64,000 nucleotides of DNA, from NCBI RefSeq assembly GCF_003334355.1, contig NZ_QOWP01000005.1; one strand, 5' to 3'. Positions 1 to 64,000 of the stretch are shown here, piece after piece; within the stretch, counting starts at the first letter, position 1, and every line of letters starts with the position of its first letter. The position numbers were made by a program, and so were the translations under genes. The DNA is from Escherichia coli (GTDB lineage Bacteria; Pseudomonadota; Gammaproteobacteria; Enterobacterales; Enterobacteriaceae). The notes beneath the pieces are model-generated. The model was not told where the DNA came from. It saw only the letters and a program-made list of their open reading frames with translations, and made no database searches.

Positions 1-597
1 AGATAAGCGGTTCACTTCCGCCTGCGTCGCGTTTTGTTGCAGTTGACGAACTTTCGGCTCGATGCCTAACAGTTTCTGCACATGATGACCGACTTCATGG
101 GCGATAACGTACCCCTGGGCAAAATCGCCATCCGCGCCAAGTTTGTCTTTCATGTCATCATAGAAGGAGAGATCGATATAAACCGTGCCATCCGCCGGGC
201 AATAGAATGGCCCCATTATGGACTGGCCCGCCCCGCAGCCGGTACGCGTCATTCCACGGTACATGACCAGCTTCGGTTGCTGATAGGTTTTACCCATCTT
301 CTCGAACTGCTGTCCCCAGGTGTCTTCCGTAGTTGCCAGAATCACCGAGGTGAATTTTGCGGCTTCGTCTTCATTTGGGCTAATTGACCGCGTTGATTGC
401 TGTTGGGAAACCGGCTGTCCGGTCATCAACCCGGTTAAATCAACGCCATAGTAGCCTGCAACCAGCACGACTATCAGTAAAATCAGCCCGCCTTTACCGC
501 TCGGCAGGCGAAAACCGGGACCGCCCATAGACGGACCACCAGAGCTGTTGCGCCTGTCTTCAACATTGTCACTTTCACGTCGCCCTTGCCAACGCAT
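1..597 (-). CDS. ypfJ: Zinc metallopeptidase-like protein YpfJ, partial (3' end runs off the window start)
   Basis: Reverse-strand ORF with ATG at 595-597 and no stop before position 1; translation [16 protein letters not shown]... contains an HEVGHH (HExxH) zinc-binding motif and an N-terminal hydrophobic segment. Missing from the ORF track because it is open-ended. Confidence 0.8.
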
Positions 598-764
598 AGA
601 TACCTCAACAATATATTCATTATAGAAATGATCGTAGGTGGTTCACAGGAAGATTACCACAGGAAAGCGGGATGAAATGGCGGAGGAATGAGCGTTCAAT
701 GCACATCTTCCGAGAGCGGTTGTCTTGCCGTGCCAGCTGCACGGCAAGATGATGAACAGAAAAA

Positions 765-1478
765 TCAGTCCAGCTGTACACCCAGGCGGCGGGCGACGGC
801 TTCATAGGCCTCGATCAGGCCACCGAGGCTCTGGCGGAAACGGTCTTTGTCCATTTTCTCCAGCGTTTCTTTGTCCCACAGGCGGCTGCCGTCCGGAGAG
901 AACTCATCGCCCAGTACGACTTCACCTTTGTACAGGCCAAACTCCAGCTTGAAGTCGACCAGAATCAGACCAGCATCATCGAACAGTTTTTTCAGCACGT
1001 CGTTCGCTTTGTAGGTCAGCTCTTTCATACGCGCCAGGTTCTCTTTGCTTACCCAGCCAAAGGTTTCGCAGTAAGATTCGTTGACCATCGGATCGTGCAT
1101 GGCGTCGTTTTTCAAGAACAGATCGAACAGCGGCGGGTTCAGCTCAATACCTTCTTCGATTCCAAGACGTTTCACCAGAGAGCCCGCAGCACGGTTACGC
1201 ACGACACACTCAACCGGTACCATATCCAGCTTTTTCACCAGACATTCGGTATCGGAGAGCAGACGCTCCATTTGAGTCGGGATACCCGCTTCAGCCAGTT
1301 TGCTCATAATGAAGTAGTTGAACTTGTTGTTCACCATACCTTTGCGATCAAACTGCTCAATGCGCGCGCCATCCCCTGCTGACGTATCATTGCGGAATTC
1401 GAGCACCAACAGGTCCGGGTTTTCCGTGCTGTATACGGTTTTCGCTTTACCACGATACAACTCAGCTTGCTTTTGCAT
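765..1478 (-). CDS. purC: SAICAR synthetase (phosphoribosylaminoimidazole-succinocarboxamide synthase)
   Basis: ORF 765..1487; I place the start at internal Met ([37 protein letters not shown]...), giving 237 aa; recognised as PurC. Confidence 0.95.
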
Positions 1479-1530
1479 CTTTATCACTCCTGGGTGTGAA
1501 TTAACGTTTTAAAATCTTTTGCTGTCTGGT

Positions 1531-1588
<58 letters not shown>

Positions 1589-1631
1589 CAAATTTCGTGC
1601 GAATTACCGCTAAAATCGCGTTTTCCTGCCG

Positions 1632-1647
1632 ACGCACACGTTTGCGT
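1632..1647. promoter_or_regulatory. PurR operator (PUR box) upstream of purC
   Basis: Near-palindromic acgcacacgtttgcgt matches the PurR consensus ACGCAAACGTTTTCNT; sits in the purC 5' region. Confidence 0.6.
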
Positions 1648-1690
1648 ATCATATCAGAAAAAAGGGCCGGATGATTCCAGCCCTGTATTT

Positions 1691-2725
1691 TTACTTGCTA
1701 AACGCAGCCTGGAAGACAGCTACCAGCGCGTCGTTCTGACTCTGAGTCAGAGTATGACCTTTCGGATCGATGAACTGTAGGCTGCTGCGGTTATCTAAAT
1801 CGCCAACCTGCAGTTTATAGTCACCGGATGCCAGGCCTGGATCGCTCGCGCCCAGTTCCTGCCAGTCGCTGTCAGACAGCGGCTTATAAGTTACGGCCAT
1901 GTTGCCCTGCGAACGGGTGCTGTCGGTCACTTTCATGCCCACTTTTTCCAGCGCCGCTGGCAGACGTTGCCAAACCACATTGAACGGCCCGCGTACGACC
2001 AGCATTGGTAAACCGGTGTCATCAGCTGCACTTTGTACGTCCATAGTGGTGGAGGCACGATTTTGCGCAGCGTTCGCGGCGTCAGTGGCAGATTTATCCA
2101 GACCGGCGGAAATAACGTTCATCATCTCCGTGCTGTAACGCTGCATGGAAGCCGCGTCTGCAACCGGTTTGCCCGCCTGTTCCAGGTTCAGCAGTTTAAC
2201 CGTAACCGCCTGCTGATAACCCTGCGGCTTAACAGAGATTTGATAACGACCACGATACTGCTCGTCTTCGTCCAGACGGTTCCATTGTACCCAATCGGTG
2301 GTCAGTGTCTGACCAGCATCATCACGTTGGGTGATGGTGTAGTTTTTCGCCTGCAGCACGCTAACCACCTGCGGCCACAGAGTATTGCCACGACCATTTT
2401 CCACCAGCAATGAAGCGGTATCGCCCGTGAACTGGGTACGCGCGCCAGAAACCAGTGCCAGCGGCTGGGCTGGTGGACGAATGTCCAGCGCCTTACCGAC
2501 AGCACCACTACCGTTGGTCACCGGGATTGCATAATCACCGGAGGTCACCGGCAAAATCATTCCAGCCGGGGCATGAAGCTCCGCAAGCGGTGCCGCTTCC
2601 AGGTAGGCTTCATCACCACTGACCTGACGCTTATAGCGTGAGTCAGAACTACAGGCAGCGAGTAATAAAACAAGCGAAACACCCGCAACCTTTGCCAGGC
2701 GCGACTTTTGAACAGAGTAAGCCAT
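1691..2725 (-). CDS. bamC: Outer-membrane protein assembly factor BamC (lipoprotein NlpB)
   Basis: ORF 1691..2728; start at second Met gives 344 aa ([27 protein letters not shown]...) with a lipobox LLAAC. Confidence 0.95.
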
Positions 2726-2741
2726 CAAATCTCCCTAAACT

Positions 2742-3620
2742 TTACAGCAAACCGGCATGCTTAAGCGCCGCTCTGACCGTCTCACGACCACTGTCGGTGA
2801 TTGGTGTCATTGGCAGGCGCAGCGTATCGGTCGCCACAAGACCCAGTTCCTTACATGCCCATTTCACCGGGATTGGATTGGGTTCGACAAATAGTTTGTT
2901 GTGTAATGGCATCAGACGCTGATTAATAACGCGTGCCTCGGCAAAATGCCCTTCTGCTGCCAGTTTGCACATCTGGGCCATATCACGCGCTGCGACGTTA
3001 GCCGTAACGGAAATAACCCCATGACCGCCTAATTGCATGAAGTCCAGCGCGCTCGCATCATCGCCGCTCAGCAGAACAAAATCATCTGAAACCAGCTCTT
3101 TGATCTGGTTTACACGCGTTAAGTTCCCTGTTGCCTCTTTGATTCCGATAATATTTTTTACTTTCGCCAGACGGCCCACCGTTTCCGGGAGCAGATCGCA
3201 GCCAGTACGGGACGGCACATTATACAGAATTTGCGGCAGGTCAGTATGCTCAGCGATGGCTTTGAAATGCTGATACAAACCTTCTTGCGACGGACGATTG
3301 TAGTAAGGGGTTACCGTCAGGCAGCCGACGATACCACTGTCATTGAAGCGCTGCGTCAGGCTAATGGCTTCCGCAGTAGCGTTAGCGCCGGTCCCGGCAA
3401 TTACCGGAATGCGCCCATCAGCCAGATCCAGCGTCATCATCACCACATCAGCATGTTCGTCATGATTTAAGGTAGCGGACTCGCCAGTGGTGCCAACAGA
3501 AACGATCGCCGAAGTACCGCTGGCGACATGATAATCAATCAGTTTTTTCAAGCTAGCCCGACAGACATTACCTTTTTCATCCATCGGAGTAACAATCGCG
3601 ACAATACTTCCCGTGAACAT
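2742..3620 (-). CDS. dapA: 4-hydroxy-tetrahydrodipicolinate synthase
   Basis: ORF 2742..3638; start at internal Met ([19 protein letters not shown]...) gives 292 aa; GTTGES motif present. Confidence 0.95.
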
Positions 3621-3765
3621 GGGCCATCCTCTGTGCAAACAAGTGTCTCAATGGTACGTTTGGTATGGCATTAAAAGCAAGCAGACAGAACCGTTCTGAT
3701 TGTTGTATGCATGTTTTTTTTATGCTTTCCTTAAGAACAACTCACCCCTTAAAGGAATAACCAGT

Positions 3766-4338
3766 TTGACACTGTCATCGCAACATTATCTGGTGATCAC
3801 TGCGTTGGGTGCCGATCGCCCTGGAATTGTGAACACCATCACCCGTCATGTCAGTAGTTGCGGCTGTAATATTGAAGACAGTCGCCTGGCGATGCTGGGA
3901 GAAGAGTTCACGTTTATCATGCTGCTTTCCGGTTCATGGAATGCCATTACTCTGATTGAATCAACGTTACCGTTGAAAGGTGCAGAACTGGATCTTTTAA
4001 TCGTGATGAAGCGCACGACGGCGCGTCCGCGTCCGCCAATGCCAGCATCTGTCTGGGTTCAGGTCGATGTGGCAGACTCCCCGCATTTAATTGAACGCTT
4101 CACAGCACTTTTCGACGCGCATCATATGAACATTGCGGAGCTGGTGTCGCGCACGCAACCTGCTGAAAATGAACGGGCTGCGCAGTTGCATATTCAGATA
4201 ACCGCCCACAGCCCCGCATCTGCGGACGCAGCAAATATTGAGCAAGCGTTCAAAGCCCTATGTACAGAACTCAATGCACAAGGCAGTATTAACGTCGTCA
4301 ATTATTCCCAACATGATGAACAGGATGGAGTTAAGTAA
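3766..4338 (+). CDS. gcvR: Glycine cleavage system transcriptional repressor GcvR (ACT-domain protein)
   Basis: ORF 3700..4338; the conserved protein begins at TTG 3766 (…TLSSQHYLVITALGADRPGIV…), giving 190 aa. Its stop overlaps the bcp ATG by 1 nt. Confidence 0.85.
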   Translation: MTLSSQHYLVITALGADRPGIVNTITRHVSSCGCNIEDSRLAMLGEEFTFIMLLSGSWNAITLIESTLPLKGAELDLLIVMKRTTARPRPPMPASVWVQVDVADSPHLIERFTALFDAHHMNIAELVSRTQPAENERAAQLHIQITAHSPASADAANIEQAFKALCTELNAQGSINVVNYSQHDEQDGVK

Positions 4339-4808
4339 TGAATCCACTGAAAGCCGGTGATATCGCACCGAAATTTAGCTTGCCGGATCAAGACGGAGAA
4401 CAAGTTAATTTGACCGACTTCCAGGGACAGCGTGTTCTGGTTTATTTCTACCCGAAAGCCATGACCCCCGGCTGTACCGTACAGGCCTGCGGCTTACGCG
4501 ATAACATGGATGAGTTGAAAAAAGCGGGCGTTGATGTGCTGGGTATCAGCACCGATAAACCCGAAAAACTCTCCCGTTTTGCGGAAAAAGAGCTGCTTAA
4601 CTTTACGCTCCTGTCTGATGAGGACCACCAGGTGTGCGAACAATTCGGCGTCTGGGGTGAAAAGTCCTTCATGGGCAAAACCTACGATGGTATTCATCGC
4701 ATCAGCTTCCTGATTGACGCTGATGGCAAAATCGAACATGTCTTTGACGATTTCAAAACCAGCAATCACCACGACGTTGTGCTGAACTGGCTGAAAGAAC
4801 ACGCCTGA
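4338..4808 (+). CDS. bcp: Thiol peroxidase / peroxiredoxin Bcp
   Basis: 156-aa ORF MNPLKAGDIAPKFSLPDQDGEQV... with the peroxiredoxin active-site region TPGCTVQAC. Confidence 0.95.
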   Translation: MNPLKAGDIAPKFSLPDQDGEQVNLTDFQGQRVLVYFYPKAMTPGCTVQACGLRDNMDELKKAGVDVLGISTDKPEKLSRFAEKELLNFTLLSDEDHQVCEQFGVWGEKSFMGKTYDGIHRISFLIDADGKIEHVFDDFKTSNHHDVVLNWLKEHA

Positions 4809-5003
4809 TTACTCTGCTCCATTCCGTGCTGGCTGCGCTTGCGGCCAGCATACCTCACTTCTCGTGATCAAGATCACATTCTCGCTTTCCCCTGCGACAC
4901 GGGTGTCGAATCCATTTTTTGCTGAACGTTAATGACCATCATTTTTGTACCGTTCAGAATCCAGTCAATACATAACTTATTGAATATATTGAGTTAATCA
5001 GAA

Positions 5004-5019
5004 TGGCATCCTTTATGCA
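5004..5019 (+). promoter_or_regulatory. Sigma-54 (-24/-12) promoter of the hyf operon
   Basis: tggcatcctttatgca matches TGGCAC-N5-TTGCA with conserved GG and GC, about 40 bp upstream of hyfA; the operon also encodes the sigma-54 enhancer-binding protein HyfR. Confidence 0.6.
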
Positions 5020-5060
5020 ATATGAAATGCAATGTTTCATATCATTTTCAAGGAGCCGAC

Positions 5061-5678
5061 ATGAACCGCTTTGTGGTGGCCGAACCACTGTGGTGTACAG
5101 GATGTAATACCTGTCTCGCTGCCTGTTCGGACGTGCATAAAACGCAAGGTTTACAGCAACACCCGCGCCTGGCCCTGGCGAAGACGTCAACAATCACTGC
5201 CCCTGTCGTGTGTCATCACTGTGAGGAAGCCCCTTGCCTGCAGGTCTGCCCGGTCAATGCCATCTCTCAGAGGGATGATGCGATCCAACTCAACGAAAGC
5301 CTCTGTATTGGCTGCAAGCTTTGCGCCGTGGTCTGCCCATTTGGCGCAATCAGCGCTTCAGGAAGCCGTCCGGTGAATGCCCATGCGCAATATGTTTTTC
5401 AGGCTGAAGGCTCACTCAAAAACGGCGAAGAAAACGTGCTGCCCCAACATGCGTTGCTGCGCTGGGAACCGGGTGTCCAGACCGTCGCGGTGAAATGCGA
5501 CCTGTGTGATTTCTTGCCAGAAGGTCCGGCCTGCGTTCGCGCTTGCCCGAATCAGGCGTTACGGCTGATCACCGACGATAGCCTGCAACGTCAGATGAAA
5601 GAAAAACAGCGCCTTGCCGCAAGCTGGTTTGCCAATGGCGGGGAGGATCCCCTTTCCCTCACTCAGGAGCAACGCTAA
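5061..5678 (+). CDS. hyfA: Hydrogenase-4 component A, 4Fe-4S ferredoxin-type subunit
   Basis: ORF 5022..5678; start at MNRFVVAEPLWCTGCNTCLAAC gives 205 aa; several CxxCxxCxxxCP iron-sulfur motifs. Confidence 0.93.
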   Translation: MNRFVVAEPLWCTGCNTCLAACSDVHKTQGLQQHPRLALAKTSTITAPVVCHHCEEAPCLQVCPVNAISQRDDAIQLNESLCIGCKLCAVVCPFGAISASGSRPVNAHAQYVFQAEGSLKNGEENVLPQHALLRWEPGVQTVAVKCDLCDFLPEGPACVRACPNQALRLITDDSLQRQMKEKQRLAASWFANGGEDPLSLTQEQR

Positions 5679-7696
5679 TGGATGCCCTGCAATTATTAAC
5701 CTGGTCGCTGATCCTCTATCTGTTTGCCAGTCTGGCTTCGCTGTTTTTACTCGGTCTGGACAGACTGGCTATTAAGCTTTCCGGCATCACATCGCTGGTG
5801 GGCGGCGTGATTGGCATCATCAGCGGAATTACGCAATTACATGCTGGTGTAACTTTAGTCGCCCATTTTGCCACCCCTTTTGACTTTGCCGATTTAACCC
5901 TGCGAATGGATAGCCTCTCGGCATTTATGGTGCTGGTTATCTCCTTGCTGGTGGTGGTTTGTTCGCTCTATTCATTGACTTATATGCGCGAATACGAGGG
6001 CAAAGGCGCGGCGGCGATGGGCTTCTTTATGAATCTTTTCATCGCATCGATGGTTGCCCTGCTGGTGATGGACAACGCTTTTTGGTTCATCGTGCTGTTT
6101 GAAATGATGTCGCTGTCTTCCTGGTTTCTGGTCATTGCCAGGCAGGATAAAACGTCGATCAACGCTGGCATGCTCTACTTTTTTATCGCCCACGCCGGAT
6201 CGGTGCTGATAATGATCGCCTTCTTGCTGATGGGGCGCGAAAGCGGCAGCCTCGATTTTGCCAGTTTCCGCACGCTTTCACTTTCTCCGGGGCTGGCGTC
6301 GGCGGTGTTCCTGCTGGCCTTTTTCGGTTTTGGCGCGAAAGCCGGGATGATGCCGTTGCACAGCTGGTTGCCGCGCGCTCACCCTGCCGCACCATCGCAC
6401 GCTTCAGCGTTGATGTCTGGCGTAATGGTCAAAATCGGTATTTTCGGCATCCTGAAAGTGGCGATGGATCTGCTGGCGCAAACGGGTTTGCCGCTGTGGT
6501 GGGGCATTCTGGTGATGGCGATCGGCGCAATCTCCGCGCTCCTGGGCGTGCTGTATGCGCTGGCGGAACAGGATATCAAACGGCTACTGGCCTGGAGTAC
6601 CGTCGAAAACGTCGGCATTATTTTGCTGGCGGTCGGTGTGGCGATGGTCGGTCTGTCACTGCACGACCCGCTGCTCACCGTGGTTGGACTGCTCGGCGCA
6701 CTGTTTCATCTGCTCAACCATGCGCTGTTCAAAGGGCTGCTATTTCTCGGCGCGGGCGCGATTATTTCGCGTTTGCATACCCACGACATGGAAAAAATGG
6801 GGGCACTGGCGAAACGGATGCCGTGGACAGCCGCAGCATGCCTGATTGGTTGCCTGGCGATATCAGCCCTTCCTCCGCTGAATGGTTTTATCAGCGAATG
6901 GTACACCTGGCAGTCGCTGTTCTCACTAAGTCGTGTGGAAGCCGTAGCGCTACAACTTGCGGGTCCTATTGCTATGGTAATGCTGGCAGTCACTGGTGGG
7001 CTGGCAGTAATGTGCTTCGTAAAAATGTACGGTATTACTTTCTGTGGTGCGCCGCGCAGTACACACGCTGAAGAGGCACAGGAAGTGCCAAATACGATGA
7101 TCGTCGCCATGCTACTGCTCGCGGCACTCTGCGTATTAATTGCGCTTAGTGCCAGTTGGCTGGCACCGAAGATAATGCATATTGCCCATGCGTTTACCGA
7201 TACCCCTCCCGTCACTGTCGCCAGCGGAATAGCACTTGTACCCGGCACGTTTCATACACGGGTCACTCCTTCATTACTGTTGCTGTTACTACTGGCGATG
7301 CCTTTGCTGCCTGGCCTTTACTGGCTGTGGTGTCGTTCGCGCCGCGCAGCGTTTCGTCGCACAGGAGATGCCTGGGCATGCGGCTACAGCTGGGAAAATG
7401 CGATGGCCCCGTCAGGCAATGGCGTGATGCAGCCGCTGCGTGTGGTCTTTTCTGCGCTATTTCGTCTACGACAACAGCTCGACCCTACGCTGAGGCTAAA
7501 TAAAGGTCTTGCGCACGTCACCGCCAGGGCTCAGAGCACAGAACCCTTCTGGGATGAGCGGGTGATCCGCCCCATCGTGAGCGCCACCCAACGGCTGGCC
7601 AAAGAAATACAGCATCTGCAAAGCGGCGACTTTCGTCTCTATTGCCTGTATGTGGTCGCCGCACTGGTTGTGCTGCTAATCGCTATTGCCGTCTAA
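5678..7696 (+). CDS. hyfB: Hydrogenase-4 component B, NuoL/HycC-like membrane antiporter subunit
   Basis: 672-aa polytopic membrane ORF (MDALQLLTWSLILYLFASL...); its ATG overlaps the hyfA stop. Confidence 0.93.
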   Translation: MDALQLLTWSLILYLFASLASLFLLGLDRLAIKLSGITSLVGGVIGIISGITQLHAGVTLVAHFATPFDFADLTLRMDSLSAFMVLVISLLVVVCSLYSLTYMREYEGKGAAAMGFFMNLFIASMVALLVMDNAFWFIVLFEMMSLSSWFLVIARQDKTSINAGMLYFFIAHAGSVLIMIAFLLMGRESGSLDFASFRTLSLSPGLASAVFLLAFFGFGAKAGMMPLHSWLPRAHPAAPSHASALMSGVMVKIGIFGILKVAMDLLAQTGLPLWWGILVMAIGAISALLGVLYALAEQDIKRLLAWSTVENVGIILLAVGVAMVGLSLHDPLLTVVGLLGALFHLLNHALFKGLLFLGAGAIISRLHTHDMEKMGALAKRMPWTAAACLIGCLAISALPPLNGFISEWYTWQSLFSLSRVEAVALQLAGPIAMVMLAVTGGLAVMCFVKMYGITFCGAPRSTHAEEAQEVPNTMIVAMLLLAALCVLIALSASWLAPKIMHIAHAFTDTPPVTVASGIALVPGTFHTRVTPSLLLLLLLAMPLLPGLYWLWCRSRRAAFRRTGDAWACGYSWENAMAPSGNGVMQPLRVVFSALFRLRQQLDPTLRLNKGLAHVTARAQSTEPFWDERVIRPIVSATQRLAKEIQHLQSGDFRLYCLYVVAALVVLLIAIAV

Positions 7697-7706
7697 GGAA
7701 ATCACC

Positions 7707-8653
7707 ATGAGACAAACTCTTTGCGACGGATATCTGGTCATTTTTGCGTTAGCACAGGCCGTGATTCTGCTGATGCTAACCCCACTTTTTACGGGTATTT
7801 CCCGGCAGATACGCGCGCGTATGCACTCCCGCCGCGGGCCGGAGATCTGGCAGGATTATCGCGATATCCACAAACTGTTTAAACGCCAGGAAGTTGCGCC
7901 TATATCTTCAGGTCTGATGTTCCGCCTGATGCCGTGGGTATTAATCAGCAGCATGCTGGTGCTGGCGATGGCCCTACCACTATTTATTACCGTTTCCCTT
8001 TTGCGGGCGGCGGCGATCTGATCACCCTTATCTATCTTCTTGCCCTGTTTCGTTTTTTCTTTGCTCTTTCAGGGCTGGATACCGGAAGCCCGTTTGCGGG
8101 AGTCGGTGCCAGTCGCGAGTTGACGCTCGGCATTCTGGTCGAACCCATGCTCATTCTCTCACTGCTGGTATTGGCGCTGATAGCGGATTCCACGCATATC
8201 GAGATGATCAGCAATACGCTGGCGATGGGCTGGAACTCGCCGCTAACCACCGTACTGGCGTTACTGGCCTGTGGTTTTGCCTGCTTCATAGAGATGGGAA
8301 AAATTCCCTTTGATGTTGCTGAAGCAGAACAGGAATTACAGGAAGGCCCGCTGACCGAATATTCCGGTGCCGGGCTGGCGTTGGCGAAATGGGGACTGGG
8401 GCTGAAACAGGTCGTGATGGCAGCACTGTTTGTGGCCCTGTTTCTGCCCTTTGGGCGCGCGCAAGAACTTTCTCTCACCTGCCTGCTGACTTCACTTGTC
8501 GTTACGCTGCTCAAGGTTTTGCTGATTTTTGTACTGGCTTCAATCGCAGAAAACACGCTGGCACGCGGGCGTTTTTTACTCATTCACCATGTGACCTGGC
8601 TTGGCTTCAGCCTTGCTGCGCTTGCATGGGTCTTCTGGTTAACCGGTCTGTAA
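7707..8653 (+). pseudogene. hyfC: Hydrogenase-4 component C (HycD/NuoH-like membrane subunit), reading frame interrupted
   Basis: N-terminal part MRQTLCDGYLVIFALAQ... (frame of 7707) ends at TGA 8019-8021; the rest (...FPFAGGGDLITLIYLL...WVFWLTGL*) is open only in the -1 frame (track ORF 7934..8653). The span is 947 nt, one base short of an intact 316-codon gene; the break sits at the ccc/tttt run 7996-8002. Confidence 0.85.
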
Positions 8654-8669
8654 GGAGCACTGACGGAAT

Positions 8670-10108
8670 ATGGAAAATCTTGCTCTGACGACGTTAATGC
8701 TGCCTTTTATCGGCGCACTGGTCGTTTCGTTTTCGCCACAACGTCGGGCCGCCGAATGGGGGTTTTGTTCGCCGCACTGACCACGCTGTGCATGTTGTCG
8801 CTGATCTCCGCGTTTTATCAGGCCGATAAAGTTGCCGTCACGTTGACGTTGGTCAACGTGGGGGATGTGGCATTGTTTGGCCTGGTCATTGATCGCGTGA
8901 GTACGCTGATTCTGTTTGTGGTGGTGTTTCTCGGTTTGCTGGTCACGATCTACTCCACGGGTTATCTGACGGATAAAAATCGCGAACACCCGCATAACGG
9001 CACGAATCGTTATTACGCATTTTTGCTGGTGTTTATCGGCGCGATGGCGGGACTGGTACTCTCCTCGACGCTGCTCGGTCAGTTGTTGTTTTTTGAAATT
9101 ACGGGCGGCTGCTCCTGGGCGTTGATCAGTTATTACCAGAGCGATAAAGCGCAGCGTTCAGCACTAAAAGCGTTACTTATCACTCATATCGGCTCGTTGG
9201 GGTTGTATCTTGCCGCCGCCACGCTGTTTTTGCAGACCGGAACGTTTGCGCTTAGCGCGATGAGCGAGTTACACGGCGACGCACGTTATCTGGTTTATGG
9301 CGGCATCCTGTTTGCCGCGTGGGGGAAATCGGCCCAGCTACCGATGCAAGCGTGGCTACCGGACGCAATGGAAGCGCCAACACCGATCAGCGCCTATCTC
9401 CACGCCGCATCGATGGTGAAAGTGGGCGTTTACATTTTTGCCCGCGCCATTATCGACGGCGGCAATATCCCGCATGTGATTGGCGGCGTTGGCATGGTCA
9501 TGGCCCTGGTCACCATTCTTTATGGATTTCTGATGTATTTACCACAGCAGGATATGAAGCGGTTGCTGGCCTGGTCGACCATCACTCAACTTGGCTGGAT
9601 GTTCTTCGGCTTGTCGCTCTCCATCTTCGGCTCGCGGCTGGCGCTGGAGGGTAGCATCGCCTACATCGTCAACCACGCGTTCGCTAAAAGCCTGTTTTTC
9701 CTTGTAGCAGGTGCGCTGAGTTACAGCTGCGGCACGCGCTTGTTGCCGCGTCTGCGTGGCGTATTGCACACCCTGCCGTTGCCTGGCGTGGGTTTCTGCG
9801 TGGCAGCGCTGGCAATTACCGGCGTGCCGCCGTTCAACGGCTTCTTCAGTAAATTCCCGCTGTTTGCTGCCGGTTTTGCGTTGTCAGTGGAGTACTGGAT
9901 CCTGCTGCCCGCCATGATTCTGCTGATGATTGAATCGGTCGCCAGTTTCGCCTGGTTTATTCGCTGGTTTGGTCGCGTCGTGCCTGGCAAACCGAGCGAG
10001 GCCGTCGCCGATGCCGCACCGCTGCCAGGGTCAATGCGCCTGGTGTTGATTGTACTGATTGTGATGTCGCTGATTTCCAGCGTAATCGCCGCGACCTGGT
10101 TGCAGTAA
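8670..10108 (+). pseudogene. hyfD: Hydrogenase-4 component D (NuoM/N-like membrane subunit), reading frame interrupted
   Basis: An SD (aggag) plus ATG at 8670 encodes MENLALTTLMLPFIGALVVSFSPQRRAAEW... and stops at TGA 8778-8780; the main body (GVLFAALTTLCMLS...ATWLQ*) continues in the -1 frame to 10108 (track ORF 8756..10108). The span is 1439 nt, one base short of an intact 480-codon gene; the break is at the G5 run 8758-8762. Confidence 0.85.
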
Positions 10109-10119
10109 GGAGATGATGA

Positions 10120-10770
10120 ATGACCGGTTCTATGATCGTAAATAATCTGGCGGGACTGATGATGCTGACATCACTGTTTGTGATTAGCGTCAAAAGCTAT
10201 CGCCTGTCATGCGGATTTTACGCCTGCCAGTCACTGGTGCTGGTGTCTATTTTCGCCACCCTCTCGTGCCTGTTCGCCGCAGAGCAACTGCTGATCTGGT
10301 CCGCCAGCGCCTTTATCACCAAAGTGCTGCTGGTACCGTTAATCATGACTTACGCTGCACGAAATATTCCCCAGAACATCCCGGAAAAAGCGTTATTCGG
10401 TCCGGCAATGATGGCACTGCTCGCGGCGTTAATTGTCCTGCTTTGCGCATTTGTCGTTCAGCCCGTGAAGCTACCGATGGCTACCGGGCTGAAACCGGCG
10501 CTGGCGGTAGCGTTAGGTCATTTTCTGCTTGGCCTGCTGTGCATTGTCAGCCAGCGCAATATCCTGCGGCAAATTTTTGGTTACTGCCTGATGGAAAACG
10601 GCTCCCATCTGGTGCTGGCGCTTCTTGCCTGGCGAGCACCGGAACTGGTGGAAATAGGTATCGCTACCGACGCCATCTTCGCCGTCATTGTGATGGTGTT
10701 ACTGGCAAGAAAAATATGGCGTACCCACGGCACGCTGGACGTGAACAACTTGACCGCGCTGAAGGGATAA
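10120..10770 (+). CDS. hyfE: Hydrogenase-4 component E (small integral membrane subunit)
   Basis: 216-aa hydrophobic [27 protein letters not shown]... Confidence 0.92.
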
Positions 10771-10774
10771 TGAG

Positions 10775-12355
10775 ATGAGTTATTCTGTGATGTTCGCTTT
10801 ACTCCTGCTCACGCCGCTGCTTTTTTCGCTGCTCTGTTTTGCCTGCCGGAAACGGAGACTTTCTGCGACTCGCACGGTGACCGTATTACATAGCTTAGGG
10901 ATCACACTGCTGCTGATTCTGGCACTCTGGGTGGTCCAAACTGCCGCTGATGCAGGAGAAATATTCGCTGCGGGACTGTGGCTTCATATTGATGGTCTGG
11001 GCGGTTTGTTCCTCGCCATTCTTGGTGTGATTGGCTTTCTCACCGGTATTTACTCGATTGGCTACATGCGTCATGAAGTGGCACACGGCGAGCTTTCACC
11101 CGTTACGCTGTGCGATTACTACGGTTTCTTCCATCTGTTTTTGTTCACCATGCTGCTGGTTGTTACCAGCAATAACCTGATTGTGATGTGGGCGGCGATC
11201 GAAGCCACCACCTTAAGCTCGGCGTTTCTGGTAGGCATTTACGGTCAGCGTTCATCGCTGGAAGCTGCATGGAAGTACATCATTATTTGTACTGTTGGTG
11301 TCGCTTTTGGTCTGTTCGGTACCGTGCTGGTATACGCCAACGCCGCCAGCGTTATGCCGCAGGCAGAAATGGCGATATTCTGGAGCGAGGTTCTTAAGCA
11401 ATCGTCCTTGCTTGACCCAACATTAATGCTGTTGGCCTTTGTGTTTTTGCTAATTGGCTTTGGTACCAAAACCGGGCTATTTCCCATGCACGCCTGGCTG
11501 CCGGATGCTCACAGTGAAGCGCCGAGTCCGGTCAGCGCCCTGCTCTCCGCCGTATTGCTGAACTGCGCGCTGTTGGTGCTGATTCGCTATTACATCATTA
11601 TTTGCCAAGCCATCGGCAGCGATTTCCCCAACCGGTTGTTGCTCATCTTCGGCATGTTGTCGGTTGCCGTGGCGGCATTTTTCATTCTGGTACAGCGGGA
11701 CATTAAGCGTCTGCTGGCGTACTCCAGCGTGGAGAACATGGGGCTGGTCGCGGTGGCGCTAGGCATTGGCGGGCCGCTGGGAATTTTTGCCGCGCTGCTG
11801 CACATCTTAAACCACAGTCTGGCAAAAACGCTGCTGTTCTGCGGTTCCGGCAATGTACTGCTCAAGTACGGCACGCGCGATCTCAACGTCGTCTGTGGGA
11901 TGCTCAAAATCATGCCATTTACCGCCGTGCTGTTTGGCGGCGGTGCGCTGGCGCTGGCAGGGATGCCGCCCTTCAACATTTTTCTTAGCGAATTTATGAC
12001 CATTACCGCCGGACTGGCACGTAATCACCTGCTGATTATCGTCCTGCTGTTATTGCTGTTAACGCTGGTGCTGGCGGGCCTGGTACGGATGGCAGCGCGG
12101 GTGTTAATGGCGAAACCGCCGCAGGCCGTTAACCGGGGTGATCTCGGCTGGTTGACCACCTCGCCAATGGTGATTCTGCTGGTCATGATGCTGGCGATGG
12201 GAACGCATATTCCACAACCTGTCATCAGGATCCTGGCGGGCGCTTCCACTATAGTCCTCTCAGGGACGCACGACCTGCCTGCACAACGTAGCACCTGGCA
12301 TGATTTTTTGCCTTCAGGCACCGCATCTGTTTCGGAGAAACACAGTGAACGTTAA
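10775..12355 (+). CDS. hyfF: Hydrogenase-4 component F (NuoL/M/N-family membrane subunit)
   Basis: 526-aa polytopic membrane ORF ([20 protein letters not shown]...). Confidence 0.92.
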
Positions 12356-14060
12356 TTCATCGTCAAATCGTGGCGAAGCGATTCTCGCCGCCCTGAAAAC
12401 GCAGTTCCCCGGCGCGGTGCTGGATGAAGAGCGACAAACGCCTGAACAGGTCACCATTACGGTGAAAATCAATCTGCTGCCTGACGTTGTACATTATCTT
12501 TATTATCAACATGATGGCTGGCTTCCGGTCCTGTTTGGCAACGACGAGCGGACACTTAACGGTCATTACGCGGTTTATTATGCCCTTTCTATGGAAGGGG
12601 CCGAAAAATGCTGGATCGTAGTGAAGGCACTGGTCGATGCCGACAGTCGGGAGTTTCCGTCAGTCACACCGCGCGTCCCTGCCGCGGTCTGGGGCGAGCG
12701 AGAAATTCGCGATATGTACGGGCTGATTCCGGTTGGCCTGCCGGATCAGCGTCGCCTGGTGTTGCCCGATGACTGGCCGGAAGATATGCATCCGCTGCGC
12801 AAAGATGCGATGGATTATCGACTGCGCCCTGAACCGACGACTGATTCCGAAACGTATCCGTTTATCAATGAGGGCAACAGCGATGCGCAGGTGATCCCTG
12901 TCGGCCCGCTGCATATCACCTCCGATGAACCGGGTCACTTCCGCTTGTTTGTGGATGGCGAGCAAATTGTCGATGCTGATTACCGCCTGTTTTATGTCCA
13001 TCGCGGCATGGAGAAACTGGCAGAAACGCGGATGGGCTACAACGAAGTGACCTTCTTATCAGACCGCGTGTGTGGGATTTGCGGTTTTGCCCACAGTGTG
13101 GCCTATACCAACTCGGTTGAAAATGCACTGGGGATTGAGGTGCCGCAACGAGCGCATACCATTCGCTCGATTCTGCTGGAAGTCGAACGGCTACACAGTC
13201 ATTTGCTCAACCTTGGCCTCTCCTGCCATTTTGTTGGTTTTGATACCGGCTTTATGCAATTTTTCCGCGTGCGGGAAAAGTCGATGACGATGGCGGAATT
13301 GCTGACCGGGTCGCGTAAAACCTACGGTCTGAATCTGATTGGTGGTGTTCGCCGCGATATTCTCAAAGAGCAACGTCTGCAAACGCTGAAACTGGTGCGC
13401 GAGATGCGCGCCGACGTGTCGGAGCTGGTAGAGATGCTGCTTGCTACGCCGAATATGGAACAACGCACTCAGGGCATTGGCATTCTCGACCGACAAATCG
13501 CCCGTGATTATAGCCCTGTAGGGCCGCTGATCCGCGGCAGTGGTTTTGCCCGTGATTTGCGCTTTGATCACCCCTACGCCGACTACGGCAATATTCCAAA
13601 AACACTGTTTACCTTCACCGGCGGCGATGTTTTCTCCCGCGTGATGGTCCGTGTCAAAGAGACGTTTGATTCGCTGGCAATGCTGGAATTTGCCCTCGAC
13701 AACATGCCGGATACCCCGCTGCTGACCGAAGGCTTTAGCTATAAACCTCACGCATTCGCGCTGGGCTTTGTTGAAGCGCCACGCGGTGAAGACGTGCACT
13801 GGAGCATGCTCGGTGATAACCAAAAATTGTTCCGCTGGCGCTGTCGTGCCGCCACCTACGCCAACTGGCCAGTGCTGCGTTACATGCTACGCGGCAATAC
13901 CGTTTCTGACGCACCGCTGATTATCGGTAGCCTTGATCCCTGCTACTCCTGTACCGACCGTGTGACGCTGGTAGATGTGCGCAAGCGCCAGTCAAAAACC
14001 GTGCCGTATAAAGAGATCGAACGCTACGGCATTGATCGTAACCGTTCGCCGCTGAAGTAA
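12345..14060 (+). CDS. hyfG: Hydrogenase-4 [NiFe] large catalytic subunit
   Basis: Track ORF 12300..14060; most plausible start is GTG 12345 ((M)[17 protein letters not shown]...), overlapping the hyfF end. NiFe-binding motifs [11 protein letters not shown] (N-terminal) and DPCYSCTDR (C-terminal). Exact start uncertain. Confidence 0.9.
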
Positions 14061-14069
14061 GGACAGAAG

Positions 14070-14615
14070 ATGCTGAAGTTACTGAAAACTATTATGCGCG
14101 CCGGAACCGCGACGGTGAAATATCCCTTCGCGCCACTGGAGGTCAGCCCAGGCTTTCGCGGGAAACCGGACCTGATGCCCAGCCAATGTATTGCCTGCGG
14201 TGCCTGCGCCTGTGCTTGTCCGGCAAATGCGCTGACTATCCAGACCGACGACCAGCAAAATTCGCGCACCTGGCAGCTCTATCTGGGGCGTTGTATTTAC
14301 TGCGGACGTTGTGAAGAAGTGTGCCCGACCAGAGCCATCCAGCTTACCAATAACTTTGAACTGACCGTCACCAATAAAGCCGATCTCTATACCCGCGCGA
14401 CGTTCCATCTACAACGTTGCAGCCGTTGCGAACGCCCGTTTGCCCCGCAAAAAACCGTCGCACTGGCTGCTGAATTGTTGGCACAGCAACAAAATGCGCC
14501 ACAAAACCGCGAAATGTTGCGGGCGCAAGCGAGCGTCTGCCCGGAGTGCAAACAACGCGCGACGCTGATCAACGACGATACAGATGTACCGCTGGTGGCT
14601 AAGGAGCAGCTATGA
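14070..14615 (+). CDS. hyfH: Hydrogenase-4 component H, 2x[4Fe-4S] ferredoxin-like subunit
   Basis: 181-aa ORF with two CxxCxxCxxxCP motifs ([24 protein letters not shown]). Confidence 0.93.
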
Positions 14616-15370
14616 GTCCAGTGCTTACACAACATGTCAGCCAGCCCATCACGCTGGATGAGCAAACGCAAAAGATGAAGCGGCATTTGCTACAGGATAT
14701 CCGTCGCTCGGCTTACGTTTATCGCGTCGATTGCGGCGGCTGCAACGCCTGTGAAATCGAAATTTTTGCCGCCATCACACCCGTATTCGACGCAGAACGT
14801 TTTGGCATTAAGGTTGTTTCATCACCGCGTCACGCCGATATTTTGTTATTTACTGGCGCAGTCACCCGGGCGATGCGTATGCCTGCACTTCGGGCGTATG
14901 AGTCTGCCCCCGATCATAAAATTTGTGTTTCCTACGGCGCGTGCGGTGTCGGCGGCGGTATTTTCCACGATCTCTACAGCGTCTGGGGCGGTAGCGACAC
15001 CATTGTCCCCATTGATGTTTGGATCCCCGGCAGCCCGCCAACACCGGCCGCCACCATTCACGGTTTCGCCGTGGCGCTCGGTTTGCTGCAACGGAAGATT
15101 CACGCGGTGGATTATCGCGATCCCACCGGGGTGACTATGCAACCGTTGTGGCCGCAGATCCCGCCATCACAGCGTATCGCCATTGAGCGAGAAGCGCGGC
15201 GGCTGGCGGGCTATCGTCAGGGGCGAGAAATTTGCGATCGGCTCCTGCGCCATTTAAGCGACGATCCTACAGGAAATCGGGTTAACACCTGGTTGCGCGA
15301 TGCCGACGATCCACGTCTCAATAGTATCGTTCAGCAACTCTTTCGCGTACTCCGGGGGTTACATGACTGA
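14612..15370 (+). CDS. hyfI: Hydrogenase-4 small subunit (NuoB-like)
   Basis: 252-aa ORF; [10 protein letters not shown] cluster-binding region; start overlaps the hyfH stop (ATGA). Confidence 0.93.
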
Positions 15371-15776
15371 AGAGTGCGGGGAAATTGTTTTCTGGACGCT
15401 GCGAAAAAAGTTTGTCGCCAGTAGCGACGAGATGCCGGAACACAGCTCTCAGGTAATGTATTACTCGCTGGCTATCGGTCATCACGTTGGCGTGATTGAT
15501 TGTCTGAATGTCGCCTTCCCCTGCCCACTGACGGAATACGAAGATTGGCTTGCACTGGTCGAAGAGGAGCAAGCCCGACGTAAGATGCTGGGGGTGATGA
15601 CTTTTGGTGAGATTGTTATTGACGCCAGCCACACCGCCTTGTTGACCCGGGCATTCGCGCCACTGGCGGATGACGCGACGTCTGTGTGGCAGGCGCGTAG
15701 CATTCAATTCATTCATCTGTTGGATGAAATTGTGCAGGAACCGGCCATCTATCTGATGGCCAGAAAAATTACGTGA
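15363..15776 (+). CDS. hyfJ: Hydrogenase-4 component J (HycH-like maturation factor)
   Basis: Track ORF 15300..15776; start at internal Met ([23 protein letters not shown]...) gives 137 aa, overlapping the hyfI 3' end. Confidence 0.9.
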
Positions 15777-15805
15777 GAAGGATTTCTCATTAATAAGGAC
15801 TGTTG

Positions 15806-17818
15806 ATGGCTATGTCAGACGAGGCGATGTTTGCCCCGCCGCAAGGAATAACAATTGAAGCGGTAAACGGAATGCTCGCGGAGCGGTTAGCGCAGAAACA
15901 CGGTAAGGCGTCTTTATTACGCGCCTTCATCCCGCTGCCGCCGCCGTTCAGCCCGGTACAACTTATTGAACTGCATGTTCTCAAAAGCAACTTCTATTAC
16001 CGCTACCATGATGATGGCAGCGATGTGACGGCAACAACAGAGTATCAGGGCGAGATGGTCGATTATTCGCGTCACGCCGTCCTTCTCGGCAGTAGTGGAA
16101 TGGCGGAGCTACGCTTTATTCGCACCCACGGCAGTCGTTTTACTCCCCAGGATTGCACACTGTTTAACTGGCTGGCGCGGATAATCACCCCGGTTCTGCA
16201 ATCATGGCTCAATGATGAAGAACAGCAGGTGGCGCTGCGTTTGCTGGAGAAAGATCGCGATCATCATCGGGTACTGGTTGATATTACTAATGCAGTGCTG
16301 TCACATCTTGATCTCGACGATCTGATCGCTGACGTCGCTCGTGAGATCCATCATTTTTTCGGTCTGGCTTCAGTCAGTATGGTACTGGGCGATCATCGAA
16401 AGAACGAGAAGTTTAGCCTGTGGTGCAGCGATCTTTCTGCCTCACATTGTGCGTGTCTGCCACGCAATATGCCTGGCGACAGTGTATTGCTGACACAAAC
16501 GCTACAAACCCGACAACCGACCTTGACGCACCGTGCAGACGATCTGTTTCTCTGGCAACGCGACCCGTTATTACTCTTACTTGCATCTAACGGCTGCGAA
16601 TCTGCGCTCCTTATACCGCTTACCTTTGGCAACCATACACCGGGTGCATTGTTGCTGGCGCATACCTCTTCCACTCTCTTTAGTGAGGAAAACTGCCAGC
16701 TACTACAACACATAGCCGATCGCATCGCTATTGCCGTTGGCAATGCCGATGCCTGGCGTAGCATGACCGATTTGCAGGAAAGTTTGCAGCAAGAAAACCA
16801 CCAGCTTAGCGAGCAGCTCCTTTCGAATCTGGGCGTCGGTGACATTATCTATCAAAGCCAGGCAATGGAAGACCTGCTCCAGCAGGTAGATATTGTGGCG
16901 AAGAGCGACAGTACAGTGTTGATTTGTGGTGAAACCGGAACCGGCAAAGAGGTGATCGCCAGAGCGATCCATCAACTTAGCCCGCGACACGACAAGCCGC
17001 TGGTCAAAATCAACTGCGCTGCCATCCCCGCCAGTCTTCTGGAAAGTGAGTTATTCGGTCATGACAAAGGGGCGTTTACTGGTGCGATTAATACCCATCG
17101 TGGTCGTTTTGAAATTGCCGATGGCGGCACGTTGTTTCTCGATGAAATTGGCGATCTGCCGTTAGAACTTCAGCCTAAACTGCTGCGCGTATTGCAGGAA
17201 CGGGAGATTGAGCGTCTCGGCGGGAGTAGAACGATCCCGGTGAATGTCAGAGTCATTGCCGCCACCAACCGTGATTTGTGGCAAATGGTTGAAGATCGCC
17301 AGTTTCGCAGCGATCTCTTTTATCGCCTGAATGTCTTCCCACTGGAATTGCCGCCGCTACGCGACCGTCCGGAAGATATCCCTCTTTTAGCAAAGCATTT
17401 CACGCAAAAAATGGCGCGCCATATGAATCGTTCAATTGACGCCATCCCGACCGAGGCGCTACGCCAGTTGATGTCGTGGGACTGGCCGGGCAACGTGCGC
17501 GAGCTGGAAAACGTGATTGAGCGAGCGGTACTGCTGACTCGCGGTAACAGTCTGAATTTACATCTTAATGTCCGACAAAGCCGTTTACTGCCGACGCTAA
17601 ATGAAGATTCAGCGCTTCGCAGTTCAATGGCGCAGTTGCTGCACCCGACGACGCCAGAGAATGACGAAGAAGAACGTCAGCGCATTGTTCAGGTATTGCG
17701 AGAAACCAATGGCATTGTTGCCGGGCCCCGTGGCGCGGCGACACGATTAGGGATGAAGCGCACCACGCTGCTGTCACGAATGCAGCGTCTGGGGATCTCG
17801 GTTCGCGAGGTGTTGTAA
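15806..17818 (+). CDS. hyfR: Sigma-54-dependent transcriptional activator of the hyf operon (FhlA paralog)
   Basis: 670 aa from MAMSDEAMF...; AAA+ sigma-54 interaction domain with Walker A GETGTGKE and the GAFTGA motif ([15 protein letters not shown]); C-terminal HTH. Confidence 0.93.
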
Positions 17819-17839
17819 TCTGCTTTTGCAGGAGTATGC

Positions 17840-18688
17840 ATGAGCAACAAACTCTCTTTCGACTTGCAGTTGAGCGCCAGAAAAGCGGCAATCGCTGAAC
17901 GGATTGCCGCCCATAAAATTGCCCGCAGTAAAGTGTCGGTCTTTTTAATGGCGATGTCCGCTGGCGTGTTTATGGCGATCGGATTTACTTTTTACCTTTC
18001 CGTTATCGCCGATGCCCCGTCTTCACAGGCATTAACCCATCTGGTGGGCGGCCTTTGCTTTACACTCGGCTTTATTTTGCTGGCGGTTTGCGGCACCAGC
18101 CTGTTCACCTCGTCGGTAATGACGGTGATGGCAAAAAGTCGGGGCGTTATTAGTTGGCGAACTTGGCTGATTAACGCACTTCTGGTGGCCTGCGGTAATC
18201 TGGCAGGTATTGCCTGTTTCAGTTTGTTAATCTGGTTTTCCGGGCTGGTGATGAGTGAAAACGCGATGTGGGGAGTCGCGGTTTTACACTGCGCCGAGGG
18301 CAAAATGCATCATACATTTACTGAATCTGTCAGCCTCGGCATTATGTGCAATCTGATGGTTTGCCTGGCGCTTTGGATGAGTTATTGCGGGCGTTCGTTA
18401 TGCGACAAAATCGTCGCCATGATTTTGCCCATCACCCTGTTTGTCGCCAGTGGCTTTGAGCACTGTATCGCCAATTTGTTTGTGATTCCGTTCGCCATTG
18501 CCATTCGCCATTTCGCCCCTCCCCCCTTCTGGCAACTGGCGCACAGTAGCGCAGACAATTTTCCGGCACTGACGGTAAGCCATTTTATTACCGCCAATCT
18601 GCTCCCGGTGATGCTGGGTAATATTATCGGCGGTGCAGTGCTGGTGAGTATGTGTTATCGGGCTATTTATTTACGTCAGGAATCCTGA
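17840..18688 (+). CDS. focB: Formate channel FocB (formate/nitrite transporter family)
   Basis: 282-aa membrane ORF (MSNKLSFDLQLSARKAAIAER...), last gene of the hyf cluster. Confidence 0.9.
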   Translation: MSNKLSFDLQLSARKAAIAERIAAHKIARSKVSVFLMAMSAGVFMAIGFTFYLSVIADAPSSQALTHLVGGLCFTLGFILLAVCGTSLFTSSVMTVMAKSRGVISWRTWLINALLVACGNLAGIACFSLLIWFSGLVMSENAMWGVAVLHCAEGKMHHTFTESVSLGIMCNLMVCLALWMSYCGRSLCDKIVAMILPITLFVASGFEHCIANLFVIPFAIAIRHFAPPPFWQLAHSSADNFPALTVSHFITANLLPVMLGNIIGGAVLVSMCYRAIYLRQES

Positions 18689-18693
18689 AAAAT

Positions 18694-18722
18694 CAGCCCG
18701 GCGAAACAGTTCGTCGGGCTGA
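18694..18722. terminator. Bidirectional intrinsic terminator between convergent focB and perM
   Basis: GC-rich hairpin cagcccggcg-aaacagtt-cgtcgggctg with A-rich and T-rich flanks, lying in the 37-bp gap between the two convergent stop codons. Confidence 0.6.
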
Positions 18723-18725
18723 AGA

Positions 18726-19787
18726 TTATTCTTGCGCTATTTGCCCATCGGGCCAGGCGTGGATCACGGCTTTGATCAGGGTCGCCAATGGAATGGCGAA
18801 GAATACGCCCCAGAATCCCCACAAACCACCGAAGATCACCACCGATAAAATAATCACCAGCGGATGCAGGTTAACCGCTTCGGAGAACAACACCGGTACT
18901 AACAGGTTGCCGTCCAGCGCCTGAATAATCAGATACACTGCGAAGCAGCTCCAGAATTCCGTGCCTGCACCAAACTGGAATAGCGCCACGCCAACCACCG
19001 GAATGGTCACCACAAATGCGCCAATGTACGGAATAAGTACCGAGAAGCCGACCAGCACCGCCAGCAGCAGCGAATAGTTCAGCCCAAAGAGCAAGAACCC
19101 CAGCCAGGTGGCGATCCCCACCACGATCATCTCCAGCACTTTGCCGCGGATATAGTTGGTGATTTGTTGATTCATCTCCTTCCACACCTGTCCTGCCAGT
19201 CCACGGTTGCGCGGCAGCACCCGACGAACGGCGTTCAGCATCTGCTCTTTGTCTTTCAGCAGGAAGAAGACCATCAATGGCACCAGCACCAGATAGACGG
19301 CTATGGTCAGCAAACCGACCAGCGAGGCGAGGGAAATTTTCACCACCGAATCGCCCATGGTCAGCATCCGACTGCGCATATTTTCGGCCATTGCATCAAT
19401 AATGCCCGCATCCATTAACGCCGGATAGCGGCGCGGCAACGTGGCGGCAAAGTCAGAAAGCTTATTGAGCATCCCCGGCATATCGCGGATTAAGTAGATG
19501 CCCTGTTGCCAGGCGATAGGCAGTACCACGAACGCCATCAGTAGCAATATACCGACGAAAACCACCAATACAATCGACGTCGCCCAGCGGCGGGAGCAGC
19601 CAATAGATTGCAGGCGCACGGTTGGCCATTCCAGCAAATAGGCCAGCACAATAGCCACCAGCAACGGAGCAAGCAGGCCACTAAAGAAAAAGATAATGCC
19701 AAATCCGGCAACTAAAATAACCAGCAAGGCAATCGCTTCCGGGTCGCTAAAACGGCGGCGATACCATTGCATCAACATTTCGAGCAT
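18726..19787 (-). CDS. perM: AI-2E family transporter PerM (YfgO), putative permease
   Basis: 353-aa polytopic membrane ORF MLEMLMQWYRRRFSDPEAIALLVILVAGF... Confidence 0.9.
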   Translation of the reverse strand: MLEMLMQWYRRRFSDPEAIALLVILVAGFGIIFFFSGLLAPLLVAIVLAYLLEWPTVRLQSIGCSRRWATSIVLVVFVGILLLMAFVVLPIAWQQGIYLIRDMPGMLNKLSDFAATLPRRYPALMDAGIIDAMAENMRSRMLTMGDSVVKISLASLVGLLTIAVYLVLVPLMVFFLLKDKEQMLNAVRRVLPRNRGLAGQVWKEMNQQITNYIRGKVLEMIVVGIATWLGFLLFGLNYSLLLAVLVGFSVLIPYIGAFVVTIPVVGVALFQFGAGTEFWSCFAVYLIIQALDGNLLVPVLFSEAVNLHPLVIILSVVIFGGLWGFWGVFFAIPLATLIKAVIHAWPDGQIAQE

Positions 19788-19999
19788 AAAGACCTTCCCT
19801 GAACCTCAAGAGCGGGATTGCGATCAGCAATTGTATCGAAATGTCACAAAAAAGACTTCGCTTTTTATGACGGATTCAGGAAACTGAAAAGTCATTTGAG
19901 TGGGCTAATCTTCGCCGTTACACTCAAAGGCGGCGCGGTGGGAACGATATTTCACAGTATCGGTCAAATGACTATCTTCAGAAATACAGGATAGAGGTT

Positions 20000-21463
20000 A
20001 TGTTCAGGCAGTTGAAAAAAAACCTGGTTGCAACCCTCATTGCTGCTATGACCATTGGTCAGGTAGCCCCGGCGTTTGCCGACAGCGCAGACACCTTGCC
20101 GGATATGGGAACCTCCGCAGGAAGCACGCTTTCCATTGGTCAGGAAATGCAGATGGGCGACTATTATGTCCGCCAGCTACGCGGCAGCGCGCCGTTAATT
20201 AATGACCCGCTGTTAACGCAATATATTAATTCGCTGGGGATGCGTCTGGTTTCGCATGCCAATTCGGTTAAGACACCGTTTCATTTTTTTCTGATCAACA
20301 ACGACGAAATTAACGCCTTTGCTTTCTTTGGCGGCAACGTGGTGCTGCACTCTGCCCTGTTCCGTTATTCCGATAACGAAAGTCAACTGGCTTCAGTTAT
20401 GGCGCACGAAATCTCCCACGTCACCCAACGTCACCTGGCGCGAGCGATGGAAGATCAGCAGCGCAGCGCGCCGCTGACCTGGGTCGGCGCGTTAGGTTCT
20501 ATTTTACTGGCGATGGCCAGTCCGCAGGCGGGGATGGCGGCACTGACCGGTACACTGGCGGGAACGCGCCAGGGAATGATCAGCTTCACCCAGCAAAATG
20601 AACAGGAAGCGGACCGCATTGGTATTCAGGTGCTGCAACGCTCGGGATTCGATCCGCAGGCGATGCCAACCTTCCTCGAAAAATTACTCGATCAGGCGCG
20701 TTACTCCTCGCGCCCGCCGGAAATTTTATTGACTCACCCGTTGCCGGAAAGTCGTCTGGCAGATGCCCGCAACCGTGCTAATCAGATGCGCCCGATGGTG
20801 GTGCAGTCGTCGGAAGATTTCTATCTGGCGAAAGCGCGCACACTGGGGATGTATAATTCCGGACGTAACCAGCTCACCAGTGATTTGCTGGATGAATGGG
20901 CGAAAGGAAACGTTCGTCAGCAACGAGCAGCACAATATGGTCGTGCTTTACAGGCGATGGAAGCCAATAAATACGACGAGGCGCGTAAAACGCTGCAACC
21001 GTTACTGGCGGCAGAACCTGGCAACGCATGGTATCTCGATCTGGCTACTGATATCGATCTTGGGCAAAACAAAGCCAATGAGGCGATCAATCGTCTGAAA
21101 AATGCCCGCGATTTACGCACCAATCCGGTGTTGCAGCTCAACCTGGCGAACGCTTATCTGCAAGGCGGTCAACCACAAGAAGCGGCCAATATTCTGAATC
21201 GCTACACCTTTAATAATAAAGATGACAGCAACGGCTGGGATTTGCTGGCACAGGCGGAAGCCGCGCTAAATAACCGCGATCAGGAACTGGCTGCGCGAGC
21301 AGAAGGTTATGCGCTCGCCGGGCGACTCGATCAGGCCATTTCGCTGTTGAGTAGCGCCAGTTCGCAGGTGAAATTAGGCAGCCTGCAACAAGCGCGTTAC
21401 GATGCGCGCATCGACCAGTTGCGCCAGCTGCAGGAACGCTTTAAGCCTTATACCAAGATGTAA
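20000..21463 (+). CDS. bepA: Periplasmic beta-barrel assembly-enhancing protease BepA (M48 metalloprotease with TPR domain)
   Basis: 487-aa ORF with signal peptide ([27 protein letters not shown]) and HEISH (HExxH) zinc motif. Confidence 0.93.
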
Positions 21464-21483
21464 TTCGCATTAAAGGAAGAACA

Positions 21484-21843
21484 ATGACCAAACAGGTAAA
21501 AATCTACCATAACCCACGCTGTTCAAAGAGCCGGGAAACGCTGAACCTGCTGAAAGAAAACGGCGTGGAGCCAGAAGTGGTGCTCTACCTTGAGACACCC
21601 GCCGATGCGGCAACGCTGCGCGATTTGCTGAAAATGCTGGGGATGAATAGCGCCCGTGAATTGATGCGCCAGAAAGAGGATCTTTATAAAGAACTGAACC
21701 TGGCTGACAGTTCGCTTAGCGAAGAGGCGCTGATTCAGGCAATGGTGGATAATCCGAAGCTAATGGAGCGCCCGATTGTGGTCGCGAATGGCAAAGCGCG
21801 GATTGGTCGTCCACCGGAGCAGGTACTGGAAATCGTGGGTTAA
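21484..21843 (+). CDS. yfgD: ArsC-family arsenate reductase-like protein YfgD
   Basis: 119-aa ORF MTKQVKIYHNPRCSKSRETLNLL... with the catalytic Cys in the N-terminal CxxS context. Confidence 0.9.
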   Translation: MTKQVKIYHNPRCSKSRETLNLLKENGVEPEVVLYLETPADAATLRDLLKMLGMNSARELMRQKEDLYKELNLADSSLSEEALIQAMVDNPKLMERPIVVANGKARIGRPPEQVLEIVG

Positions 21844-21869
21844 GATGTGCTCCATCGCTAGTTGAAGCA

Positions 21870-21970
21870 CATTGCCGGATGCGACGCTTGCCACGTCTTA
21901 TCCGGCCTACGAATACTATGGATTAACTTCGCGTAGTTCGGATAAGGCGTTCGCGCCGCATCCGACAATA
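21870..21970. repeat. Pair of REP elements in inverted orientation
   Basis: gccggatgcgacgcttgccacgtcttatccggcctac (21874-21910) and gcgtagttcggataaggcgttcgcgccgcatccgaca (21931-21967) between convergent yfgD and hda. Confidence 0.75.
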
Positions 21971-21980
21971 AACACCTTAT

Positions 21981-22727
21981 CTACAACTTCAGAATTTCTT
22001 TCACAAACGGAATGGTCAGCTTACGTTGCGCGGTAATCGACGCACGATCCAACTGATCCAACGTCATAAATAGCGTGCGCATTTCTCTGTCGAGCCGCTT
22101 CAGCAAGAAACGCCCCACATCTTCCGGCAGTTCAAAACCACGCAAACGCGCGCGTAACTGTAGCGCCTGCAACTTATCTTCATCAGAAAGTGGCTGCAAT
22201 TTGTAGATCTGCCCCCAGTCGAGTCGCGAAGCGAGATCCGGTAATCCCAGATTCAACTGCCGCGGTGGACGATCGCCGGTGATCAACAATCGTGTTTTGC
22301 CCGATTCCAGAATTCGATTGTAGAGATCGAAAATCGCCATCTCCCACAACTCATCGCCTGCAATACACTCAATATTGTCGATACAGACCAGCGACAAATG
22401 CTCCATACCGTCGAGCACTTCCGGAACAAACCAGGTGCGTTTATCCAGCGGGACATAGCCCACCGCATCGCCACGCTGCGACAATTCCGCGCAAGCCGCG
22501 TGCAGCAGATGGCTGCGCCCCGCGCCTTCGCGTGCCCAGAGATAGATGTAACCGCTATGTTCCTGACGCAGCACGTTTTGCAGCGCAGCCAGTAAAGAGG
22601 AGTTATCCCCCGGCCAGAAACTTGCAAAGGTTTCGTCGTCAGGAAGATAAAGTGGCAAAGAGAGCTGTGCCGGTGTGTTCAGAGATACCTCAACCAGGAT
22701 TTCACAAAATCGCGAGAAGTTTACCAC
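21981..22727 (-). CDS. hda: DnaA regulatory inactivator Hda (AAA+)
   Basis: Track ORF of 248 aa ([31 protein letters not shown]...). The mature E. coli protein is reported to start at the internal CTG (LNTPAQ…, here 22680-22682), giving 233 aa. Confidence 0.9.
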
Positions 22728-22776
22728 AGAATCCCATGATGTTTGAACCGGGCAGCAACACTGCCCGGTCGGTACA

Positions 22777-24066
22777 TTATTTGTCTGTTATATCCGCGTC
22801 TTCTGCGTCCAGCACCACTTCTTCAGGGCGCAGCACACTAATCAGTTTGAAGATCAAACTTAAGCCGATACCGACGATGGTCGCCAGCGCCATACCTTTT
22901 AACTCCGCCGCGCCGATGTTTACCTTCGCGCCACTGACGCCGATGATCAAAATCACGGAAGTCAGGATCAGGTTCTGTGCTTTGTTGTAATCCACTTTCG
23001 ATTCGATCAAAACACGAATACCGGAAGCACCGATGACACCATAAAGCAGCAGCGAAACGCCGCCCATCACCGGCAATGGGATCATCTGGATAGCGGCAGC
23101 CAGTTTACCGACGCAGGAAAGCAGGATAGCGAAAATCGCCGCCCCGCCGATAACCCAGGTACTGTAAACACGGGTGATCGCCATCACGCCAATGTTTTCT
23201 CCGTAAGTGGTATTTGGCGTAGAGCCAAAGAAGCCGGAAATCACGGTCGACAAGCCATTAGCAAACATCGAACGGTGCAGACCTGGATCGCGCAGCAGAT
23301 CTTTTTTGACGATATTAGCCGTTACTACCAGGTGCCCTACGTGTTCGGCAATAACCACTAACGCCGCTGGCAGAATAGTCAGAATGGCAAACCACTCGAA
23401 GCGCGGCGTATAGAGGGTTGGCAGCGCAAACCAGTGAGCATTAATAATCGGCGTGGTATCGACAATTCCCATTGCGAAAGAGAGCGCGTAGCCCACCAGC
23501 ACGCCAATTAAAATCGGGATAATTGCCAGGAAACCACGAAACAGCACGGAACCTAAAACCGTGACCGCCAGGGTGGTAATAGAGATGATGATGGTTTTGG
23601 AGTCTGGCGTTTGCCCTTCAGCCGGGAGTAAACCCGCCATACCGGCAGCTACGCCCGCCAGCTCCAGACCGATGACGGCAACGATTGCGCCCATTGCCGC
23701 AGGTGGAAACAGCACGTCCAGCCAGCCGGTCCCCGCTTTCTTCACGATAAAAGAAACCAGGCAGAACAGCACGCCGCACATAATAAAGCCGCCCAGCGCG
23801 ACTTCATACCCTAACGGCAACAGTAACAATACCGGTGAAATAAAGGCAAAGCTGGAACCAAGATAAGCCGGAATTTTCCCTTTACAGATGAAGAGATACA
23901 GCAGCGTTCCAATACCGTTAAATAACAGTACAGTCGCCGGGTTAATATGAAATAAGACGGGCACCAGGACGGTTGCACCAAACATGGCGAACAAATGTTG
24001 CAAACTAAGCGGGATTGTCTGTAAAAGTGGCGGTCTTTCACTCACCCCGATAGCACGGCGCGTCAT
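22777..24066 (-). CDS. uraA: Uracil:H+ symporter (NCS2 family)
   Basis: Track ORF 22777..24108; start at internal Met ([33 protein letters not shown]...) gives 429 aa. Confidence 0.93.
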
Positions 24067-24151
24067 AGTATTATCCTCTGTATTATGTGTTATAGGCGCT
24101 TTACTCAAAAAAAAGCCGACTCTTAAAGTCGGCTTTAATTATTTTTATTCT

Positions 24152-24778
24152 TTATTTCGTACCAAAGATTTTGTCACCGGCATCGCCGAGGCCCGGAATA
24201 ATGTATCCGTGCTCGTTCAGTCCCTGATCAATCGATGCGGTATACAGTTCGACGTCCGGGTGCGCTTTTTCCAGCGCAGCGATACCTTCTGGCGCAGCGA
24301 CCAGCACCAGAACTTTGATGCTGCTGCAGCCCGCTTTTTTCAGCAGGTCGATGGTCGCGATAACGGAACCACCGGTTGCCAGCATTGGGTCAACGATCAG
24401 CGCCATACGCTCATCGATGTTAGAAACCAGTTTCTGGAAGTACGGTACCGGCTCCAGCGTTTCTTCATTACGGTACATACCGACAACGCTGATGCGCGCG
24501 CTCGGAACGTTTTCCAGCACACCGTCCATCATACCAAGACCCGCACGCAGAATTGGCACAACGGTAATTTTCTTACCTTTGATCTGGTCGATTTCTACCG
24601 GGCCGTTCCAGCCTTCGATAGTTACTTTTTCCGTTTCGAGGTCGGCGGTCGCTTCGTAAGTCAGCAGGCTACCCACTTCGGAAGCGAGTTCGCGAAAGCG
24701 CTTGGTGCTGATATCTTGCTCACGCATCAGTCCCAGCTTGTGTTTGACGAGTGGGTGTTTGACTTCCACGATCTTCAT
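24152..24778 (-). CDS. upp: Uracil phosphoribosyltransferase
   Basis: Track ORF 24152..24805; start at [21 protein letters not shown] gives 208 aa. Confidence 0.95.
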
Positions 24779-25023
24779 ACTCTTTCTCCTTTGAGGGGCA
24801 GCCACAAAAAAAATCGACGGATTATACCTCCTTTCTTCAAGGCGGCAATATTCTTTTCGTTGACTTTAGTCAAAATGATAACGGTTTGAGATAAAGTTAT
24901 TTTATATTCAAATGGTTACGAAAGAAGATTATTCCATCCGAAAACTAACCTTTACCCTGGTACAAGTCTTCTTTCGCCGCGCGCCTGGGCAAAAGACGTG
25001 CAAAAAGGTTGTGTAAAGCAGTC

Positions 25024-25039
25024 TCGCAAACGTTTGCTT
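25024..25039. promoter_or_regulatory. PurR operator (PUR box) of the purMN operon
   Basis: tcgcaaacgtttgctt, a near-perfect match to the PurR consensus, about 65 bp upstream of purM. Confidence 0.7.
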
Positions 25040-25084
25040 TCCCTGTTAGAATTGCGCCGAATTTTATTTTTCTACCGCAAGTAA

Positions 25085-26139
<1,055 letters not shown>

Positions 26140-26140
<1 letters not shown>

Positions 26141-26778
26141 TGAATATTGTGGTGCTTATTTCCGGCAACGGAAGTAATTTACAGGCAATTATTGACGCCT
26201 GTAAAACTAACAAAATTAAAGGCACCGTACGGGCAGTTTTCAGCAATAAGGCCGACGCGTTCGGCCTTGAACGCGCCCGCCAGGCGGGTATTGCAACGCA
26301 TACGCTCATCGCCAGCGCGTTTGACAGTCGTGAAGCCTATGACCGGGAGTTGATTCATGAAATCGACATGTACGCACCCGATGTGGTCGTGCTGGCTGGT
26401 TTTATGCGCATTCTCAGCCCGGCGTTTGTCTCCCACTATGCCGGGCGTTTGCTGAACATTCACCCTTCTCTGCTGCCGAAATATCCCGGATTACACACCC
26501 ATCGTCAGGCGCTGGAAAATGGTGATGAAGAGCACGGTACATCGGTGCATTTCGTCACCGATGAACTGGACGGTGGCCCGGTTATTTTACAGGCGAAAGT
26601 CCCGGTATTTGCTGGTGATACGGAAGATGACATCACCGCCCGCGTGCAAACCCAGGAATACGCTATTTATCCACTGGTGATTAGCTGGTTTGCCGATGGT
26701 CGTCTGAAAATGCACGAAAACGCCGCGTGGCTGGATGGTCAACGTCTGCCGCCGCAGGGCTACGCTGCCGACGAGTAA
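26140..26778 (+). CDS. purN: Phosphoribosylglycinamide formyltransferase 1
   Basis: 212-aa ORF MNIVVLISGNGSNLQAIIDAC...; ATG overlaps the purM stop (ATAATG). Confidence 0.95.
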
Positions 26779-26793
26779 TGCCCCGTAGTTAAA

Positions 26794-26820
26794 GCGCCAG
26801 CTCTGCCGCTGGCGTTTTTC
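26794..26820 (+). terminator. Intrinsic terminator of purMN
   Basis: Hairpin gcgccagc-tctgcc-gctggcg followed by ttttt. Confidence 0.65.
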
Positions 26821-26948
26821 AATTCACCTGTAAATCGCAAGCTCCAGCAGTTTTTTTCCCCCTTTTCTGGCATAGTTGGACATCTGCCAATATTGCTCGC
26901 CATAATATCCAGGCAGTGTCCCGTGAATAAAACGGAGTAAAAGTGGTA

Positions 26949-30561
<3,613 letters not shown>

Positions 30562-30565
30562 TGCT

Positions 30566-30599
30566 TTGCGGGCCGACGAGAAATGTCGGCCCGCATTAT
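30566..30599. terminator. Bidirectional intrinsic terminator between convergent ppx and pdeF
   Basis: Hairpin gcgggccgac-gagaaat-gtcggcccgc flanked by T/A-rich sequence, filling the 38-bp convergent gap. Confidence 0.65.
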
Positions 30600-32843
30600 T
30601 CAGGCACTTTCGCGAATGGGTTCGATTTCATTCAACGTATCAATTAACGGCTGCGGCTTACCAATAAGATAACCCTGCATATAATCGATCCCCAAAGAGA
30701 GCACCGCCTCGCGGATCTCTTCGTTTTCAACGTACTCTGCCACTACCCGCATTTTCTTCATTCGCGCCAGGTGGCAAATCGATGCCACTATCTGATAATC
30801 CAGACTATTTGACACAATATTGCGGATAAAACTGCCGTCAATTTTAAGCAGATCGGCATTCACATTTTTAAGCCGCGCATAGCTGGCGTAGCCGGTGCCG
30901 AAATCATCAATCGCAATCTGGCAGCCTAATTCCTGAAGATGCTGCAAGGTGATTTGCGCCTGCTTAACATTGGTCAGAGCATTACTTTCGGTGACTTCAA
31001 AAATAAGTTGCCACGCTTCAATCTGATATTTAGCCAGCAACTGACTGACTTCAACAGGAAAACGAGCCTGACATACCGAGGTTGGAGACAGATTAATAGC
31101 AAAACGGTGAGCGGGCATCTTCGCTCTGTTTTCAGCCATAAATTGCAGCGTATGCTCAATGACCCACATGTCGATACTCGACGATAAACCAAATTCGTGC
31201 GCGACCGGCAAGAAGCTATCGGGGCTGATCAGTTCATCATTCTCACCTTTCATGCGCAGAAGAATTTCATGGTAAACATCACCACGCATACCGGTAATCG
31301 GCTGGGCCATCAGGAAAAAATGGTTGTGTTCCAGCGCCTGCTGTAGTCGATTCATCATCGCGACTTTATCTTTCAATTCGCGTTGCAAATACATTGCCCC
31401 GCGACGCTGCATATTTTCCGGGGCGTTGGTCACGATGGAAAGTTCGGCGACCGTATTTAGCTCTCCCAGCAGCAGGTAGATATGATTCACTGGCGAGCGC
31501 ACATAGCAGTAACTGACGCCAATCTGCGGTTGCATCGGCATGCCATCCCAAAAGAAACGAAATTGCTTGAGATGGCTATCCAGTGCGGTAATGCGCTCCT
31601 GGTGCGATTCTGTATTCAGTCGCAGCGCGAGATCGTTACCCGAAAGCTGATAAACATCTTCACCCGGTTCCAGCAAGGGTGACAGCCAGTGAGAAAGTTT
31701 TTGCTTGTATTGAATCCGCAGCATGATGCCATAGTTCTTAACCAGCATTTCCATGCCAGGGATGCGTAAATAACAAAGCGCAGACCAGGGGGCATCACGC
31801 AACGCGCGATTCAGGGCGCGAACATTTGGCAGATGAACCACCGGGTCCACATACGCAAGCCGCTGAATGCGTCTGACTACCGCTCTCTGACGGGTTGCCA
31901 GTACAGCCATATAATTGACAATAAAAGAGAATACCAGATAACTGGAGGAGGTTATGGCCAGCTGCGTGGTATAGCCAGGATAAATGGGAATGTAATTTTG
32001 ATAGCTGTGGATGCTGATCATCAACACGACCGCCCAGAGCAGCGAAATCAGCTTATAACCATAGCGCATCGCTCCCCACATCATCAGGGGCAGCAATAAT
32101 GACAAGGTATAATTGGTGCTAAAAATTGTGCTTTTTTCATTTAACGGCATGCATAACAGCAACAATAAAGCACCTAATGCCAGTAGCCAGAGCGCGAACT
32201 CTTTTTTGGTGACTTTGGCATCAACCTGCTGTTTTAATTGCGAATAATAGCTACGTAAATAAAATGGATTTCGCACTACCCGAATGATGAAGTAGCACAG
32301 CGGGACACCGATCAGATTACCCACCAGTAAGGCCTGATAATTGATTAAAGTCCCGAGGTTAAAAGGCATGACACCGACCAGATTTTCTCTGCTCGCCAGT
32401 AATCCTACAAATGCAGCAAACTGGAAAAGTATCAGAAACAGCGTTGCAGGAAACACAATCTGCCAGAATATACGCTGGGAAATTAAACGGGTATCACCAT
32501 GTGAAACGTTGTTACGCCGGGGAGTAAAGACCCTGTAACCGCCCCAACAGAGAATGATAATGATAATAAAATTAGCCGTTAATGATAGCGTTTCGTAAAA
32601 ACCCAGCTCTGCATATTTGCGGACAAAAATCCCTAAGGCGATCCCTGGCAATGCCGCCCAGCTGAAAAACATCATCATGCTGATCATCAGTGCCAGAGGC
32701 AGATAAAAGAGAAAAACCTCACCGGAAGAAATATGCGCGAAAGTATTAATGTGGGCGAAAATGGGCAAGATTAAAGAAGGCAGGAACAGCGGAAGCCCCC
32801 ACCATTTATCACGTATTTTTATATAAGTTGCATTCAGTTTCAT
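30600..32843 (-). CDS. pdeF: Membrane-anchored cyclic-di-GMP phosphodiesterase (MASE1 / degenerate GGDEF / EAL)
   Basis: 747-aa ORF MKLNATYIKIRDKWWGLPLFLPSLILPIF... with N-terminal polytopic membrane domain and C-terminal EAL-type domain; I recognise it as YfgF/PdeF. Confidence 0.9.
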   Translation of the reverse strand: MKLNATYIKIRDKWWGLPLFLPSLILPIFAHINTFAHISSGEVFLFYLPLALMISMMMFFSWAALPGIALGIFVRKYAELGFYETLSLTANFIIIIILCWGGYRVFTPRRNNVSHGDTRLISQRIFWQIVFPATLFLILFQFAAFVGLLASRENLVGVMPFNLGTLINYQALLVGNLIGVPLCYFIIRVVRNPFYLRSYYSQLKQQVDAKVTKKEFALWLLALGALLLLLCMPLNEKSTIFSTNYTLSLLLPLMMWGAMRYGYKLISLLWAVVLMISIHSYQNYIPIYPGYTTQLAITSSSYLVFSFIVNYMAVLATRQRAVVRRIQRLAYVDPVVHLPNVRALNRALRDAPWSALCYLRIPGMEMLVKNYGIMLRIQYKQKLSHWLSPLLEPGEDVYQLSGNDLALRLNTESHQERITALDSHLKQFRFFWDGMPMQPQIGVSYCYVRSPVNHIYLLLGELNTVAELSIVTNAPENMQRRGAMYLQRELKDKVAMMNRLQQALEHNHFFLMAQPITGMRGDVYHEILLRMKGENDELISPDSFLPVAHEFGLSSSIDMWVIEHTLQFMAENRAKMPAHRFAINLSPTSVCQARFPVEVSQLLAKYQIEAWQLIFEVTESNALTNVKQAQITLQHLQELGCQIAIDDFGTGYASYARLKNVNADLLKIDGSFIRNIVSNSLDYQIVASICHLARMKKMRVVAEYVENEEIREAVLSLGIDYMQGYLIGKPQPLIDTLNEIEPIRESA

Positions 32844-33194
32844 AGATGCTCAGCAGAATCCCCCACATCCTGAAGGAGGTGTATTCAGACAGGCATCCCA
32901 CCTGACTTCGAATGATGATTATTCATCACTATAGAGAGCATTGATTCTAAGTGTCATATGAAAGTACCAATTGATATATATCAAACAAAATAACCCTGAT
33001 TAATGAATTATTACGTTTATCATGTTAATTCATCATTATTACATCATCATTGTAAATAATTAAATTAACTTCCATAACATTAAAATATGTATCCACTGAC
33101 GCTTTTTTACATAACGAAGAATTGACCATTTTGTCCTGTTGTGCCTTAATGTAAGTACCGTCCACAGCGTGGGACATACTTCAAGGAACCTTTT

Positions 33195-33386
33195 GTGAGT
33201 CAGGCAACCAGTATGCGAAAACGACACCGATTTAACAGTCGCATGACCCGTATCGTACTGCTCATCAGCTTTATCTTCTTCTTTGGCCGTTTTATCTACT
33301 CGTCCGTCGGTGCCTGGCAGCACCATCAGAGCAAAAAAGAAGCTCAGCAATCCACACTCTCCGTCGAATCACCGGTACAACGTTAG
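33195..33386 (+). CDS. yfgG: Small membrane protein YfgG (63 aa)
   Basis: GTG-start ORF (M)SQATSMRKRHRFNSRMTRIVLLISFIFFFGRFIYS... in an AT-rich intergenic region; single TM helix. Confidence 0.75.
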   Translation: MSQATSMRKRHRFNSRMTRIVLLISFIFFFGRFIYSSVGAWQHHQSKKEAQQSTLSVESPVQR

Positions 33387-33697
33387 CGGTTACCTTCTCC
33401 ACTTTCACAGAACATAACGGCACTTCGCTGTCGGATGCTTTTGCTCTTTGGGATTATCAAAGCGGCAGATATTCTTTCATCTTAAATTTTACGTCTTTGT
33501 CCTGACTGATGTTTATCCTGTTTGGCTGCGAAATAAATATAAATTAATATATATATGTTGTAATGATATATTTTTATAAATTATTCCCTGCGTGAATTTT
33601 AATAAATTTAATCTATCCCTTTATACGCAATACATTTACTTTCCTCTTTTGATGATCTTAAATGTCTTATTTTTCGTAATGTGTATAACAAGGAATA

Positions 33698-34216
33698 GTG
33701 ATGAAATTTAAAAAATGTCTTCTGCCTGTAGCAATGTTAGCGTCATTCACTCTGGCAGGATGCCAGTCAAATGCTGACGATCATGCCGCCGATGTTTATC
33801 AAACCGATCAACTGAATACCAAACAAGAAACTAAAACCGTTAATATTATTTCCATTCTTCCCGCAAAAGTTGCCGTAGACAACTCCCAAAATAAACGGAA
33901 CGCACAAGCCTTCGGCGCGCTTATTGGCGCAGTCGCTGGCGGTGTTATCGGCCACAACGTCGGTTCTGGCAGCAATTCCGGAACGACGGCAGGGGCAGTT
34001 GGCGGCGGAGCTGTAGGCGCGGCAGCGGGTTCTATGGTGAATGATAAAACCTTAGTGGAAGGTGTTTCTTTAACGTATAAGGAAGGCACCAAAGTGTATA
34101 CCTCCACCCAGGTGGGTAAAGAGTGCCAGTTTACGACAGGTTTAGCCGTTGTTATTACCACGACGTATAACGAAACGCGTATTCAGCCAAATACCAAATG
34201 TCCTGAAAAGAGCTAA
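33698..34216 (+). CDS. yfgH: Outer-membrane lipoprotein YfgH (glycine-zipper protein)
   Basis: 172-aa ORF with lipobox (MMKFKKCLLPVAMLASFTLAGCQS) and the Gly-rich zipper GALIGAVAGGVIGHNVGSGS. Confidence 0.88.
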   Translation: MMKFKKCLLPVAMLASFTLAGCQSNADDHAADVYQTDQLNTKQETKTVNIISILPAKVAVDNSQNKRNAQAFGALIGAVAGGVIGHNVGSGSNSGTTAGAVGGGAVGAAAGSMVNDKTLVEGVSLTYKEGTKVYTSTQVGKECQFTTGLAVVITTTYNETRIQPNTKCPEKS

Positions 34217-34231
34217 TAATCAGGAGGAGTC

Positions 34232-34771
34232 ATGAAGAAAGTTTTTCTTTGCGCCATCTTGGCCTCCTTAAGCTATCCGGCTATCGCCTCATCATTGCAG
34301 GATCAACTCTCGGCTGTCGCAGAAGCGGAACAGCAAGGTAAAAATGAAGAGCAAAAGCAGCATGATGAATGGGTCGCGGAGCGCAACAGGGAAATCCAGC
34401 AAGAGAAGCAACGTCGCGCAAATGCCCAGGCCGCCGCTAACAAAAGAGCGGCAACGGCAGCAGCAAATAAGAAAGCTCGTCAGGATAAACTGGACGCCGA
34501 AGCCTCTGCGGACAAAAAACGCGATCAAAGTTATGAAGATAAGCTACGCAGCTTAGAGATTCAGAAACAAAAACTGGCGCTGGCAAAAGAAGAAGCCCGC
34601 GTTAAGCGAGAAAACGAATTTATCGATCAGGAACTGAAGCACAAAGCTGCGCAAACCGATGTGGTGCAATCTGAAGCTGACGCCAACAGAAATATGACTG
34701 AAGGCGGTCGCGATCTGATGAAAAGCGTGGGCAAAGCAGAAGAGAACAAATCGGACAGCTGGTTTAATTAA
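34232..34771 (+). CDS. yfgI: Secreted, highly charged coiled-coil-like protein YfgI
   Basis: 179-aa ORF with signal peptide (MKKVFLCAILASLSYPAIASSL) and K/E/A/Q-rich low-complexity body. Confidence 0.85.
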   Translation: MKKVFLCAILASLSYPAIASSLQDQLSAVAEAEQQGKNEEQKQHDEWVAERNREIQQEKQRRANAQAAANKRAATAAANKKARQDKLDAEASADKKRDQSYEDKLRSLEIQKQKLALAKEEARVKRENEFIDQELKHKAAQTDVVQSEADANRNMTEGGRDLMKSVGKAEENKSDSWFN

Positions 34772-34808
34772 TCGATGTTAGTAACTTCAAGCCTATGATT
34801 CTTGAAGA

Positions 34809-34841
34809 TAAAAAACCCTCTGTAGTAACAGAGGGTTTTGT
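34809..34841. terminator. Bidirectional intrinsic terminator between convergent yfgI and guaA
   Basis: aaaaaa-ccctctg-tagtaa-cagaggg-tttt: symmetric A-run / hairpin / T-run. Confidence 0.7.
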
Positions 34842-34865
34842 TCATTCATAGTGCAGGGATTAAAA

Positions 34866-36443
34866 TCATTCCCACTCAATGGTAGCTGGCGGCTTGCCGC
34901 TGATGTCATACACCACGCGGGAAATACCGTTCACTTCATTGATAATGCGGTTGGAAACGCGACCGAGGAAATCGTACGGCAGATGCGCCCAGTGTGCGGT
35001 CATAAAGTCGATGGTTTCGACAGCACGCAGAGAGACAACCCAGTCATACTTACGACCATCGCCCATTACGCCAACGGAACGTACCGGCAGGAACACAGTG
35101 AACGCCTGGCTGACTTTGTCGTACAGGTCCGCTTTACGCAGTTCTTCAATGAAGATGGCGTCAGCACGGCGCAGCAGGTCACAGTACTCTTTCTTCACTT
35201 CACCCAGCACACGAACGCCAAGGCCTGGTCCCGGGAATGGGTGACGGTACAACATGTCGTACGGCAGGCCCAGCTCCAGACCAATCTTACGCACTTCGTC
35301 TTTGAACAGCTCTTTCAGCGGTTCAACCAGGTCCATCTTCATCTCTTTCGGCAGGCCGCCCACGTTGTGGTGAGATTTGATGACGTGTGCTTTACCGGTT
35401 GCAGACGCCGCAGATTCGATAACGTCAGGGTAGATGGTGCCCTGCGCCAGCCACTTCACGTCTTCCAGTTTCAGCGCTTCTTCATCGAATACTTCAACGA
35501 AAACGCGACCGATGATTTTACGTTTTGCTTCCGGATCGTTTTCGCCAGCCAGCGCTGACAGGAAGCGATCTTCTGCCGGAACGTGAACAATGTTCAGACC
35601 AAAGTGATCGCCAAACATATCCAGAACCTGCTCTGCTTCGTTGAGACGCAGCAGGCCGTTGTCGACGAATACGCAAGTCAGGTTTTTACCGATAGCGCGG
35701 TGCAGTAGCATTGCGGTTACGGAGGAATCCACGCCACCAGAGAGGCCGAGGATGACTTTATCGTCGCCTACCTGCTCACGGATGCGGGCTACAGCATCGT
35801 CGATAATTTTCGCTGGCGTCCACAGGGCTTCACACTGGCAGATATCACGCACAAAACGCTCCAGCATGCGCATACCCTGGCGGGTGTGAGTCACTTCCGG
35901 GTGGAACTGTACGCCATAGAAGCGTTTTTCTTCGTTAGCCATAATGGCAAACGGGCAGCTTTCGGTGCTGGCTACGGTGACGAAGTCGGACGGGATAGCG
36001 GTAACTTTATCGCCGTGGCTCATCCAGACATCGAGCAGCGGTTTACCGTCTGCGGTCAGCGCATCTTCGATACCGCGAACCAGTGCGCTGTCGTTTACGA
36101 CTTCAACCTGCGCGTAGCCAAATTCACGTTCGTTAGAGGCTTCAACGTGACCGCCCAACTGCATCGCCATGGTCTGCATACCATAGCAAACGCCGAATAC
36201 CGGTACGCCTGCTTCAAAGACATACTGCGGCGCACGCGGACTGTTTTCTTCAGTAGTACTTTCCGGGCCGCCGGAAAGAATAATGCCGCTTGGATTGAAG
36301 TCACGAATTTGTGCTTCTGTCACATCCCACGCCCACAGTTCGCAGTAAACGCCCAGCTCACGCACGCGGCGCGCAACCAGTTGAGTATACTGGGAACCGA
36401 AGTCCAGAATGAGGATGCGATGCTTATGAATGTTTTCCGTCAT
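34866..36443 (-). CDS. guaA: GMP synthase (glutamine-hydrolysing)
   Basis: 525-aa [39 protein letters not shown]... with the PP-loop SGGVDSS. Confidence 0.97.
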
Positions 36444-36511
36444 TGACGCTTATTCCGAGGCAAGTGAAACAGATAATATAAATCGCCCGACATGAAGTCG
36501 GGCGAAGAGAA

Positions 36512-37978
36512 TCAGGAGCCCAGACGGTAGTTCGGGGACTCTTTAGTAATGGTCACGTCGTGAACGTGGCTTTCCTGAATGCCCGCACCGCTGATACGTA
36601 CAAACTCCGCTTTAGTACGCAGTTCGTCGATAGTACCACAGCCGGTCAGGCCCATACAGGAGCGCAGGCCACCCATCTGCTGGTGAATGATCTCTTTCAG
36701 GCGACCTTTATAAGCTACGCGACCTTCGATACCTTCCGGCACCAGTTTGTCGGCAGCGTTATCGCTCTGGAAATAACGGTCAGAGGAACCTTTGGACATC
36801 GCGCCCAGGGAACCCATACCACGGTAAGATTTGTAAGAACGGCCCTGGTAGAGTTCGATTTCACCCGGAGATTCTTCAGTACCCGCCAGCATGGAACCCA
36901 CCATTACCGCGCTTGCGCCAGCGGCGATAGCTTTGGCGATGTCGCCGGAGAAGCGAATACCACCATCTGCGATAACCGGAATACCTGTGCCTTCCAGCGC
37001 TTCAACTGCGTCAGCAACGGCAGTGATCTGCGGAACACCTACGCCAGTCACGATACGAGTCGTACAGATAGAGCCAGGGCCGATACCGACTTTAACCGCG
37101 CTGCAACCAGCTTCTGCCAGAGCGCGTGCACCTGCAGCTGTTGCCACGTTGCCGCCGATGATTTGCAGATCAGGATATTTAGCACGGGTTTCACGGATAC
37201 GCTGCAGAACGCCTTCAGAGTGACCGTGAGAGGAGTCGATCAGCAGAACATCAACACCTGCGGCAACCAGCGCATCAACACGCTCTTCGTTACCCGCACC
37301 TGCGCCAACCGCTGCACCAACACGCAGACGGCCTTGCTCGTCTTTACAGGCGTTCGGTTTACGTTCCGCTTTCTGGAAATCTTTCACGGTGATCATGCCG
37401 ATCAGGTGGAATTCGTCATCAACCACCAGCGCTTTTTCAACGCGTTTTTCGTGCATTTTTGCCAGCACCACTTCACGGGCTTCACCTTCACGCACGGTGA
37501 CCAGACGCTCTTTCGGCGTCATGTAAACGCTAACCGGCTGGTTCAGGTCGGTAACAAAACGCACGTCACGACCGGTGATAATACCCACCAGCTCGTTTTC
37601 TTCGGTAACGACCGGATAGCCCGCAAAACCGTTACGCTCGGTCAGTTCTTTCACTTCGCGCAGCGTCGTGGTTGGCAGAACAGTCTGCGGATCAGTCACC
37701 ACACCAGATTCGTGTTTTTTCACACGGCGAACTTCTTCTGCCTGGCGTTCAATGGACATGTTTTTGTGGATAAAGCCGATACCGCCTTCCTGAGCCAGAG
37801 CAATAGCCAGGCGCGCTTCCGTTACGGTATCCATTGCTGCGGAAAGCATAGGGATATTCAGACGAATAGTTTTCGTCAGCTGGGTGCTGAGGTCAGCAGT
37901 ATTCGGCAGAACGGTAGAATGAGCAGGAACGAGGAGAACGTCGTCAAACGTCAGAGCTTCTTTAGCGATACGTAGCAT
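36512..37978 (-). CDS. guaB: IMP dehydrogenase
   Basis: Track ORF 36512..38047; start at [25 protein letters not shown] gives 488 aa; catalytic loop [11 protein letters not shown]. Confidence 0.97.
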
Positions 37979-39722
<1,744 letters not shown>

Positions 39723-39790
39723 ATGAATTCCTCCGGTAGCCACCCCTCTACATTCATAGAGGGAATGGCAGATAAAATACTTACGGATAA

Positions 39791-41263
39791 TTATTTATTT
39801 TTCTTGATGTGCTTCATCAGACGCTTACGTTTACGCATCTGGGTTGGCGTCAGGGTGTTACGCTTGTTCGCATACGGGTTTTCCCCTTCTTTGAACTGAA
39901 TACGAATCGGCGATCCCATTACGTCCAGCGATTTGCGGAAGTAGTTCATCAAGTAACGCTTGTAGGAATCAGGCAGGTCTTTCACCTGATTACCGTGAAT
40001 CACCACAATCGGCGGGTTATAACCACCGGCGTGGGCATATTTCAGCTTCACACGACGACCGCGTACAAGCGGCGGTTGGTGATCTTCAACAGCCATCGTC
40101 ATGATGCGCGTCAGCATAGAGGTCCCCACACGACGGGTGGAGCTGTCATACGCTTCACGTACTGATTCAAACAAGTTACCAACACCACTGCCGTGCAAGG
40201 CAGAGATAAAGTGCACACGAGCAAAATCGATAAAGCCCAGACGGAAGTCCAGCGTTTCTTTCACCTGCTCTTTCACTTCCTGACTCAGGCCATCCCACTT
40301 ATTCACCACAATGACAAGTGAGCGCCCACTATTGAGAATAAAGCCTAGCAGCGAGAGATCCTGATCGGAAATACCTTCGCGCGCATCAATCACCAACATC
40401 ACCACGTTGGCATCTTCAATGGCCTGCAACGTTTTGATTACGGAGAATTTCTCTACAGCATCGGTGATTTTACCGCGTTTACGTACGCCAGCGGTGTCAA
40501 TGAGCACATACTCACGTCCATCGCGTTCCATTGGAATGTAGATACTGTCACGCGTCGTACCAGGCATGTCATAAACAACAACGCGCTCTTCACCAAGAAT
40601 ACGGTTAGTGAGTGTAGACTTACCGACGTTCGGGCGCCCGACAATCGCCAGTTTGATTGGCAGGCTTTGTAGGTCGAAGTCGTCTTCCTCTTCTTCTTCG
40701 CCGTTTTCTTCTGCTTCAAATTGCGCCCAGTATTCTGCGTCTTCGTCCACTTCTTCTTGCGGCGCGAGATCTTCCATCCACGGCAGCAGCACGTGCTCCA
40801 GCAGACTTAATACGCCACGACCGTGAGACGCGGCGATCGGGTAGATTTCACCTAAACCAAGCGAGTAGAAATCAACCACTGCCTGATCGGGATCCAGACC
40901 GTCAGTTTTGTTTGCCACCAGGAAGGTCGGTTTTTCACGGGAGCGCAGATGTTTGGCAATCGCTTCATCTGCCGGCATCAGGCCCGCACGCGCATCCACC
41001 ATAAACAGTACGACGTCCGCTTCTTCAATCGCCAGCAGCGACTGTTCCGCCATGCGGGTTTCTACACCGTCTTCTGTGCCATCAATCCCGCCGGTATCAA
41101 TACAGATAAACTCACGGCCTTCAATTTCCGCACGACCGTACTTACGGTCACGAGTCAGACCCGGGAAATCCGCAACCAGCGCATCTCGGGTGCGAGTTAG
41201 ACGGTTAAATAACGTGGATTTTCCTACGTTAGGGCGCCCGACAAGCGCGACCACAGGTACCAT
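39791..41263 (-). CDS. der: Ribosome-assembly GTPase Der (EngA), tandem GTPase domains
   Basis: Track ORF 39791..41302; start at [20 protein letters not shown] gives 490 aa; two G1 motifs GRPNVGKS and an acidic linker ([13 protein letters not shown]). Confidence 0.95.
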
Positions 41264-41380
41264 GTTTAAAGCCTCATTTTTATAAATCATCAGACAACGC
41301 ACGCTATATTCGCGTCGTTGTTAAAAACAGGAAAACGGCCCCTGTCCAGGAGCCGTTTTCAAAGTGAACGACAGAGACGA

Positions 41381-42559
41381 TTAACGTGTAATAGAGTACA
41401 CGGTTCCGTCTTTTGCCTGGATCAGCAGTTTGCCGTCAGCGGCAACCGGTTCAGTCTGGAAACCGGAACTATCAACTTTTTGCTGGGCAACGAAACGACC
41501 ATCTTCGACGTTAATCCAGTGCAAATAACCTTCACTGTCACCTACCACCAGGTTGCTATTATACAGCACCGGAGAAGTCAGCAGGCGATGCAACAGATCG
41601 CTTTGTGTCCACAGCGTAACGCCGCCATCAATGGTCAACGCCATCACCCGGTCATTTTGATCGACCAGATAGATGCGATTGCCGTCGACGATGAAATCAT
41701 TCACCGAACCCAGTTCGCGTTTCCACATAATCTGACCACTGCGCAGATCAAGCGCCGTCAGGTTACCATTATAGGCCAGCGCGAAAACAACGCCGTTAAC
41801 AACGACTGGAGTCGTGTCAACATCGCTCAGACGGTCAATTTCGGTAGAACCGGTCGCCTGGGAAATACGCTGCTGCCAAATCATCTGGCCCTGTTCCATC
41901 AGCACTGCGCTGACGCGACCATTATCGCCACCCACGACGGCCGCACCAAAAGCCGTTGCCGGCGCAGACTCGCCACGCAAAGAGAGCGAAGGCATATCGA
42001 GGTTAACTGTCCATTTGACAGCGCCGTCAGCTTCGTTCAGCGCTTGTAACTGACCGTTACTGGTGTGGATTAACACCAGACCGTCGCTGACCACCGGGCG
42101 CGAAAGTGCTTCACCCGCGACTTTAGTTTGCCATGCCACAGTACCATCGCTGGTATTCAGCGCGTAAACCTGCGCCTTTTCGCTGCCAATGTAGACATGC
42201 CCACCAGACACGGTCACACCGCCAGAAAGTAATGCAGGCTCTTTAGAGAACCAGCCATCTTTCTCGGCCAGGCTGACAGACCAGATTTCTTTGCCATCAT
42301 CCGCATTCAGCGCTTTTACTAAACCAGCGCGGTCCGCTGCATAGACAACGTTGTCCGCCAGTGCCGGATGAAGATTGGAATAGAAGTTGCCAATACCGCT
42401 ACCAACGGAAGTGCTCCACGCCGTGGTCGGCGTAAACTGGTTTTCAACGGTTGGCAATGGGGACATCTTTACCACATCTTCTTCGCTGTTAAACAGCGAA
42501 CAGCCGCTTAAAAGGGTAACGGAAAGCAGTCCTGGCAGCAGTAATTTACGCAATTGCAT
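41381..42559 (-). CDS. bamB: Outer-membrane protein assembly factor BamB (PQQ-like beta-propeller lipoprotein)
   Basis: 392-aa ORF MQLRKLLLPGLLSVTLLSGCSLF... with lipobox LLSGC. Confidence 0.95.
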   Translation of the reverse strand: MQLRKLLLPGLLSVTLLSGCSLFNSEEDVVKMSPLPTVENQFTPTTAWSTSVGSGIGNFYSNLHPALADNVVYAADRAGLVKALNADDGKEIWSVSLAEKDGWFSKEPALLSGGVTVSGGHVYIGSEKAQVYALNTSDGTVAWQTKVAGEALSRPVVSDGLVLIHTSNGQLQALNEADGAVKWTVNLDMPSLSLRGESAPATAFGAAVVGGDNGRVSAVLMEQGQMIWQQRISQATGSTEIDRLSDVDTTPVVVNGVVFALAYNGNLTALDLRSGQIMWKRELGSVNDFIVDGNRIYLVDQNDRVMALTIDGGVTLWTQSDLLHRLLTSPVLYNSNLVVGDSEGYLHWINVEDGRFVAQQKVDSSGFQTEPVAADGKLLIQAKDGTVYSITR

Positions 42560-42569
42560 CGGGTCCCTC

Positions 42570-43190
42570 TCAGATGGACAAATTATTAATTTTCATCTGC
42601 ATCATTTCGCTCAGTGCCGGAGTAACATCGCTTTTCACGCCTGCTTCCCATGCACTACGCGCACCTTGCTTATCACCTTTGCTCAGCAATGCTTCACCAC
42701 GCAGGTCGGCAACAATGGCAGCCCACCCTTCACCTTTGATGGTATCAAGGGTTTTCAGCGCGGCATCAGCCTGCTTGAGCTGTACCTGAACGCGAGCAAG
42801 ACGCAGATTTATCACGGCTTTGAGATTTTCATCGCTCGTGTCTGCCAGCCCCTGTTGTAACTGGGCGGCAGCTTTCTCTAGTTCATTTTTGTCAACAAAT
42901 TGCTGCGCAAGTTCCAAAGAAGCCAGCGCACCATAAGTATTTTTATTTTCAGCAGCAAATTTTTCCGCCGCCGGGATGCTATCCGGTTTGCCTTCGCTCA
43001 CTGCGGTAACCGCATTTTGATAGGCAAGAGAAGCGGAGCGTGCAGAATCAACCTGATGGCTGTTCCAGTAGCGCCAGCCAATCAGTGCGCCAACGCCCAA
43101 AATCACCCCAACAGCCAGTGCTTTGCCATTTTCAGCAAAAAAGCGTTTAACCGCTTCTACCTGGTCGTTTTCGTTCTCGTAAATTTCCAC
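42570..43190 (-). CDS. yfgM: Membrane-anchored TPR-like protein YfgM (ancillary SecYEG translocon subunit)
   Basis: 206-aa ORF MEIYENENDQVEAVKRFFAENGKALAVGVILGVGALIGWRYW... with a single N-terminal TM helix. Confidence 0.9.
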   Translation of the reverse strand: MEIYENENDQVEAVKRFFAENGKALAVGVILGVGALIGWRYWNSHQVDSARSASLAYQNAVTAVSEGKPDSIPAAEKFAAENKNTYGALASLELAQQFVDKNELEKAAAQLQQGLADTSDENLKAVINLRLARVQVQLKQADAALKTLDTIKGEGWAAIVADLRGEALLSKGDKQGARSAWEAGVKSDVTPALSEMMQMKINNLSI

Positions 43191-43207
43191 GCTGTCCTTC
43201 TCCTTCC

Positions 43208-44482
43208 TTAACCCAGTAACGTGCGCAAATGCGCGGCTACGCTATCCTGCGCAACTGCCGTTTGCTCACCAGAGCGCAAATCCTTCACTACTGCTGTGCC
43301 GTTAGCCACTTCAGACTCACCCAGCACCACAGCAACGCGGGCACCCCATTTATCAGCACGGGCAAACTGTTTCTTAAAGTTGCCGCCGCCGTGGTTGGTC
43401 ATCAATTTCACGCCCGGTAATTCATCACGCAGATGCTCAGCTAATGCCATAGCCGCAGATTGTGTATCAGCACCTGAAGCCACCAGGTATATATCGACAA
43501 CAGGATCGGCTTTAAATTCCGGATTAACGGCCTGTACTAACAATACAAGACGTTCGAGGCCCATCGCAAAACCGACAGCCGGCGTTGCACGACCGCCCAG
43601 TTGTTCCACAAGACCGTCATAACGACCGCCTGCACACACGGTGCCCTGGGAGCCGAGACTGTTAGTCACCCACTCGAAAACGGTACGGTTATAGTAATCC
43701 AGACCACGCACCAGACGCTGGTTTACGGTGTAAGCGATCCCCGCGCTCTCAAGCAGTTTGCACAGACCGGCAAAATGCTCACGAGATTCCTCGTCCAGAT
43801 AATCGCCTAATGCCGGAGCGTCGTTGAGAAGCGCCTGCACTTCTGGATTTTTTGAATCCAGCACGCGCAGCGGGTTAGTGTACATGCGGCGTTTGCAGTC
43901 TTCGTCCAGCTTTTCTTTATGCTGCTCAAGGAATGCCACCAGCGCATCGCGGTAATTGGCGCGTGCTTCCAGCGAACCGATAGAGTTCAGCTCAAGAGTT
44001 ACGTGCTCGGAAATACCCAGCGCGCGCCACCAGCGGGCAGTGAGCATAATCAGTTCAGCGTCGATATCCGGACCTTGCAGACCGAAAACTTCGCAGCCCA
44101 ACTGATGGAACTGACGATAACGCCCTTTCTGCGGACGCTCGTGACGGAACATCGGCCCGATATACCACAGACGCTGTTCCTGATTGTACAGAAGACCATG
44201 CTCGATGCCGGCGCGTACACAGCCCGCCGTCCCTTCAGGGCGCAGAGTCAGGCTGTCGCCATTGCGATCCTCAAAGGTGTACATCTCTTTTTCAACCACG
44301 TCGGTGACTTCACCAATCGCACGTTTGAATAGCGGGGTCTGCTCTACAATCGGCAAGCGGATTTCACTGTAACCGTAGCTGCCGAGCACGTTTTTCAGTG
44401 TGCCTTCAATGCGCTGCCAGATGGCCGTTTCGCCAGGCAGGTAATCGTTCATGCCGCGAATGGCTTGAATGTTTTTTGCCAC
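43208..44482 (-). CDS. hisS: Histidine--tRNA ligase
   Basis: 424-aa [41 protein letters not shown]... Confidence 0.97.
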
Positions 44483-44487
44483 GTTTA

Positions 44488-44590
44488 TTCTCTTTCTGAA
44501 TATAAAAATGAACCCTCAACGCTTCCCTCAATGTTTCGGGAGCTATGCGGGTTCAATCATACACGGGAAGCGAGGCGCTTCCCATCACGT
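44488..44590 (-). ncRNA. sroE: Possible SroE-type 3'-UTR-derived small RNA in the ispG-hisS spacer
   Basis: A 110-bp spacer between ispG and hisS in the same operon orientation; SroE is described at this position in E. coli K-12. I cannot verify processing sites or structure from sequence alone. Confidence 0.3.
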
Positions 44591-44592
44591 TA

Positions 44593-45711
44593 TTATTTTT
44601 CAACCTGCTGAACGTCAATTCGACGCGCTTCGTCCAGCTGACTGGCTTTCGCACGAATGCGTGCTTCCAGCTGGTCGATCATATCGTTGTTGTCCAGACG
44701 GTCTTTGCGCACGCCATCTTCATAGAGGCCGCTTTTCTTGTTGCCGCCGGTGACGCCGAGTGTAGAAACCAGCGCCTCACCTGGGCCATTCACCACGCAG
44801 CCGATAATCGAAACGTCCATCGGAGTGATGATATCTTCCAGGCGTTGCTCCAGCGCGTTAACCGTACCGATAACATCAAATTCCTGACGCGAACAGGTCG
44901 GGCAGGCGATGAAGTTGATCCCGCGCGAACGGATACGCAGCGATTTCAAAATATCGAAACCGACTTTGATCTCTTCGACCGGATCGGCCGCCAGTGATAC
45001 GCGCAGCGTGTCGCCGATGCCTTCAGACAGCAGCAGACCTAAACCAATGGCGGATTTTACTGCCCCGCTGCGTGCACCACCGGCTTCGGTGATCCCCAGA
45101 TGCAGCGGCTGATCGATCTGTTTTGCCAGCAAACGATAAGACTCAACAGCGAGGAAGACGTCAGACGCTTTCACGCTGACTTTGAACTGATCGAAGTTCA
45201 GGCGATCGAGATGATCAACATGGCGCATGGCGGATTCCAGCAACGCCTGCGGCGTCGGTTCGCCATACTTTTCTTGCAGATCTTTTTCCAGCGATCCGGC
45301 GTTAACGCCAATACGGATCGGAATGTTTTTATCGCGCGCACAGTCAACCACCATGCGAATACGCTCTTCATTACCGATATTGCCAGGGTTAATACGCAGA
45401 CAATCGACGCCGTATTCCGCTACTTTCAGTGCAATGCGATAGTCGAAGTGGATGTCAGCCACCAGCGGCACGTTAACCTGCTGTTTGATGAGTTTGAACG
45501 CTTCTGCCGCGTCCATCGTCGGTACGGATACACGGACGATATCAGCGCCAACGCGTTCCAGCGCCTTGATTTGATTGACCGTTGCTTCGACGTCTGTCGT
45601 ACGCGTATTGGTCATGGACTGTACGGCGATGGGAGCACCATCGCCAATCGGCACATTCCCAACGTAAATACGTGTTGATTTTCTACGTTGAATTGGAGCC
45701 TGGTTATGCAT
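44593..45711 (-). CDS. ispG: 4-hydroxy-3-methylbut-2-enyl diphosphate synthase (flavodoxin)
   Basis: 372-aa [39 protein letters not shown]... Confidence 0.97.
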
Positions 45712-45737
45712 GAAAAATCTCCCGCGTTACCCGTCTG

Positions 45738-46751
45738 TTACTGCGCCGGTGATTGTTCGGCATTGAGGGTCAGACGCGCAACCTGGTTAGTTCTGATAAA
45801 ACGACTCAGATCGACAGGTTTCCCTTGATACTGGATCTGTACTGCGGCTGGCGCACCAATTTTCAGTTTGTATGGTGCCTGGCCGGTTAAGTTCAAATTA
45901 CCGTCTTTACGCTGCATACCGCTAAACAATTTTTTACCGGTAGCATCAGTAACCTCCAGCCAGCAATCGGCAGTAAAGTTCATCACCAGCGCATTCGGAT
46001 CAGCCACCGGCGTGGTCACGCCAGCCTGATCGGTTGGCAACGGCGCAGCACCATCTGGCGTTGTTGCTGCCGTTGGTGCCGGGGTCGCGGCGGTATCAAC
46101 ATTTGCCTGCGAAGGCGAAACAACCGCATTCTGTTGCGGATCAACAGCTGGTGCTGGCGCAGTTACGGCAGGTGTTTGCGTGTTGGTTGCGGTAGTATCC
46201 ACAGACGCTGGCGGCGTGGACGTTGTAGCCGGGTCTGTAGTTGTCGACGTATTTAACGGAACACTCTGCCCCTGCTCGCTATTACTGCTCAGTTCCGCCG
46301 AAGATTGATCGGCCATAGTGGTGATCTCTTCCTGCTGAGCTTTGTGGTCTTGCCACCACCAGGCACCGCTCAGGCCGATAACCACAAACAACACCAGCCA
46401 GGTGAAGGTCATCAGCCAGCCGTCACGTTTTTTGCGGCGTTTACCGAGGGAAAAACTCTGCATCGGCGCAACTTTCGCAGCCCGTAGTGGAGCCTGCTTT
46501 TCCAGCCCTGGCAGCAGTTCTTCTTCTGGAATATGTACCAGACGCGCATAAGAGCGGATATATCCGCGCAGGAATGTTGAAGCAAGATCGGCGGGTGCCT
46601 TATCTTCTTCAATGTCGCGTACCGTGGAAACCTTCAGGCAAAGTCGCTCGGCAACGGCCTGCTGACTAAGTCCTAGTTGTTCGCGAGCATTACGCAGGCG
46701 AGCGCCGGTAGTAAGTGCTTCATTTTGGTCGTGCGTGGCTTCAGTATTCAT
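45738..46751 (-). CDS. rodZ: Cytoskeleton protein RodZ (HTH, TM anchor, periplasmic domain)
   Basis: 337-aa [40 protein letters not shown]... with TM segment [22 protein letters not shown] and a Pro/Thr/Ala-rich linker. Confidence 0.93.
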
Positions 46752-47035
46752 TCGCTGCAGGTACGTTTAAATGAGAATTGAGATGCCGGTGAACCATCAT
46801 GCTCACCCACACCGCGAAACATCCGTTAAGTTAACCGTTATCATACAGTATAAGACCGTCTGTGTGCTCGTGACAAAGCCCACATTCACTAAGGCTAACT
46901 TACTGTTGCATCGTTACATACTGCCTTAAAGTCAGCAAAAACGCACCGTTAATATTGACCAGACAATTGCAACTTAATACTTCATTCATAAAACATTACG
47001 CCACGGTACATAAAGTAACCGTGGCGTAATGGCTA

Positions 47036-48190
47036 TCAGACCGCTTTAATGTCGATGGCTTCACCCTGCATCCGTTTACGCAGGGTACGTTTCGTACGGT
47101 CGATAACATCGCCCGCCAACTGACCACAGGCAGCATCGATATCATCACCACGAGTTTTACGCACAATAGTGGTGAAACCGTAGCTCATCAGCACTTTTGA
47201 GAAACGGTCGATACGGCTGTTCGAGCTGCGTCCATACGGCGCACCCGGGAACGGGTTCCACGGGATCAAGTTGATCTTACACGGCGTATCTTTCAGCAGT
47301 TCCGCCAGTTGGTGCGCGTGTTCAGTGCCGTCGTTAACGTGGTCAAGCATCACATATTCAATAGTGACTCGGCCCTGATTGGCGTTGGATTTCTCCAGAT
47401 AACGGCGCACCGCAGCAAGGAACGTTTCGATATTGTACTTTTTGTTGATCGGCACAATTTCGTCACGAATTTCGTCGTTCGGCGCGTGCAGGGAAATTGC
47501 CAGTGCAACGTCGATCATATCGCCCAGTTTATCCAGCGCCGGAACTACACCGGAAGTGGAAAGCGTCACGCGACGTTTAGACAGACCAAAGCCAAAGTCA
47601 TCCAACATGATTTCCATCGCCGGAACGACGTTGTTCAGGTTGAGCAGCGGCTCGCCCATACCCATCATCACGACGTTAGTGATCGGGCGCTGACCGGTGA
47701 CTTTTGCTGCGCCGACGATTTTCGCCGCACGCCACACCTGGCCAATAATTTCCGATACCCGCAGGTTGCGGTTAAAGCCCTGCTGGGCGGTGGAACAGAA
47801 TTTACACTCCAGCGCACACCCCACCTGCGAAGAGACGCAGAGCGTGGCACGGTCGTCTTCCGGGATATACACCGTTTCGACGCGCTGATCGCCAACGGCG
47901 ATCGCCCATTTAATGGTGCCGTCGGATGAACGCTGTTCTTCAACCACTTCCGGTGCGCGGATTTCCGCCACCTCTTTCAGTTTGCCGCGCAACACTTTGT
48001 TGATGTCGGTCATCTCATCAAAGTTGTCGCAGCAATAGTGATACATCCACTTCATCACCTGATCGGCGCGGAAGGGTTTTTCACCTAAATCTTTAAAAAA
48101 CTCCCGCATCTGCTGACGGTTGAGATCCAGCAGGTTGATTTTTCCATCTTTCGTGGTGACGTTTTCAGGTGTGACTAATTGTTCAGACAT
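47036..48190 (-). CDS. rlmN: Dual-specificity rRNA/tRNA adenosine-C2 methyltransferase RlmN (radical SAM)
   Basis: 384-aa [35 protein letters not shown]... with the radical-SAM motif CALECKFC. Confidence 0.95.
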
Positions 48191-48339
48191 ATGCTATTCC
48201 GGCCTCGTTATTACACGTTATGGCCCCTGGAGGGTTGAAAAAAGAAACGCCCCGGTGAGCGGCTGCTCGTCCGGGGGCGCTGCATTGTACAAATTCTGGC
48301 GCACGGATGCCACGTTTGCACGCGGCATTTACGAAATTA

Positions 48340-48771
48340 TTAACGGGTGCGCGGGCACACTTCGCCTTCGCCAAAGAAATAAGCGATTTCGCGAGCGGCA
48401 GATTCGACGGAATCAGAACCGTGGGTACCGTTTTCGGTCAGGCTGTCAGCGTAATCAGCGCGCAGAGTACCAGCCAGTGCGTTTGCCGGATTGGTCGCGC
48501 CCAGCAGATCGCGGTGACGCTGAACGGCGTTTTCACCTTCCAGCACGGAAACCACGATCGGGCCAGAGGTCATGAATTCAACCAGACCATCAAAGAACGG
48601 TTTTCCATCGTGTTCAGCATAAAAGCCACGTGCCTGTTCAACGGTCAGGTGCAGCATTTTGGTGCCAACAATTTTGAACCCTGCAGCTTCAAAGCGCGCA
48701 AAGATATTACCAATGACGTTTTTTGCTACCGCGTTCGGTTTGATGATGGAAAAAGTACGTTCAATAGCCAT
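48340..48771 (-). CDS. ndk: Nucleoside diphosphate kinase
   Basis: 143-aa [42 protein letters not shown]... Confidence 0.97.
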
Positions 48772-48919
48772 TTTTACCTCTGTAAATTGTTCTGTTGTTG
48801 TCTGTACCAGCGTACGAGATGGCGCGGATTATAATGAGCAACAGGGCCGTTGACTATTGATGAAGGTAACATTTTTTTAAAATAAAATGAGTTTTAGCAA
48901 CAATCAGGGACAAAACAGA

Positions 48920-51232
48920 CTATTGCATGACAAATTTCACTGTCGCGATTTGCCCCACGTCATCCATCACCAGCAATTGATAATCACCTTTATCCGTCAA
49001 ATACAGGGTCACGTTGCGCCCGCGTTCAGTTAACGGTTCGCCATTCAGAAACCACCAGCGTTCACCTGCCCCTCCACTTGATTGCAACGGCAAAGTCGCT
49101 TCCGCTGCGCCCGGTAAACGTTTAATAATCGCGCCATCGCGAACGCCTGTCAGCTGCAGCGGGAGCTGGGCATCGTGACCGTATGGCGGGCAACTTGTCG
49201 AGGCCGGTGGTAAGCGCACAGCGCGACGTTCTGATGCGGGCAGCCAGGGTTCCAGCGGTAGCGGCCAGACATTTATCATTTCTTGTCGCGCTTGCGGGCA
49301 ATCAGCGGCAACACGTTTGCCATTTTCATCCAGCCAGATGGGGAAACGAATGCCATTAATGCCTTCCTGCTCCGGCAGTAATAGAGTTGGCGGCTGACTC
49401 CCGTCCAGCAGCCAGGTTGCCAGGCGGCGGCGACAGTTACCGTCACCTTCCGGCAAAGACTGTCCGCCCGGCCAGCAGATAACGCCACGAGTGACTGAGT
49501 TCGGGCGCGGGTCTTCCGGCAGATTCGCACTGCGCGACAGTAAGATATTATTGACCTGATTCAACAATGGTACGGCACTGGCAAAGCCAAACTGACCAAC
49601 AACGGGCGTGCCGTCCGGTCTGCCAGTCCAGATCCCAATGACATAGCGAGCGTTAACCCCAATCGCCCAGGCGTCACGATAGCCATAGCTGGTGCCCGTT
49701 TTCCATGCCAGTGGGGCGACGCGCGGCAAGGCACTATCCGGCAAGGGTTGCGCTTCATCAGCCATAATCCGGCGAATGATCCACGCCGCCCCCGACGACA
49801 TTAAAGGCCGTTCAAGCAGCGGATCGTCAGGCTGTAAGCGCAATTTGCCTGCCTTGCCGTGGCGAGCAAACGCGGTATACGCTGCCGCCATATCTTCCAG
49901 TTTTGCACCAGCGCCGCCGAGAATGAGTGAAAGATTCGGCGCAGCACCGTTGGGCAAATATAACGGCAATCCAACATTGCGTAACTTTGCCGCAAACCGT
50001 TTCGGTCCATAGGCTTCCAGCACCTGCACAGCAGGTAAGTTCAGCGAGCGCACCAGCGCCTCGCTCATGCTGATCGGGCCATGAAAACCGCTATCAAAGT
50101 TACCTGGTCGATAATCACCGGTGCGCCGGGGGACGTCTTGCAGCAGTGATGCCGGGTGGATCAAGCCTTCATCCAGCGCCAGACCATAAACAAACGGTTT
50201 GAGCACTGATCCTGGCGATCGGATCGAATTGACCATATCAACATGACCAAAGCGTGAATCATCGTTGAGATCAACCGATCCCACCCAGCCGCGAACACGC
50301 ATATCGGTATGATCAACCACGATCATCGCCAGTGAGCTGCGCGGTGGCAACCGCCCTTTCCAGTTTTGCGCCAGTTCTTCCAGACGTCGTTGAAGACCGG
50401 CATCCAACGTAGTAGTGATTTTGTCGCTTTTGCTTTTACCGAGCATCATGCGCGAAAACAGCGGTGCCAGTTGCGGCATTTGTCGGGGGGCCAGCCAGAT
50501 GGGTTCTTCCCTTGACTCTTTTACCTGCTCACGGGACCACACACCTTGCACGGCCATCCGTTCGAGCACTTTATTACGCGCGGCTTCGGCACGCTCCGGC
50601 CAACGATCCGGGCGAAGACGGCTGGGCGCTTGCGGCAAAACCGCCAGCATTGCCGCCTCGGAATAGCTTAAATTCGCAGGCGATTTTCCGAGATAAGCCC
50701 AACTTGCCGCACCGATCCCCTGCAACGTACCGCCAAACGGAGCGCGGTTAAGATACAAGGTCAGAATTTCACGCTTAGACAGATGCCATTCCAGTTGCAA
50801 CGCGCGCCAGAGCTGGCGAATTTTGCCGCCAAATGTTTTGGGGTGAGGATCAAGCAGACGAGCAACCTGCATAGTGAGCGTGCTGCCACCGGAAATAACC
50901 CGTCCCGAAGTGAGATCTTGCCATGCTGCGCGCGCCACCGAGAATGGATTCACCCCCGGATGCTTCCAGAACCAGCGATCTTCATAATTGATCAGCGCTT
51001 CAAGGTAACGTGGAGAAACATCTTCGATTGTTACCGGATAACGCCAGATGCCGTCAGCATCGGCGAAGCGCCAGAGCGGCGTACCATCCTGCGCCACGAC
51101 CACTCGTGCGGGATTGACTTCATGCAGCGGTAGAGGCCAGAGTTTATCTGCTCCCCACGCTGCAAAAAAAAGGAGAAAGGGCGCGGCTGCCAACGTTATC
51201 CAGCAGCCGCGTTTGGTTAACAAGCGAGGCAT
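48920..51232 (-). CDS. pbpC: Penicillin-binding protein 1C (glycosyltransferase/transpeptidase)
   Basis: 770-aa ORF MPRLLTKRGCWITLAAAPFLLFFAAWGADKLWPLPL...; its start codon abuts the yfhM stop codon. Confidence 0.93.
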   Translation of the reverse strand: MPRLLTKRGCWITLAAAPFLLFFAAWGADKLWPLPLHEVNPARVVVAQDGTPLWRFADADGIWRYPVTIEDVSPRYLEALINYEDRWFWKHPGVNPFSVARAAWQDLTSGRVISGGSTLTMQVARLLDPHPKTFGGKIRQLWRALQLEWHLSKREILTLYLNRAPFGGTLQGIGAASWAYLGKSPANLSYSEAAMLAVLPQAPSRLRPDRWPERAEAARNKVLERMAVQGVWSREQVKESREEPIWLAPRQMPQLAPLFSRMMLGKSKSDKITTTLDAGLQRRLEELAQNWKGRLPPRSSLAMIVVDHTDMRVRGWVGSVDLNDDSRFGHVDMVNSIRSPGSVLKPFVYGLALDEGLIHPASLLQDVPRRTGDYRPGNFDSGFHGPISMSEALVRSLNLPAVQVLEAYGPKRFAAKLRNVGLPLYLPNGAAPNLSLILGGAGAKLEDMAAAYTAFARHGKAGKLRLQPDDPLLERPLMSSGAAWIIRRIMADEAQPLPDSALPRVAPLAWKTGTSYGYRDAWAIGVNARYVIGIWTGRPDGTPVVGQFGFASAVPLLNQVNNILLSRSANLPEDPRPNSVTRGVICWPGGQSLPEGDGNCRRRLATWLLDGSQPPTLLLPEQEGINGIRFPIWLDENGKRVAADCPQARQEMINVWPLPLEPWLPASERRAVRLPPASTSCPPYGHDAQLPLQLTGVRDGAIIKRLPGAAEATLPLQSSGGAGERWWFLNGEPLTERGRNVTLYLTDKGDYQLLVMDDVGQIATVKFVMQ

Positions 51233-54200
51233 TTACGGTCTGACAATCAGCAGATCTTCAGCCGCGCCGGTCGCCCGCCATTGGGGAACATACATTGATT
51301 CCACCATCGGTTGCGGTACCTGATACGTTCCCGGCGTCACCGCCCGCGCCAGATACACCAGCGTTACCGGTTGGTATTCATCAACGGCAACCGCCGCCAC
51401 AAAGCGATCGTCACGGAACTCAATGTGCTTAATGCTCGCCTGCTGCATCTGGTTCAGTAAGTTCTGCACTTCGCCACCACTTTGCTCCAGGCTGGCGCTA
51501 CCGTTCGCCAGATTCTGGTTTTCCAGTTCCAGACCCGCAGGCAGCAGATCCACGACTAACGCATCCGGCACGCTGTTACTGGCTTTTACCTGCAACCACA
51601 CCAGCACCAGATCGCCGCTACGTAACGAGTCCAGCGATTTGCTCTTACCATCAGTACCAAGAATATGACGCTCGATTTGCAGCACATTGTTCGCCGGTAA
51701 AGGTGCGGATTGCGGATAACCGCTGGCATCCATACGCAACCATAACGGCTGATCGCCACTGTTGCTCACCTGCAAGGTGACAAGTTGATCGCTATTCAGA
51801 TTGCTGTTTTGCGCTTTCTCGCCTGTCAGCTGCTCAGCTGAGAAAGAGGTTTGCGCCTGCCATTTACCGGGTAAATCCTGAATCGTACGGGCAGCCAGGA
51901 ACAACGCGTTACTTTCCTGCGTCGATAGCCAGCGTTCACCAAACGCCTGCTGCGAAAGTGTGTTCAGCAAAGTGTACTGCTCATCGGGTAGCAGTTTATT
52001 TTCTTCCAGCAAGGAGAGCATTAACGCGTTGTCGCGCAGTGAACTACCGTAATCACCCAGCCATATCCGCTCATCACTATTACGCGGCGTTTTCAGCGCC
52101 AGCGCAATCGCTTCTTCACCACGCGTCGCATCACCCATGGTTTTCAGCGCAACGCCAAGTTGCAGCAGCGGTAAACCAGAAGCGGCATCTGCACGATGCT
52201 CCCAGATTTCACGCAGCGCACCCAGCGGAGCCTTTTGCTGACGGGCCAACACCAGCGCAGCGTAAGACTGTACGGCGAATTTACTGGCTTTGAGATTATC
52301 CGCGTACGGGATCGACATCATGCCCGGATCTTGTAAATAGCGCAGCAGACGCTCATTACCCCGGTTAATGGCGTCTGTCGGCACGCTGTAACCCTGTTCG
52401 CCTGCGCGGACCAGGAAATCCATCACGTAAGCCGTCAGCCAGTACTCTTCGTCACCGTTTTTATCCCACAGCGCAAAGCCGCCGTTATCACGTTGCATTT
52501 GCAGCAAACGGGAAATGCCGATATCGACCGATGCACGGCGTTTCTCATCACTGTCGCCTTTGATGCCCAACGCCTGCAGTTGGGCTGCGTTGGTATAAAG
52601 TGACGGAAACAGGCCGCTGGCGGTTTGCTCAAGACAGCCGTACGGATACGCTTTTAACTCTTTGATATAACGTGCGATGTTCAGCGGTGGTTTGCCGCTC
52701 AACAACAATTGCCCTTCCAGCGTAACAGGCGAGAAGTTTTGCAATCCATCCGCCGGAATCGCCCATGTCTCACCAGGCTGTAACGCCGTACCGTAATTAA
52801 CCGTTTGTGCCGGGAACGCCGGACGGACGCCGATTTTCCACTGCTTATGCTGATCGGCAACGGTTTCACCCGGTAACGCTAACCCGCTAATGGTGGCCTG
52901 AATTTCTCCATCGCCATAACCCGGCAATGCTCGCACCGGGATAAACAGCGTAGTACGCACACCTGGCGCTAATTCAACGGCTGCGGGTGAATCGCTGACC
53001 AGTTCAAGCAAACCACTGGCGGTCAGGGCAACGTTCAGTTTTTGCGGTTTATCGGTAAGATTAGTGATATCCAGCGTCAGACGCGAGGTATCGCCACTCG
53101 CCATAAAGCGCGGCATGTTCAGTTCAGCAATCACCGGTGCGGCAACTATCACTTTACTTTCGTTGCTACCGAAGTCATCTGCCGTCCAGGCTTGCGCCAT
53201 GACGCGCAATTCACCGTTAAAATCGCCAATCGGCAGTGTAACCGAGCCTTCGCCCTGTTCGTTGAGCGTTACCGGCAGCGCCTGCTGCACGACAATATTG
53301 ACGTGATTGACCGGCGGTTTACCACCACGTTTCAGCTCATCACCATCGCCACCGAAACGCAGAGCTGCCAGACGCCCCTGACCTTCAATAACCTGACCGT
53401 AAATATCGTAAATGTCTGCGCCATAGCGTTTCTGACCAAAGAACGCCTGCCACGGATCTGGCGTGACGTAGTCAGTAATATTCAGCACACCACTATCAAC
53501 GGCAGACACCAGCACATTCACCTGTTTAGGCTTCTCGCCATTTTTAGTGCTGGCTTTAATTTTCACGGTTAATGGTTGATTGGGACGCATTTTTGCTGGT
53601 GTTTCCAGCGCCAGATCGAGGCGACGGTTTTCATCGCCAAGCGGCAGATGCAACACACCAACCGCGCGTTTTGGCGTCGCGGAGCGAGATTTATCGCCAG
53701 GACGTACCACCAGCGTACTTAAATACAGATCATGACGATTCCAGGTTTTATCGACCGGAATCGTCAGATCCAGCCCTTGAGCCCGAACATCAATCTCTTG
53801 CCACCACAGCGGCCCTTCACTGGACTCGACCATCGCATAACCTTTACCCGCCGTTGGCGCGGCGATATGCAACTTAATGGTGTCGCCAGGGCGATAACTG
53901 GCTTTATCCAGTTTCAGCGTGACACGGTCGGGTCGCACTGCGCCGCTACCGTCGCTGTTGTCCTGCCAGCTATAGCCAGCCCAGAAACGAACACTACTGA
54001 CCGCTTCATTCGGCGCTTTGACTTCCAGACGATAAGCGCCCCACTCTACCGGAAAACTGACCTTGCCGGTTTCGTCCGCTTTCAGATCCAGAGTTTGTTC
54101 ATTTTCGATCAGATCTTTTTGATCAAACTGTGACTGCCAGCCTTCATCTTCTGACCAGTTCCAGTAGTAATCGCGGCGTTCGCGAATCAGGCGCACCTGC

Positions 54201-56194
54201 AAGCCCGACACGGCTTTTTTCACGCCTTGCGCATCGCTATAAACGATGTCAAAAGCGGCGTTACTGCCTTCATCAACAATGGGCTGTTTCACCGTGCTGT
54301 CAGTACGATAATCGTAAACCGATTTCGAGGCGAACTGCGGACGGATCCCCGGCAATGCATCGGCAGGCCAGATAGCCTGCTCAGCGCGGCGCGTCACCGG
54401 GCGACCGCCCGATTCCAGCAAACTACCCTGGAAAATAACCTGTAATGGGGAATGCGTTTCCTTCCACTGGCTTTCTGTAGAAACTTCGCCGCGCCCTTTA
54501 TCATCCAGCGTCAACTGAACTTCATCCAGCGTGCGGGAAAGATTTTCGGCAGCTATATCGCCGAATTCAAAACCAGGTAAGGCTGACACAGCTTCACGCA
54601 GTGGGCGCAGGAAAAGTTGCCCTTGCAAAGTATTACCATTAGCAGGTGCACCATACAGGTAGTACCCCACCACGGAGAATTTCACTTCATCTTTCGGCGT
54701 TAGCGGGGTTTTTTCACCGGTCAGATTCAGCGCCATGCGCTCTGGCATAAAATCTTCGACGTGGAAATCCCACATCCGATACTGGTTATCGCCCGTGTTA
54801 GCGCGAATATGCCACATACCGGTTGCCGCATTGCTATCGAGTGGCCAGGTAAAGTGGTAGAGGCCATTCTCCGGCTGACTAACGACGCTCCTGAGTACCT
54901 GCCCATCGGGTTTAATCACGTCTAACTTGATGGGTTGATTGGGCAACGCTTTACCGTCTGCATCACGCAGCAAACCATTGAGGATTACCGTTTCACCTGG
55001 GCGATAAAGATCGCGTGGGCCAAACATGAAAAACTGTTTGCTATAGCCTGGCGCGCCAGCAATGTTAAATTCTGCTAAGTCCAGCGCCGGAAGTTTTAAA
55101 TCGAGTAGCGTTGTCTGACCGTCTTTACGCGCCAACAGTAATGCCGCGTTTTTATCATTTTCCAGCTGCACATGCCCCTGAGCGTCACTGGTTGCCTGAG
55201 TCAGAGTCTGCCCTTTCTCATTTAATAAAGAGACTTCAATTCCTTGCTGGGCCGCGCCGTTTTCCAGACTTTGGGTAAAGATATCCAGACGATTGTGATA
55301 ACGGTGAGCTGAAACGCCGATATCACTTAACGTAAACAGCGTCGCGGGATTACTGTAATCGTAACGTCCAGCCTGATTCATCACAGCCAGATACACGCCC
55401 GCCTGCTGAAGCGGTTTGATATCGCCCAGCGGCAGCAATAATTTTTCACGGGTGTTACGCGCAGGATTGAGATCAAACCGTCCGGTGTAGACCAGATCCG
55501 CCATCTGCAGCAGTTTGTCTGACTGCCAGTTCGCCAGCGAATTGCGGTATTCCCATTGGCTAATGAATGCTGGCAGAGATTCTGGCTTAACGCGGAAGAA
55601 GTTAACATCGACATTATTAACGTTGAGCGCCATTACCGGCAGCCCTTCAACGACTTTGCCAGGCAGCAGCGAACCACGGCTGGCAAAACCGACGCTGGGT
55701 TGGATGTCGCGGGTAGTTATAGTTTTTTCGTAATCTTTACTGAAGGTTGCGTTGTTGAGTGCTTTGACCTCCTTGCCAATAGTAACGATCAAATCACGTT
55801 TCGGTTCGAGGTGGCGTAAACGTAACTCTTTAAGATTATCTGACAGCTCCCAGGCACCATCCACTTTGCCGCTTTTTTTATCGACGACATGAATAACGCG
55901 TGAGAAATCCTGATCCGGGTCGAGAGGGATGGAGAACGTCAGCACCAGCGTGGCTGCACCATCAAGTTGGACTTCAGAGAGATCCAGCAATGTCAGCACC
56001 TTACCGGCACTCTGTTGGGCCAGTTTTTGTCTCTCCGGCACGGAGAGTTTTGCTGAACTCGCGTTTTCTGAAGAGGCCGCTTTAGTAACTTCAGAAGGCG
56101 CATCTTTTTTCACCGCTGTTGGCGCGTTATCGTTGTTGTCGCACCCTGCCAGCGCCAGCATTAGCATGCAGGCGGCTACGCGTAACTTTTTCAT
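51233..56194 (-). CDS. yfhM: Alpha-2-macroglobulin family lipoprotein (ECAM/YfhM)
   Basis: 1653-aa ORF with lipoprotein signal (MKKLRVAACMLMLALAGCDNN) and a thioester motif (GCLEQ). Confidence 0.93.
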   Translation of the reverse strand: MKKLRVAACMLMLALAGCDNNDNAPTAVKKDAPSEVTKAASSENASSAKLSVPERQKLAQQSAGKVLTLLDLSEVQLDGAATLVLTFSIPLDPDQDFSRVIHVVDKKSGKVDGAWELSDNLKELRLRHLEPKRDLIVTIGKEVKALNNATFSKDYEKTITTRDIQPSVGFASRGSLLPGKVVEGLPVMALNVNNVDVNFFRVKPESLPAFISQWEYRNSLANWQSDKLLQMADLVYTGRFDLNPARNTREKLLLPLGDIKPLQQAGVYLAVMNQAGRYDYSNPATLFTLSDIGVSAHRYHNRLDIFTQSLENGAAQQGIEVSLLNEKGQTLTQATSDAQGHVQLENDKNAALLLARKDGQTTLLDLKLPALDLAEFNIAGAPGYSKQFFMFGPRDLYRPGETVILNGLLRDADGKALPNQPIKLDVIKPDGQVLRSVVSQPENGLYHFTWPLDSNAATGMWHIRANTGDNQYRMWDFHVEDFMPERMALNLTGEKTPLTPKDEVKFSVVGYYLYGAPANGNTLQGQLFLRPLREAVSALPGFEFGDIAAENLSRTLDEVQLTLDDKGRGEVSTESQWKETHSPLQVIFQGSLLESGGRPVTRRAEQAIWPADALPGIRPQFASKSVYDYRTDSTVKQPIVDEGSNAAFDIVYSDAQGVKKAVSGLQVRLIRERRDYYWNWSEDEGWQSQFDQKDLIENEQTLDLKADETGKVSFPVEWGAYRLEVKAPNEAVSSVRFWAGYSWQDNSDGSGAVRPDRVTLKLDKASYRPGDTIKLHIAAPTAGKGYAMVESSEGPLWWQEIDVRAQGLDLTIPVDKTWNRHDLYLSTLVVRPGDKSRSATPKRAVGVLHLPLGDENRRLDLALETPAKMRPNQPLTVKIKASTKNGEKPKQVNVLVSAVDSGVLNITDYVTPDPWQAFFGQKRYGADIYDIYGQVIEGQGRLAALRFGGDGDELKRGGKPPVNHVNIVVQQALPVTLNEQGEGSVTLPIGDFNGELRVMAQAWTADDFGSNESKVIVAAPVIAELNMPRFMASGDTSRLTLDITNLTDKPQKLNVALTASGLLELVSDSPAAVELAPGVRTTLFIPVRALPGYGDGEIQATISGLALPGETVADQHKQWKIGVRPAFPAQTVNYGTALQPGETWAIPADGLQNFSPVTLEGQLLLSGKPPLNIARYIKELKAYPYGCLEQTASGLFPSLYTNAAQLQALGIKGDSDEKRRASVDIGISRLLQMQRDNGGFALWDKNGDEEYWLTAYVMDFLVRAGEQGYSVPTDAINRGNERLLRYLQDPGMMSIPYADNLKASKFAVQSYAALVLARQQKAPLGALREIWEHRADAASGLPLLQLGVALKTMGDATRGEEAIALALKTPRNSDERIWLGDYGSSLRDNALMLSLLEENKLLPDEQYTLLNTLSQQAFGERWLSTQESNALFLAARTIQDLPGKWQAQTSFSAEQLTGEKAQNSNLNSDQLVTLQVSNSGDQPLWLRMDASGYPQSAPLPANNVLQIERHILGTDGKSKSLDSLRSGDLVLVWLQVKASNSVPDALVVDLLPAGLELENQNLANGSASLEQSGGEVQNLLNQMQQASIKHIEFRDDRFVAAVAVDEYQPVTLVYLARAVTPGTYQVPQPMVESMYVPQWRATGAAEDLLIVRP

Positions 56195-56400
56195 TTTTCA
56201 TCCCTGCCACAATGGCCCGTTAGCAACGTCGAATAATTATTATGCGTGAGAATTTACGTTATGTAATTCAGTATCACGCCCATACAATCCGAATTTTAGT
56301 GAGAATTGTGGCTCAGACAGCCAAATCAGCCTCTTTTGCTTGTCGCTTTTCACTAAACATCCGACAATTTAGCCTAACCCCGGCAAAAATGGAGATGCCT

Positions 56401-57246
56401 ATGTCCACGACATGGTTTGTAGGAGCCGACTGGCTCGCCGAACATATTGATGACCCGGAAATTCAGATTATCGATGCCCGCATGGCGTCGCCTGGACAGG
56501 AGGATCGTAACGTTGCTCAGGAGTATCTGAATGGACATATTCCCGGCGCAGTGTTTTTTGATATCGAAGCGCTTTCTGATCACACTTCCCCGCTTCCGCA
56601 CATGCTGCCGCGCCCGGAAACGTTCGCCGTGGCGATGCGTGAATTAGGCGTTAACCAGGATAAGCACCTGATTGTCTATGACGAAGGTAATCTTTTCTCA
56701 GCCCCACGAGCATGGTGGATGCTGCGCACCTTTGGTGTAGAGAAAGTGTCGATTCTGGGGGGTGGACTTGCAGGCTGGCAGCGCGATGATCTGCTGTTAG
56801 AAGAAGGTGCAGTAGAGCTGCCGGAAGGAGAGTTTAACGCCGCGTTTAATCCTGAAGCCGTGGTGAAAGTAACCGATGTATTATTGGCAAGCCATGAAAA
56901 TACGGCGCAAATTATTGATGCCCGCCCGGCTGCACGTTTTAACGCAGAAGTTGATGAACCTCGCCCAGGTTTACGTCGCGGACATATTCCCGGAGCACTG
57001 AATGTTCCGTGGACGGAACTGGTGCGCGAAGGCGAACTAAAAACGACCGATGAACTGGATGCGATATTTTTTGGTCGCGGCGTCAGCTACGACAAACCAA
57101 TTATCGTCAGCTGCGGCTCTGGTGTAACGGCAGCCGTGGTTTTGTTAGCACTCGCGACGCTGGATGTGCCAAACGTGAAACTGTACGACGGCGCATGGAG
57201 TGAATGGGGCGCGCGGGCAGATTTACCGGTTGAGCCAGTGAAATAA
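56401..57246 (+). CDS. sseA: 3-mercaptopyruvate sulfurtransferase (rhodanese-domain protein)
   Basis: Track ORF 56242..57246; start at MSTTWFVGADWLAEHIDDPEIQIIDARM gives 281 aa; active-site CGSGVTA. Confidence 0.93.
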   Translation: MSTTWFVGADWLAEHIDDPEIQIIDARMASPGQEDRNVAQEYLNGHIPGAVFFDIEALSDHTSPLPHMLPRPETFAVAMRELGVNQDKHLIVYDEGNLFSAPRAWWMLRTFGVEKVSILGGGLAGWQRDDLLLEEGAVELPEGEFNAAFNPEAVVKVTDVLLASHENTAQIIDARPAARFNAEVDEPRPGLRRGHIPGALNVPWTELVREGELKTTDELDAIFFGRGVSYDKPIIVSCGSGVTAAVVLLALATLDVPNVKLYDGAWSEWGARADLPVEPVK

Positions 57247-57262
57247 GTATTTTACAGGCAAT

Positions 57263-57292
57263 AAAAAACCGCCGAATTTGGCGGTTTTTTAT
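57263..57292 (+). terminator. Intrinsic terminator after sseA
   Basis: aaaaaa-ccgcc-gaatttg-ggcgg-tttttt (A-run, hairpin, T-run). Confidence 0.7.
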
Positions 57293-57590
57293 TGCTAGTC
57301 TGGTTCGCGGCCTTTCCAGCAGGTTGACTTGTGTTACATGAGCAACGCAGGTGCTTCACAGCAAAACAATACTCACCAGTAACTCTCTTTTTGTCAAGCA
57401 AAAGAGAGTAATTATTGTTTATTTAGCGTATTATCGACACCGGCCCTTTCCGCCGTGTTCGGTAATAAAATAACCTGGCTTATTAGTCCGAATTCAGACA
57501 AATATAAACAAATCCTGCTCAAAATTAAAAATTCTAACCGGTAAAAGATATTACTTAAACATGTAAATTCACTTTCCTTTAAAAAACAAA
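57287..57590 (+). ncRNA. ryfA: RyfA-like small RNA region (copy 1 of a tandemly duplicated unit)
   Basis: About 300 nt bounded by two intrinsic terminators, no ORF over 20 codons with a credible start; contains the 10-bp perfect inverted repeat actctctttt/aaaagagagt. A RyfA sRNA is described between sseA and sseB in E. coli. Boundaries approximate; strand inferred. Confidence 0.4.
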
Positions 57591-57618
57591 AAACCGCCAA
57601 AATCAGGCGGTTTTTTGT
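57585..57618 (+). terminator. Intrinsic terminator between the two repeat copies
   Basis: aaaaaacaaaaaa-ccgcc-aaaatca-ggcgg-tttttt. Confidence 0.7.
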
Positions 57619-57620
57619 TG

Positions 57621-57790
57621 CTGGTCCGGTTCGCGGCCTTTCCAGCAGGTTGTATTACCGTAGTAATGCAAGCGCGTCTCAGCGGAGACAATACTCGCCA
57701 GTAACTCTCTTTTTGTCAAGCAAAAGAGAGTTATTATTGTTCTGTTAGTGTATTATCCACTGCGGCCCTTTCCGCCGTCTCGCAAACGGG
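57621..57790 (+). repeat. Second copy of the RyfA-like unit (direct repeat of 57296-57465, period about 325 bp)
   Basis: Shared blocks ggttcgcggcctttccagcaggtt, caatactc[a/g]ccagtaactctctttttgtcaagcaaaagagagt[a/t]attattgtt and cggccctttccgccgt in the same order and spacing as copy 1, with diverged stretches in between. Confidence 0.7.
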
Positions 57791-57907
57791 CGCTGGCTTT
57801 AGGAAAGGATGTTCCGTGGCCGTAAATGCAGGTGTTTCACAGCGCTTGCTATCGCGGCAATATCGCCAGTGGTGCTGTCGTGATGCGGTCTTCGCATGGA
57901 CCGCACA

Positions 57908-58033
57908 ATGAAGATACGGTGCTTTTGTATCGTACTTATTGTTTCTGGTGCGCTGTTAACCGAGGTAAATAATAACCGGAGTCTCTCCGGCGATAATTTA
58001 CTGGTGGTTAACAACCTTCAGAGCAGCAAGTAA
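57908..58033 (+). CDS. Candidate small hydrophobic protein (41 aa), possible type I toxin of RyfA/TimP type
   Basis: ATG 57908 to TAA 58031-58033: MKIRCFCIVLIVSGALLTEVNNNRSLSGDNLLVVNNLQSSK; hydrophobic N-terminal stretch, followed directly by a terminator hairpin. No strong Shine-Dalgarno. Speculative. Confidence 0.25.
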   Translation: MKIRCFCIVLIVSGALLTEVNNNRSLSGDNLLVVNNLQSSK

Positions 58034-58036
58034 GCC

Positions 58037-58065
58037 CGAATGCCGCCCTTTGGGCGGCATATTTT
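58037..58065 (+). terminator. Intrinsic terminator at the end of the RyfA-like region
   Basis: Hairpin atgccgccc-ttt-gggcggcat followed by atttt, immediately before the sseB stop on the opposite strand. Confidence 0.65.
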
Positions 58066-58840
58066 AGATTATCCGATTCTGTTTAAAGTCACGCAAAAAA
58101 CCACCCCAGCGACGTTCATAGAATGGCGCAATATGTTCGGTAATAAAGTGGCTAATTCCTTTTTCCCCTTTTTTCACCTGACAAATATCGATTGGTTCAT
58201 CGCCAGGTAATGTATCGGTCGCTACACTTCCCGTCGCCTGAATAATTTCTTCGATATCACCATCGGCTTCAATGCCAATAAGTAAATTAGGCTGTGCCTC
58301 TTCGTTCTCTTTAATTGAACAAATAAAAGCACGCTTCACCGGCTTAATGGTTTTAAATAAGGTGGTGAGTGAATCAATCATTTGTGCTGGCGGCTCTGCG
58401 ACTTCCGATAATATCAGCGATTCACCGCCTTCCAGGATTTCCTGGCTGCTCAGCGGATTTCCCTCTTCACCAATCAACAAACTGATTTCACGCGGCATAA
58501 ATTCTTTACCGGTTGGCAGTTTGGCATTAAGGAAGAGCGTTTCGCCAAGTGTCATCTCAAACAGCGTGCGAACGGGCATTACGACAAATGCCTGTTCGTC
58601 TTCAACCGCCTGTTGAAGTGCTTCTAACGAGGTGAAAAAAGGAATGACGCTGGTGCCGTCTTCTTTTTCCCAGTGCTGTAAATCAAGCGCGCTATCTTCA
58701 ACCACAGCCTCGCCCTGCGCCGCCGTACCAGGCACCCAGACGGTGGATTCCAGTAGAGTACGGAAAAAGGCCGGGCGGTGCGCCGGTTCAGTTGCTGCTT
58801 TTTCCAGCAGGTCTTCAAGTTCGTTTTTTGTTTCGGACAT
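58064..58840 (-). CDS. sseB: Protein SseB (enhanced serine sensitivity protein)
   Basis: Track ORF 58064..58849; start at MSETKNELEDLLEKAATEPAHRPAFF gives about 258 aa. Confidence 0.88.
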   Translation of the reverse strand: MSETKNELEDLLEKAATEPAHRPAFFRTLLESTVWVPGTAAQGEAVVEDSALDLQHWEKEDGTSVIPFFTSLEALQQAVEDEQAFVVMPVRTLFEMTLGETLFLNAKLPTGKEFMPREISLLIGEEGNPLSSQEILEGGESLILSEVAEPPAQMIDSLTTLFKTIKPVKRAFICSIKENEEAQPNLLIGIEADGDIEEIIQATGSVATDTLPGDEPIDICQVKKGEKGISHFITEHIAPFYERRWGGFLRDFKQNRII

Positions 58841-58869
58841 AAGAACCACAATTCATTCAACGTTCGGGG

Positions 58870-58976
<107 letters not shown>

Positions 58977-58981
58977 TTAGT

Positions 58982-60265
58982 TTACGCCGTTAACAGATTA
59001 GCTATCGTGCGCACACCAAGTCCCGTAGCGCCCGCAGACCACTGTTCAACCGGCGCTTTACGGTAAGTCGCCGAGCAGTCGATATGCAGCCAGCCTTGCT
59101 GATAGTTCTCAACAAAGTGCGACAGGAAGCCCGCCGCCGTGCTCGCGCCTGCCGGATACGCCGCGCTTCCGGTATTGTTCAGTTCGGCAAAGTTAGACGG
59201 CAGCTGGCTGCGGTGGAACTCCGCCAGCGGCAGACGCCAGAACGGTTCGTTCTCCTGCGCGGCACTCGCCAGCAAGCGACCGGCCAGCGCATCGTCAAAA
59301 CTGAACAGCGCGTGATAATCATTACCCAGCGCAGTTTTCGCCGCCCCGGTGAGGGTCGCCGCATCAATGATCATTTCCGGTTTCTGCGCACTGGCATCAA
59401 TCAGACCATCGGCAAGCACCAGACGCCCTTCGGCATCAGTGTTCATCACTTCAACTTTTTTACCGTTGCGATAGGTGATGATATCGCCCAGCTTGAACGC
59501 ATTGCCGCTAATCAGGTTATCCGCACAGCAGAGGAACAGCTTCACGCGCTTGTTCAGTCCGCGCGTAATGGCAAATGCCAGCGCCCCGGTAACCGTTGCC
59601 GCGCCGCCCATGTCCGACTTCATCGAGTCCATAAACGCAGTCTGTTTGATGCTGTAGCCGCCGGAGTCAAAAGTGATACCTTTACCTACCAGGCACGCGT
59701 ACACTGGCGCTTCTTTATCGCCAGTTGGGTTGCAATCCAGCGCCAGCAATACCGGAGAACGTTCTGAACCGCGTCCGACGGTGTGCAGCCCCATATAACC
59801 TTGCTCACGCAGATCTTCGCCTTTGGTGATCCGATAAGTCACACGATCGCCCGCGACGTTGCTGATCAGATCAACAGCACGCTGTGCCAGTTGCGATGGT
59901 CCCAATTCTTCTGCCGGTGCGTTGATGGTGTCACGCACCCAGTCGATGATCATCAGGCGGTTATCCAGTTCCTGGCGCTGGGCATCGTCCAGATCCGGCC
60001 ACTCCACTTTACGCGTGCCTTTCGGGGCTTTGTAACCTTGCCAGAATGCCCAGCAGCGATCCGCATCCCAACCTTCACCGCTTAACTGAACATGCTTGAT
60101 GCCCAGACCGTCAATCTTGCGGGCCGCACGCTGGATCAGCCCCAGATCGTCTGCCCCGTTCAAATGCAGGGTAATGCCATCATTATTAATGCTGTAAGTT
60201 GCTTTTTCTCCCCAGCGCGCGTCGGCAGGTTGGGTAGAGAGGGTAATTTTCATCGCTTCTGTCAT
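58982..60265 (-). CDS. pepB: Peptidase B (M17 leucyl aminopeptidase family)
   Basis: 427-aa [33 protein letters not shown]... with the M17 active-site motif NTDAEGRL. Confidence 0.95.
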
Positions 60266-60283
60266 TTTAGTTATCCTTATTCG

Positions 60284-60312
60284 TTTAACAGCAAAACGGG
60301 CTACCCCAGGCA
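60284..60312 (-). terminator. Probable intrinsic terminator after iscX (end of the isc operon)
   Basis: Minus-strand hairpin aaacgggctgcc-tgg-ggtagcccgttt followed by a short T-rich tract, between iscX and pepB. Confidence 0.5.
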
Positions 60313-60322
60313 GCCCGTTTAT

Positions 60323-60523
60323 TCATTCGGCCTCGTCCAGCCAGACTAACAAAATCGCTTCGAGGATTTTCTCGTTGGATGCCTGCGGGTCGTCGTCGAA
60401 ATCTTCCAGATCGCAAATCCACTGATGCATATCGGTGAATCGAACCGTTTTCGGATCAAGATCGGGATACGCATCGTACAGTGCTTCGCCAATTTCGCGG
60501 CTATCGGTCCACTTAAGTCCCAT
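60323..60523 (-). CDS. iscX: Fe-S cluster assembly protein IscX
   Basis: 66-aa acidic [48 protein letters not shown]... Confidence 0.93.
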
Positions 60524-60534
60524 ACTAACCTCTG

Positions 60535-60870
60535 TTAATGCTCACGCGCATGGTTGATAGTGTAACGCGGGATTTCGACTACTAAATCTTCGTCGGTAAC
60601 GCGCGCCTGGCAGCTTAAACGGCTTTCCGGCTCCAGTCCCCAGGCTTTGTCCAGCATGTCGTCTTCCTGCTCTGAGCTTTCCGGCAGTGAGTCAAAACCT
60701 TCACGAACGATGCAGTGGCAGGTGGTGCAAGCACAGGATTTTTCACAGGCGTGTTCAATCTCGATACCGTTACGCAGAGCTGCGTCGAGAATGGTTTCAC
60801 CGCTATTAGCTTCCAGAACAGCGCCATCAGGGCAGAGATCCTGATGAGGCAAAATAACAATCTTTGGCAT
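60535..60870 (-). CDS. fdx: [2Fe-2S] ferredoxin of the isc operon
   Basis: 111-aa [25 protein letters not shown]... with cluster ligands in ...[11 protein letters not shown]... Confidence 0.95.
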
Positions 60871-60871
60871 A

Positions 60872-62722
60872 TTAAACCTCGTCCACGAAATGGCCTTTCA
60901 GCGCACGACGAACCGACTGGTCCATGCGGCGAGCGGCGAAATCCTGGGTTTGTTTGTCTACGTTTTTAATCGCTTGTTCGATGGCGTCAACATCATCGCC
61001 CTGCGCCACTTCACTCAGGTGAGCGGCAGCATCGTCAATGACCTGACGTTCTGCGGCGCTTAACAGCGCGGCATCAGCAGCCAGCGCGCCGTGCAGACTT
61101 TCCAGCACACGCGCCGCTTCTACTTTTTGTTCTGCCAGCATTCGGGCTTTTACGTCCTGCTCGGCATAGCTCATTGAGTCTTTGATCATCGAAGCGATTT
61201 CGCTATCGGTCAGACCGTAAGACGGTTTGACCTGAATAGACGCCTCAACGCCGGTGGATTTCTCCATCGCCGTCACGCTCAAAAGACCGTCGGCATCGAC
61301 CTGGAACGTCACGCGAATATGCGCACCGCCAGCCGGTAGCGCCGGAATACCACGCAGCGCAAAACGCGCCAGTGAGCGGCAGTCCTGCACCAGTTCGCGC
61401 TCACCCTGCATTACATGGATAGACATCGCCGTCTGACCATCTTTAAAGGTGGTGAAATCCTGAGCGCGGGCCACCGGAATAGTGGTATTACGCGGAATCA
61501 CTTTCTCCACCAGGCCGCCCATCGTTTCGAGGCCCAGCGACAGTGGGATCACATCAAGCAACAGCATTTCGCTGTCTGGCTTGTTACCCACCAGAATATC
61601 CGCCTGAATCGCCGCGCCAATAGCGACGACTTTATCCGGGTCGATGGAAGTCAGCGGTGGACGACCGAAAAATTCGCCTACCCGTTCACGCACCAGCGGC
61701 ACGCGAGTAGAACCGCCCACCATCACCACTTCCAGCACTTCATCAGCTTCTACACCCGCGTCTTTCAGCGCGCGACGACAAGCCAGTAAGGTTCGTTTTA
61801 CCAGTGGCGCGATCAGTTCATTGAATTGTTCACGGCTGATTTCGCCCTGCCAGCCCGCAACGTTAACGGTCACGGAGTCCGCATCGCTCAGCGCGATTTT
61901 GGCTGCAATGGCGGCATCCAGCAGTTCACGCTGAACGCGGTTATCGCTACGATCAGGAATGCCCGCCTGCTCGCGAATGTAATCCGCCAGCAGATGGTCG
62001 AAATCATCGCCGCCGAGCGCGGAATCACCGCCGGTTGCCAGCACTTCAAACACGCCGCGACTTAAGCGCAGAATGGAAATATCAAACGTCCCGCCACCGA
62101 GGTCATAAACGGCGATCACGCCTTCCTGACCGGAATCCAGCCCGTAGGCGATAGCCGCAGCGGTCGGTTCGTTAAGTAAGCGCAGGACGTGAAGGCCCGC
62201 CAGACGCGCCGCGTCTTTGGTGCCCTGACGCTGGGCATCGTCAAAGTACGCCGGAACAGTGATAACTACACCATCCAGCTCGCCTGCCAGGGCTTCAGTT
62301 GCCCGCGCCGCCAGTGCTTTGAGGATGTCCGCAGAAACGCGCACCGGGTTCAGCAGCCCCGCCGCCGTTTCAATCATCGGCAGGCCGTTTTCGCTGGCCT
62401 GGAATTGATAAGGCAGATGCGGATAGCGTTGCTGGATATCAGCCAGCGAGCGTCCCATCAGGCGTTTAACAGAACTAATTGTGTTGGCGGTATCGAGCGC
62501 TGCATTAGTACGCGCGTCATAACCCACCGAATGCCCTTGCTGTTGATAGTGAACAACAGATGGCAGCAGGTGACGGCCTTCATGATCGGCTAACGTTTCG
62601 GCCTGACCGCTGCGCACTGTCGCCACCAGCGAGTTGGTTGTGCCCAGGTCAATACCAGCCGCCAGACGACGCTGATGCGGCGCAGCACTCAAACCAGGTT
62701 CACTAATTTGTAATAAGGCCAT
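60872..62722 (-). CDS. hscA: Fe-S cluster biogenesis Hsp70-type chaperone HscA
   Basis: Track ORF 60872..62776; start at [31 protein letters not shown] gives 616 aa; Hsp70 signatures IDLGTTNS and DLGGGTFD. Confidence 0.95.
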
Positions 62723-62738
62723 GTTTAGCTTCCAGAAA

Positions 62739-63254
62739 TTAAAAATCGAGCAGTTTTTCTTCGAGTTGTTCGGCACTGCTTCGCAGTTTATCGAGAAAAC
62801 GCAGCTTACGCACGGTATCCGCCGCCGCGTCCCACGTCTCGTTGTCTAACTGTTCAACCATCAACTGATGGCGGGTATCAAACATCTTTTTCACACGTTT
62901 GATAAAGCTTTCCAGCCGCGCTTCATCTTTCGCCTGTTCGATCTCGTCCAGCTCTTCGCGCAGCTCCAACTGTTCCATCAGGAACGCGGTGTCGCGCACA
63001 GTATGCTGCTCGCTGGCGAGATCAAAGCCGTGCAAAGAAAGCAAATATTCCGCGCGCATTAACGGATGACGCAGCGTTTGCCAGGCCTGGTTAATGGTTG
63101 CAGATTGCTGTACGGCGGCGAGTTGTTCCGCCTGGCTTCCGCTGGCGAATTTATCAGGATGATACTGACGTTGTAGATCCTGAAAACGCAGGCTCAGCGC
63201 CTGGGTATCGAGTTGATAGCGGGCAGGCAAGCCAAAGAGGGTGAAGTAATCCAT
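62739..63254 (-). CDS. hscB: Fe-S cluster co-chaperone HscB (J-domain protein)
   Basis: 171-aa [39 protein letters not shown]... (J-domain HPD motif). Confidence 0.95.
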
Positions 63255-63349
63255 AACATTCTCAGGGCTGCGATCCGCCGCGATAACGGCGAATCAGGTA
63301 AAACAAACCCCACGCGCAGGCGACCACGGTGGGGTTATCGGTATGCGCA

Positions 63350-63673
63350 TCAAACGTGGAAGCTTTCGCCGCAACCACACTCATCTTTGACATTCGGGTT
63401 GGTGAATTTAAACCCTTCGTTCAGGCCTTCTTTTACGAAGTCCAGCTGCGTACCGTCCAGAAATTGCAGGCTCTTGCCATCGACCACGACTTTCACGCCT
63501 TTGTCTTCAAACACGATGTCTTCCGGCGTCGGTTCGTCAACAAATTCCAGTACATAAGCCATACCTGAACACCCGGAGGTTCTCACGCCCAGACGCAGGC
63601 CAAACCCTTTACCGCGGTTAGCCAGAAAGGTATTTACTCGCGCTGCTGCACTGTCGCTCAGTGTAATCGACAT
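63350..63673 (-). CDS. iscA: Iron-sulfur cluster insertion protein IscA (A-type carrier)
   Basis: Track ORF 63350..63679; start at [23 protein letters not shown] gives 107 aa; C-terminal CGCGESF motif. Confidence 0.95.
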
Positions 63674-63689
63674 AACCAAACCTCAACTC

Positions 63690-64000
63690 TTATTTTGCTT
63701 CACGTTTGCTTTTATAGTCCGCAATGGCGGCTTTGATCGCGTCTTCTGCCAGAATAGAACAGTGAATTTTCACCGGCGGCAGTTCAAGTTCTTCAGCAAT
63801 ATCGGTGTTTTTGATCGCCTGCGCTTCGTCGAGAGACTTCCCTTTCACCCATTCGGTGACCAGGGAGCTGGAAGCGATAGCGGAACCGCAGCCGTAAGTT
63901 TTAAAACGCGCGTCTTCAATGATACCTTCATCGTTGACTTTAATCTGCAACTTCATCACGTCGCCACAGGCCGGTGCACCCACCATGCCGCTGCCGACGT
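63690..64000 (-). CDS. iscU: Fe-S cluster scaffold IscU, partial (5' end beyond the window)
   Basis: Reverse-strand ORF open to the window end; ...GAPACGDVMKLQIKVNDEGIIEDARFKTYGCGSAIASSSLVTEWVKGKSL...PPVKIHCSILAEDAIKAAIADYKSKREAK* is the C-terminal part of IscU with the conserved Cys residues. Confidence 0.93.
   Translation of the reverse strand, partial: VGSGMVGAPACGDVMKLQIKVNDEGIIEDARFKTYGCGSAIASSSLVTEWVKGKSLDEAQAIKNTDIAEELELPPVKIHCSILAEDAIKAAIADYKSKREAK

Follow-up and report, generated by a model that had tools for sequence, protein, structure and literature searches.

PurR operators upstream of purC and purMN, and further PurR sites, in a 64-kb window of Escherichia coli

Introduction

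The 16-mers upstream of purC and purMN in this E. coli strain are PurR operators (PUR boxes), at which the bound repressor blocks RNA polymerase at both promoters when purines are plentiful; the probability of this reading is put at about 97%. PurR is a dimer of the LacI family, and it binds DNA only in the form loaded with hypoxanthine or guanine. The term window is used here for the whole 64-kb stretch of DNA that was analysed. The original prediction assigned purC and purMN to the purine regulon from two 16-mers, and these read ACGCACACGTTTGCGT at 1632-1647 and TCGCAAACGTTTGCTT at 25024-25039, in the gene context that it described; purC is on the minus strand and purM on the plus strand. 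Its account of the operators, of regulon membership and of guaBA, upp-uraA and ppk-ppx as neighbours, the last confirmed by annotation, is sound; its closing claim that no further boxes are present is not.

Both operators are already known and are textbook examples. Meng, Kilstrup and Nygaard (1990, as cited in PMC3159470) were the first to report regulation of purC and purMN, and the title of their paper names both. In Cho 2011 (NAR 39:6456, PMC3159470), the IMP-pathway genes that PurR-hypoxanthine represses include purC and purMN. The PhyloScan paper makes no mention of these genes.

Window and annotation

The window is from an E. coli strain other than K-12 and is 99.96% identical to PSS-12 over positions 1-25000 and 99.6% identical to ATCC 8739 over positions 25001-50000. 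Genes in the early part of the window were taken from the RefSeq annotation of PSS-12. This annotation is unfit beyond ~32 kb because the window lacks an IS3 and an ~18-kb island of PSS-12, and the ATCC 8739 annotation was therefore substituted. The features are collected in Table 1.

Table 1. Positions of PurR boxes and neighbouring features in the window
Feature	Position	Strand	Remarks
purC CDS (SAICAR synthase)	765-1478	-	RefSeq annotation; Pfam PF01259 in homologues
Core of REP-type repeat in purC 5' leader	1548-1571		between operator and start codon
purC PurR operator (PUR box)	1632-1647	-	gene strand ACGCAAACGTGTGCGT; top matrix match
Putative extended -10 of purC promoter, TGaTATGAT	1648-1656	-	by eye; directly abuts operator
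bamC intrinsic terminator hairpin	1663-1684	-	terminator scan; immediately upstream of purC promoter and operator
bamC CDS	1691-2725		annotation
PUR-like box in first ~20 codons of perM (yfgO)	19727-19742	-	CCGGAAGCGATTGCCT; matrix 13.78
Candidate PUR-box match inside uraA, codons Gly126-Val131	23675-23690		ACGGCAACGATTGCGC; strong match, matrix 18.11, p = 4e-7
purMN PurR operator (PUR box)	25024-25039	+	TCGCAAACGTTTGCTT; matrix 16.94, rank 3
Putative purM -10 hexamer, TAGAAT	25047-25052	+	by eye
purM CDS	25103-26140	+	annotation
purN CDS	26140-26778	+	annotation
guaBA PurR operator	38032-38047	-	gene strand ATGCAATCGGTTACGC; matrix 15.16; between -35 position and TATAAT at 38027-38022

Motif scores

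The PUR box is a 16-bp imperfect palindrome near ACGCAAACGTTTGCGT with a central CG, and both the purC and the purMN box have this form, with one mismatch to the palindrome at 1632-1647 and two at 25024-25039. A search with the bare consensus that allowed up to 3 mismatches gave 3 matches versus 0.76 expected and was equalled in 3 of 100 shuffles. This search alone is too weak to establish significance and a weight matrix was therefore used in its place, which was built from 24 published ChIP-bound sites with the four sites of this window left out. The scores of the training sites span 11.5-25.7 bits. The purC box scores 18.65 bits (p = 3e-7 per position) and ranks first of the ~128,000 positions in 64 kb on both strands, and the purMN box ranks third (p = 9e-7 per position), so a position-weight-matrix scan, which had been proposed as a check on the original prediction, places both among its top scores. 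There is a statistical excess, with 3 sites of at least 16.94 bits observed per 64 kb on both strands versus expectations of 0.11 (i.i.d. model) and 0.25 (first-order Markov model). The motif score alone is not decisive, because chance would give ~0.1-0.25 sites as strong as that of purM in 64 kb, and significance rests on the weighted matrix combined with the promoter positions and conservation.

Promoter positions and occupancy

The purC box starts 169 nt upstream of the purC start codon. Salmonella and Klebsiella have shorter leaders (131 and 66 nt, respectively), and the 169-nt leader of E. coli includes a REP-type 24-mer that is found in three copies in the window (0-1 mismatch) versus 0 expected. 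The purM box starts 79 nt upstream of the purM start codon and 7 nt upstream of TAGAAT, the putative -10 hexamer; a 17-nt spacer from this hexamer would place the purM -35 position at 25024-25029, within the operator. A Rfam search of the purC and purM leaders gave no match. The exact hexamers and start sites of both promoters are inferred, because the hexamers were read by eye and were not reported by a consensus promoter scan, which found no sigma-70 -35/-10 pair at the purC box and no sigma-70 site at the purM box. A TGnTAAGAT motif similar to the putative purC -10 element is kept in Salmonella.

From these positions the purC operator would directly follow the -10 element and cover the probable transcription start, and the purMN operator would cover the -35 position, so that a bound repressor would exclude RNA polymerase from each. 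PurR would thus be bound when purines are plentiful, keeping RNA polymerase off both promoters, and would be released when purines are scarce. PurR sites are generally located between the -35 and -10 elements (Cho 2011, PMC3159470).

In vivo occupancy of both boxes by PurR, and its enhancement by adenine, are known from the literature. The purC motif in Table 1 of Cho 2011 is letter-identical to the 16-mer in the window, and its ChIP-chip log2 enrichment is 2.08, the top value, with adenine and 1.52 without (PMC3159470). The purM-purN motif is likewise identical to the window's box, and its peak, which is assigned to purM-purN, has a log2 enrichment of 2.08 (also the top value) with adenine and 0.98 without (PMC3159470). 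Published ChIP data, the other check proposed for the original prediction, therefore list both sites with adenine-raised enrichment and support the assignment of purC and purMN to the regulon.

Conservation

Of 5424 E. coli genomes, 5400 have an exact match to the 50-mer around the purM box, and the purC 16-mer is unchanged in two aligned variant E. coli strains, whose variants lie outside the 16-mer and the -10 element. All 41 Enterobacterales loci, all 12 from Vibrionales, both from Aeromonas and 10 of 12 from Pasteurellales have the purM box, at a distance of 69-148 bp upstream of purM. This makes 65 of 67 loci in orders with a PurR regulon versus none of 13 loci in other orders (Orbales, Alteromonadales and allies), at a background rate of 0.006 sites per upstream region. 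The purM box is thus kept in exactly the orders that have the PurR regulon and absent elsewhere, and this distribution agrees with the published distribution of PurR orthologues. The upstream purC box is not universal: it is present in 8 of 13 sampled Enterobacterales, and outside E. coli it occurs in Salmonella and Klebsiella, which carry the same 16-mer, and in Serratia, Morganella, Providencia, Erwinia and one Pantoea. The remaining five have a box after the stop codon.

These results bear on two other explanations of the boxes. The first is that the matches are chance palindromes without a regulatory role, as the modest result of the consensus search and the coding-region matches of 12-14 bits in the window (hyfD, hda) might suggest, the latter indicating that chance matches do occur. 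Against this, the weighted p values are ~3e-7 and 9e-7, both sites are located at purine-gene promoters, the purM box is conserved in four orders well above background, and ChIP-chip occupancy has been published for both (PMC3159470); chance is already effectively refuted and retains next to no probability. The second is that the main protein at these boxes is not PurR but another LacI-family regulator whose motif resembles that of PurR, for example GalR or RbsR, the paralogue closest to PurR. Published work indicates that PurR arose from RbsR with retention of the DNA motif and that the PurR operators at purR itself overlap with GalR ChIP peaks, but the published GalR ChIP list has no site at purC, purM or guaB, the boxes follow the phylogenetic range of PurR and not the wider range of RbsR, and the adenine-dependent occupancy at both boxes is that of PurR (PMC3159470), which makes another regulator very improbable. 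PurR remains the regulator assigned to both operators.

Further PurR sites in the window

The literature supports at least four PurR sites in the window instead of two, at purC, purMN, guaB and perM (yfgO), contrary to the claim that no unexpected additional PUR boxes are present. The gene guaB was named in the original prediction, and it has a published PUR box of its own: the guaB-guaA motif in Cho 2011 is identical to the box at 38032-38047 (PMC3159470). The published PurR site overlaps the guaB core promoter, and 5413 of 5424 E. coli genomes contain an exact copy of a 50-mer at this box. The perM box lies within the published PurR ChIP-chip region yfgO/yfgC, which is in front of functionally unrelated genes and is listed in Table 1 of Cho 2011 with a log2 enrichment of 1.18, with adenine only (PMC3159470).

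The second-strongest match in the whole window is located inside uraA and is a candidate only. It has no entry in the ChIP-chip list of Cho 2011 (PMC3159470). Of 29 orthologues with the same encoded peptide, only 4 keep the exact sequence, the region is 8th of 197 comparable six-codon windows, and a conserved operator in uraA was dropped as a firm claim.

The uraA mRNA reportedly falls 17.6-fold with adenine and changes 2-fold in a purR deletion; its dependence on PurR is reported without a known site. This behaviour, together with the location of the 25024-25039 box within the 324-bp intergenic region shared by upp and purM, raises the possibility that this box controls the divergent upp-uraA operon, besides or instead of purMN. 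Such control is improbable, since the one site that resembles a promoter for upp, at 24848-24821, is ~175 bp away from the box, the distance between box and purM is constant where upp is absent, e.g. in Pasteurellales, and Cho 2011 gives the peak to purM-purN (PMC3159470). The box is accordingly assigned to purMN.

Comparison with known systems

The operators of E. coli K-12 (Cho 2011, NAR 39:6456, PMC3159470) have the same 16-mers, genes and orientation as those of the window. The spacings of the purC/yfgO/purM/guaB sites are 18,095/23,392/13,008 bp in the window versus 18,049/23,346/13,006 bp in K-12, which agree within 46 bp. There is no difference of substance between the two sets of operators, and only the strain differs. 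The purC and purM operators of the window are promoter-proximal and would act on initiation, unlike the intragenic roadblock operators of purB and purR (Cho 2011, Ravcheev 2014). The candidate uraA box and the perM box are located inside coding sequence, as is that of purB.

A second position for the purC box

Outside the window, a PUR box follows the purC stop codon by 3 nt, just before the terminator hairpin, in Dickeya, Musicola, Brenneria, Photorhabdus and Pantoea sp. 1.19, and also on 8 metagenomic contigs. This arrangement is absent from the window. All carriers of the 3' box lack an upstream box, and the 8 upstream-box taxa all lack a 3' box, so that no examined taxon has both. A metagenome scan with a DNA pattern for stop codon plus box returned 120 stretches, only 9 of which are purC 3' ends, and the rest are chance matches from a very large collection. 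A narrow literature search found no described 3' PUR box.

It is a tentative and rather doubtful suggestion that the purC PurR operator has two alternative working positions in Enterobacterales, either at the promoter or 3 nt past the stop codon. SsrA tagging of LacI was reportedly described by Abo et al. in 2000. By analogy with LacI at O3, the 3' site, if functional, could be a roadblock at which polymerase halts ahead of the stop codon or the terminator, so that purC transcripts would be non-stop or unprotected. The LacI O3 roadblock at the lacI 3' end, as cited in PMC3711431, features an operator at the very end of the coding sequence, like the putative 3' purC boxes.

Significance

Confirmation of the two operators does no more than validate purC and purMN as annotated PurR targets and matters little for this window. 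The useful corrections are the count of at least four PurR sites and the strong candidate intragenic match in uraA. The alternation of the purC box between the 5' and 3' positions, if functional, would add modestly but genuinely to what is known of how LacI-family repressors are deployed.

PurR operators upstream of purC and purM

The two 16-mers proposed in the original prediction, ACGCACACGTTTGCGT upstream of purC and TCGCAAACGTTTGCTT upstream of purM, are present when read directly from the window, with one and two mismatches, respectively, to the perfect palindrome ACGCAAACGTTTGCGT. The window is E. coli chromosome: positions 1-25000 align without gaps at 99.96% identity to strain PSS-12 and positions 25001-50000 at 99.6% identity to ATCC 8739. 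The annotation of these strains, from which the gene coordinates in the table were carried over, also bears out the predicted inventory of guaBA, upp-uraA, and ppk-ppx. PSS-12, the closest strain over 1-25000, carries an IS3 element in pdeF (window ~32290) and, between yfgI and guaA (window ~34870), an integrase/RepA/Trb island of ~18 kb that includes defence-like genes; both are missing from the window. Both hyfC and hyfD seem to be frameshifted, and the annotation of the near-identical PSS-12 labels them frameshifted pseudogenes; hydrogenase 4 may truly be inactivated, or the assembly may be in error. Rfam matches to three sRNAs bear no relation to the PUR boxes.

Positions of genes, PUR-like matches and promoter features (gene coordinates from strain annotation; bits from the PurR weight matrix)
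Feature	Position	Strand	Detail
purC	765-1478	minus	ATG at 1478
REP-type repeat, purC leader	1527-1592		core 1548-1571; other copies 21940-21963, 58947-58970
purC upstream box	1632-1647		18.65 bits
TGaTATGAT	1656-1648	minus	putative purC -10 element
Terminator hairpin	1684-1663	minus	after bamC stop
bamC	1691-2725	minus
hyfC	7707-8653		947 bp; apparent 1-bp frameshift, early in-frame stop
hyfD	8670-10108		1439 bp; apparent 1-bp frameshift, early in-frame stop
Match within hyfD	9236-9251		14.27 bits
Match at start of perM/yfgO	19727-19742		13.78 bits
Match within hda	22140-22155		12.19 bits
Match within uraA	23675-23690		18.11 bits
upp	24152-24778	minus
upp promoter-like site	24848-24821		consensus scan
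purM upstream box	25024-25039		16.94 bits
purM -35 position	25024-25029		putative
TAGAAT	25047-25052		putative purM hexamer
purM	25103-26140	plus	start codon GTG at 25103
purN	26140-26778	plus
ppk, ppx	3' of purN
guaA	34866-36443	minus
guaB	36512-37978	minus
guaB TATAAT	38027-38022
guaB promoter box	38032-38047		15.16 bits
sroE	44502-44593		Rfam
IS128	57422-57630		Rfam
ryfA	57762-58065		Rfam
purC 3' box, loci L085, L086, L091, L094	2217-2232		locus coordinates
purC 3' box, locus L089	992-1007		locus coordinates

A plain consensus search of the whole window (up to 3 mismatches) gave 3 matches against 0.76 expected, a number equalled in 3 of 100 shuffles. Because this search is not convincing by itself, a weight matrix was built from motif sites inside the PurR ChIP-chip peaks of Cho et al. 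2011 (Table 1, PMC3159470); four of the 28 sites were left out because they lie in the window, leaving 24, and both strands were scanned. The purC and purM boxes rank first and third in the window, with per-position probabilities of 3.0e-7 and 8.9e-7 from exact score distributions. Three sites reach at least 16.94 bits, against an expectation of 0.11 from i.i.d. bases or 0.25 from a first-order Markov simulation, and six reach at least 13.78 bits, where 0.7-1.6 are expected. The number of matches such as those within hyfD and hda is within chance expectation, and both are absent from the published ChIP list.

Published occupancy and additional boxes

For purC and purM-purN, the PurR motifs listed by Cho et al. 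(PMC3159470) are these very 16-mers, and their ChIP-chip peaks cover both. With adenine, both peaks are at the maximal log2 enrichment of 2.08, and without adenine the values are 1.52 for purC and 0.98 for purM-purN. The assignment of purC and purMN to the purine regulon is therefore correct in its core, and was already known. The statistics, the conservation described below, and these ChIP data together rule out chance matches for the two boxes.

The claim that there are no additional PUR boxes does not hold, since guaB has its own box, another in the perM/bepA region is bound in ChIP, and uraA contains the second-best matrix match. Cho et al. report CCGGAAGCGATTGCCT in the yfgO/yfgC region (enrichment 1.18, only with adenine) and GCGTAACCGATTGCAT in the guaB-guaA region (enrichment 0.84), and both motifs are found in the window, where the spacing of the four published sites agrees with K-12 coordinates within 46 bp. 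The guaB operator, which the original prediction did not list although it named guaBA, sits between the -35 position and TATAAT, ending 4 nt upstream of the latter; a guaB PurR site overlapping the core promoter has been described independently. The 50-mer that surrounds this operator is unchanged in 5413 of 5424 E. coli genomes. The box of the yfgO/yfgC region lies outside the perM/bepA intergenic region and inside the perM coding sequence, at codons 16-21, 45-60 nt after the ATG.

The uraA match, ACGGCAACGATTGCGC, lies ~376 nt from the start of the gene and spans codons Gly126-Val131. All 29 orthologues compared share the peptide GAIVAV, and the exact box DNA is kept in 4 of them (a Citrobacter, an Enterobacter, Rahnella inusitata, and Serratia silvae), compared with ~0.8 expected from a gene-wide codon identity of ~0.55; the region ranks 8th in conservation among 197 comparable six-codon windows. 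Cho et al. report no ChIP peak at this box; uraA mRNA falls 17.6-fold with adenine and changes 2.04-fold in a purR deletion, an effect called "direct or indirect" (PMC3159470). A purB-like roadblock at this site is improbable.

Promoter architecture

On the minus strand, the bamC stop is followed by a terminator hairpin, a T-run, and TGaTATGAT, which directly adjoins the purC operator; a 153-nt leader with a REP-type repeat follows. Read by eye, TGaTATGAT is a putative -10 element, and a start site ~7 nt past it would fall inside the operator. At purM, the operator is followed by a 7-nt gap and TAGAAT, and the putative -35 position, also read by eye with a 17-nt spacer, lies inside the operator. 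A consensus promoter scan reported these elements at neither gene.

The REP core occurs in three copies in the window where none is expected, and the repeat stretches the E. coli purC leader to 169 nt; the Salmonella and Klebsiella leaders measure 131 and 66 nt. The 50-mer around the purC box is exact in 2474 E. coli genomes and carries one or two changes in 2927; in two aligned variants neither the 16-mer nor the -10 element is altered. In strain ETEC1701 (L097) the stretch upstream of the -10 element that holds the 3' end of bamC and the terminator (window ~1657-1724) has given way to unrelated sequence, with the operator and -10 element intact.

Conservation of the purM box

A single scan of species-representative genomes yielded 80 PurM loci. 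A box scoring 13 bits or more and no further than 200 bp upstream of purM is found in all 41 Enterobacterales (positions -69 to -148), 12/12 Vibrionales, 10/12 Pasteurellales, and 2/2 Aeromonas, and in none of 2 Orbales or 11 Alteromonadales and allies, against a background of 0.006 such boxes per upstream region in the same loci. This distribution matches the published range of PurR orthologues, namely Enterobacterales, Pasteurellales, and Vibrionales (Ravcheev 2014), with Aeromonas as a small addition. The Aeromonas boxes (L060 and L074) lie at about -92 from purM and score 15.4 and 21.8 bits, in a genus outside the PurR range of Ravcheev 2014. The phylogenetic range of the boxes, together with the GalR ChIP list, makes it unlikely that another LacI-family protein acts at them. 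Of 5424 E. coli genomes, 5400 carry an exact copy of the 50-mer around the purM box. The box could also be thought to control the divergent upp; this is unlikely, since the upp promoter-like site is ~175 bp away, a distance that favours purMN over upp as the target of the box, and the box-to-purM spacing is constant in taxa without a nearby upp.

A 3' box at purC in other Enterobacterales

The purC loci of 12 other Enterobacterales were compared with that of E. coli. A strong upstream box is present in E. coli and in 7 of the 12 (Salmonella, Klebsiella, Serratia marcescens, Morganella, Providencia, Erwinia aphidicola, and Pantoea sp. MBD-2R), the 16-mer being identical to that of E. coli in Salmonella and Klebsiella. 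The upstream box is absent in Pantoea sp. 1.19, Dickeya, Musicola, Brenneria goodwinii, and Photorhabdus (best score at most 2.6 bits in the three measured), and these same five feature an 18.5-22.5-bit box that begins 3 nt past the purC stop codon. It is mostly followed by a hairpin, with a clear T-run terminator in Brenneria and Photorhabdus. None of the eight taxa with an upstream box has a 3' box. The genes downstream vary (ypfJ, DUF441, an ABC transporter, or a convergent gene), so the 3' box is tied to the end of purC rather than to the gene that follows. Searching metagenomes for the DNA pattern added 8 complete purC genes with a 3' box (L133, L113, L189, L196, L099, L162, L147, and L176). 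None of these has a box in the 400 bp upstream (top score 9.6 bits, others below 4), and they bring the range of 3' scores to 18.5-23.3 bits; over taxa and contigs together, a hairpin comes after most of the 3' boxes. The two positions are thus mutually exclusive across the 13 taxa and 8 contigs, some of them close relatives; collapsed to ~7 lineages, the permutation probability of perfect exclusivity is ~1/35.

The arrangement, for which a narrow literature search found no description, resembles LacI at O3 in that the operator of a LacI-family protein lies where a coding sequence ends. Work by Abo et al. in 2000 reportedly found that LacI at O3 gives non-stop mRNA and SsrA tagging. LacI at O3 is also a roadblock on lacI transcription (cited in PMC3711431), and by analogy the purC 3' box may possibly act as a roadblock.

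Repression of purC and purMN

DNA binding by PurR is established to require its ligand (restated in Cho 2011, PMC3159470, and Ravcheev 2014). PurR loaded with hypoxanthine or guanine would occupy the purC and purMN operators and, once bound, would shut RNA polymerase out of both promoters; with a probability of about 97%, ligand-loaded PurR binds the two operators and excludes RNA polymerase in this way.

Follow-up and report, generated by a model that had tools for sequence, protein, structure and literature searches.

The hyf operon of Escherichia coli K-12 MG1655 (b2481-b2492), reportedly described by Andrews et al. in 1997, has the same twelve genes, gene order, flanks and overlapping junctions as the locus analysed here. 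The latter occupies positions 5004-18688 of a 64,000-nucleotide stretch of E. coli DNA (the window) and is the canonical E. coli hydrogenase-4 (Hyd-4) / formate hydrogenlyase-2 locus, hyfABCDEFGHIJ-hyfR-focB; it is not a new system. In K-12, hyfC and hyfD are intact, HyfI has Cys141 and hyfG lacks 48 bp (555 aa), whereas the window shows the opposite state on each of these points. E. coli FHL-1 (hyc; cryo-EM structures 7Z0S/7Z0T) has a paralogous core, with HycE, HycG and HycD corresponding to HyfG, HyfI and HyfC, but only two membrane subunits, while hyf has HyfD, HyfE and HyfF besides. The FHL-2 operons of Pectobacterium atrosepticum and Trabulsiella guamensis resemble hyf in their homologous hyfA-J genes, five-subunit membrane arm and HyfR, and their HyfG orthologues are 75-80% identical to that of the window and share with it a 16-residue segment. 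These operons are intact and active and encode the protease HyfK, in contrast to the window, where hyfC and hyfD are broken and HyfI is mutated; hyfK is absent from the window, since hyfR comes directly after hyfJ.

The preliminary description of this DNA listed all twelve genes in operon order with tight or overlapping junctions. All are indeed present in the K-12 order, with bcp and yfgO as flanks, and the gene junctions span -11 to +29 nt. Nucleotide identity to annotated hyf loci ranges from 100.0% to 98.9%. The ten ORFs other than hyfC and hyfD have the K-12 length and 97-100% identity to K-12, the exception being HyfG (571 aa versus 555 aa). The promoter, hyfR, focB and seven structural ORFs (all but hyfC, hyfD and hyfI) are intact:

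5004-5019, plus strand: sigma-54 (-24/-12) promoter of the hyf operon, TGGCATCCTTTATGCA; identical in K-12
5061-5678, plus strand: hyfA, ferredoxin-like 4Fe-4S subunit, 205 aa; 200/205 identical to K-12, annotated as hyfA in PSS-12
5678-7696, plus strand: hyfB, antiporter-like membrane subunit, HycC homologue, 672 aa; 663/672 identical to K-12
10120-10770, plus strand: hyfE, 216 aa; 216/216 identical to K-12; NF008556, 369.5 bits (cut-off 136)
10775-12355, plus strand: hyfF, antiporter-like, 526 aa; 525/526 identical to K-12; NF005041, 1177.7 bits (cut-off 951)
12345-14060, plus strand: hyfG, full-length [NiFe] large subunit, 571 aa, GTG start; NiFe motifs, co-linear with HycE
14070-14615, plus strand: hyfH, 181 aa; 178/181 identical to K-12; NF006076, 364 bits (cut-off 270)
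15363-15776, plus strand: hyfJ, HycH-like, 137 aa; 135/137 identical to K-12; NF011664, 206.7 bits (cut-off 145)
15806-17818, plus strand: hyfR, sigma-54 enhancer-binding activator, 670 aa; 664/670 identical to K-12
17840-18688, plus strand: focB, formate channel, 282 aa; 280/282 identical to K-12; NF007261, 646 bits (cut-off 499)
18693-18722, no strand assigned: 13-bp GC-rich, terminator-like hairpin lying between the stop codons of the convergent genes focB and yfgO

HyfB scores 977.7 bits against NCBIfam NF005086 (cut-off 667), and hyfA is preceded by a Shine-Dalgarno sequence, AAGGAG, 8 nt upstream. The motifs ascribed earlier to HyfR are all in place: Walker A GETGTGK (375), GAFTGA (422) and Walker B DEIGDL (446). 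The top NCBIfam match of HyfR is to the FhlA model; its 642 bits fall short of the cut-off of 830, which makes HyfR a paralogue. The proposed sigma-54 promoter, TGGCATCCTTTATGCA, lies 42 nt upstream of the hyfA ATG (5061) and is the sole match to TGGCAY-N5-WTGCW in the 64 kb. A chance match somewhere in the window is not unusual (0.67 expected; at least one match in 51 of 100 shuffles); the expectation inside the 252-nt bcp-hyfA spacer, on the correct strand, is about 0.001 by simple arithmetic. This spacer differs from that of K-12 by 2 SNPs, and RpoN-holoenzyme gSELEX places the strongest genome-wide peak within it (PMC8743547). The locus thus combines a sigma-54 promoter upstream of hyfA with an activator bearing GAFTGA and AAA+ Walker motifs.

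Two membrane subunit genes are broken, as had been noted from the sequence. Alignment to K-12 places a 1-nt deletion at codon 97 of hyfC and another at codon 30 of hyfD:

7707-8653, plus strand: hyfC pseudogene, HycD/NuoH-like core membrane subunit, 947 nt versus 948; frameshift and internal stops
7996-7998, plus strand: hyfC lesion at codon 97, C-run shortened from C4 to C3
8670-10108, plus strand: hyfD pseudogene, NuoL/M/N-like antiporter subunit, 1439 nt versus 1440; frameshift, RefSeq-type 'frameshifted' annotation
8758-8762, plus strand: hyfD lesion at codon 30, G-run shortened from G6 to G5
8756-10108, plus strand: residual 450-aa hyfD ORF, a putative restart at an in-frame ATG made by the deletion

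The hyfC product runs from the ATG at 7707 to a TGA stop at 8019-8021 (104 aa versus 315 aa) and that of hyfD from the ATG at 8670 to a stop at 8778-8780 (36 aa versus 479 aa). With their frames repaired, HyfC and HyfD are identical to K-12 at 310/315 and 478/479 residues.

These frameshifts might be homopolymer-length errors of sequencing or assembly in an operon that is really intact, since both are 1-nt homopolymer contractions, a typical error of some platforms; the preliminary description held that resequencing would then restore both frames and proposed a comparison with related strains. The runs are short, however (4 and 6 nt), and each lesion is found again in hundreds of complete E. 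coli genomes that many laboratories sequenced independently, the hyfC allele in 306 and the hyfD allele in 1,103 of 5,426 (997 exact matches), with REL606, BL21(DE3), E. coli C and ATCC 8739 among the carriers. The hyfD allele is also tied to a specific SNP haplotype: the local haplotype flanking position 8757 is common to 7 of 7 sampled carriers, and therefore a single origin of the lesion is indicated. The closest complete genome, PSS-12 (NZ_AP027697), over 16.7 kb shows 6 SNPs relative to the window, without indels, and has the same three lesions (hyfC, hyfD and C141S in HyfI, described below); the differences are HyfE D161G, HyfI Q161R, FocB R2S, two SNPs in the hyfC pseudogene and one silent hyfJ SNP. 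Nothing in these comparisons restores either frame; the error reading has effectively been refuted already, and we consider its chance negligible.

Neither the locus nor its pseudogene alleles are new. RefSeq labels hyfC and hyfD 'frameshifted' in each of the strains checked (PSS-12, BL21(DE3), B-3008 and REL606). In the E. coli B lineage (REL606 NC_012967, BL21(DE3)), where both genes are annotated as pseudogenes, the frameshifts are identical to those of the window. Genomes with one or more of the hyfC, hyfD and C141S alleles number 1,109 and those with the hyfD allele 1,103, and therefore at least 300 of the 306 genomes with the hyfC lesion also have the hyfD lesion. The lesions thus have the character of fixed pseudogene alleles, present in many independent genomes and linked to haplotypes, with the hyfC lesion nested within the hyfD lesion.

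The two lesions differ in their expected consequences. HyfC aligns co-linearly with HycD in the solved FHL-1 complex (E = 9e-95), and this homology marks it as the HycD/NuoH-type core anchor and not an accessory membrane subunit. The 104-aa product keeps about 2 of the 7 or more hydrophobic segments and is no intact anchor. In P. atrosepticum, deletion of hyfDEF leaves H2 production intact, while deletion of hyfBCDEF reduces it to about 5% (PMC7384014). Because HyfC is a HycD-type anchor, and in view of this hyfBCDEF result, the hyfC lesion probably disables the whole enzyme; we infer that HyfC is essential from HycD homology and a deletion of several genes, not a single-gene hyfC knockout. 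HyfD aligns to NuoL from residue 4, and to both NuoL and MrpA/D from its N-terminus. Among the three antiporter-like subunits and HyfE, HyfB, HyfE and HyfF are intact, each scoring above its NCBIfam equivalog cut-off, and HyfD is frameshifted. The residual 450-aa ORF would correspond to HyfD minus its first 29 residues, which hold the first hydrophobic segment (residues 1-19); no clear Shine-Dalgarno sequence precedes the restart ATG at 8756.

The catalytic subunits HyfG and HyfI had both been described as undamaged. This holds for HyfG, in which the N-terminal NiFe motif lies at 241 and DPCYSCTDR at 531: it has both motifs of a large subunit (RxCGxCxxxH and DPCxxCxxR) and a full-length core, aligns to HycE (7Z0S_E, E = 1e-292) with no gaps except the affinity-tag insert of the solved chain, and is co-linear with orthologues from 15 genera. 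The reading frame of HyfI is likewise intact, yet the cysteine of its PGCPP motif is replaced:

14612-15370, plus strand: hyfI, 252 aa, open frame with C141S; E = 8.5e-97 to HycG (7Z0S_G)
15032-15034, plus strand: hyfI codon 141, AGC (Ser) and not TGC (Cys); PGCPP iron-sulfur ligand lost

Position 141 aligns to cysteine in HycG (7Z0S_G), MbhJ and NDUFS7. One of the four cysteine ligands of the proximal [4Fe-4S] cluster of a NuoB-like small subunit is thus gone. Serine can occasionally stand in as an Fe-S ligand; from the alignment, C141S is probably damaging to HyfI. The allele is found in 23 complete genomes on two different hyfI haplotypes, and is combined with the hyfC lesion in PSS-12 alone among the genomes of the collection.

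The preliminary description was correct in recognizing a hyf operon in which two membrane subunits are damaged, but its evolutionary reading, of a membrane arm in decay beside a soluble arm that is kept, is not supported. In its strongest form, this reading has a catalytic arm of HyfA, G, H, I and J that is still selected and used, perhaps docked on HycC/HycD, the paralogous Hyc membrane subunits; alternatively, ribosomal frameshifting, transcriptional slippage or a restart at the ATG at 8756 might rescue HyfC and HyfD. Every soluble-arm ORF is open, HyfG is of full ancestral length with intact NiFe motifs, dN/dS is below 1, in P. atrosepticum the catalytic subunit stays stable when the membrane arm is missing, and the 450-aa HyfD ORF persists. 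Against this, a conserved cluster ligand has been lost through C141S, HyfC has a core role, and the P. atrosepticum enzyme is physiologically inactive without its membrane arm. Pairwise dN/dS among lesioned A/B1-type haplotypes is no lower for soluble-arm genes (0.20) than for membrane-arm genes (0.15), and other A/B1-type strains carry frameshifts in hyfG and hyfI, a hyfG stop and the 48-bp hyfG deletion. Disruptive events number 11 in membrane-arm genes and 3 in soluble-arm genes, an excess that is not significant allowing for gene length (p = 0.16). As for recoding, a return to frame would take a +1 shift in each gene, no +1 recoding context is known at the two sites, and stops follow 8 (hyfC) and 6 (hyfD) codons past the shift sites. 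Homopolymers of 3 and 5 nt fall far short of the lengths known to support transcriptional slippage. We regard retention or rescue as improbable. With 10 of 12 ORFs open and dN/dS far below 1 (0.15 for the lesioned haplotypes, 0.11 for those mostly intact), either the decay is recent or some parts are still selected.

A gene with a programmed frameshift or slippage site was considered separately and rejected. K-12, O157:H7 and every more divergent strain have both genes as single unshifted ORFs, single-frame HyfC and HyfD align co-linearly with HycD and NuoL, and no Rfam element was found.

The homopolymeric nature of both lesions, together with a C-run in focB (18521-18526) of which -1 and +1 variants occur in other strains, could also indicate phase variation, in which reversible switches set Hyd-4 on or off. 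The tracts, however, are merely 3-4 and 5-6 nt long, the alleles are stable over hundreds of genomes and bound to haplotype blocks, and reactivation would require simultaneous reversion of two switches. Other strains have lesions that are irreversible, among them nonsense codons and losses of 5 to 216 nt. This explanation is highly improbable, and a phase-variable contingency locus was rejected, tract lengths being the same in the window, PSS-12, B-3008, BL21 and REL606.

This hyf locus is thus very probably a natural phylogroup-A-type haplotype undergoing pseudogenisation. In the course of events that we propose, the hyfD lesion, which is common, would have come earliest, with loss of the extra antiporter module and H2 production still possible by analogy with the P. 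atrosepticum hyfDEF deletion. The hyfC lesion would have followed within this background and removed the HycD/NuoH-type subunit by which the catalytic arm is held at the membrane; as we propose, no physiologically active enzyme could then form. C141S would have come later, under relaxed selection. The premature stops would probably also lower downstream expression through polarity. The locus most likely gives no Hyd-4 activity; hyfR and focB could function on their own. The window itself is of little importance, as an ordinary decaying operon.

Comparison with the B lineage shows how such haplotypes are assembled. B-3008 and the window are nearly identical from hyfA to hyfF (0-3 SNPs per gene), while from hyfG to hyfR they differ by 19, 6, 11, 3 and 17 SNPs per gene and represent different haplotypes; therefore the window is a recombinant. 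Unlike the window, BL21 and B-3008 have lost the 48 bp of hyfG and, in frame, 6 nt of hyfH, and they keep Cys141. No Hyd-4 contribution to hydrogen metabolism is to be expected in B-type strains, including BL21.

The hyfG segment missing from K-12 is the following:

13500-13547, plus strand: 48 nt encoding HyfG residues 386-401, deleted in K-12; direct repeat GCCCGTGATT on both flanks

In orthologues from 15 genera 10 of the 16 residues are identical, and HycE and MbhL also have the segment. The 571-aa HyfG of the window represents the ancestral state, and the K-12 allele a putative slippage deletion between the 10-bp repeats, with loss of 16 strongly conserved residues of the catalytic subunit. 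To our knowledge, Hyd-4 genetics has all been done on the K-12 allele. The lost residues may bear on the silence of Hyd-4 in K-12, and K-12, whose HyfG is without a conserved segment, is an unsafe intact reference for hyf. The literature searched, which mostly did not cover the older hyf papers, makes no mention of the deletion, and it may already have been noted. Engineered K-12 strains show no Hyd-4-dependent H2, which was put down to an 'additional, unknown biosynthetic problem' (PMC7654741). As a tentative possibility, no single hyf allele is an intact species-wide reference and the 16-residue deletion in K-12 may be this problem; if so, it could be tested directly whether Hyd-4 of E. coli works, a long-standing question.

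Across E. coli, hyf lesions are reshuffled by recombination. Inactivating lesions, differing from strain to strain, are found in 10 of 14 evenly sampled loci, and the locus is missing from 1,127 of 5,426 genomes; B2 strains are described as being without hyf (PMC2617782). Fully intact operons occur in O157:H7 and in more divergent E. coli strains, and these offer a better base for testing Hyd-4 as an active, energy-conserving formate hydrogenlyase.

The segment 5004-18688 is the chromosomal hyfABCDEFGHIJ-hyfR-focB locus for hydrogenase-4 (Hyd-4), as identified from an ORF map of 4000-20000 and a megablast search of 5,426 complete E. coli genomes. Its neighbours are bcp, upstream, and yfgO, which is convergent and lies downstream of focB. 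The search gave matches in 4,299 genomes, 4,292 of them with at least 80% query cover, and no match in 1,127; the latter number fits the known absence of hyf from B2 strains (PMC2617782). Strain PSS-12 (NZ_AP027697) matches best, with 6 substitutions and no indels relative to the window across 16.7 kb. K-12 MG1655 differs from the window by 145 substitutions inside the twelve genes and by exactly three indels: the window lacks one base in hyfC and one in hyfD, and has 48 additional bases in hyfG. Gene order and tight junctions were as previously described, with junctions ranging from -11 to +29 nt. Ten ORFs remain open, with 97-100% identity to K-12, and curated NCBIfam cut-offs were passed by HyfB, HyfE, HyfF, HyfH, HyfJ and FocB. 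The motifs attributed to HyfR were found (GETGTGK, GAFTGA and DEIGDL), as were both nickel-binding motifs of HyfG. Codons 121-128 of hyfA (5421-5444) contain 4 clustered differences from K-12 (D121N, A126V, P127L, T128P) with no indel. A 6-nt in-frame length polymorphism occurs in hyfH (14200 region): the gene is 546 nt in the window, K-12 and O157:H7 and 540 nt in BL21, B-3008, SE11, O121, T16R and PapRG-06-3.

The frame breaks reported in two membrane subunits are present. In hyfC (start 7707) a CCCC run in K-12 is shortened to CCC at 7996-7998 (codon 97), and the shifted frame closes at a TGA at 8019-8021, giving 104 residues rather than 315. In hyfD (start 8670) GGGGGG is reduced to GGGGG at 8758-8762, codon 30, and the shifted frame closes at 8778-8780 after 36 residues, rather than 479. 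With the missing bases restored, HyfC is identical to K-12 at 310 of 315 residues and HyfD at 478 of 479. The hyfD deletion also places an ATG at 8756 in frame with the remainder of the gene, creating a 450-aa ORF with no evident ribosome-binding site. The putative product would be without the first hydrophobic segment of HyfD, which is part of the conserved antiporter fold, since the alignment of HyfD to NuoL begins at residue 4.

The preliminary description had proposed comparison with the loci of other strains, and there both lesions recur. They were counted with centred 37-nt queries, in which every 28-nt megablast seed is forced across the lesion: the hyfC lesion is carried by 306 complete genomes and the hyfD lesion by 1,103 (997 exact matches). 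Carriers include REL606, several BL21(DE3) assemblies, E. coli C and ATCC 8739, and for hyfD many STEC and ETEC strains as well. RefSeq labels both genes "frameshifted" in PSS-12, BL21(DE3), B-3008 and REL606. Sequencing error was rejected for both lesions on the basis of the allele matches that span them and of the REL606 and BL21 annotation; judged by these comparisons, the frameshifts are genuine alleles. A concatenated query for the hyfC and hyfD lesions and the HyfI Ser141 allele (see below) matched 1,109 genomes in all; the hyfD lesion must therefore be present in at least 300 of the 306 genomes with the hyfC lesion. One flanking SNP haplotype is common to all seven hyfD-lesion strains that were sampled, although their hyfC haplotypes differ. 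This points to a single old hyfD mutation that recombination has spread, rather than to recurrent slippage or to sequencing error.

The locus is an ordinary one whose pseudogenes are already annotated, and the preliminary description read it correctly; its interpretation is in need of correction as regards the state of HyfI and the role of HyfC. HyfI had been considered undamaged; its codon 141 (15032-15034) is AGC (Ser) and not TGC (Cys). Residue 141 is the Cys of PGCPP, and the aligned position is also Cys in HycG (from the solved formate hydrogenlyase), MbhJ and mitochondrial NDUFS7. In NuoB-type subunits this Cys ligates the [4Fe-4S] cluster adjoining the active site. The Ser141 allele is found in 23 genomes. 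Because two different hyfI haplotypes carry it, it would appear either to have arisen twice by recurrent mutation or to have moved in a conversion tract of less than 115 nt.

HyfC aligns co-linearly with HycD (E = 9e-95), the NuoH-type subunit of formate hydrogenlyase-1 that links the catalytic arm and the membrane arm. In P. atrosepticum, H2 production is undiminished by removal of hyfDEF and falls to about 5% on removal of hyfBCDEF, with the large subunit still stable (PMC7384014). The widespread hyfD lesion might thus have cost the enzyme only its extra antiporter module, while the later hyfC lesion would have disabled the core. The C141S change may have come next, under relaxed selection, and the premature stops could in addition exert polarity on the genes beyond them. 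A simple nested order of decay, from hyfD to hyfC to C141S, was rejected: its first step stands, and C141S lies outside the nesting of the hyfC-lesion clade, with PSS-12 alone having both.

The soluble arm (HyfA, HyfG, HyfH, HyfI, HyfJ) had been suggested to be retained while the membrane arm (HyfB-HyfF) decays. The lesions found on aligning the window with 18 other loci are listed below.

Disruptive lesions in the hyf locus, by gene
hyfB: 1-nt deletion at window-equivalent 6268, in 5 strains; one stop
hyfC: one 1-nt deletion
hyfD: two distinct 1-nt deletions, the second at 9102; 208-nt and 216-nt deletions
hyfF: three distinct stops; one 1-nt deletion (LB858871; single long-read assembly, possibly an assembly error)
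hyfG: one stop; 48-nt deletion
hyfI: 1-nt deletion at 14959
hyfR: 5-nt deletion (A11; single long-read assembly, possibly an assembly error)
focB: C-run -1 and +1 changes

From this catalogue, hyf in A/B1-type strains is a patchwork of independent lesions, although any lesion known from just one long-read assembly, like the two so marked, may be an assembly error. The membrane arm has 11 disruptive events in 6.6 kb (1.66/kb) versus 3 in 4.1 kb (0.74/kb) for the soluble arm, an excess that is a trend and not significant (p = 0.16). Pairwise dN/dS among the lesioned haplotypes is 0.15 for the membrane arm and 0.20 for the soluble arm; divergent, mostly intact haplotypes give 0.12 and 0.10, respectively. 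Preferential decay of the membrane arm was therefore not accepted, the event rates giving only this trend and dN/dS no support, and there is no support for the soluble arm being selectively retained. The C6 run of focB at 18521-18526, intact in length in the window, is a mutational hotspot in other strains, with -1 changes in T16R, SE11 and PapRG-06-3 and a +1 change in PKF8; either change frameshifts the gene.

Across the species, 14 loci were sampled at even steps along the identity ranking. Ten of these have inactivating lesions, which vary between strains. The four fully intact loci, those of O157:H7 C1-057 and of the three more divergent strains MMC-J-0066, 2014C-3075 and 3426, fall in the more divergent classes of that ranking, at 98.0-98.7% identity to the window. 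Of the 4,299 loci, no more than 1,623 lack all four of the alleles counted in this analysis. Within the window, hyfA-hyfF (5061-12355) is near-identical to B-3008 and BL21, with 0-3 SNPs per gene. The hyfG-hyfR part (12345-17818) has 19, 6, 11, 3 and 17 SNPs per gene, in order, relative to the same strains; it has the long forms of both hyfG and hyfH and is closest to strain PKF8. By this distribution of SNPs the hyf locus of the window is a recombinant.

The 48 nt of hyfG that are present in the window and absent from K-12 MG1655 (13500-13547) encode HyfG residues 386-401. The segment is flanked by a 10-bp direct repeat, GCCCGTGATT, an arrangement that marks the K-12 form as the product of a slippage deletion. 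The long HyfG aligns without gaps to HycE, its formate hydrogenlyase-1 paralogue, and to MbhL. The 16-residue segment is found in the orthologues of all 15 other genera examined, with 10 of its 16 residues invariant. An AlphaFold2 model of HyfG from a 17-sequence alignment (mean pLDDT 58.5, and below 50 at residues 384-401) was of too low quality to reveal what the segment does structurally. The short allele occurs in 2,113 of the 4,299 hyf-bearing complete genomes, among them the sampled K-12 laboratory strains, BL21, O111, O121 and 042. Expression of MG1655 hyf from strong promoters, together with a HyfG-HycE tail fusion, yielded no H2, and further biosynthetic problems of unknown nature were concluded to exist (Finney et al. 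2020, PMC7654741). The 48-nt deletion could be one reason for the inactivity of K-12 Hyd-4 even when overexpressed. No mention of the deletion was found in a literature search that left most older hyf papers outside its reach, and a search on the hyfC and hyfD frameshifts found nothing relevant. Together with the intact operons of other lineages, the K-12 HyfG deletion offers the Hyd-4 field a moderate lead; the window itself is of low interest.

In the window, hyfR, focB and the promoter are all intact and could function on their own. The proposed sigma-54 promoter, TGGCATCCTTTATGCA at 5004-5019, is the sole match to TGGCAY-N5-WTGCW within the 64-kb window, where 0.67 matches are expected by chance, so that a single match is unsurprising alone. 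It lies 42 nt upstream of the hyfA ATG (5061), which is preceded by AAGGAG, and has the same sequence in K-12. The strongest genome-wide binding peak of the RpoN holoenzyme is in the bcp-hyfA spacer (PMC8743547). Sigma-70-like sites were not enriched (8 observed versus 10.5 expected), and an Rfam scan of 4000-20000 gave no match. A perfect inverted repeat, CGACAC-GG-GTGTCG, occurs at 4895-4908, some 100 nt ahead of the -24/-12 promoter, and is conserved in K-12; its position is typical of an upstream site for a sigma-54 activator (HyfR or FhlA), for which it is a candidate. At the other end of the locus, the 37-nt gap between the convergent stops of focB (18688) and yfgO (18726) contains a 13-bp GC-rich hairpin (18693-18722), probably a terminator shared by the two genes.

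Follow-up and report, generated by a model that had tools for sequence, protein, structure and literature searches.

In enzymes of the FHL and complex-I types, the HycD/NuoH subunit is where the peripheral arm meets the membrane arm (structures 7Z0S and 6CFW). For the hyfC gene analyzed here, the closest described members of this family are the intact HyfC of Escherichia coli K-12 (b2483, NP_416978), which is the same gene with the same fold, and HycD (PDB 7Z0S chain D), its paralogue in formate hydrogenlyase-1. Background on hydrogenase 4 (Hyd-4) is given in PMC7384014 and bioRxiv 10.1101/563510. In K-12, Hyd-4 activity was undetected even after promoter replacement (PMC7654741), which fits weak selection to keep the hyf operon. 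Broken copies of hyfC are also on record. BL21(DE3) (ECD_02375/ECD_RS25295), REL606 and ATCC 8739 (ECOLC_RS06410) carry a C deletion, a 947-nt span and a premature stop identical to those found in the window (the whole 64,000-nt stretch of E. coli DNA that was analyzed), and a paper on a BL21(DE3) metabolic model classes hyfC (b2483/ECD_02375) as 'Pseudogene/Frameshifted' in its supplementary tables (PMC6150544). The same supplementary tables list dcuS, caiB, galM, xylG and btuB of BL21(DE3) together with hyfC. These five are likewise clonally inherited, PGAP-flagged pseudogenes caused by single-base indels in homopolymers, and hyfC shows no substantive difference from them, being one more entry of this kind. 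In PMC5909237, hyfC is named only outside the main text, and a search for literature on the hyfC frameshift, hydrogenase 4 or the hyf operon in BL21 found nothing useful in main texts.

The window comprises purC-bamC-dapA-gcvR-bcp-hyfABCDEFGHIJR-focB-yfgO-bepA and is colinear with K-12 MG1655. Its hyfC lies between hyfB and hyfD in hyfABCDEFGHIJR-focB, which is the orthologous place. The features of the locus are as follows.

7707..8653, + strand: hyfC, predicted pseudogene of 947 nt, one base less than the intact 948 nt; hydrogenase-4/FHL-2 membrane subunit, homologue of NuoH and HycD.
7996..7998, + strand: the lesion, a single-C deletion that shortens the C4 of intact alleles to C3; a T4 run comes next at 7999-8002 (aligned against K-12, BL21 and ATCC 8739).
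8019..8021, + strand: premature TGA in the original frame; the product has 97 native residues and a 7-residue out-of-frame tail (LLRAAAI), 104 aa in all.
8003..8653, + strand: untranslated hyfC remnant; its -1 frame encodes residues from about 100 to 315, among them the conserved EAEQELQEGPLTEYSG loop.
8670..10108, + strand: hyfD pseudogene, antiporter-like membrane subunit, with G5 at 8758-8762 where K-12 has G6; 36 aa, ending at TGA 8778-8780.
5061..18688, + strand: rest of the hyfABCDEFGHIJR-focB operon, with hyfA, B, E, F, G, H, I, J, R and focB as intact ORFs (PSS-12 annotation).

Translation of hyfC from the ATG at 7707 runs for 104 codons and stops at the TGA at 8019-8021, and the conserved remainder (FPFAGGGDLITLIYLL ... 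WVFWLTGL*) is open in the -1 frame only and ends with the TAA at 8651-8653. From start to stop the gene measures 947 nt, one short of a multiple of three, compared with 948 nt in K-12. A preliminary description of this stretch, made from its letters, had given the same start, stop and end, the same span and the same switch of frame at the C3/T4 run, and all of these were confirmed. It had further expected that alignment to an intact orthologue would identify the missing base and that one added base would restore a continuous 315-aa ORF, and both expectations were borne out by the comparison with K-12. When the window, BL21(DE3), ATCC 8739 and K-12 were aligned base by base, 18 substitutions and one indel were found; at the indel site K-12 reads GTTTCCCCTTTTGCG, while the window, BL21(DE3) and ATCC 8739 all read GTTTCCCTTTTGCG. 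The run is GTTT-CCC-TTTT in the window and GTTT-CCCC-TTTT in K-12, so that one C is the sole indel between them. The alternative that the missing base is a T was rejected, because the alignment puts the indel in the C run and the T4 is the same in K-12. After reinsertion of one C, the window gene encodes a continuous 315-aa protein that is colinear with K-12 HyfC and differs from it at 5 aa. The sequence is thus altered from codon 98 onwards, with the stop at codon 105. As the frame break is a deterministic result of orthologue comparison, no chance model is needed.

The repaired HyfC (315 aa) matched Pfam NADHdh (PF00146) over residues 18-312 (E = 6.2e-56), and its best solved homologue was HycD of formate hydrogenlyase-1 (7z0s_D), aligned over residues 11-312 (E = 3.8e-92), followed by MbhM and the ND1/NuoH subunits of complex I. 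The NCBIfam NuoH models were matched only under their curated cut-offs, which is expected because HyfC is a hydrogenase paralogue. The 104-aa fragment had no match among the NCBIfam models. In the window, the full NADHdh domain is not carried by a single uninterrupted frame: the frameshift deletes about 70% of the domain, including the glutamate-rich loop EAEQELQEGPLTEYSG that is conserved with HycD, and leaves a stub with 97 native residues out of 315 (about 31%). Compared with K-12 HyfC and HycD, the window copy stops after residue 97 and is without the C-terminal two thirds of the fold. As this subunit joins the two arms of the enzyme, such a stub would be unable to support Hyd-4 assembly. 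Loss of HyfC function is inferred here from the truncation itself, and judged by its sequence the window hyfC is a pseudogene of the HyfC/HycD/NuoH family that would not count as a functional member.

Two readings would preserve a working product from the two frames, and we regard both as very improbable. Under programmed recoding, some full-length HyfC would be made because ribosomes shift to the -1 frame, or RNA polymerase slips, at the TTTCCCTTTT tract. The shift required is indeed -1, the frames can be joined within an overlap at 7883-8018, where TTTCCCT (7993) and CCCTTTT (7996) are heptamers of the X3Y3 type, and the downstream hyf genes are still intact. However, both heptamers are out of phase for X_XXY_YYZ, with the first base at codon position 2 (phase 1, not 2), and no in-phase slippery heptamer was found in the overlap. 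Efficient slippage of RNA polymerase takes about 8 or more A or T in a run, while the runs here are 3-4 nt, the longest being T4, and are too short for transcriptional slippage. The sequence downstream of the lesion is the same in intact alleles, and therefore no dedicated stimulator has evolved. Nor is the two-frame layout conserved, as a C4 hyfC encoding the protein in a single frame is present in about 93% of the E. coli genomes with hyf. Moreover, hyfD is independently broken in the genomes that carry the C3 allele.

The second of these readings, a split gene, fares no better. It holds that the 104-aa N-terminal piece and a separately started C-terminal piece (e.g. from GTG 7934) make up a working two-chain HyfC. 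An ORF of 239 aa from GTG 7934 to 8653 is open, and its C-terminal part matches NuoH models; but the GTG lies inside the translated upstream frame, and a restart there adds about 20 out-of-frame residues. No Shine-Dalgarno-like ribosome-binding sequence was found before the restart candidates (GTG 7934, TTG 8120, ATG 8147 and later ones). The break also falls inside the membrane domain, and in the structures of HycD, MbhM and NuoH this subunit is a single chain.

The distribution of the allele supports loss by ordinary gene decay. Megablast of window positions 7600-8760 against 5426 complete E. coli genomes found the region in 4297; in the other 1129 (21%) the hyfC region was unmatched, so the operon is often absent. 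Alleles were counted by exact match of an 88-nt probe over the lesion (7983-8070), and the exact C3 allele was present in 305 of the 4297 hyf-bearing genomes; at least 20 of these are laboratory descendants of strain B, which inflates the count. Spread-sampled genomes without the C3 allele all span at least 89 nt at the probe, consistent with C4. Among the top matches were BL21(DE3), REL606, ATCC 8739 and strain C, together with isolates from egret, dog, mouse, chicken, cattle and humans; all of these are 99.9% identical to the window over this region and equal to it in length there. Over 1161 nt the window differs from BL21(DE3) and ATCC 8739 by one SNP, at 8395, where its private A contrasts with the G of all the 12 further hyfC sequences in the comparison. 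The window is not from a B strain, and the genomes nearest to it are human faecal isolates (PSS-12 and MLI023K1/K2). The closest relatives of the window, about 100% identical over 24 kb, also have C3.

Ten C3 carriers including the window are 0-2 SNPs apart over 1.19 kb and form one haplotype; C4 haplotypes lie 15-20 sites away over the same length. When the C was restored on the window haplotype and the 5426 genomes were searched again, no C4 copy within about 1 SNP was found, and the best matches were still C3 genomes with a one-base gap. The same lesion thus occurs in multiple genomes on a common haplotype, as expected of a vertically inherited pseudogene (local haplotype comparison). These results indicate that the hyfC break is a real, inherited one-base deletion, identical by descent, and a case of ordinary gene decay. 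The preliminary description had left two options open, genuine inactivation by slipped-strand loss and a homopolymer-length sequencing error. The first is supported by the 305 genomes on one haplotype, with slippage itself as the probable route of the loss; the second, under which the true genome would have C4 and the assembly would have dropped one base, is contradicted by them and is hardly credible. Some platforms are known to miscount the bases of homopolymers, and the window comes without read data of its own. However, a run of 3-4 bases is far shorter than those in which such errors become systematic, and the C3 genomes were sequenced independently in many laboratories and on many platforms, from the Sanger-era REL606, BL21(DE3) and ATCC 8739 to hybrid assemblies. 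An artefact would also have to be strictly tied to one SNP haplotype and to recur in the nearest relatives. A phase-variable contingency locus, in which switching between C3 and C4 would turn Hyd-4 off and on, is just as hard to credit: the hyfC lesion does lie in a homopolymer, as does that of hyfD (G5/G6), but runs of 3-4 nt fall far short of the 7 or more that is typical of known contingency tracts, C3 sits on one haplotype whose C4 version was not found among the 5426 genomes, and the independently kept laboratory derivatives of strain B are all still C3.

Annotation follows the same picture. In BL21(DE3), ATCC 8739 and PSS-12, PGAP gives hyfC as one 947-nt pseudogene marked 'frameshifted' (in PSS-12, a genome near-identical to that of the window, at identical coordinates), and the same flag was found in 6 further C3 carriers sampled evenly from the match lists. 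Contrary to the earlier expectation that pipelines would split or drop the gene, RefSeq thus keeps it as a single feature. The hyfC lesion is already known, being annotated in RefSeq and on record for BL21(DE3).

A second frameshift, absent from the preliminary description, lies in hyfD, and hyfC is neither the only nor, by the comparison below, probably the first lesion of the operon. Where K-12 has TGGGGGGTTTT, the alignment shows a gap in the window, leaving G5 at 8758-8762, and the frame from the ATG at 8670 ends after 36 codons. The exact 88-mer with hyfD-G5 is present in at least 988 of 4289 genomes, about three times the number with hyfC-C3. In every C3 carrier examined, hyfD was marked 'frameshifted' by PGAP and G5 was confirmed by alignment, while hyfC was intact in 4 of 5 evenly sampled hyfD-G5 carriers. 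The simplest history would be that hyfD broke first and that hyfC, or hyfB in other sublineages, was struck later. The nesting of C3 within G5 was established at sequence level for 10 of the 305 carriers, and a C3 genome with G6 and at least 2 extra SNPs could escape this comparison. Two of the four G5 carriers with intact hyfC, 08-00022 and 1500, have an additional 'frameshifted' hyfB. The hyfB frameshifts in G5 genomes show independent further decay of the membrane arm in other sublineages. In strain 1500, moreover, a hyfC haplotype like that of K-12 is followed by a hyfD 5' haplotype like that of the window, a combination that suggests recombination inside the hyf operon.

The remaining genes of the window operon (hyfA, B, E, F, G, H, I, J, R and focB) have zero internal stops and 0-9 aa differences from K-12. 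With the frame repaired, hyfC has a pN/pS of 0.14 against K-12 and hyfD one of 0.02; the other genes range from 0.0 to 0.3. These low values indicate that the divergence arose mostly under purifying selection, and therefore that the lesions are recent relative to the haplotype split. The intactness of the remaining hyf genes, hyfR and focB could reflect a recent lesion or retained function of part of the operon.

We consider it very probable that one C was lost in the ancestor of a lineage and inherited vertically, giving a non-functional HyfC in an operon already hit by the hyfD change from G6 to G5. In this history, the C4 run of hyfC would have lost one C, most simply by replication slippage, in the ancestor of an E. 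coli lineage that includes the B strains (BL21 and REL606), ATCC 8739, strain C and many commensal or environmental isolates, and the deletion would have been passed down ever since. The frame shift at codon 98 and the stop at codon 105 would abolish HyfC function and, with it, presumably that of Hyd-4, in an operon that the hyfD lesion had probably disabled beforehand. In addition, Rho-dependent polarity on the downstream genes may follow from the stretch of 650 untranslated nt ahead of hyfD.

A further difference between the window and K-12 was found in hyfG (12345-14060), the gene for the catalytic subunit, which encodes 571 aa in the window and 555 aa in K-12. K-12 is without 48 nt that correspond to window positions 13510-13557, and this segment is flanked by 10-nt direct repeats (GCCCGTGATT) at 13500-13509 and 13548-13557. 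The 16 extra residues align without gaps to HycE (7z0s_E) and to the complex I 49-kDa/NuoD subunit, and they contain the conserved GPxxRGSG...DLR. The long hyfG is therefore taken to be ancestral and the K-12 form to have arisen by a repeat-mediated deletion. The long allele was counted in 2180 of 4295 genomes and the short one in about 2115; the window carries the long allele, in contrast to BL21-RIPL, which has the short allele. No mention of the 16-residue gap of K-12 hyfG was found in the papers on E. coli Hyd-4 that were consulted. This deletion could help to explain why Hyd-4 activity has never been detected in K-12.

Taken alone, the hyfC finding matters little, as RefSeq flags it and the BL21(DE3) metabolic model excludes it. 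Because hyfC and hyfD are both broken, BL21, REL606, ATCC 8739, strain C and their relatives would have no Hyd-4/FHL-2 from the native operon, and K-12 gene content should not be assumed in hydrogen-metabolism experiments or models that use such hosts. Several hits to the operon were seen across the species: it is absent from about 21% of genomes, at least 23% of carriers have hyfD-G5, nested sublineages add hyfC-C3 or frameshifts in hyfB, and the 16-residue in-frame deletion of the conserved GPxxRGSG core segment of HyfG occurs in about half of carriers, including K-12. We tentatively raise the possibility, at less than even confidence, that the hyfC frameshift is one step of a species-wide, multi-hit erosion of FHL-2 in which the K-12 reference is itself decayed, and that this at least partly explains why Hyd-4 has long gone undetected in K-12, strong promoters notwithstanding. 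If this is true, native Hyd-4 activity should be looked for in strains whose hyfG is long and whose hyfB, hyfC and hyfD are all intact. The several independent hyf lesions, together with the common K-12-type HyfG deletion, bear on why Hyd-4 of E. coli has never been shown to be active.

Follow-up and report, generated by a model that had tools for sequence, protein, structure and literature searches.

The window, i.e., the whole 64-kb stretch of DNA that was analysed, covers the bcp-hyfABCDEFGHIJR-focB region of Escherichia coli. It is collinear with the genome of strain K-12 MG1655; its first 60,284 bases, in which the operon is located, are 99.15% identical to that genome. The hyfABCDEFGHIJR-focB operon (5061–18688, + strand) was delineated using the open reading frames, the annotation of strain PSS-12 (offset +4899) and the K-12 gene order. 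Ten of its genes are open in the window, all on the + strand: hyfA (5061–5678), hyfB (5678–7696), hyfE (10120–10770), hyfF (10775–12355), hyfG (12345–14060), hyfH (14070–14615), hyfI (14612–15370), hyfJ (15363–15776), hyfR (15806–17818) and focB (17840–18688). The two remaining genes, hyfC and hyfD, are frame-broken. The position of hyfD within this operon, between bcp and yfgO, was confirmed by the collinearity with K-12 and by the annotation of PSS-12. HyfD is an antiporter-like membrane subunit of hydrogenase-4 (Hyd-4), also called formate hydrogenlyase-2.

The former coding region of hyfD spans positions 8670–10108 on the + strand (1439 nt, one base short of 480 codons) and is preceded by the Shine-Dalgarno sequence AGGAG (8653–8657, +), which overlaps the hyfC stop codon TAA (8651–8653) and has a calculated anti-Shine-Dalgarno duplex energy of -8.4 kcal/mol. 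The initiating frame runs from the ATG at 8670–8672 through 36 codons to a premature TGA at 8778–8780 (+). This residual 5′ ORF (8670–8780, +) encodes the first transmembrane helix in 30 native residues, MENLALTTLMLPFIGALVVSFSPQRRAAEW, followed by the six aberrant, out-of-frame residues GFCSPH. The remaining 449 codons, (M)GVLFAALTTL...ATWLQ*, are in the -1 frame and end at 10108; together with an ATG at 8756 that was put in frame by the deletion they form a body ORF of 450 codons (8756–10108, +). Alignment to K-12 MG1655 placed the lesion at a run of five G (hereafter G5; 8758–8762, +), one G short of the ancestral run of six (G6) that is present in K-12, O157:H7 and IAI39; strain F1053 has four (G4). 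Two substitutions in the vicinity are relevant to the population analysis below, namely a synonymous A (K-12: G) at position 8776 (+), 14 bases downstream of the G run, and an A (K-12: T) at position 8697 (+), which results in the replacement L10M.

After one G was restored, hyfD encoded a protein of 479 amino acids plus stop, in which L10M was the sole change from K-12 HyfD, although the two genes differ by approximately 19 nucleotide substitutions. The repaired protein matched the NCBIfam model NF005097 ("hydrogenase 4 subunit D") with 810 bits (cutoff 430) and from end to end, i.e., residues 1–479 on profile positions 1–480. The two frames are therefore two halves of one known gene and no chance pattern. 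Since the frame is broken at 8758–8762 and stops at 8778, so that no single uninterrupted ORF for a HyfD of about 479 residues was found, hyfD of the window is, judged from its sequence, a pseudogene of the HyfD equivalog and not a functional member of the family. The sequence-only reading had called the gene hyfD, and the K-12 alignment, the NF005097 score and the operon position all bear this out. Its coordinates for AGGAG, the ATG at 8670, the TGA at 8778–8780, the G5 run at 8758–8762, the 1439-nt span and the end at 10108 were all correct, and exactly one G is missing, compared to K-12, in the run where it had located the switch of frame.

The second frame-broken gene, hyfC (7707–8653, +; 947 nt), has a run of three C (C3) at positions 7996–7998, where K-12 has four, and is called "frameshifted" by the RefSeq annotation pipeline PGAP. 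Full alignment of the 64-kb window to K-12 revealed seven indels, four of which are intergenic and three genic (the frameshifts in hyfC and hyfD and an in-frame 48-bp difference in hyfG), and no frame-breaking indel outside hyfC and hyfD. The window contains 235 homopolymer runs of at least five bases, 72 of at least six and five of at least eight. None of the five longest runs differs from K-12, and there is no frame-breaking difference among the 72 runs of at least six bases.

Some further differences from K-12 were recorded along the window. The small intergenic indels are at positions 26785, 33548, 34859 and 39744 (1, 1, 2, and 1 bp, respectively), and one of them shortens a C5 homopolymer to C4 just downstream of purN. 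At 60285–60324, in the gap between pepB and iscX, the 40-bp sequence TTAACAGCAAAACGGGCTACCCCAGGCAGCCCGTTTATTC with a GC-rich palindrome replaces about 160 bp of K-12, which is probably a presence/absence difference of a repetitive extragenic element. Two paralogous segments, each approximately 195 bp long (57260–57456 and 57585–57778), are located downstream of sseA in the timR/ryfA small-RNA and toxin region; each also matches the K-12 counterpart of the other at 82% identity. The hyf region itself (window positions 5000–14100) is a recombination mosaic: from hyfB to hyfF the window has the haplotype of ATCC 8739 and BL21, but from approximately position 12,480 on, in hyfG, it follows WCHEC050613 and Z503, with which it also has in common the retained 48 bp described below.

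The distribution of the hyfD alleles was determined among 5,426 complete E. coli genomes using short queries able to seed on one allele only. The genome collection is biased, with many BL21 derivatives and outbreak clones, and the counts given here are hence counts of genomes and not of independent lineages. G5 was present in 1,103 of the 5,426 genomes, about a fifth, including BL21, ATCC 8739 and O103:H2 12009, and G6 in 2,854; exact 78- or 79-mers were found in 984 (G5) and 2,791 (G6) genomes. About two thirds of the hyf-carrying genomes have the plain G6 ORF. The operon is missing altogether from approximately 1,130 complete genomes (~21%), which fits the absence of hyfABCDEFGHIJ from group B2 strains listed in Table 5 of Touchon et al. 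(2009; PMC2617782). Numerous genomes sequenced independently of one another, among them BL21 and its derivatives C41/C43, E. coli C, ATCC 8739 and isolates from pigs, dogs, water, and humans, are 100% identical to the window across the 701 nt that surround the site. Over 15 kb of the operon, four further genomes are about 100% identical, and no complete genome is closer across these 15 kb than PSS-12. RefSeq/PGAP calls hyfD "frameshifted" in every G5 genome whose annotation was inspected; in BL21, ATCC 8739 and PSS-12 both hyfC and hyfD are so called. The hyfD G5 allele is thus already known as a RefSeq-annotated frameshifted pseudogene in the identical sequence of other carriers.

G5 is almost perfectly linked to the A at position 8776: only one of the 1,103 G5 genomes has 8776G, and only five of the 2,854 G6 genomes have 8776A. 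In an alignment of 15 strains, all ten G5 or G4 strains had both 8697A and 8776A, and upstream of approximately position 8630 these strains were of two haplotypes, a "B/C/ATCC 8739" type and an "O103:H2" type. The 8697A variant was present on all sampled G5 haplotypes except that of strain E686, and additionally in one G6 strain (WCHEC050613). Because of the near-complete linkage with 8776A, which marks the haplotype on which the deletion arose, the G5 allele would go back to a single ancestral slippage event, and the pattern as a whole indicates one old deletion that was later moved to different backgrounds by descent and recombination. The same lesion was accordingly found, with shared linked variants, in independent assemblies, as expected of an inherited pseudogene.

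Four of the six exceptions to the linkage were inspected individually, as was, separately, the G4 strain F1053. In E686, G5 is located in a divergent, otherwise intact operon and is either an independent slip or an assembly error. Two strains, O178:H19 2012C-4431 and SZQ1, have G6 on the lesion haplotype and have kept later hyfD lesions (the 208-bp deletion and the 1-bp deletion at 9102 described below); their G6 runs are apparent back-slips in an already dead gene. The fourth, 2017.17.01CC, has a K-12-like G6 gene with 8776A. The G run is thus mildly prone to slippage in both directions, at a level well under 1% of carriers. Recurrent independent slippage from G6 to G5 as the source of the 1,103 carriers was rejected, with E686 as the one clear independent case.

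For the hyfC lesion, a query joining both lesion-specific segments matched 1,109 records in 1,409 places. Combined with the count of 1,103 G5 genomes, this gave about 306 genomes with the C3 allele of hyfC, about 300 of which also carry G5, and about 800 genomes with the hyfD lesion and no hyfC lesion. Six genomes were seeded by the hyfC half of the query alone, and the one inspected has G4 in hyfD. Since nearly all C3 genomes also carry G5, the hyfC lesion is nested inside the hyfD-lesion group, and the sequences suggest that the break in hyfC came after that in hyfD, in a lineage to which E. coli B, E. coli C, ATCC 8739 and the window belong.

None of the G5 strains sampled from the shared haplotype was free of additional inactivating changes in hyf; each had one or more, as is likewise expected of an inherited pseudogene. 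Within hyfD of G5 relatives these are a 1-bp deletion at 9102, a 208-bp deletion at 9426–9633 and, in BL21, an additional in-frame nonsense codon in the body that is present neither in the window nor in ATCC 8739; the annotated end of BL21 hyfD is 3 nt earlier than that of the window. Elsewhere in the operon, G5 relatives have a frameshift or an internal stop in hyfB, an internal stop in hyfF, and frameshifts in hyfH and hyfI. The later lesion of the window's own lineage is the 1-bp deletion in hyfC. Damage was also found in G6 strains: A27 has a frameshift in hyfB, and in WCHEC050613 an IS421 element is inserted between hyfA and hyfB, hyfB is frameshifted, hyfD has lost 216 bp and hyfF contains a stop. 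In O157:H7 PV15-279 and IAI39 all hyf genes are open. Compared to O157:H7, hyfD of the window has about 2 nonsynonymous and 13 synonymous differences, counts too small for a convincing signal of relaxed selection. Published work agrees that the hyf system is dispensable or inactive in E. coli. Poor native expression of E. coli hyf has been noted and the operon called silent (work cited in PMC7384014), replacement of the K-12 promoter, even by strong promoters, yielded no Hyd-4 H2 (PMC7654741), and H2 production by Pectobacterium atrosepticum was normal after deletion of hyfDEF (Finney et al., 2019; PMC7384014).

A separate observation concerns hyfG. The 48 bp at window positions 13504–13551 are flanked by the 10-bp direct repeat GCCCGTGATT; a tandem-repeat search found no tandem repeat at this indel. 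They are kept in the window, O157:H7 and IAI39, and are missing in K-12 MG1655, BL21 and ATCC 8739. Among the hyf-carrying complete genomes, 2,180 have the 48 bp and 2,113 do not. The 16 residues they encode align without gaps to RDFSNVGPMVRASGHA of the solved HycE subunit (7z0s_E). Because residues that are absent from K-12 align in this way to HycE, the 555-residue HyfG of K-12 is an in-frame deletion variant of a 571-residue catalytic subunit. The deletion may contribute to the inactivity of Hyd-4 in K-12, and the lack of 16 conserved residues could be part of the reason why Hyd-4 of K-12 has not been activated. It is not mentioned in the paper on the failed activation of K-12 Hyd-4, and a limited literature search, which does not prove that it is unpublished, found no published description of it.

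We regard it as very probable that the G5 allele of hyfD is real, was inherited vertically and abolishes the function of the gene, in an operon that is dispensable and decaying. This interpretation builds on direct observations, i.e., the lesion and its presence in about 1,100 genomes, the single haplotype, the nested hyfC lesion and the secondary lesions of relatives. Replication slippage in the G6 homopolymer would have removed one G, presumably in an ancestor of many E. coli of phylogroups A and B1, as assigned by strain name. Ribosomes that start at ATG 8670 would yield a 36-residue peptide and halt at TGA 8778. The remaining 449 hyfD codons would be left untranslated or poorly translated and HyfD would not be made, and transcriptional polarity along this untranslated part of the message (1.3 kb) may lower the expression of hyfE to focB. 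The allele would have persisted and spread under relaxed selection, with hyf being dispensable in these lineages, and because of this dispensability later lesions, here the 1-bp deletion in hyfC, would have accumulated on top of it. A counterpoint is that the hyfD body is still an open frame of 450 codons with an in-frame ATG exactly at the lesion, and that the differences from O157:H7 include only about 2 nonsynonymous compared to 13 synonymous ones, so that a little translation or function might have been left.

This counterpoint leads to the alternative that the allele is not null and that the body is still expressed by -1 ribosomal slippage on G_GGG, by transcriptional slippage, or by reinitiation at ATG 8756. 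A -1 shift after the GGG at 8760–8762 would read GTT TTG TTC and give the exact wild-type peptide. However, GGGUUUU at the lesion is in the wrong register for a -1 frameshift; the zero frame reads UGG GGG UUU UGU, in which the A-site UUU would have to re-pair with GUU, and no in-register X_XXY_YYZ heptamer is present. The downstream RNA (8766–8860) is no more stable than shuffled sequences (minimum free energy -24.9 compared to a shuffle mean of -26.5 kcal/mol, z = +0.5). Nor is the frameshift conserved: 2,854 genomes have a contiguous G6 ORF, and O157:H7, IAI39 and K-12 are intact. A programmed -1 frameshift was therefore rejected, as there is no in-register heptamer, no downstream structure and no conservation among orthologues. 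Transcriptional slippage is disfavoured by the length of the run, five G being too short for efficient slippage of RNA polymerase.

The ATG at 8756 opens the body frame, which is free of stops in the window, 22 nt upstream of the new stop codon. It lacks a Shine-Dalgarno sequence (anti-Shine-Dalgarno duplex -2.5 kcal/mol compared to the -8.4 kcal/mol of the native start), which speaks against an internal restart with a Shine-Dalgarno sequence of its own and leaves termination-reinitiation alone. Reinitiation would produce a 450-residue HyfD without its first helix, in addition to the 36-residue helix peptide. If true, it would keep the mRNA translated and shield hyfE to focB from Rho-dependent polarity, and it could explain how the allele reached about 20% of the sequenced genomes before other lesions appeared. 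Against a functional body, G5 relatives have destroyed it further by the 1-bp deletion, the 208-bp deletion and the BL21 nonsense codon, and hyfC is broken in the window as well. We consider reinitiation, and residual function of the allele by any of the three routes, very unlikely.

A homopolymer error in sequencing or assembly, with a true genome that has G6 and an intact hyfD, is a still less credible alternative to inherited loss of function. In its favour, the lesion is in a homopolymer and a second homopolymer lesion is located 765 bp upstream, and some exceptions to the haplotype linkage (G5 in the divergent operon of E686, and G6 in two strains of the lesion haplotype) could be polishing errors. 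However, the same G5 run was found in 1,103 complete genomes, which come from many laboratories, and in all but one of them on the 8776A haplotype; one carrier, O103:H2 12009, was Sanger-sequenced. The hyfC lesion is likewise common to its approximately 306 genomes. A systematic homopolymer error would strike longer runs first, and the runs of at least eight bases are unchanged, as is the reading frame at all 72 runs of at least six; more than half of the indels across the 64 kb are intergenic. The artefact was rejected based on the population counts, the haplotype linkage and the indel scan of the whole window. The sequence-only reading had suggested a systematic sequencing artefact and proposed that similar frame breaks be sought at other homopolymers. 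None was found in the window compared to K-12, hyfC and hyfD being the only frame-broken genes in 64 kb with 235 runs of at least five bases, and the suggestion is unsupported. It had argued that an artefact becomes likelier with two lesions within 1 kb; the nesting points the opposite way and identifies the two as historical events, hyfD and then hyfC. Its other proposal, decay of a cryptic operon, agrees with the number of G5 genomes, the shared haplotype, the pseudogene annotation and the further hyf lesions.

The weakest alternative, a reversible on/off switching of hyf with the G tract as contingency locus, could draw on the variation in tract length (G6, G5, and G4 in F1053), on the two G6 genomes that resemble back-slippage and on the independent G5 of E686, but it was rejected as next to impossible, given that known phase-variable tracts are far longer than five to six bases, that tract length is not independent of haplotype (about 6 exceptions, four of them inspected individually, in about 3,957 genomes, i.e., very rare change) and that the apparent revertants are in genes already dead from other lesions.

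Regarded as inherited loss of function, the finding itself is an ordinary, already annotated pseudogene of little importance. The allele frequency, the single origin and the nesting with hyfC are routine population-genetic facts, for which a limited literature search found no paper. No published account of the hyfC and hyfD frameshifts in B strains was found either, in a search that was limited and does not prove them unpublished. The case nevertheless shows that a frame break in a homopolymer need not be an artefact. With hyfC and hyfD broken, E. coli B strains, E. coli C, ATCC 8739 and many A/B1 isolates are predicted to be unable to make hydrogenase-4. For work on formate hydrogenlyase-2 the wider picture may be of more use: O157:H7 and IAI39 have an intact operon, most A/B1 strains sampled have differing lesions in it, and strains with a fully intact operon would be better models.

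Among known systems, one of the closest is hyfD of K-12 MG1655 (b2484), which has the same locus, gene order and flanks, approximately 98.7% nucleotide identity and, after repair, a protein that differs only at residue 10; it has a continuous ORF of 479 codons with G6, whereas the G5 frame of the window stops after 36 codons. The genes annotated as "hyfD, frameshifted" in BL21, ATCC 8739 and PSS-12 represent the same allele, with identical sequence over the 701 nt and the same hyfC frameshift, but BL21 and ATCC 8739 lack the 48 bp of hyfG kept in the window and BL21 has its additional hyfD nonsense codon. The HyfDEF proteins of P. atrosepticum (PMC7384014) include the orthologous antiporter-like subunit, and the tolerated deletion fits a tolerated loss of hyfD. 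Formate hydrogenlyase-2 of P. atrosepticum is, however, intact and active, whereas the lesion of the window is natural and is accompanied by a broken hyfC, which encodes the anchor subunit (a HycD homolog). NuoL/NuoM/NuoN and MrpA/MrpD belong to the same superfamily by profile (NuoL, NF005141: 261 bits over residues 2–476), but these matches are below the family cutoffs and the protein belongs to the HyfD equivalog.

Follow-up and report, generated by a model that had tools for sequence, protein, structure and literature searches.

The 64,000-nucleotide stretch of Escherichia coli DNA analyzed here, referred to as the window, carries on its minus strand the gene hda, which comprises 233 codons plus a stop and whose product is the DnaA inactivator Hda (Table 1). 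Each of the 5,426 complete genomes of E. coli matches the window, the best at 99.9% identity over 1 kb. In K-12, hda (b2496, HDA_ECOLI, NP_416991.2, WP_001307333.1) has a spacer and start region identical in sequence to those of the window, and the Hda protein, the CTG start, and the gene order uraA-hda-arsC(yfgD)-bepA are also the same. K-12-like strains are ~99.5% identical to the window, with no difference of substance.

Table 1. Features at the hda start region, in window coordinates
Feature	Position	Strand	Basis
hda CDS	21981..22682	minus	ORF listing, NCBIfam scores, identical RefSeq 702-nt CDS
QLSLPL beta-clamp-binding motif, codons 6-11	22650..22667	minus	Translation; numbering of Kim et al. 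2017
CTG (CUG) start codon of hda	22680..22682	minus	Sequence, RefSeq CDS, EcoGene 3.0, TetRP, conservation
Shine-Dalgarno GAGGT	22687..22691	minus	Conserved block at -9..-5
5' UTR of the hda-only mRNA, 29 nt	22683..22711	minus	Published TSS
Transcription start site (TSS) of the hda-only mRNA (G)	22711	minus	SMRT-Cappable-seq Supplementary Data 2
Putative extended -10, TG-G-TAAACT	22718..22726 (TG 22726-22725, hexamer 22723-22718)	minus	Conservation and TSS spacing
GTG opening the 248-aa frame (false start)	22725..22727	minus	ORF listing and sequence
15-codon extension, read as non-coding promoter and leader DNA	22683..22727	minus	Profile models, indels, stops
Candidate weak -35, TTCAAA, 18-nt spacer to the -10	22742..22747	minus	Sequence
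upp-uraA terminator hairpin (CCGGGCAG..CTGCCCGG)	22744..22769	minus	RNA fold and alignment; 3' end at 22744

The start of the gene is not the start of its reading frame. The longest minus-strand hda ORF, 22727..21981, encodes 248 aa and places 15 codons ahead of the CTG, as the original prediction had described in setting the opening of the long ORF 15 codons before the conserved N-terminus. The CTG is also where that prediction had put it, and can be read directly on the minus strand, which runs tct GTG gta aac at the upstream codon and gtt gag gta tct CTG aac aca ccg gca cag at the downstream one. An upstream ATG had been proposed to lie in the uraA-hda spacer. The location is correct, because the uraA stop codon is at 22779-22777 and the 94-nt spacer therefore includes the upstream codon, but that codon is GTG, and the nearest ATG (22737-22735) is out of frame with hda. 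Going upstream from the CTG, the first in-frame stop is a TAA at 22790-22788, which leaves 35 open codons in the hda frame. The probability that 15 codons are stop-free by chance is (61/64)^15, or about 0.5, so that the GTG-bearing open stretch is unremarkable and an in-frame GTG at this chance level carries no information on whether the extension is coding.

Membership in the Hda family is clear and does not depend on the extension. The 233-aa form scores 474.8 bits against NCBIfam NF005982 (curated equivalog cutoff, 268) and 281.7 bits against TIGR03420 (cutoff, 194.8), and the 248-aa form scores no better, at 476.6 and 281.4, respectively. Precomputed Pfam assignments place PF00308 (Bac_DnaA) and PF22688 (Hda_lid) on the Hda protein and its relatives. 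The clamp-binding pattern QL[SP]LPL is present as QLSLPL at residues 6 to 11 of the CTG-initiated protein. In distant Hda relatives this motif begins between 1 and 8 residues from the N-terminus as called, most often 3, in keeping with its Gln at residue 6 of a 233-aa protein but not with residue 21, the position of that Gln in a 248-aa one. Literature on the identical K-12 protein describes Hda, together with DNA-loaded clamp, as stimulating hydrolysis of DnaA-bound ATP (RIDA).

Knowledge that E. coli hda functionally starts at the internal CTG, for a product of 233 aa, dates from 2008, and the core of the original prediction is in this sense established. EcoGene 3.0 attributes the CTG start, and with it a native N-terminus of Met-Asn-Thr-Pro, to Su'etsugu 2008, so that the N-terminal evidence reaches us second-hand, and lists yfjD as the second confirmed CTG start after hda. 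Tetracycline-inhibited ribosome profiling (TetRP) records in its Table S3 that the annotated hda start moved by 45 nt between 2006 and 2014, and scores the gene as "3. 2014 = signal at 2014 initiation site" and not as "multiple." According to the scores in the published table, initiating ribosomes are thus found at the hda CTG in vivo. The crystal structure of the Hda-clamp complex (Kim et al. 2017) comprises residues 1 to 233, with the clamp-bound motif numbered 6-QLSLPL-11; the Hda chain of PDB entry 5X06 reads as a tag followed by MNTPAQ..., 233 aa, and the window protein matches all 233 residues with no visible mismatch. In the K-12 RefSeq record hda occupies 2618075..2618776 (702 nt, NP_416991.2), the same 702-nt CDS, as WP_001307333.1, is found in all six of the other RefSeq E. 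coli genomes sampled, and the RefSeq CDS opens with the C of this CTG. UniProt HDA_ECOLI is likewise the 233-aa form. A full-text literature search on hda with CUG or CTG returned EcoGene 3.0 as the only relevant source, and the DnaA reviews and a 2026 Hda paper make no mention of the hda start codon.

Comparison of start sites across orthologs, named as a check alongside the original prediction, came out in favor of the CTG, with the codon kept and the upstream frame not. The comparison set held one genome per species, 80 loci in all, every one from Enterobacteriaceae, to which 8 loci were added protein by protein from Yersinia, Serratia, Erwinia, Pantoea, Hafnia, Dickeya, Photorhabdus, and one further lineage. 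The aligned start codon is CTG in 80 of 80 Enterobacteriaceae and in the 8 others, or 88 of 88 Enterobacterales loci, a count to be read with the thin sampling outside Enterobacteriaceae and with the relatedness of the loci in mind, as these are not independent events. Among the 31 invariant-Leu columns of the 80 distinct coding sequences, codon 1 alone is without synonymous change, and CTG/TTG swaps are common at the other invariant-Leu codons of hda. Only 3 of the 163 invariant degenerate columns in these 80 sequences have an invariant codon.

The bases preceding the CTG are similarly constrained. Positions -9 to -5 read G in 79, A in 79, G in 80, G in 79, and T in 79 of the 80 loci, while the spacer at -4 to -2 varies freely, and GAGG ends 5 nt ahead of the CTG, placing the Shine-Dalgarno (SD) element at functional spacing. 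Judged from the alignment, a conserved GAGGT block followed by a variable spacer is the signature expected of an SD at optimal spacing. The 8 loci from other lineages also carry GAGGT(G)-NNN-CTG.

Synonymous sites just after the start (codons 2 to 21, 22620-22679) are unusually conserved as well, with P4 as CCG and S21 as AGT in 80 of 80 loci, Q6 as CAG in 78, and N2 as AAC in 76. This conservation of early codons may reflect constraint on the initiation region of a weak start. Weak start codons are maybe a general habit of hda genes, as non-ATG starts are called in the three distant hda relatives in question (52 to 64% identity; GTG, GTG, and TTG in L099:169, L100:301, and L101:301, respectively), although this is a sample of three.

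A separate ambiguity is seen in Yersinia, Erwinia, Hafnia, Dickeya, Photorhabdus, Pantoea, and Serratia (L085, L087, and L091-L095), where the SD, about 9 nt upstream of the aligned CTG, reads GAGGTG and so contains an in-frame GTG two codons before the CTG. Many records, those of NCBI included, call a 235-aa Hda beginning MLLNTPAQ... from this GTG. Because the GTG overlaps the SD, these 235-aa forms are probably two codons too long. In Hafnia and Izhakiella, NCBI holds both 233- and 235-aa versions of Hda within the same species.

The 15-codon extension behaves as spacer and not as protein. In 43 of the 80 Enterobacteriaceae, the stretch from the last in-frame stop to the CTG contains no ATG, GTG, or TTG in frame, a stop codon stands just 4 to 6 codons upstream of the CTG in many of these species, and indels in the leader shift the frame between species. 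The profile models skip the extension, NF005982 aligning from residue 14 of the 248-aa form and TIGR03420 from residue 21, so that residues 1 to 13 are uncovered. A MAFFT alignment of 81 upstream regions shows discrete conserved blocks at the uraA terminator hairpin, TTC, TG-n-TAAACT, CG-TTT, GAGGT, and CTGAAC.

The record of E. coli strain SCPM-O-B-8794 (L005) has a 1-nt insertion in the leader (CCC for CC), about 15 nt before the CTG, that takes the upstream GTG out of frame, and its long ORF opens instead at another GTG, 8 codons upstream. The upstream frame is thus broken even within the genus Escherichia.

The GTG itself falls within one of these conserved blocks, and its last two bases are the TG of a putative extended -10 element. 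The pattern xTG-n-TAnnnT is found in 88 of 88 loci at -49 to -43 from the CTG, with the hexamer TAAACT in 75. Just 11 of the 88 have the homologous xTG in the hda frame with no stop before the CTG (frame 0, 11; frame 1, 52; frame 2, 25). From the -10 element a TSS was predicted at K-12 coordinate 2618805 +/- 2 ahead of consulting published data, and the agreement proved exact: SMRT-Cappable-seq Supplementary Data 2 lists an operon consisting of b2496 with its TSS at 2618805 (NC_000913.3) on the reverse strand. Coordinates were transferred through the identical sequence, the window position being the K-12 coordinate minus 2596094. This TSS follows the -10 hexamer by 7 nt and the GTG by 14 nt, and it precedes the CTG by 29 nt. 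The claim that the extension is spacer is supported by a frame that is not conserved and by a published TSS that lies downstream of the GTG.

As in extended -10 (TGn) sigma-70 promoters generally, the hda element has TG, one base, and a hexamer with A2 and T6, together with a weak -35 and a TSS 7 nt downstream. In the alignment, conservation of the leading TTC of the candidate -35 is 95% or higher. The element was missed by a generic consensus scan, which returned no promoter-like (sigma-70) site in 22500-23300; TTCAAA, the 18-nt spacer, and TAAACT give 8 of 12 consensus matches, and the scan threshold was 9. The case for a promoter is therefore built on the TG motif, on how well this motif is conserved, and on the position of the published TSS. 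From these we infer that TG-n-TAAACT acts as the hda promoter, an activity that we treat as putative. The Ettwiller 2016 Cappable-seq supplements hold no entry near hda, and an older, shallow TSS survey (Kim 2012), which used a 747-nt hda annotation, recorded only a 2-read start 620 nt upstream, inside uraA. A structured regulatory leader was considered and dropped, as folding of the hda 5' leader showed no significant structure (z = +0.63).

A second transcript reaches hda from upstream. SMRT-Cappable-seq places the end of the upp-uraA transcript at 2618838, which is 22744 in the window, and reports a upp-uraA-hda read-through operon with its TSS at 2620909. The terminator is leaky: 95 of 260 reads extend beyond it in M9, versus 8 of 214 in rich medium. 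As the GTG is upstream of the TSS at 22711, it is present on the read-through RNA only and absent from the hda-only mRNA. The upp-uraA operon is pyrimidine-regulated, so that pyrimidine supply may in part influence the transcription of hda.

Folding of the read-through RNA (22640-22790, minus strand) pairs GUGGUAAA, in the -10 region, with UUUGCCAC, in codons 8 to 11, at an overall z of -2.0 that comes mostly from the terminator hairpin. This pairing would be lost where the -10 region reads GTGTTAAA and is probably due to chance.

Considered together, these data make us highly confident that hda is translated from the CUG at 22682-22680 as a 233-aa protein and that the 45 nt upstream are promoter plus a 29-nt leader, not protein. 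RNA polymerase starts the hda-only transcript at 22711, probably from the extended -10 TG-G-TAAACT, and the 30S subunit pairs with GAGGU and then initiates at the CUG. The resulting 233-residue Hda has its clamp-binding motif at the extreme N-terminus, at residues 6 to 11. The GTG would be promoter DNA, supplying the TG of the extended -10, and is transcribed only through read-through of the leaky terminator.

It is conceivable that a minor 248-aa isoform is made from the GTG on the upp-uraA-hda RNA, with a 15-residue extension before the clamp motif. The RNA that contains the GTG does exist and is frequent in M9, no stop interrupts the frame between the GTG and the CTG, GTG as such initiates far more strongly than CTG does, and the GTG has a weak GGGA 4 nt ahead of it. 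We nevertheless regard such an isoform as very improbable, given that TetRP places its signal at the CTG site only, that the in-frame xTG is confined to the 11 loci and the frame is broken in L005, that the 43 species noted above have no upstream in-frame start, that residues 1 to 13 of the extension fall outside every Hda family model, and that the clamp motif stays within 1 to 8 residues of the N-terminus across the family.

Least credible of all, and in our judgment almost certainly wrong, is a start at the first downstream canonical codon, the TTG at codon 9 (22658-22656), to give 225 aa: such forms stand in some older annotations (Klebsiella, Serratia symbiotica, and [Pantoea] beijingensis) and in public data (P0070, P0111, and P0112; K. 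pneumoniae KPN_02819, at 678 nt), and callers limited to ATG, GTG, and TTG pick this codon where no upstream canonical start exists, but the resulting protein would lose Q6 to S8 of the QLSLPL bound to the clamp in the crystal structure, codon 9 varies like an ordinary Leu (among 80 species, 42 have TTG, 37 CTG, and 1 TTA) and has nothing resembling an SD ahead of it, codons 1 to 8 are conserved as protein, and the TetRP signal is instead at the CTG.

Initiation at the CUG, with 233 aa, is not how the gene has always been annotated. The 2006 K-12 annotation of hda was 747 nt long. The 248-aa form is widespread in Logan, ENA, and GenBank records, the 248- and 233-aa sequences each occur on 1,000 or more contigs in the public collection, and Hda forms of close relatives also come at 241, 238, 235, 225, and 200 aa. 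The expectation that automated annotation would over-extend this gene therefore holds for public collections but not for the current NCBI pipeline, which uses the CTG start in every E. coli record sampled. Older annotations are truncated where no upstream canonical start is available, as in KPN_02819 (Kim 2012; 678 nt, 225 aa) and a 200-aa Yokenella form (P0125), and with truncation the clamp-binding motif is missing from the predicted protein.

The gene thus stands as a standard cautionary case, in which callers restricted to ATG, GTG, and TTG give 248, 241, 235, or 225 aa depending on the species, and forms called too long or too short remain abundant in public protein collections. The correct N-terminus, with the motif at residues 6 to 11, matters for anyone expressing or modeling Hda. 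For E. coli nothing in this is new. The placement of the false start within a conserved extended -10 and the invariance of the CTG strengthen the known case and leave it unchanged.

In E. coli reporters, CUG initiates at 1 to 2% of AUG and AUU also at about 1 to 2%, while GUG and UUG initiate at 10 to 100% of AUG. A better start codon would accordingly be expected to raise hda initiation roughly 10- to 100-fold. Because initiation always inserts fMet, a change of CUG to UUG, GUG, or AUG leaves the protein unchanged, and a single-base change of the CTG to a better start is seen in 0 of 88 Enterobacterales lineages. We infer that the weak CUG start, at about 1 to 2% of AUG, has been kept by selection for low Hda abundance. 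The combination of a near-cognate start with a good SD, leading to low translation, is shared with infC (AUU), pcnB (AUU), and yfjD (CTG). The AUU start of infC underlies IF3 autoregulation. The two genes differ in this respect, since the role of the weak start is autoregulation for infC, whereas for hda it would be low dosage.

A more elaborate proposal, which we find possible but rather doubtful, is that the CUG is a selected regulatory device, in which initiation is kept very weak by purifying selection and, perhaps through sensitivity to IF3, ties Hda dosage and the inactivation of DnaA-ATP to the state of translation, with a second input possibly coming from pyrimidine-regulated upp-uraA read-through. 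Whether or not the codon is regulatory in this sense, the weak start is a plausible cause of the low copy number of Hda, whose dosage controls the re-initiation of chromosome replication.

Follow-up and report, generated by a model that had tools for sequence, protein, structure and literature searches.

Two AT-rich spacers around yfgG in Escherichia coli are probably ordinary regulatory DNA, and conserved hairpins in the pdeF mRNA leader suggest a possible CsrA target

The spacer between pdeF (yfgF) and yfgG is itself a listed member (yfgF < HNS > yfgG) of the type-A, HNS-flagged spacers in the genomic SELEX study of Shimada et al. (2014, PMC3946193), in which it carries the 'HNS' flag, in vitro, and an RpoD-holoenzyme site. 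It shows no difference from the HNS-flagged divergent spacers, being extremely rich in AT and dense in TpA steps, with sigma-70 promoters pointing both ways and with captured IS elements. A second spacer, between yfgG and yfgH, resembles them in composition, the nucleation motif being degenerate there. The yfgF (pdeF) promoter was published as a class II FNR promoter, with a site at -41.5 and FNR-dependent anaerobic induction (PMC3718329), and the locus analysed here shows no difference from that class, with a perfect box and a correctly spaced -10 element. Thus, the FNR promoter and the in vitro binding of RNA polymerase and H-NS in the first spacer were already known. Moreover, as the sequence-only reading stated it, namely as an AT-rich patch targeted by nucleoid proteins, the finding has little import, since H-NS-binding AT-rich promoter spacers are commonplace in E. 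coli.

The yfgH–yfgI genes downstream can be compared with H-NS-silenced AT-rich islets. They are alike in restricted distribution, low GC content (0.439), an AT-rich promoter edge, a variable junction and a perfect H-NS consensus inside yfgI, but differ in having no mobility genes, tRNA or flanking repeats, and their silencing is putative. The leader of the pdeF mRNA can be compared with CsrA-controlled leaders. Other c-di-GMP enzymes, ycdT and ydeH, are under CsrA control. Like the CsrA leaders of ycdT/dgcT and ydeH/dgcZ, the pdeF leader belongs to a c-di-GMP enzyme, here a phosphodiesterase, and like CsrA sites generally it has two short GGA hairpins (UGGGAUG and CAGGAUGU), 28 nt apart. The candidate sites differ from those of CsrA-controlled leaders in that none lies over the Shine-Dalgarno sequence, and the gene is missing from the CLIP-seq tables examined.

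The window, i.e., the whole 64-kb stretch of DNA that was analysed, belongs to a non-K-12 E. coli chromosome, and its gene order ppx–pdeF–yfgG–yfgH–yfgI–guaA was matched to RefSeq and K-12. The genes around the patch are as follows:

30600-32843, minus strand: pdeF, identity confirmed against RefSeq and K-12
33195-33386, plus strand: yfgG coding sequence, GTG start, 63 aa, a single transmembrane segment, Ni/Co tolerance, GC 0.495
33698-34216: yfgH, identity confirmed against RefSeq and K-12

The composition of the patch was measured against the window by a 200-bp GC scan (mean 0.522, sd 0.05). The GC content of positions 32844-33700 was 0.365 compared with the window mean of 0.522, and the two lowest 200-bp troughs of the 64 kb were located here, reaching 0.24 at 32862-33202 and 0.22 at 33403-33775. 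The AT tracts, ~200 bp each, had GC contents of 0.22-0.26. TpA steps reached 22 and 26 per 150 bp, the two highest densities of the window (6.2 ± 2.8), and the three longest runs of A/T only in the window were found at 33531-33556, 33566-33585 and 33595-33612. These results confirmed the AT-richness noticed in the sequence-only reading, which is more extreme than anywhere else in the 64 kb. However, what had been described as one continuous patch of ~850 bp is AT-rich in two parts, 32844-33194 and 33387-33697, which are split by yfgG with its normal composition. The neighbourhood had been called GC-rich, but pdeF (0.467), yfgH (0.474) and yfgI (0.487) are all below the window mean. The string quoted as lying at 33535-33580 was found at 33532-33575, and the simple repeats turned out to be no more than weak arrays of low complexity, namely 2.5 copies of a period of 10, (TA)5 and 1.9 copies of a period of 11. 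The statement that yfgG is the sole coding content agrees with the annotation of K-12, to which nothing is added, but not with that of most strains, for which PGAP adds a 50-aa protein.

On the evidence observed here, that is composition, gene order, the conservation pattern, motifs and IS insertions, we consider the patch to be two ordinary AT-rich regulatory spacers flanking yfgG, with no hidden gene (probability about 0.75). The features of the first spacer are listed below:

32844-33194: pdeF–yfgG divergent intergenic region, 351 bp, GC 0.342, the first AT-rich trough
32971-32984: FNR box TTGATATATATCAA (TTGAT-N4-ATCAA), the sole match in the 64 kb
32944-32949, minus strand: pdeF -10 element TAGAAT, kept across genera
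32985-33119: AT-rich spacer between the divergent promoters, 135 bp, GC 0.237, with partly conserved blocks
33122-33150, plus strand: yfgG promoter, TTGACC, 17-nt spacer and CTTAAT with TG upstream, transcription start at ~33158

Across the ~15 enterobacterial genera sampled, the divergent region almost always measured 338-366 bp, with a shorter form of 312-313 bp in three Pluralibacter-type loci. The FNR box was kept in 16 of 17 aligned genera, and the pdeF -10 element sits 28-33 nt from its centre, which fits a transcription start at ~32936 under the geometry given in PMC3718329. By the FNR box and the -10 element, their match to the published class II promoter and their conservation across genera, the expectation that the upstream flank carries the oxygen-regulated pdeF promoter was borne out. 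On the opposite side, the yfgG promoter block AATTGACC...CTTAAT was invariant across 17 genera in the alignment, and the GTG start of yfgG and its AAGGA ribosome-binding site were conserved in the cross-genus alignment. Identical yfgG promoter hexamers were given in the genomic SELEX paper (PMC3946193), and a sigma-S ChIP-seq peak was located in the same spacer, with a validated transcription start inside (PMC4447067); the window coordinate of this start comes from our own conversion and is good to ~5 nt. The AT spacer between the promoters also appears in the PgrR SELEX list. The density of promoter-like sites in the patch was no higher than local composition predicts.

We propose that the first spacer is an ancient divergent promoter region, which has probably stayed at ~350 bp throughout the Enterobacteriaceae. 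Under anaerobiosis, FNR at -41.5 would switch on pdeF leftwards, while the sigma-70/sigma-S promoter, invariant in every genus, would drive yfgG rightwards. The 135 bp of AT-rich DNA in between may serve RNA polymerase and H-NS as a generic landing site, and H-NS would be expected to dampen both promoters. Furthermore, the invariant yfgG promoter is a starting point in the search for what regulates this Ni/Co-tolerance gene.

The second spacer lies within a longer lineage-specific segment, with the following features:

33387-33697: yfgG–yfgH intergenic region, 311 bp, GC 0.309, the second AT-rich trough
33531-33612: hypervariable core of A/T only, with runs of 26, 20 and 18 nt and length polymorphism of an A run and a TA repeat
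33635-33663, plus strand: candidate yfgH promoter, TTTACT, 17-nt spacer and TTAAAT
33387-34809: lineage-specific segment of AT spacer, yfgH and yfgI, ~1.4 kb, GC 0.439
34810-34841: conserved bidirectional terminator adjoining guaA, the far junction of the segment

Among the 37 loci, yfgH–yfgI was found only in Escherichia and Citrobacter amalonaticus, a restricted distribution at a conserved junction such as horizontally acquired islets show, and AT-rich DNA 3' of yfgG was seen only where yfgH–yfgI is present. In a Citrobacter sp. (L008) the terminator hairpin is located directly 3' of yfgG, and the hairpin also occurs in L031 and L032. No flanking direct repeats, mobility genes (as ORFs) or tRNA target were found around the segment, and its distribution may reflect either a gain in Escherichia or a loss elsewhere. 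The second AT spacer and yfgH–yfgI thus travel together, forming one lineage-specific segment at a junction that is variable. Apart from the ribosome-binding site, the candidate yfgH promoter was the sole conserved block of the second spacer in the Escherichia species and C. amalonaticus. We therefore picture the second spacer as the upstream region of yfgH–yfgI, inside a segment that lies between yfgG and a terminator otherwise shared with guaA. Its A/T core would be weakly constrained and slippage-prone, and conservation is confined to the last ~80 nt, with the putative promoter and the ribosome-binding site.

With respect to nucleoid proteins, both troughs are tracts of the H-NS type, i.e., at least ~100 bp long, markedly AT-rich and TpA-rich. 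The claim that the patch is a target of H-NS held for the pdeF–yfgG spacer, in vitro only (genomic SELEX); binding at the second spacer may be expected from its composition, as may silencing in vivo. The high-affinity nucleation consensus of H-NS, reportedly defined by Lang et al. in 2007, is TCGATAAATT. With this consensus, just two matches were found in the patch, at 33573 and 33599, with two mismatches each, and a perfect match was found outside the patch, inside yfgI (34617-34626). The count over the whole window was 75 matches compared with 57 ± 8 expected, which is weak and not a clear enrichment. An IS1 insertion was found in each trough, and in a gallium-evolved K-12 population an IS5 was located at K-12 position 2,629,042, corresponding to ~32947 in the window, at the pdeF -10 element (PMC6928379). 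IS elements may be drawn to both troughs as they are to H-NS-bound AT-rich DNA. The gallium-selection hit also prompted a comparison of the first spacer's dyads with the Fur box; the match of 12/19 was at chance for this composition.

The AT-richness may have no function by itself, at least in the second spacer, having arisen by AT-biased mutation and slippage or as a foreign relic, with protein binding incidental. We hold this to be possible but rather doubtful. Nowhere in the locus is conservation lower than in the AT core of the second spacer: positions 33520-33610 diverge fast, with indels, even among Escherichia, the differences between strains map to the A run and the TA repeat, and the exact allele of this strain was present in 0 of 5,426 genomes. 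The share of E. coli genomes with identical sequence was 99.5% for the pdeF leader, 78% for the first AT spacer and 0% for the second AT core. The low GC content of the entire lineage-specific segment points in the same direction. However, AT-rich DNA upstream of promoters is commonly an UP element or a curved-DNA element, the first spacer holds its length over ~15 genera and has conserved blocks, H-NS and RNA polymerase bind it in vitro, and FlhDC SELEX has a peak, though a weak one, in the second spacer. A different possibility is that the patch conceals a gene for an unannotated small protein or RNA, one candidate being the ORF that PGAP adds:

33025-33177, minus strand: 50-aa ORF WP_000017552.1, PGAP hypothetical protein, judged here to be a non-gene

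It was annotated by RefSeq/PGAP in most E. coli strains, is absent from the K-12 annotation and is intact in three divergent Escherichia lineages, and the second spacer holds more ORFs, of 39-43 aa. But the 50-aa ORF overlaps the yfgG promoter, and its residual similarity follows promoter conservation; it has stops in both Citrobacter and Kluyvera, E. albertii has a truncated form, and within Escherichia 10-18% of its amino acids change. Likewise, the repeat polymorphism shifts the frame of the 43-aa ORF in K-12, and stops occur in the 39-aa ORF of other Escherichia. When ten candidate small ORFs of 21-96 aa were searched in 39 loci by tblastn, all were interrupted or absent outside Escherichia, and several were broken within it. 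A scan of 30000-36500 on both strands with Rfam 15 (E ≤ 1) gave no relevant match, and there was no convincing terminator to delimit a small RNA. Together with the hypervariability of the AT core, these results spoke against the suggestion of unannotated small ORFs or RNAs, and a hidden gene is very improbable. The PGAP call between pdeF and yfgG is very likely false, and it has spread to thousands of genomes in RefSeq.

The most constrained element of the locus is the leader of the pdeF mRNA, which is not AT-rich. Its features are as follows:

32844-32936, minus strand: pdeF 5' leader, ~93 nt, GC 0.46, the start placed by the -10 element and by the FNR box at -41.5 (PMC3718329)
32911-32930, minus strand: H1, 5'-terminal leader hairpin, AGUGAUGA-AUAA-UCAUCAUU
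32888-32906, minus strand: H2, hairpin CAGG-UGGGAUG-CCUG, with GGA in the loop
32860-32878, minus strand: H3, hairpin of 5 bp, loop UCAGGAUGU, with GGA in the loop

Covariance model R1 detected the leader exactly once per locus in 36/36 loci, and 5,382 of the 5,408 E. coli genomes (99.5%) shared an identical 67-nt core of the leader, with no second copy found elsewhere in E. coli genomes. The covariance-model alignment was used for the analysis of the hairpins, since RNAalifold on the raw MAFFT alignment was uninformative owing to register shifts. H3 showed compensatory double changes in 5/5 pairs, with 90.9% of the cells paired, and its score was reached by 0 of 500 shuffles. In the present sequence H3 has two G.U pairs, which pair only in the minus-strand RNA. 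The loop of H3 contained GGA in 31 of the 34 distinct sequences, although the bases on either side of it varied. H2 was nearly invariant, with GGA in the loop of 32/34 distinct sequences, and its covariation was uninformative because its sequence barely varies. Single-sequence folds of the leader, the yfgG 5' UTR and the yfgG 3' region were unremarkable (z from -1.2 to +1.1).

The one fresh detail of this locus is that the pdeF mRNA has a conserved leader with hairpins, whose features suggest a candidate CsrA target. It is conceivable, and we put it forward as a tentative reading, that this leader rather than the AT-rich DNA is functionally most important, through post-transcriptional control by CsrA on the two GGA-loop hairpins. 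A CsrA leader is expected to have at least two GGA sites in loops ~10-63 nt apart, and H2 and H3 provide such a pair, since both loops contained GGA in 30 of 34 distinct sequences, with the motifs 28 nt apart. The covariation of H3, the single-copy nature and near-identity of the leader in E. coli, and the CsrA control of the other c-di-GMP enzymes argue for this reading. On the other side, no GGA overlaps the weak Shine-Dalgarno region or the start codon (the region GAGCAUCUAUG has no GGA, and the nearest one is at -18 to -16), yfgF is missing from the examined supplements of CLIP-seq and transcriptomic work on CsrA in E. coli and Salmonella, which used aerobic cultures, and our literature search gave no link of CsrA to yfgF/pdeF. 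Moreover, the alignment that gave the covariation was model-fitted, and the transcription start was placed from promoter elements. If CsrA binds the leader, there would be an extra post-transcriptional layer on the anaerobic control of c-di-GMP.

Two further elements of the leader were considered and rejected. A long-range pairing of UGGAUGC with GCAUCUA, by which the pdeF start codon would be occluded, was 87% complementary but showed no compensatory changes, and some substitutions in it were left uncompensated; the ATG of a mini-ORF in H2 (AUG-CCU-GUC-UGA) was not conserved. Taken as a whole, the leader may possibly be an undescribed regulatory RNA conserved family-wide, in which H2 and H3 would serve as CsrA sites and H1 as an mRNA stabiliser, placing PdeF under Csr in addition to FNR. 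The sequence of H1 varied among genera, while the hairpin was mostly retained, with a mean folding z of -0.91 over the 34 distinct sequences (phylogeny uncorrected).

The interval 32844-33700, between pdeF (yfgF, encoding an FNR-regulated c-di-GMP phosphodiesterase) and yfgH, consists of AT-rich regulatory spacers of an ordinary and already known kind. The first spacer contains the pdeF promoter, which depends on FNR, and is documented to bind H-NS and RNA polymerase in vitro; the second is the fast-evolving upstream region of the lineage-specific yfgH-yfgI segment. The sequence-only reading was correct as an observation and half right as an interpretation. The single element that might repay experiment is the pdeF leader, which is conserved and structured and has GGA loops.

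The chromosome segment is E. coli but non-K-12: over 32600-33900, six substitutions and two small indels set it apart from K-12, and one base from its best matches. Genes run in the order ppk-ppx-pdeF(yfgF)-yfgG-yfgH-yfgI-guaA. As claimed, the interval is conspicuously AT-rich, with a GC content of 0.365 where the window averages 0.522. Of all 200-bp segments in the 64 kb, the two lowest in GC lie here (0.24 and 0.22; window sd 0.05), as do the top two peaks in TpA-step density and the three longest runs of pure A/T. The interval is not uniform, however, since two intergenic troughs are split by yfgG, a small membrane-protein gene. The neighbourhood, described as GC-rich, was found to consist of slightly AT-rich genes, the simple repeats were present but were merely short low-complexity arrays, and the A/T string quoted at 33535-33580 lies at 33532-33575.

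Features of the pdeF-guaA interval
32844-33194: first spacer, between pdeF and yfgG; GC 0.342, core about 0.26
32949-32944, minus strand: pdeF -10 element TAGAAT, conserved block
32971-32984: FNR box TTGATATATATCAA, conserved block, sole such site in the window
33120-33150: yfgG promoter AATTGACC-N17-CTTAAT, invariant in 17 of 17 aligned genera
between the spacers: yfgG coding sequence; GC 0.495, ordinary composition
33387-33697: second spacer, between yfgG and yfgH; GC 0.309, core about 0.25
33635-33663: candidate yfgH promoter TTTACT-N17-TTAAAT, conserved, followed by AAGGAATAGTGATG
34810-34841: bidirectional terminator

For comparison, 37 YfgG-encoding loci from about 15 enterobacterial genera were used. 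The divergent arrangement of ppx-pdeF and yfgG was kept in all 37, with a near-constant spacer of 338-366 bp (312-313 bp in three Pluralibacter-type loci), whose GC was lowest in Escherichia (0.34) and reached 0.51 elsewhere. Conserved blocks were clear in the 17-genus alignment of this spacer. The FNR box and the TAGAAT -10 agree with the published yfgF class II promoter, with its box at -41.5 (PMC3718329). The predicted oxygen-regulated pdeF promoter is thus in place, and this spacing puts the pdeF transcription start near 32936. Downstream of the yfgG promoter, the AAGGA ribosome-binding site is also conserved and precedes the GTG start codon. Genomic SELEX with the RpoD holoenzyme recovered exactly this spacer with the same yfgG hexamers, and the spacer is flagged there for an H-NS SELEX site (PMC3946193), so the proposed nucleoid-protein target holds for the first spacer, in vitro. 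A sigma-S ChIP-seq peak and a validated yfgG transcription start also fall in this spacer (PMC4447067); by our own coordinate conversion the start is at about 33158. The spacer is also among the PgrR SELEX targets. The stretch between the two promoters, 32985-33119, is 135 bp long with a GC of 0.237.

The first spacer contains two similar 21-nt dyad-like sequences at a distance of 107 bp, ATGATGATTATTCATCACTAT (32912-32932) and ATCATGTTAATTCATCATTAT (33019-33039), and the former overlies leader hairpin H1. A Fur box was excluded as their identity, as neither fits. Of all Fur-box-like matches in the window, the best (32550-32568, 15/19, GAGAATGATAATGATAATA) is inside the MASE1 region of the pdeF coding sequence and is probably an effect of codon composition. 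At the head of the short yfgG 5' UTR (33157-33194, plus strand) is a small hairpin, which reads GUCCAC-AGC-GUGGGAC in E. coli; other genera have CGCCC...GGGUA.

The claim that yfgG is the sole coding content holds for the K-12 annotation, while most non-K-12 strains carry an additional RefSeq/PGAP entry, a 50-aa "hypothetical protein" (WP_000017552.1; minus strand, 33025-33177). This ORF shares DNA with the yfgG promoter; stops interrupt it in both Citrobacter and Kluyvera, and the E. albertii version is truncated. From this overlap and the lack of conservation outside Escherichia, it is likely a systematic false gene call present in thousands of E. coli genomes. A 43-aa ORF (33448-33579) is frameshifted in K-12, and a 39-aa ORF (33592-33711) meets stops in other Escherichia. 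The suggested hidden small ORFs were thus not supported, and neither were sRNAs in the patch, where no Rfam match was obtained; the hairpins 3' of yfgG are weak.

The 93-nt pdeF leader (32844-32936, minus strand) has a GC of 0.46 and is not AT-rich. No part of the region is more constrained, and in the RNA sense it can be read as three hairpins.

Hairpins of the pdeF leader
32930-32911: H1, 5'-terminal, genus-specific (GAUGA/UCAUC in Escherichia, CCGCG/CGCGG in Kluyvera)
32906-32888: H2, CAGG-UGGGAUG-CCUG, nearly invariant
32878-32860: H3, 5-bp stem with loop UCAGGAUGU

A covariance model trained on seven sequences recovered the H2-H3-start block exactly once per locus in 36 of 36 loci (17-94 bits). 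H3 showed compensatory double changes in 5/5 pairs with 90.9% of cells paired, a covariation reached by 0 of 500 shuffles, and pairing over the structure as a whole fell from 86% to 60% or less when the partners were slid, in an alignment that was itself fitted to the covariance model. The mean folding z-score of H1 was -0.91 (34 sequences). A long-range pairing of the H2 loop with the start-codon region was rejected, as its substitutions were uncompensated and did not covary.

Of 34 distinct sequences, 30 have GGA in the loops of both H2 and H3, with variable loop bases around it. GGA conserved in hairpin loops with variable flanks is a signature of CsrA sites, and from this sequence pattern the two loops are tentative candidates for CsrA binding. 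We consider this doubtful, since no GGA overlaps the weak pdeF Shine-Dalgarno region and yfgF is absent from the searched CsrA CLIP-seq and transcriptome supplements, although those cultures were aerobic. A literature search for a link between CsrA and yfgF/pdeF found no paper.

Constraint within E. coli was measured with equal 67-nt probes against 5,426 complete genomes.

Probe conservation
32844-32910: pdeF leader, identical in 5,382/5,408 genomes
33020-33086: first AT spacer, identical in 4,221/5,416 genomes
33520-33586: second AT core, identical in 0 genomes; best 98.5%, only 4,174 genomes matched at all

The gradient is steep, from the leader through the first spacer to the second core, where an A run and a TA repeat differ in length between the window strain and K-12. 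The best match to this core differs by a one-base A-run indel near 33540, and either a real, unique allele or a sequencing error in the homopolymer could account for this.

Insertion sequences were found in the second spacer (IS1A, strain 19SZHZ869Rt) and on the yfgG -35 element (IS1B, strain LH13-b). In a gallium-evolved K-12 population, IS5 was reported at a frequency of 0.5 at position 2,629,042 (PMC6928379), which maps to about window position 32947, on the pdeF -10. Matches split over two places were about ten times commoner for the patch (59 extra places, 50 genomes below 80% coverage) than for a pdeF-internal stretch of the same length (5 and 4), by a rough measure that counts insertions, deletions and divergent alleles together; the yfgH-yfgI segment was also often split (45 and 30). 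Within the pdeF coding-sequence stretch 31000-31856, four E. coli strains carry IS1A, apparently at one site, so some lineages have a disrupted pdeF.

Among the 37 loci, yfgH-yfgI is confined to Escherichia species and Citrobacter amalonaticus. The GC downstream of yfgG is 0.27-0.31 only where these genes are present and otherwise 0.38-0.64. Without them, the yfgG-guaA interval may be as short as 63-114 bp or exceed 3 kb, with unrelated cargo. This cargo differs in almost every genus (loci L007-L038, from about locus position 3190), from nothing to over 3 kb of unrelated ORFs. In a Citrobacter sp. (L008), a bidirectional terminator, AAAAAACCCTCTG...CAGAGGGTTTTGT, lies directly 3' of yfgG and is common to the convergent guaA. 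Since the E. coli copy is at 34810-34841, about 1.4 kb intervenes there (33387-34809, GC 0.439). The junction is a variable integration spot adjoining this conserved terminator; no flanking repeats or mobility genes marking 33387-34809 were found. Conservation in the second spacer is limited to its yfgH-proximal end, and its A/T core has diverged, indels included, within Escherichia itself.

In C. amalonaticus (L039), pdeF matched as four frame-shifted pieces (419-2651) and the yfgG ORF (3001-3306) is extended to 101 aa, reflecting either pseudogenes or assembly indel errors. For yfgH-yfgI (33900-34756) the window strain has a minority allele, with at least 99% identity in 333/5,420 genomes versus about 3,200-3,600 for neighbouring segments, which suggests higher diversity or recombination. 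The H-NS high-affinity consensus TCGATAAATT is matched perfectly inside yfgI (34617-34626, minus strand) and with one mismatch at the 3' end of that gene (34766-34775, minus strand), both outside the patch and within the lineage-specific segment. Genomic SELEX with FlhDC gave a weak peak at about 33517 (K-12 U00096.2 2,627,634) in the second spacer, assigned to yfgHI (PMC9962212), which may reflect generic AT-rich binding.

Follow-up and report, generated by a model that had tools for sequence, protein, structure and literature searches.

SroE has stood in catalogues of small RNAs for two decades without a function, and over that time TraDIS has given it the score "required", and RNA-seq studies have listed it as "expressed" or "Hfq-bound". 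Here, we ask what the DNA that encodes it, the short spacer between ispG and hisS of Escherichia coli, is for. Our preferred answer, to which we give a probability of about 0.58, is that this spacer is a compact terminator/promoter junction and that SroE is the RNA left over from it. We analyzed the spacer in a 64,000-nucleotide stretch of an E. coli contig of chromosomal origin (hereafter, the window) together with the corresponding junctions of other Enterobacterales and their relatives.

The ispG-hisS spacer encodes SroE

In the window, ispG and hisS share the minus strand and are separated by 110 bp (44483-44592), as the first-pass annotation had described. That annotation had also proposed the spacer as the position of SroE. 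A search of Rfam returned a full-length match to RF00371 (sroE) at 44502-44593 on the minus strand, which spans all 92 positions of the model and scores 114.6 bits, where the gathering score is 51 (E = 6.9e-28; cmscan and a local E-value search). SroE lies between ispG (gcpE) and hisS on the strand of both genes, which is the position of the Rfam family. In the curated MG1655 record, sroE (b4761) occupies the homologous 92 nt at 2640595-2640686 and overlaps the ispG stop codon by 1 base; the spacer differs from that of K-12 at a single base (44544, A instead of G). By locus, strand and length, the copy in the window is thus the same RNA as the type member (RF00371, K-12 b4761) in another E. 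coli strain. The 110-bp spacer is the known E. coli sRNA SroE: the identification is correct and the element was already known. As a label, however, SroE is incomplete, since the same DNA carries a mapped primary transcription start site (TSS) and a conserved -10 box (Table 1). SroE was reportedly first described by Vogel et al. in 2003, in Nucleic Acids Res 31:6435. PGAP-annotated genomes do not annotate sroE.

The junction is present as a single copy in all 5426 complete E. coli genomes searched with a 310-nt query across it, at an identity of at least 99% in 5205 of them, and RF00371 also matches the ispG-hisS junction at the same position in 12 of 20 other species. The translation signals of hisS that the first-pass annotation had placed in the spacer are there as well, with the Shine-Dalgarno (SD)-like AAAGAGAA upstream of the GTG. 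Its core, AGAGA, is kept across Enterobacterales, and the GTG start does not change, in alignments of Enterobacteriaceae (A1) and of sister families (A3).

Table 1. Features of the ispG-hisS junction, in window coordinates
Feature	Position	Strand	Basis
hisS CDS, 424 aa, GTG start at 44480-44482	43208..44482	-	ORF list, annotation
SD-like AAAGAGAA of hisS, purine-rich, 5' of GTG	44488..44495	-	alignments A1, A3
SroE, 92 nt: hairpin 1, 16-nt linker, hairpin 2, U-run	44502..44593	-	Rfam RF00371, K-12 annotation, fold
U-run UUUUUAU, annotated SroE 3' end, directly 3' of hairpin 2	44502..44508	-	sequence
Hairpin 2, outer stem UGAACCC/GGGUUCA, interior self-complementary	44509..44555	-	fold
Primary TSS, G46 of SroE, 66-nt hisS leader	44548	-	Kim et al. 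2012, Table S1
-10 box TATGAT (5/6) of the putative hisS sigma-70 promoter, within linker GUGUAUGAUUGAACCC	44556..44561	-	conservation, TSS
Hairpin 1, GGGAAGCG-CCU-CGCUUCCC	44565..44583	-	fold
Putative -35-like ATGGGA (3/6 vs TTGACA), weak; overlaps hairpin 1 5' arm	44580..44585	-	inferred
ispG stop TAA (44593-44595) and second in-frame TAA directly after it (44590-44592)	44590..44595	-	sequence
ispG CDS, 372 aa	44593..45711	-	ORF list, sequence, RefSeq annotation of identical DNA

Two hairpins, of which the second is terminator-like

The 92-nt SroE folds at -40.8 kcal/mol (z = -5.68; 0 of 200 shuffles equally stable), and its minimum free energy structure recovers both consensus helices of RF00371. 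The segment that the first-pass annotation had called hairpin-capable, gggaagcgcctcgcttccc at 44565-44583 (minus strand), does fold, with a stem of 8-10 bp; this hairpin 1 alone reaches -15.9 kcal/mol (z = -4.56; 0 of 200 shuffles equally stable). Hairpin 1 does not resemble a terminator in E. coli: the tail that follows it, GUGUAUGAUUG, is not rich in U, and its TransTerm-style tail score of -1.09 falls short of the usual threshold of -2.5. It is probably both the 3'-proximal stabilizing hairpin of the ispG RNA and the 5' hairpin of SroE. RepRanger labels sroE as "REP", which is a palindrome call: hairpin 1 is not repeated in the window.

A second, larger hairpin at 44509-44555, followed by UUUUUAU at 44502-44508, was absent from the first-pass annotation. 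When the RNA includes its 5' arm, hairpin 2 folds at -23.0 kcal/mol (z = -5.24) with the stem flush against the U-run, and its tail score of -4.33 (TransTerm-style) passes the threshold. A stable G+C-containing stem with a U-run right behind it is expected of an intrinsic terminator; hairpin 2 with its U-run is terminator-like and would act as a site of intrinsic termination for ispG read-through transcripts. A simple terminator scanner makes no call on E. coli hairpin 2, which it misses because the loop is longer than 8 nt. In the Term-seq tables of Adams et al. 2021, the 3' ends given for this region lie within hisS or within ispG, and none is at the SroE 3' end, so termination at hairpin 2 may be inefficient, or read-through from ispG may be rare.

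Structure and conservation of the SroE region are well above chance expectation. Within an Enterobacteriaceae-only alignment the stems are nearly invariant, with one compensatory pair, and across families a hairpin is kept at the hairpin 1 position despite wholly different sequences. In an alignment fitted by covariance model, and hence leaning towards structure, 8 of 8 pairs of hairpin 1 and 2 of 7 pairs of the hairpin 2 outer stem show changes on both sides; paired cells in this structure-leaning alignment amount to 98.9%, versus at most 53.6% with slid partners, and 0 of 500 shuffles attain the values observed. A MAFFT alignment of sister-family spacers (A3) aligned the promoter half and scrambled the 5' arm, and in a TATAAT-anchored test that needs no alignment, the outer stem reached significance only in sequences whose arm is identical to that of E. 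coli. We dropped covariation as proof of this outer stem, whose support comes from thermodynamics and from the turnover of its interior. Independent support for hairpin 2 is strongest in the interior-turnover test, in which every one of the 20 divergent interiors of 15 nt or more extended the helix (mean z = -1.5).

A start site and a conserved -10 box lie inside SroE

Among Enterobacteriaceae (23 loci plus the window), hairpin 1 takes the form GGGAAGC-loop-GCUUCCC and is followed by a 16-nt linker, GUGUAUGAU(U)GAACCC, that is invariant in the family save for a 1-nt deletion in 3 genomes and an A-to-G change in the GAACCC arm in 4. This linker holds the hexamer TATGAT in the window and in 23 of the 23 other loci. 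Upstream of it, (A/T/C)TGGGA forms the beginning of hairpin 1 and doubles as a -35-like element; TTGGGA replaces ATGGGA in four genera, and matches to the consensus are 3-4 of 6 overall. In 22 of 23 Enterobacteriaceae, exactly 18 nt separate this element from TATGAT, and the loop sequence of hairpin 1 varies. A -10 hexamer and a spacer length that are conserved while the spacer sequence is free make up the pattern of a sigma-70 promoter, here over 23 Enterobacteriaceae. Set against a spacing criterion of 16-18 nt, the E. coli hexamers give a -10 of 5/6, a spacing of 18 nt and a -35 of 3/6; this lies below the scanner threshold, and a consensus promoter scanner found no promoter in the E. coli spacer.

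A TSS has been mapped to this DNA. Table S1 of Kim et al. 2012 (PMC3415461) reports one at 2638663 (minus strand), with 6 reads, from RNA enriched for 5'-triphosphate ends by terminator exonuclease; the "-50..TSS" string given for it ends in ...GTGTATGATTGAACCCG (in its longer form, ...CCCGTGTATGATTGAACCCG). Coordinate conversion via the sroE annotation places it at 44548 in the window, 7 nt after TATGAT and at the first base past the 5' arm of hairpin 2. This position agrees with a sigma-70 start, for which a triphosphate end 5-9 nt after the -10 is expected, in a single dataset with 6 reads. The same study (Kim et al. 2012, PMC3415461) reports a further TSS within ispG, 377 nt upstream of hisS, and its Table S1 contains many low-count intragenic TSSs as well. 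The supplements of Cappable-seq and SMRT-Cappable-seq hold zero rows for the ispG-hisS region, and we found nothing relevant in the literature on a named hisSp promoter. The mapped TSS and the conserved -10 box in SroE DNA seem to be best fitted by a hisS promoter.

The place of this start site matters for the RNA that would follow from it. A transcript begun at 44548 folds at only -9.9 kcal/mol (z = -0.78) and leaves the 8 nt AGGGUUCA unpaired 5' of the U-run; in a comparison of folds, the full hairpin 2 forms only on RNA begun upstream of 44548.

Sister families place a hisS promoter at the same junction

To look beyond E. coli, we sampled junctions by anchoring on HisS rather than on the RNA, in 80 species of Enterobacterales, Orbaceae and Vibrionaceae that we take to belong to the families named here. 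In 80 of 80, ispG lies directly upstream of hisS. Most Vibrionaceae, Orbaceae and some Erwiniaceae have unstructured spacers of 13-60 nt, which are plain operon junctions. The Enterobacteriaceae carry TGAACCC/GGGTTCA arms around an interior of 7-160 nt, for which there are about ten unrelated sequences. The U-run precedes the GTG by about 21 nt in this family and the hisS start by 18-25 nt across families. In Enterobacter, hairpin 2 has shrunk to a 7-bp hairpin with a 5-nt loop followed by U6-8, and the Enterobacter cloacae homologue is called a terminator by an independent scanner.

Yersiniaceae, Hafniaceae, Pectobacteriaceae, Budviciaceae and Morganellaceae contribute 22 junctions with the motif TTG(A/C)NN-N17/18-[T/C]ATAAT-C, which ends about 35 nt before hisS and is followed by GG in 19 of the 22; a 23rd junction has the same -10, interrupted by an ERIC-like insertion. 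Alignment A3 is invariant at precisely six elements: -35, -10, CGG, U-run, SD and GTG. In Serratia and Proteus the scanner scores this promoter 10/12 and calls the hairpin after ispG a terminator, and the TransTerm-style tail scores of the post-ispG hairpin are -3 to -4.3 in Yersinia, Serratia plymuthica and Morganellaceae. In Rahnella, Serratia plymuthica and Pectobacterium, the promoter sits inside a stem, TGAACCCG...CGGGTT(C/T)A, that is homologous to SroE hairpin 2; this arrangement is marginal in Brenneria (P = 0.08), and Morganellaceae have the hisS promoter and lack the TGAACCCG-type stem. Judged by their sequences, the sister families clearly appear to provide hisS with its own promoter at the junction, and the predicted start site is always in or past the hairpin: the +1 would fall 6-8 nt downstream of TATAAT, in CGGGTTCA or directly past it. 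Enterobacteriaceae have lost the nested -10, so that their hisS needs either read-through or another promoter.

If read-through alone were the answer, the spacer would be a plain part of an operon, with hisS transcribed solely from ispG and upstream promoters, hairpin 2 acting as a leaky intercistronic terminator or stabilizer that sets the balance between ispG and hisS, the "TSS" at 44548 being a processing site or noise and SroE a stable decay fragment. We consider this unlikely. The 6 reads behind 44548 come from a table rich in low-count intragenic sites, and the -35 is weak and the scanner silent on the spacer; yet the 44548 end belongs to exonuclease-resistant RNA and lies at the canonical distance from TATGAT, and operon read-through leaves unexplained both the invariant 16-nt single-stranded linker and the fixed 18-nt spacing around a free loop. 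The other TSS in ispG, 377 nt upstream of hisS, could supply such transcripts, and the Term-seq record, with no 3' end at hairpin 2, speaks for transcription that evidently runs into hisS. True operon junctions do exist in Vibrionaceae, Orbaceae and some Erwiniaceae, with 13-60 nt of unstructured DNA, but in the sister families a promoter dedicated to hisS is clearly present at the junction, and in Enterobacter a canonical terminator would block an essential hisS that had no bypass.

SroE behaves as a processed RNA and has no convincing published target

The 5' end of SroE behaves as a processed end, on the basis of the literature and of sequence. SroE is listed as a processed RNA, and a consensus scanner finds no promoter-like site upstream of its 5' end. 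This end was recorded only by a method without triphosphate enrichment, and no TSS of the SroE sRNA is recorded for E. coli or K. pneumoniae (Kim et al. 2012, PMC3415461), which together point to processing. SroE is in this respect reminiscent of type-II 3'-UTR sRNAs such as CpxQ, SroC and SdhX: it likewise has no 5' promoter or primary TSS, and it shares with them an AU-rich single-stranded 5' site with U at +2 and a 3' end made of the hairpin and U-run of the parent mRNA. CpxQ, SroC and SdhX have Hfq-dependent seeds and validated targets, whereas SroE has no convincing ones, and SroE, unlike them, extends over the promoter and leader of the gene downstream.

That architecture, a processed 5' end joined to a parent-mRNA terminator, is the starting point for reading SroE as a genuine trans-acting, base-pairing sRNA derived from a 3' UTR, with the single-stranded linker GUGUAUGAUUGAA as its seed and Hfq or ProQ as its partner. 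We regard this as quite improbable. The linker is indeed the sole conserved unpaired stretch of the RNA, but the -10 box accounts for its conservation. Among ten predicted SroE targets taken to EMSA in the INTERFACE study (PMC6172242), only ligB mRNA bound, weakly, and 9 of 10 failed. One list of Hfq-associated sRNAs, from a single condition, nitrogen starvation, includes SroE (PMC12539622); against the trans-acting reading, the (ARN)x motif is absent from SroE, its 3' tail is U5 and then A, and its level changed just 1.75-fold in a K. pneumoniae hfq mutant in a published study. Moreover, RNA-seq and co-immunoprecipitation reads assigned to "sroE" are indistinguishable from the overlapping hisS leader. 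In published work, overexpression of SroE had no biofilm, motility or fimbrial phenotype, and its expression was flat over all nutrient conditions tested; in the literature we found no convincing trans target and no established function.

A role in cis has also been suggested: the SroE region was required in Salmonella TraDIS, and the authors guessed at a T-box-like cis-regulator of hisS (Barquist et al. 2013, PMC3632133). Such a "required" score is expected if the region holds the promoter and leader of an essential gene. We find it very hard to credit that the element is a sensory leader or attenuator, "T-box-like", switching between terminator and antiterminator on tRNA-His charging or histidine: it does always lie 5' of hisS, is required in TraDIS and contains a terminator-like hairpin, as T-box leaders (RF00230) of synthetase genes do, and many aminoacyl-tRNA synthetase genes are leader-controlled, such as hisS by T-boxes in Firmicutes, the only group for which hisS is treated in an attenuator survey (PMC2965389), but there is no T-box or His-leader match in Rfam at 44300-44800 even at E <= 10, neither a specifier nor a T-box sequence, no alternative pairing or antiterminator that is conserved, and 92 nt is one third of T-box size and much below T-box length. 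In addition, the mapped TSS lies inside the element, which gives a hisS leader without the terminator 5' arm, and the hairpin interior is hypervariable, down to a 5-nt loop in Enterobacter. None of the small ORFs in the spacer is conserved or His-rich, and none has more than one His codon: MGSASLPVYD-stop loses its start codon in other genera, and MIEPA-stop of the window is MIEPAWLPKH-stop in K-12. We also rejected a competing antiterminator built from the duplicated GGGAAGCG (44576-44583 and 44520-44527), as this repeat is Escherichia-specific and has 3 matches in the window versus 2.45 expected.

A proposed interleaved terminator/promoter junction

We therefore return to the spacer as a terminator/promoter junction, which would work as follows. 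Transcripts from ispG or from further upstream would carry both arms of hairpin 2, and polymerase would terminate on them at the U-run (44502-44508). An endonuclease, probably RNase E, would cut in the AU-rich region of the ispG stop codons, between A and AUAA; the sequence there has a U at +2, the RNase E signature (summarized in PMC5222698), and RNase E cleavage at this site is what we infer from it. The two hairpins would then shield the 92-nt fragment, giving SroE. The hisS promoter, with its -35-like ATGGGA in the 5' arm of hairpin 1, an 18-nt spacer and the -10 TATGAT in the linker, would initiate just beyond the 5' arm of hairpin 2 and produce an mRNA with a 66-nt leader. As this start lies past the 5' arm, hisS mRNAs would lack the terminator stem and so read through into hisS. 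The junction would in this way uncouple the essential hisS from transcription of ispG, and SroE need have no trans-acting role. Families with a nested promoter would arrive at the same result by carrying the entire promoter within the loop.

Several observations weigh against this model: the -35 is weak (3-4/6), the scanner sees no promoter, the TSS comes from 6 reads in one dataset, Term-seq has no 3' end at the end of SroE (Adams et al. 2021) and outer-stem covariation in hairpin 2 is thin (2/7). What the analysis adds to existing catalogues is only the view that SroE is a by-product of terminator and promoter being interleaved at this junction.

A known point of comparison is the housekeeping operon rpsU-dnaG-rpoD, with its intercistronic terminator T1 and internal promoters. 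There, too, a terminator or attenuator follows the upstream gene and the downstream essential gene has its own promoter, with partial uncoupling of the two. At ispG-hisS, in contrast, the signals interdigitate within about 90 bp, with the -10 of Enterobacteriaceae immediately 5' of the terminator 5' arm and the promoter of Rahnella, Serratia and Pectobacterium in the loop, so that in either arrangement the hisS start site would escape the terminator.

More tentatively, and at somewhat less than even odds, we propose that this is a conserved design of the Enterobacterales junction, in which a hisS promoter is interleaved with the ispG terminator such that incoming RNA is stopped and promoter-born RNA escapes. 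Rahnella, Serratia and Pectobacterium would keep the whole promoter in the loop, and in Enterobacteriaceae the -10 would abut the 5' arm, having perhaps arisen by promoter turnover, with the U-rich tail of an older terminator becoming the new -10. SroE would then be a non-regulatory by-product that owes its "required" status and its conservation to the hisS promoter.

Taken together, and given that the same stretch of DNA seems to hold the hisS promoter, SroE looks more like the by-product of a terminator than like a regulator. If its 92 nt hold the promoter, TSS and leader of hisS, the TraDIS and RNA-seq signals assigned to SroE are confounded, and SroE would best be regarded as a terminated 3' fragment of the ispG mRNA. 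The ispG-hisS junction would then show, in a natural setting, how transcription of two essential genes can be insulated and how a promoter can turn over while its scaffold stays fixed.

Promoters nested in hairpin-2 homologues

We report a near-consensus promoter (TTGAAN-N18-TATAAT) that lies wholly within a hairpin at the ispG-hisS junctions of Rahnella, Serratia plymuthica and Pectobacterium, Brenneria being a marginal case. The enclosing hairpin, TGAACCCG...CGGGTT(C/T)A followed by a U-run, is the homologue of SroE hairpin 2, and the predicted start of the nested promoter falls in its 3' arm or just past it. In three Yersinia species, the predicted hisS 5' UTR holds a further palindromic insertion (TTGATGTTGC...GCAACATCAA), on the downstream side of the nested promoter.

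Comparable layouts are found in other lineages. In Pantoea and Tatumella, the place of SroE hairpin 2 is taken by a hairpin of unrelated sequence and its U-run, 18 nt ahead of the hisS start; TATGAT is included in the loop, and the whole may represent the same arrangement in an independent form. Four Photobacterium junctions share a TTCACT-N17-TATATT motif about 40 nt before hisS and, in two of them (L067 and L068), a strong hairpin lies upstream of this motif, its 3' arm overlapping the -35. This represents another terminator-then-promoter arrangement at the ispG-hisS junction.

Features of the spacer and its surroundings. Positions refer to the window or, for L handles (ispG-hisS junction loci from the 80-species sample anchored on HisS), to locus coordinates.
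Feature	Location	Strand	Detail
hisS start codon	window 44480-44482; 1501-1503 in L002-L053		GTG
GGGAAGCG repeat	window 44520-44527 and 44576-44583	-	two copies
IS128	window 57422-57630	+	Rfam match, 262.1 bits, above threshold
ryfA	window 57762-58065	+	Rfam match, 314.2 bits, above threshold
Nested promoter and hairpin	L022, L025, L027, L037, L040, L041, about 1430-1475 each		
Pantoea/Tatumella hairpin	L036, L038, L039, L043, about 1425-1482		CCTGTGC...GGACAGG + U6-7
Yersinia palindromic insertion	L031, L033, L079, about 1410-1480		about 60 nt
Photobacterium promoter motif	L065, L067, L068, L072, about 1437-1466		TTCACT-N17-TATATT
ERIC-like insertions	L006 about 1325-1420; L054 about 1300-1460; L049 about 1330-1455; L079 about 1160-1350		

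The spacer has also been hit several times by ERIC-like repeats, identified by eye through their common sequence (e.g., ...GCAACTTGAAG...GGGTATA). These insertions sit within the hairpin-1 loop in Pseudocitrobacter, within hairpin 2 in a Klebsiella sp. and between terminator and promoter in Yersinia thracica, while in Photorhabdus caribbeanensis the insertion splits the -10 TATAAT.

The E. coli spacer and published RNA ends

One copy of GGGAAGCG in the spacer lies in hairpin 1, on its 5' arm, and the other in the hairpin-2 interior; in principle, either copy could pair with the hairpin-1 3' arm. This repeat, confined to Escherichia, is not above chance within the window. The window also matches two other established E. 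coli sRNA families, IS128 and ryfA, which adjoin each other about 13 kb from SroE.

The Term-seq data of Adams et al. (2021) place strong RNA 3' ends within the hisS ORF at window positions 44341 and 44190 on the minus strand (K-12 2640434 and 2640283), 141 and 292 nt past the start codon, and a further 3' end within ispG (K-12 2641247); their listing contains no 3' end at the SroE terminator. Kim et al. (2012; PMC3415461) reported two additional low-count transcription start sites on the minus strand: window 44859 (U00096.2 2638974; 4 reads), within ispG and 377 nt upstream of hisS, and window 45826 (U00096.2 2639941; 5 reads), within rodZ and 115 nt upstream of ispG.

Start and stop codons flanking the spacer

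Tandem in-frame stops (TAA TAA; window 44590-44595, minus strand) end ispG, and the annotated 5' end of SroE coincides with the final A of the first TAA. At the other side of the spacer, all 34 aligned Enterobacterales sequences (Enterobacteriaceae and sister-family spacer alignments) have GTG as the hisS start codon, with (A/G)AC before it. That a non-ATG start is kept so well suggests selection for low translation initiation of hisS.
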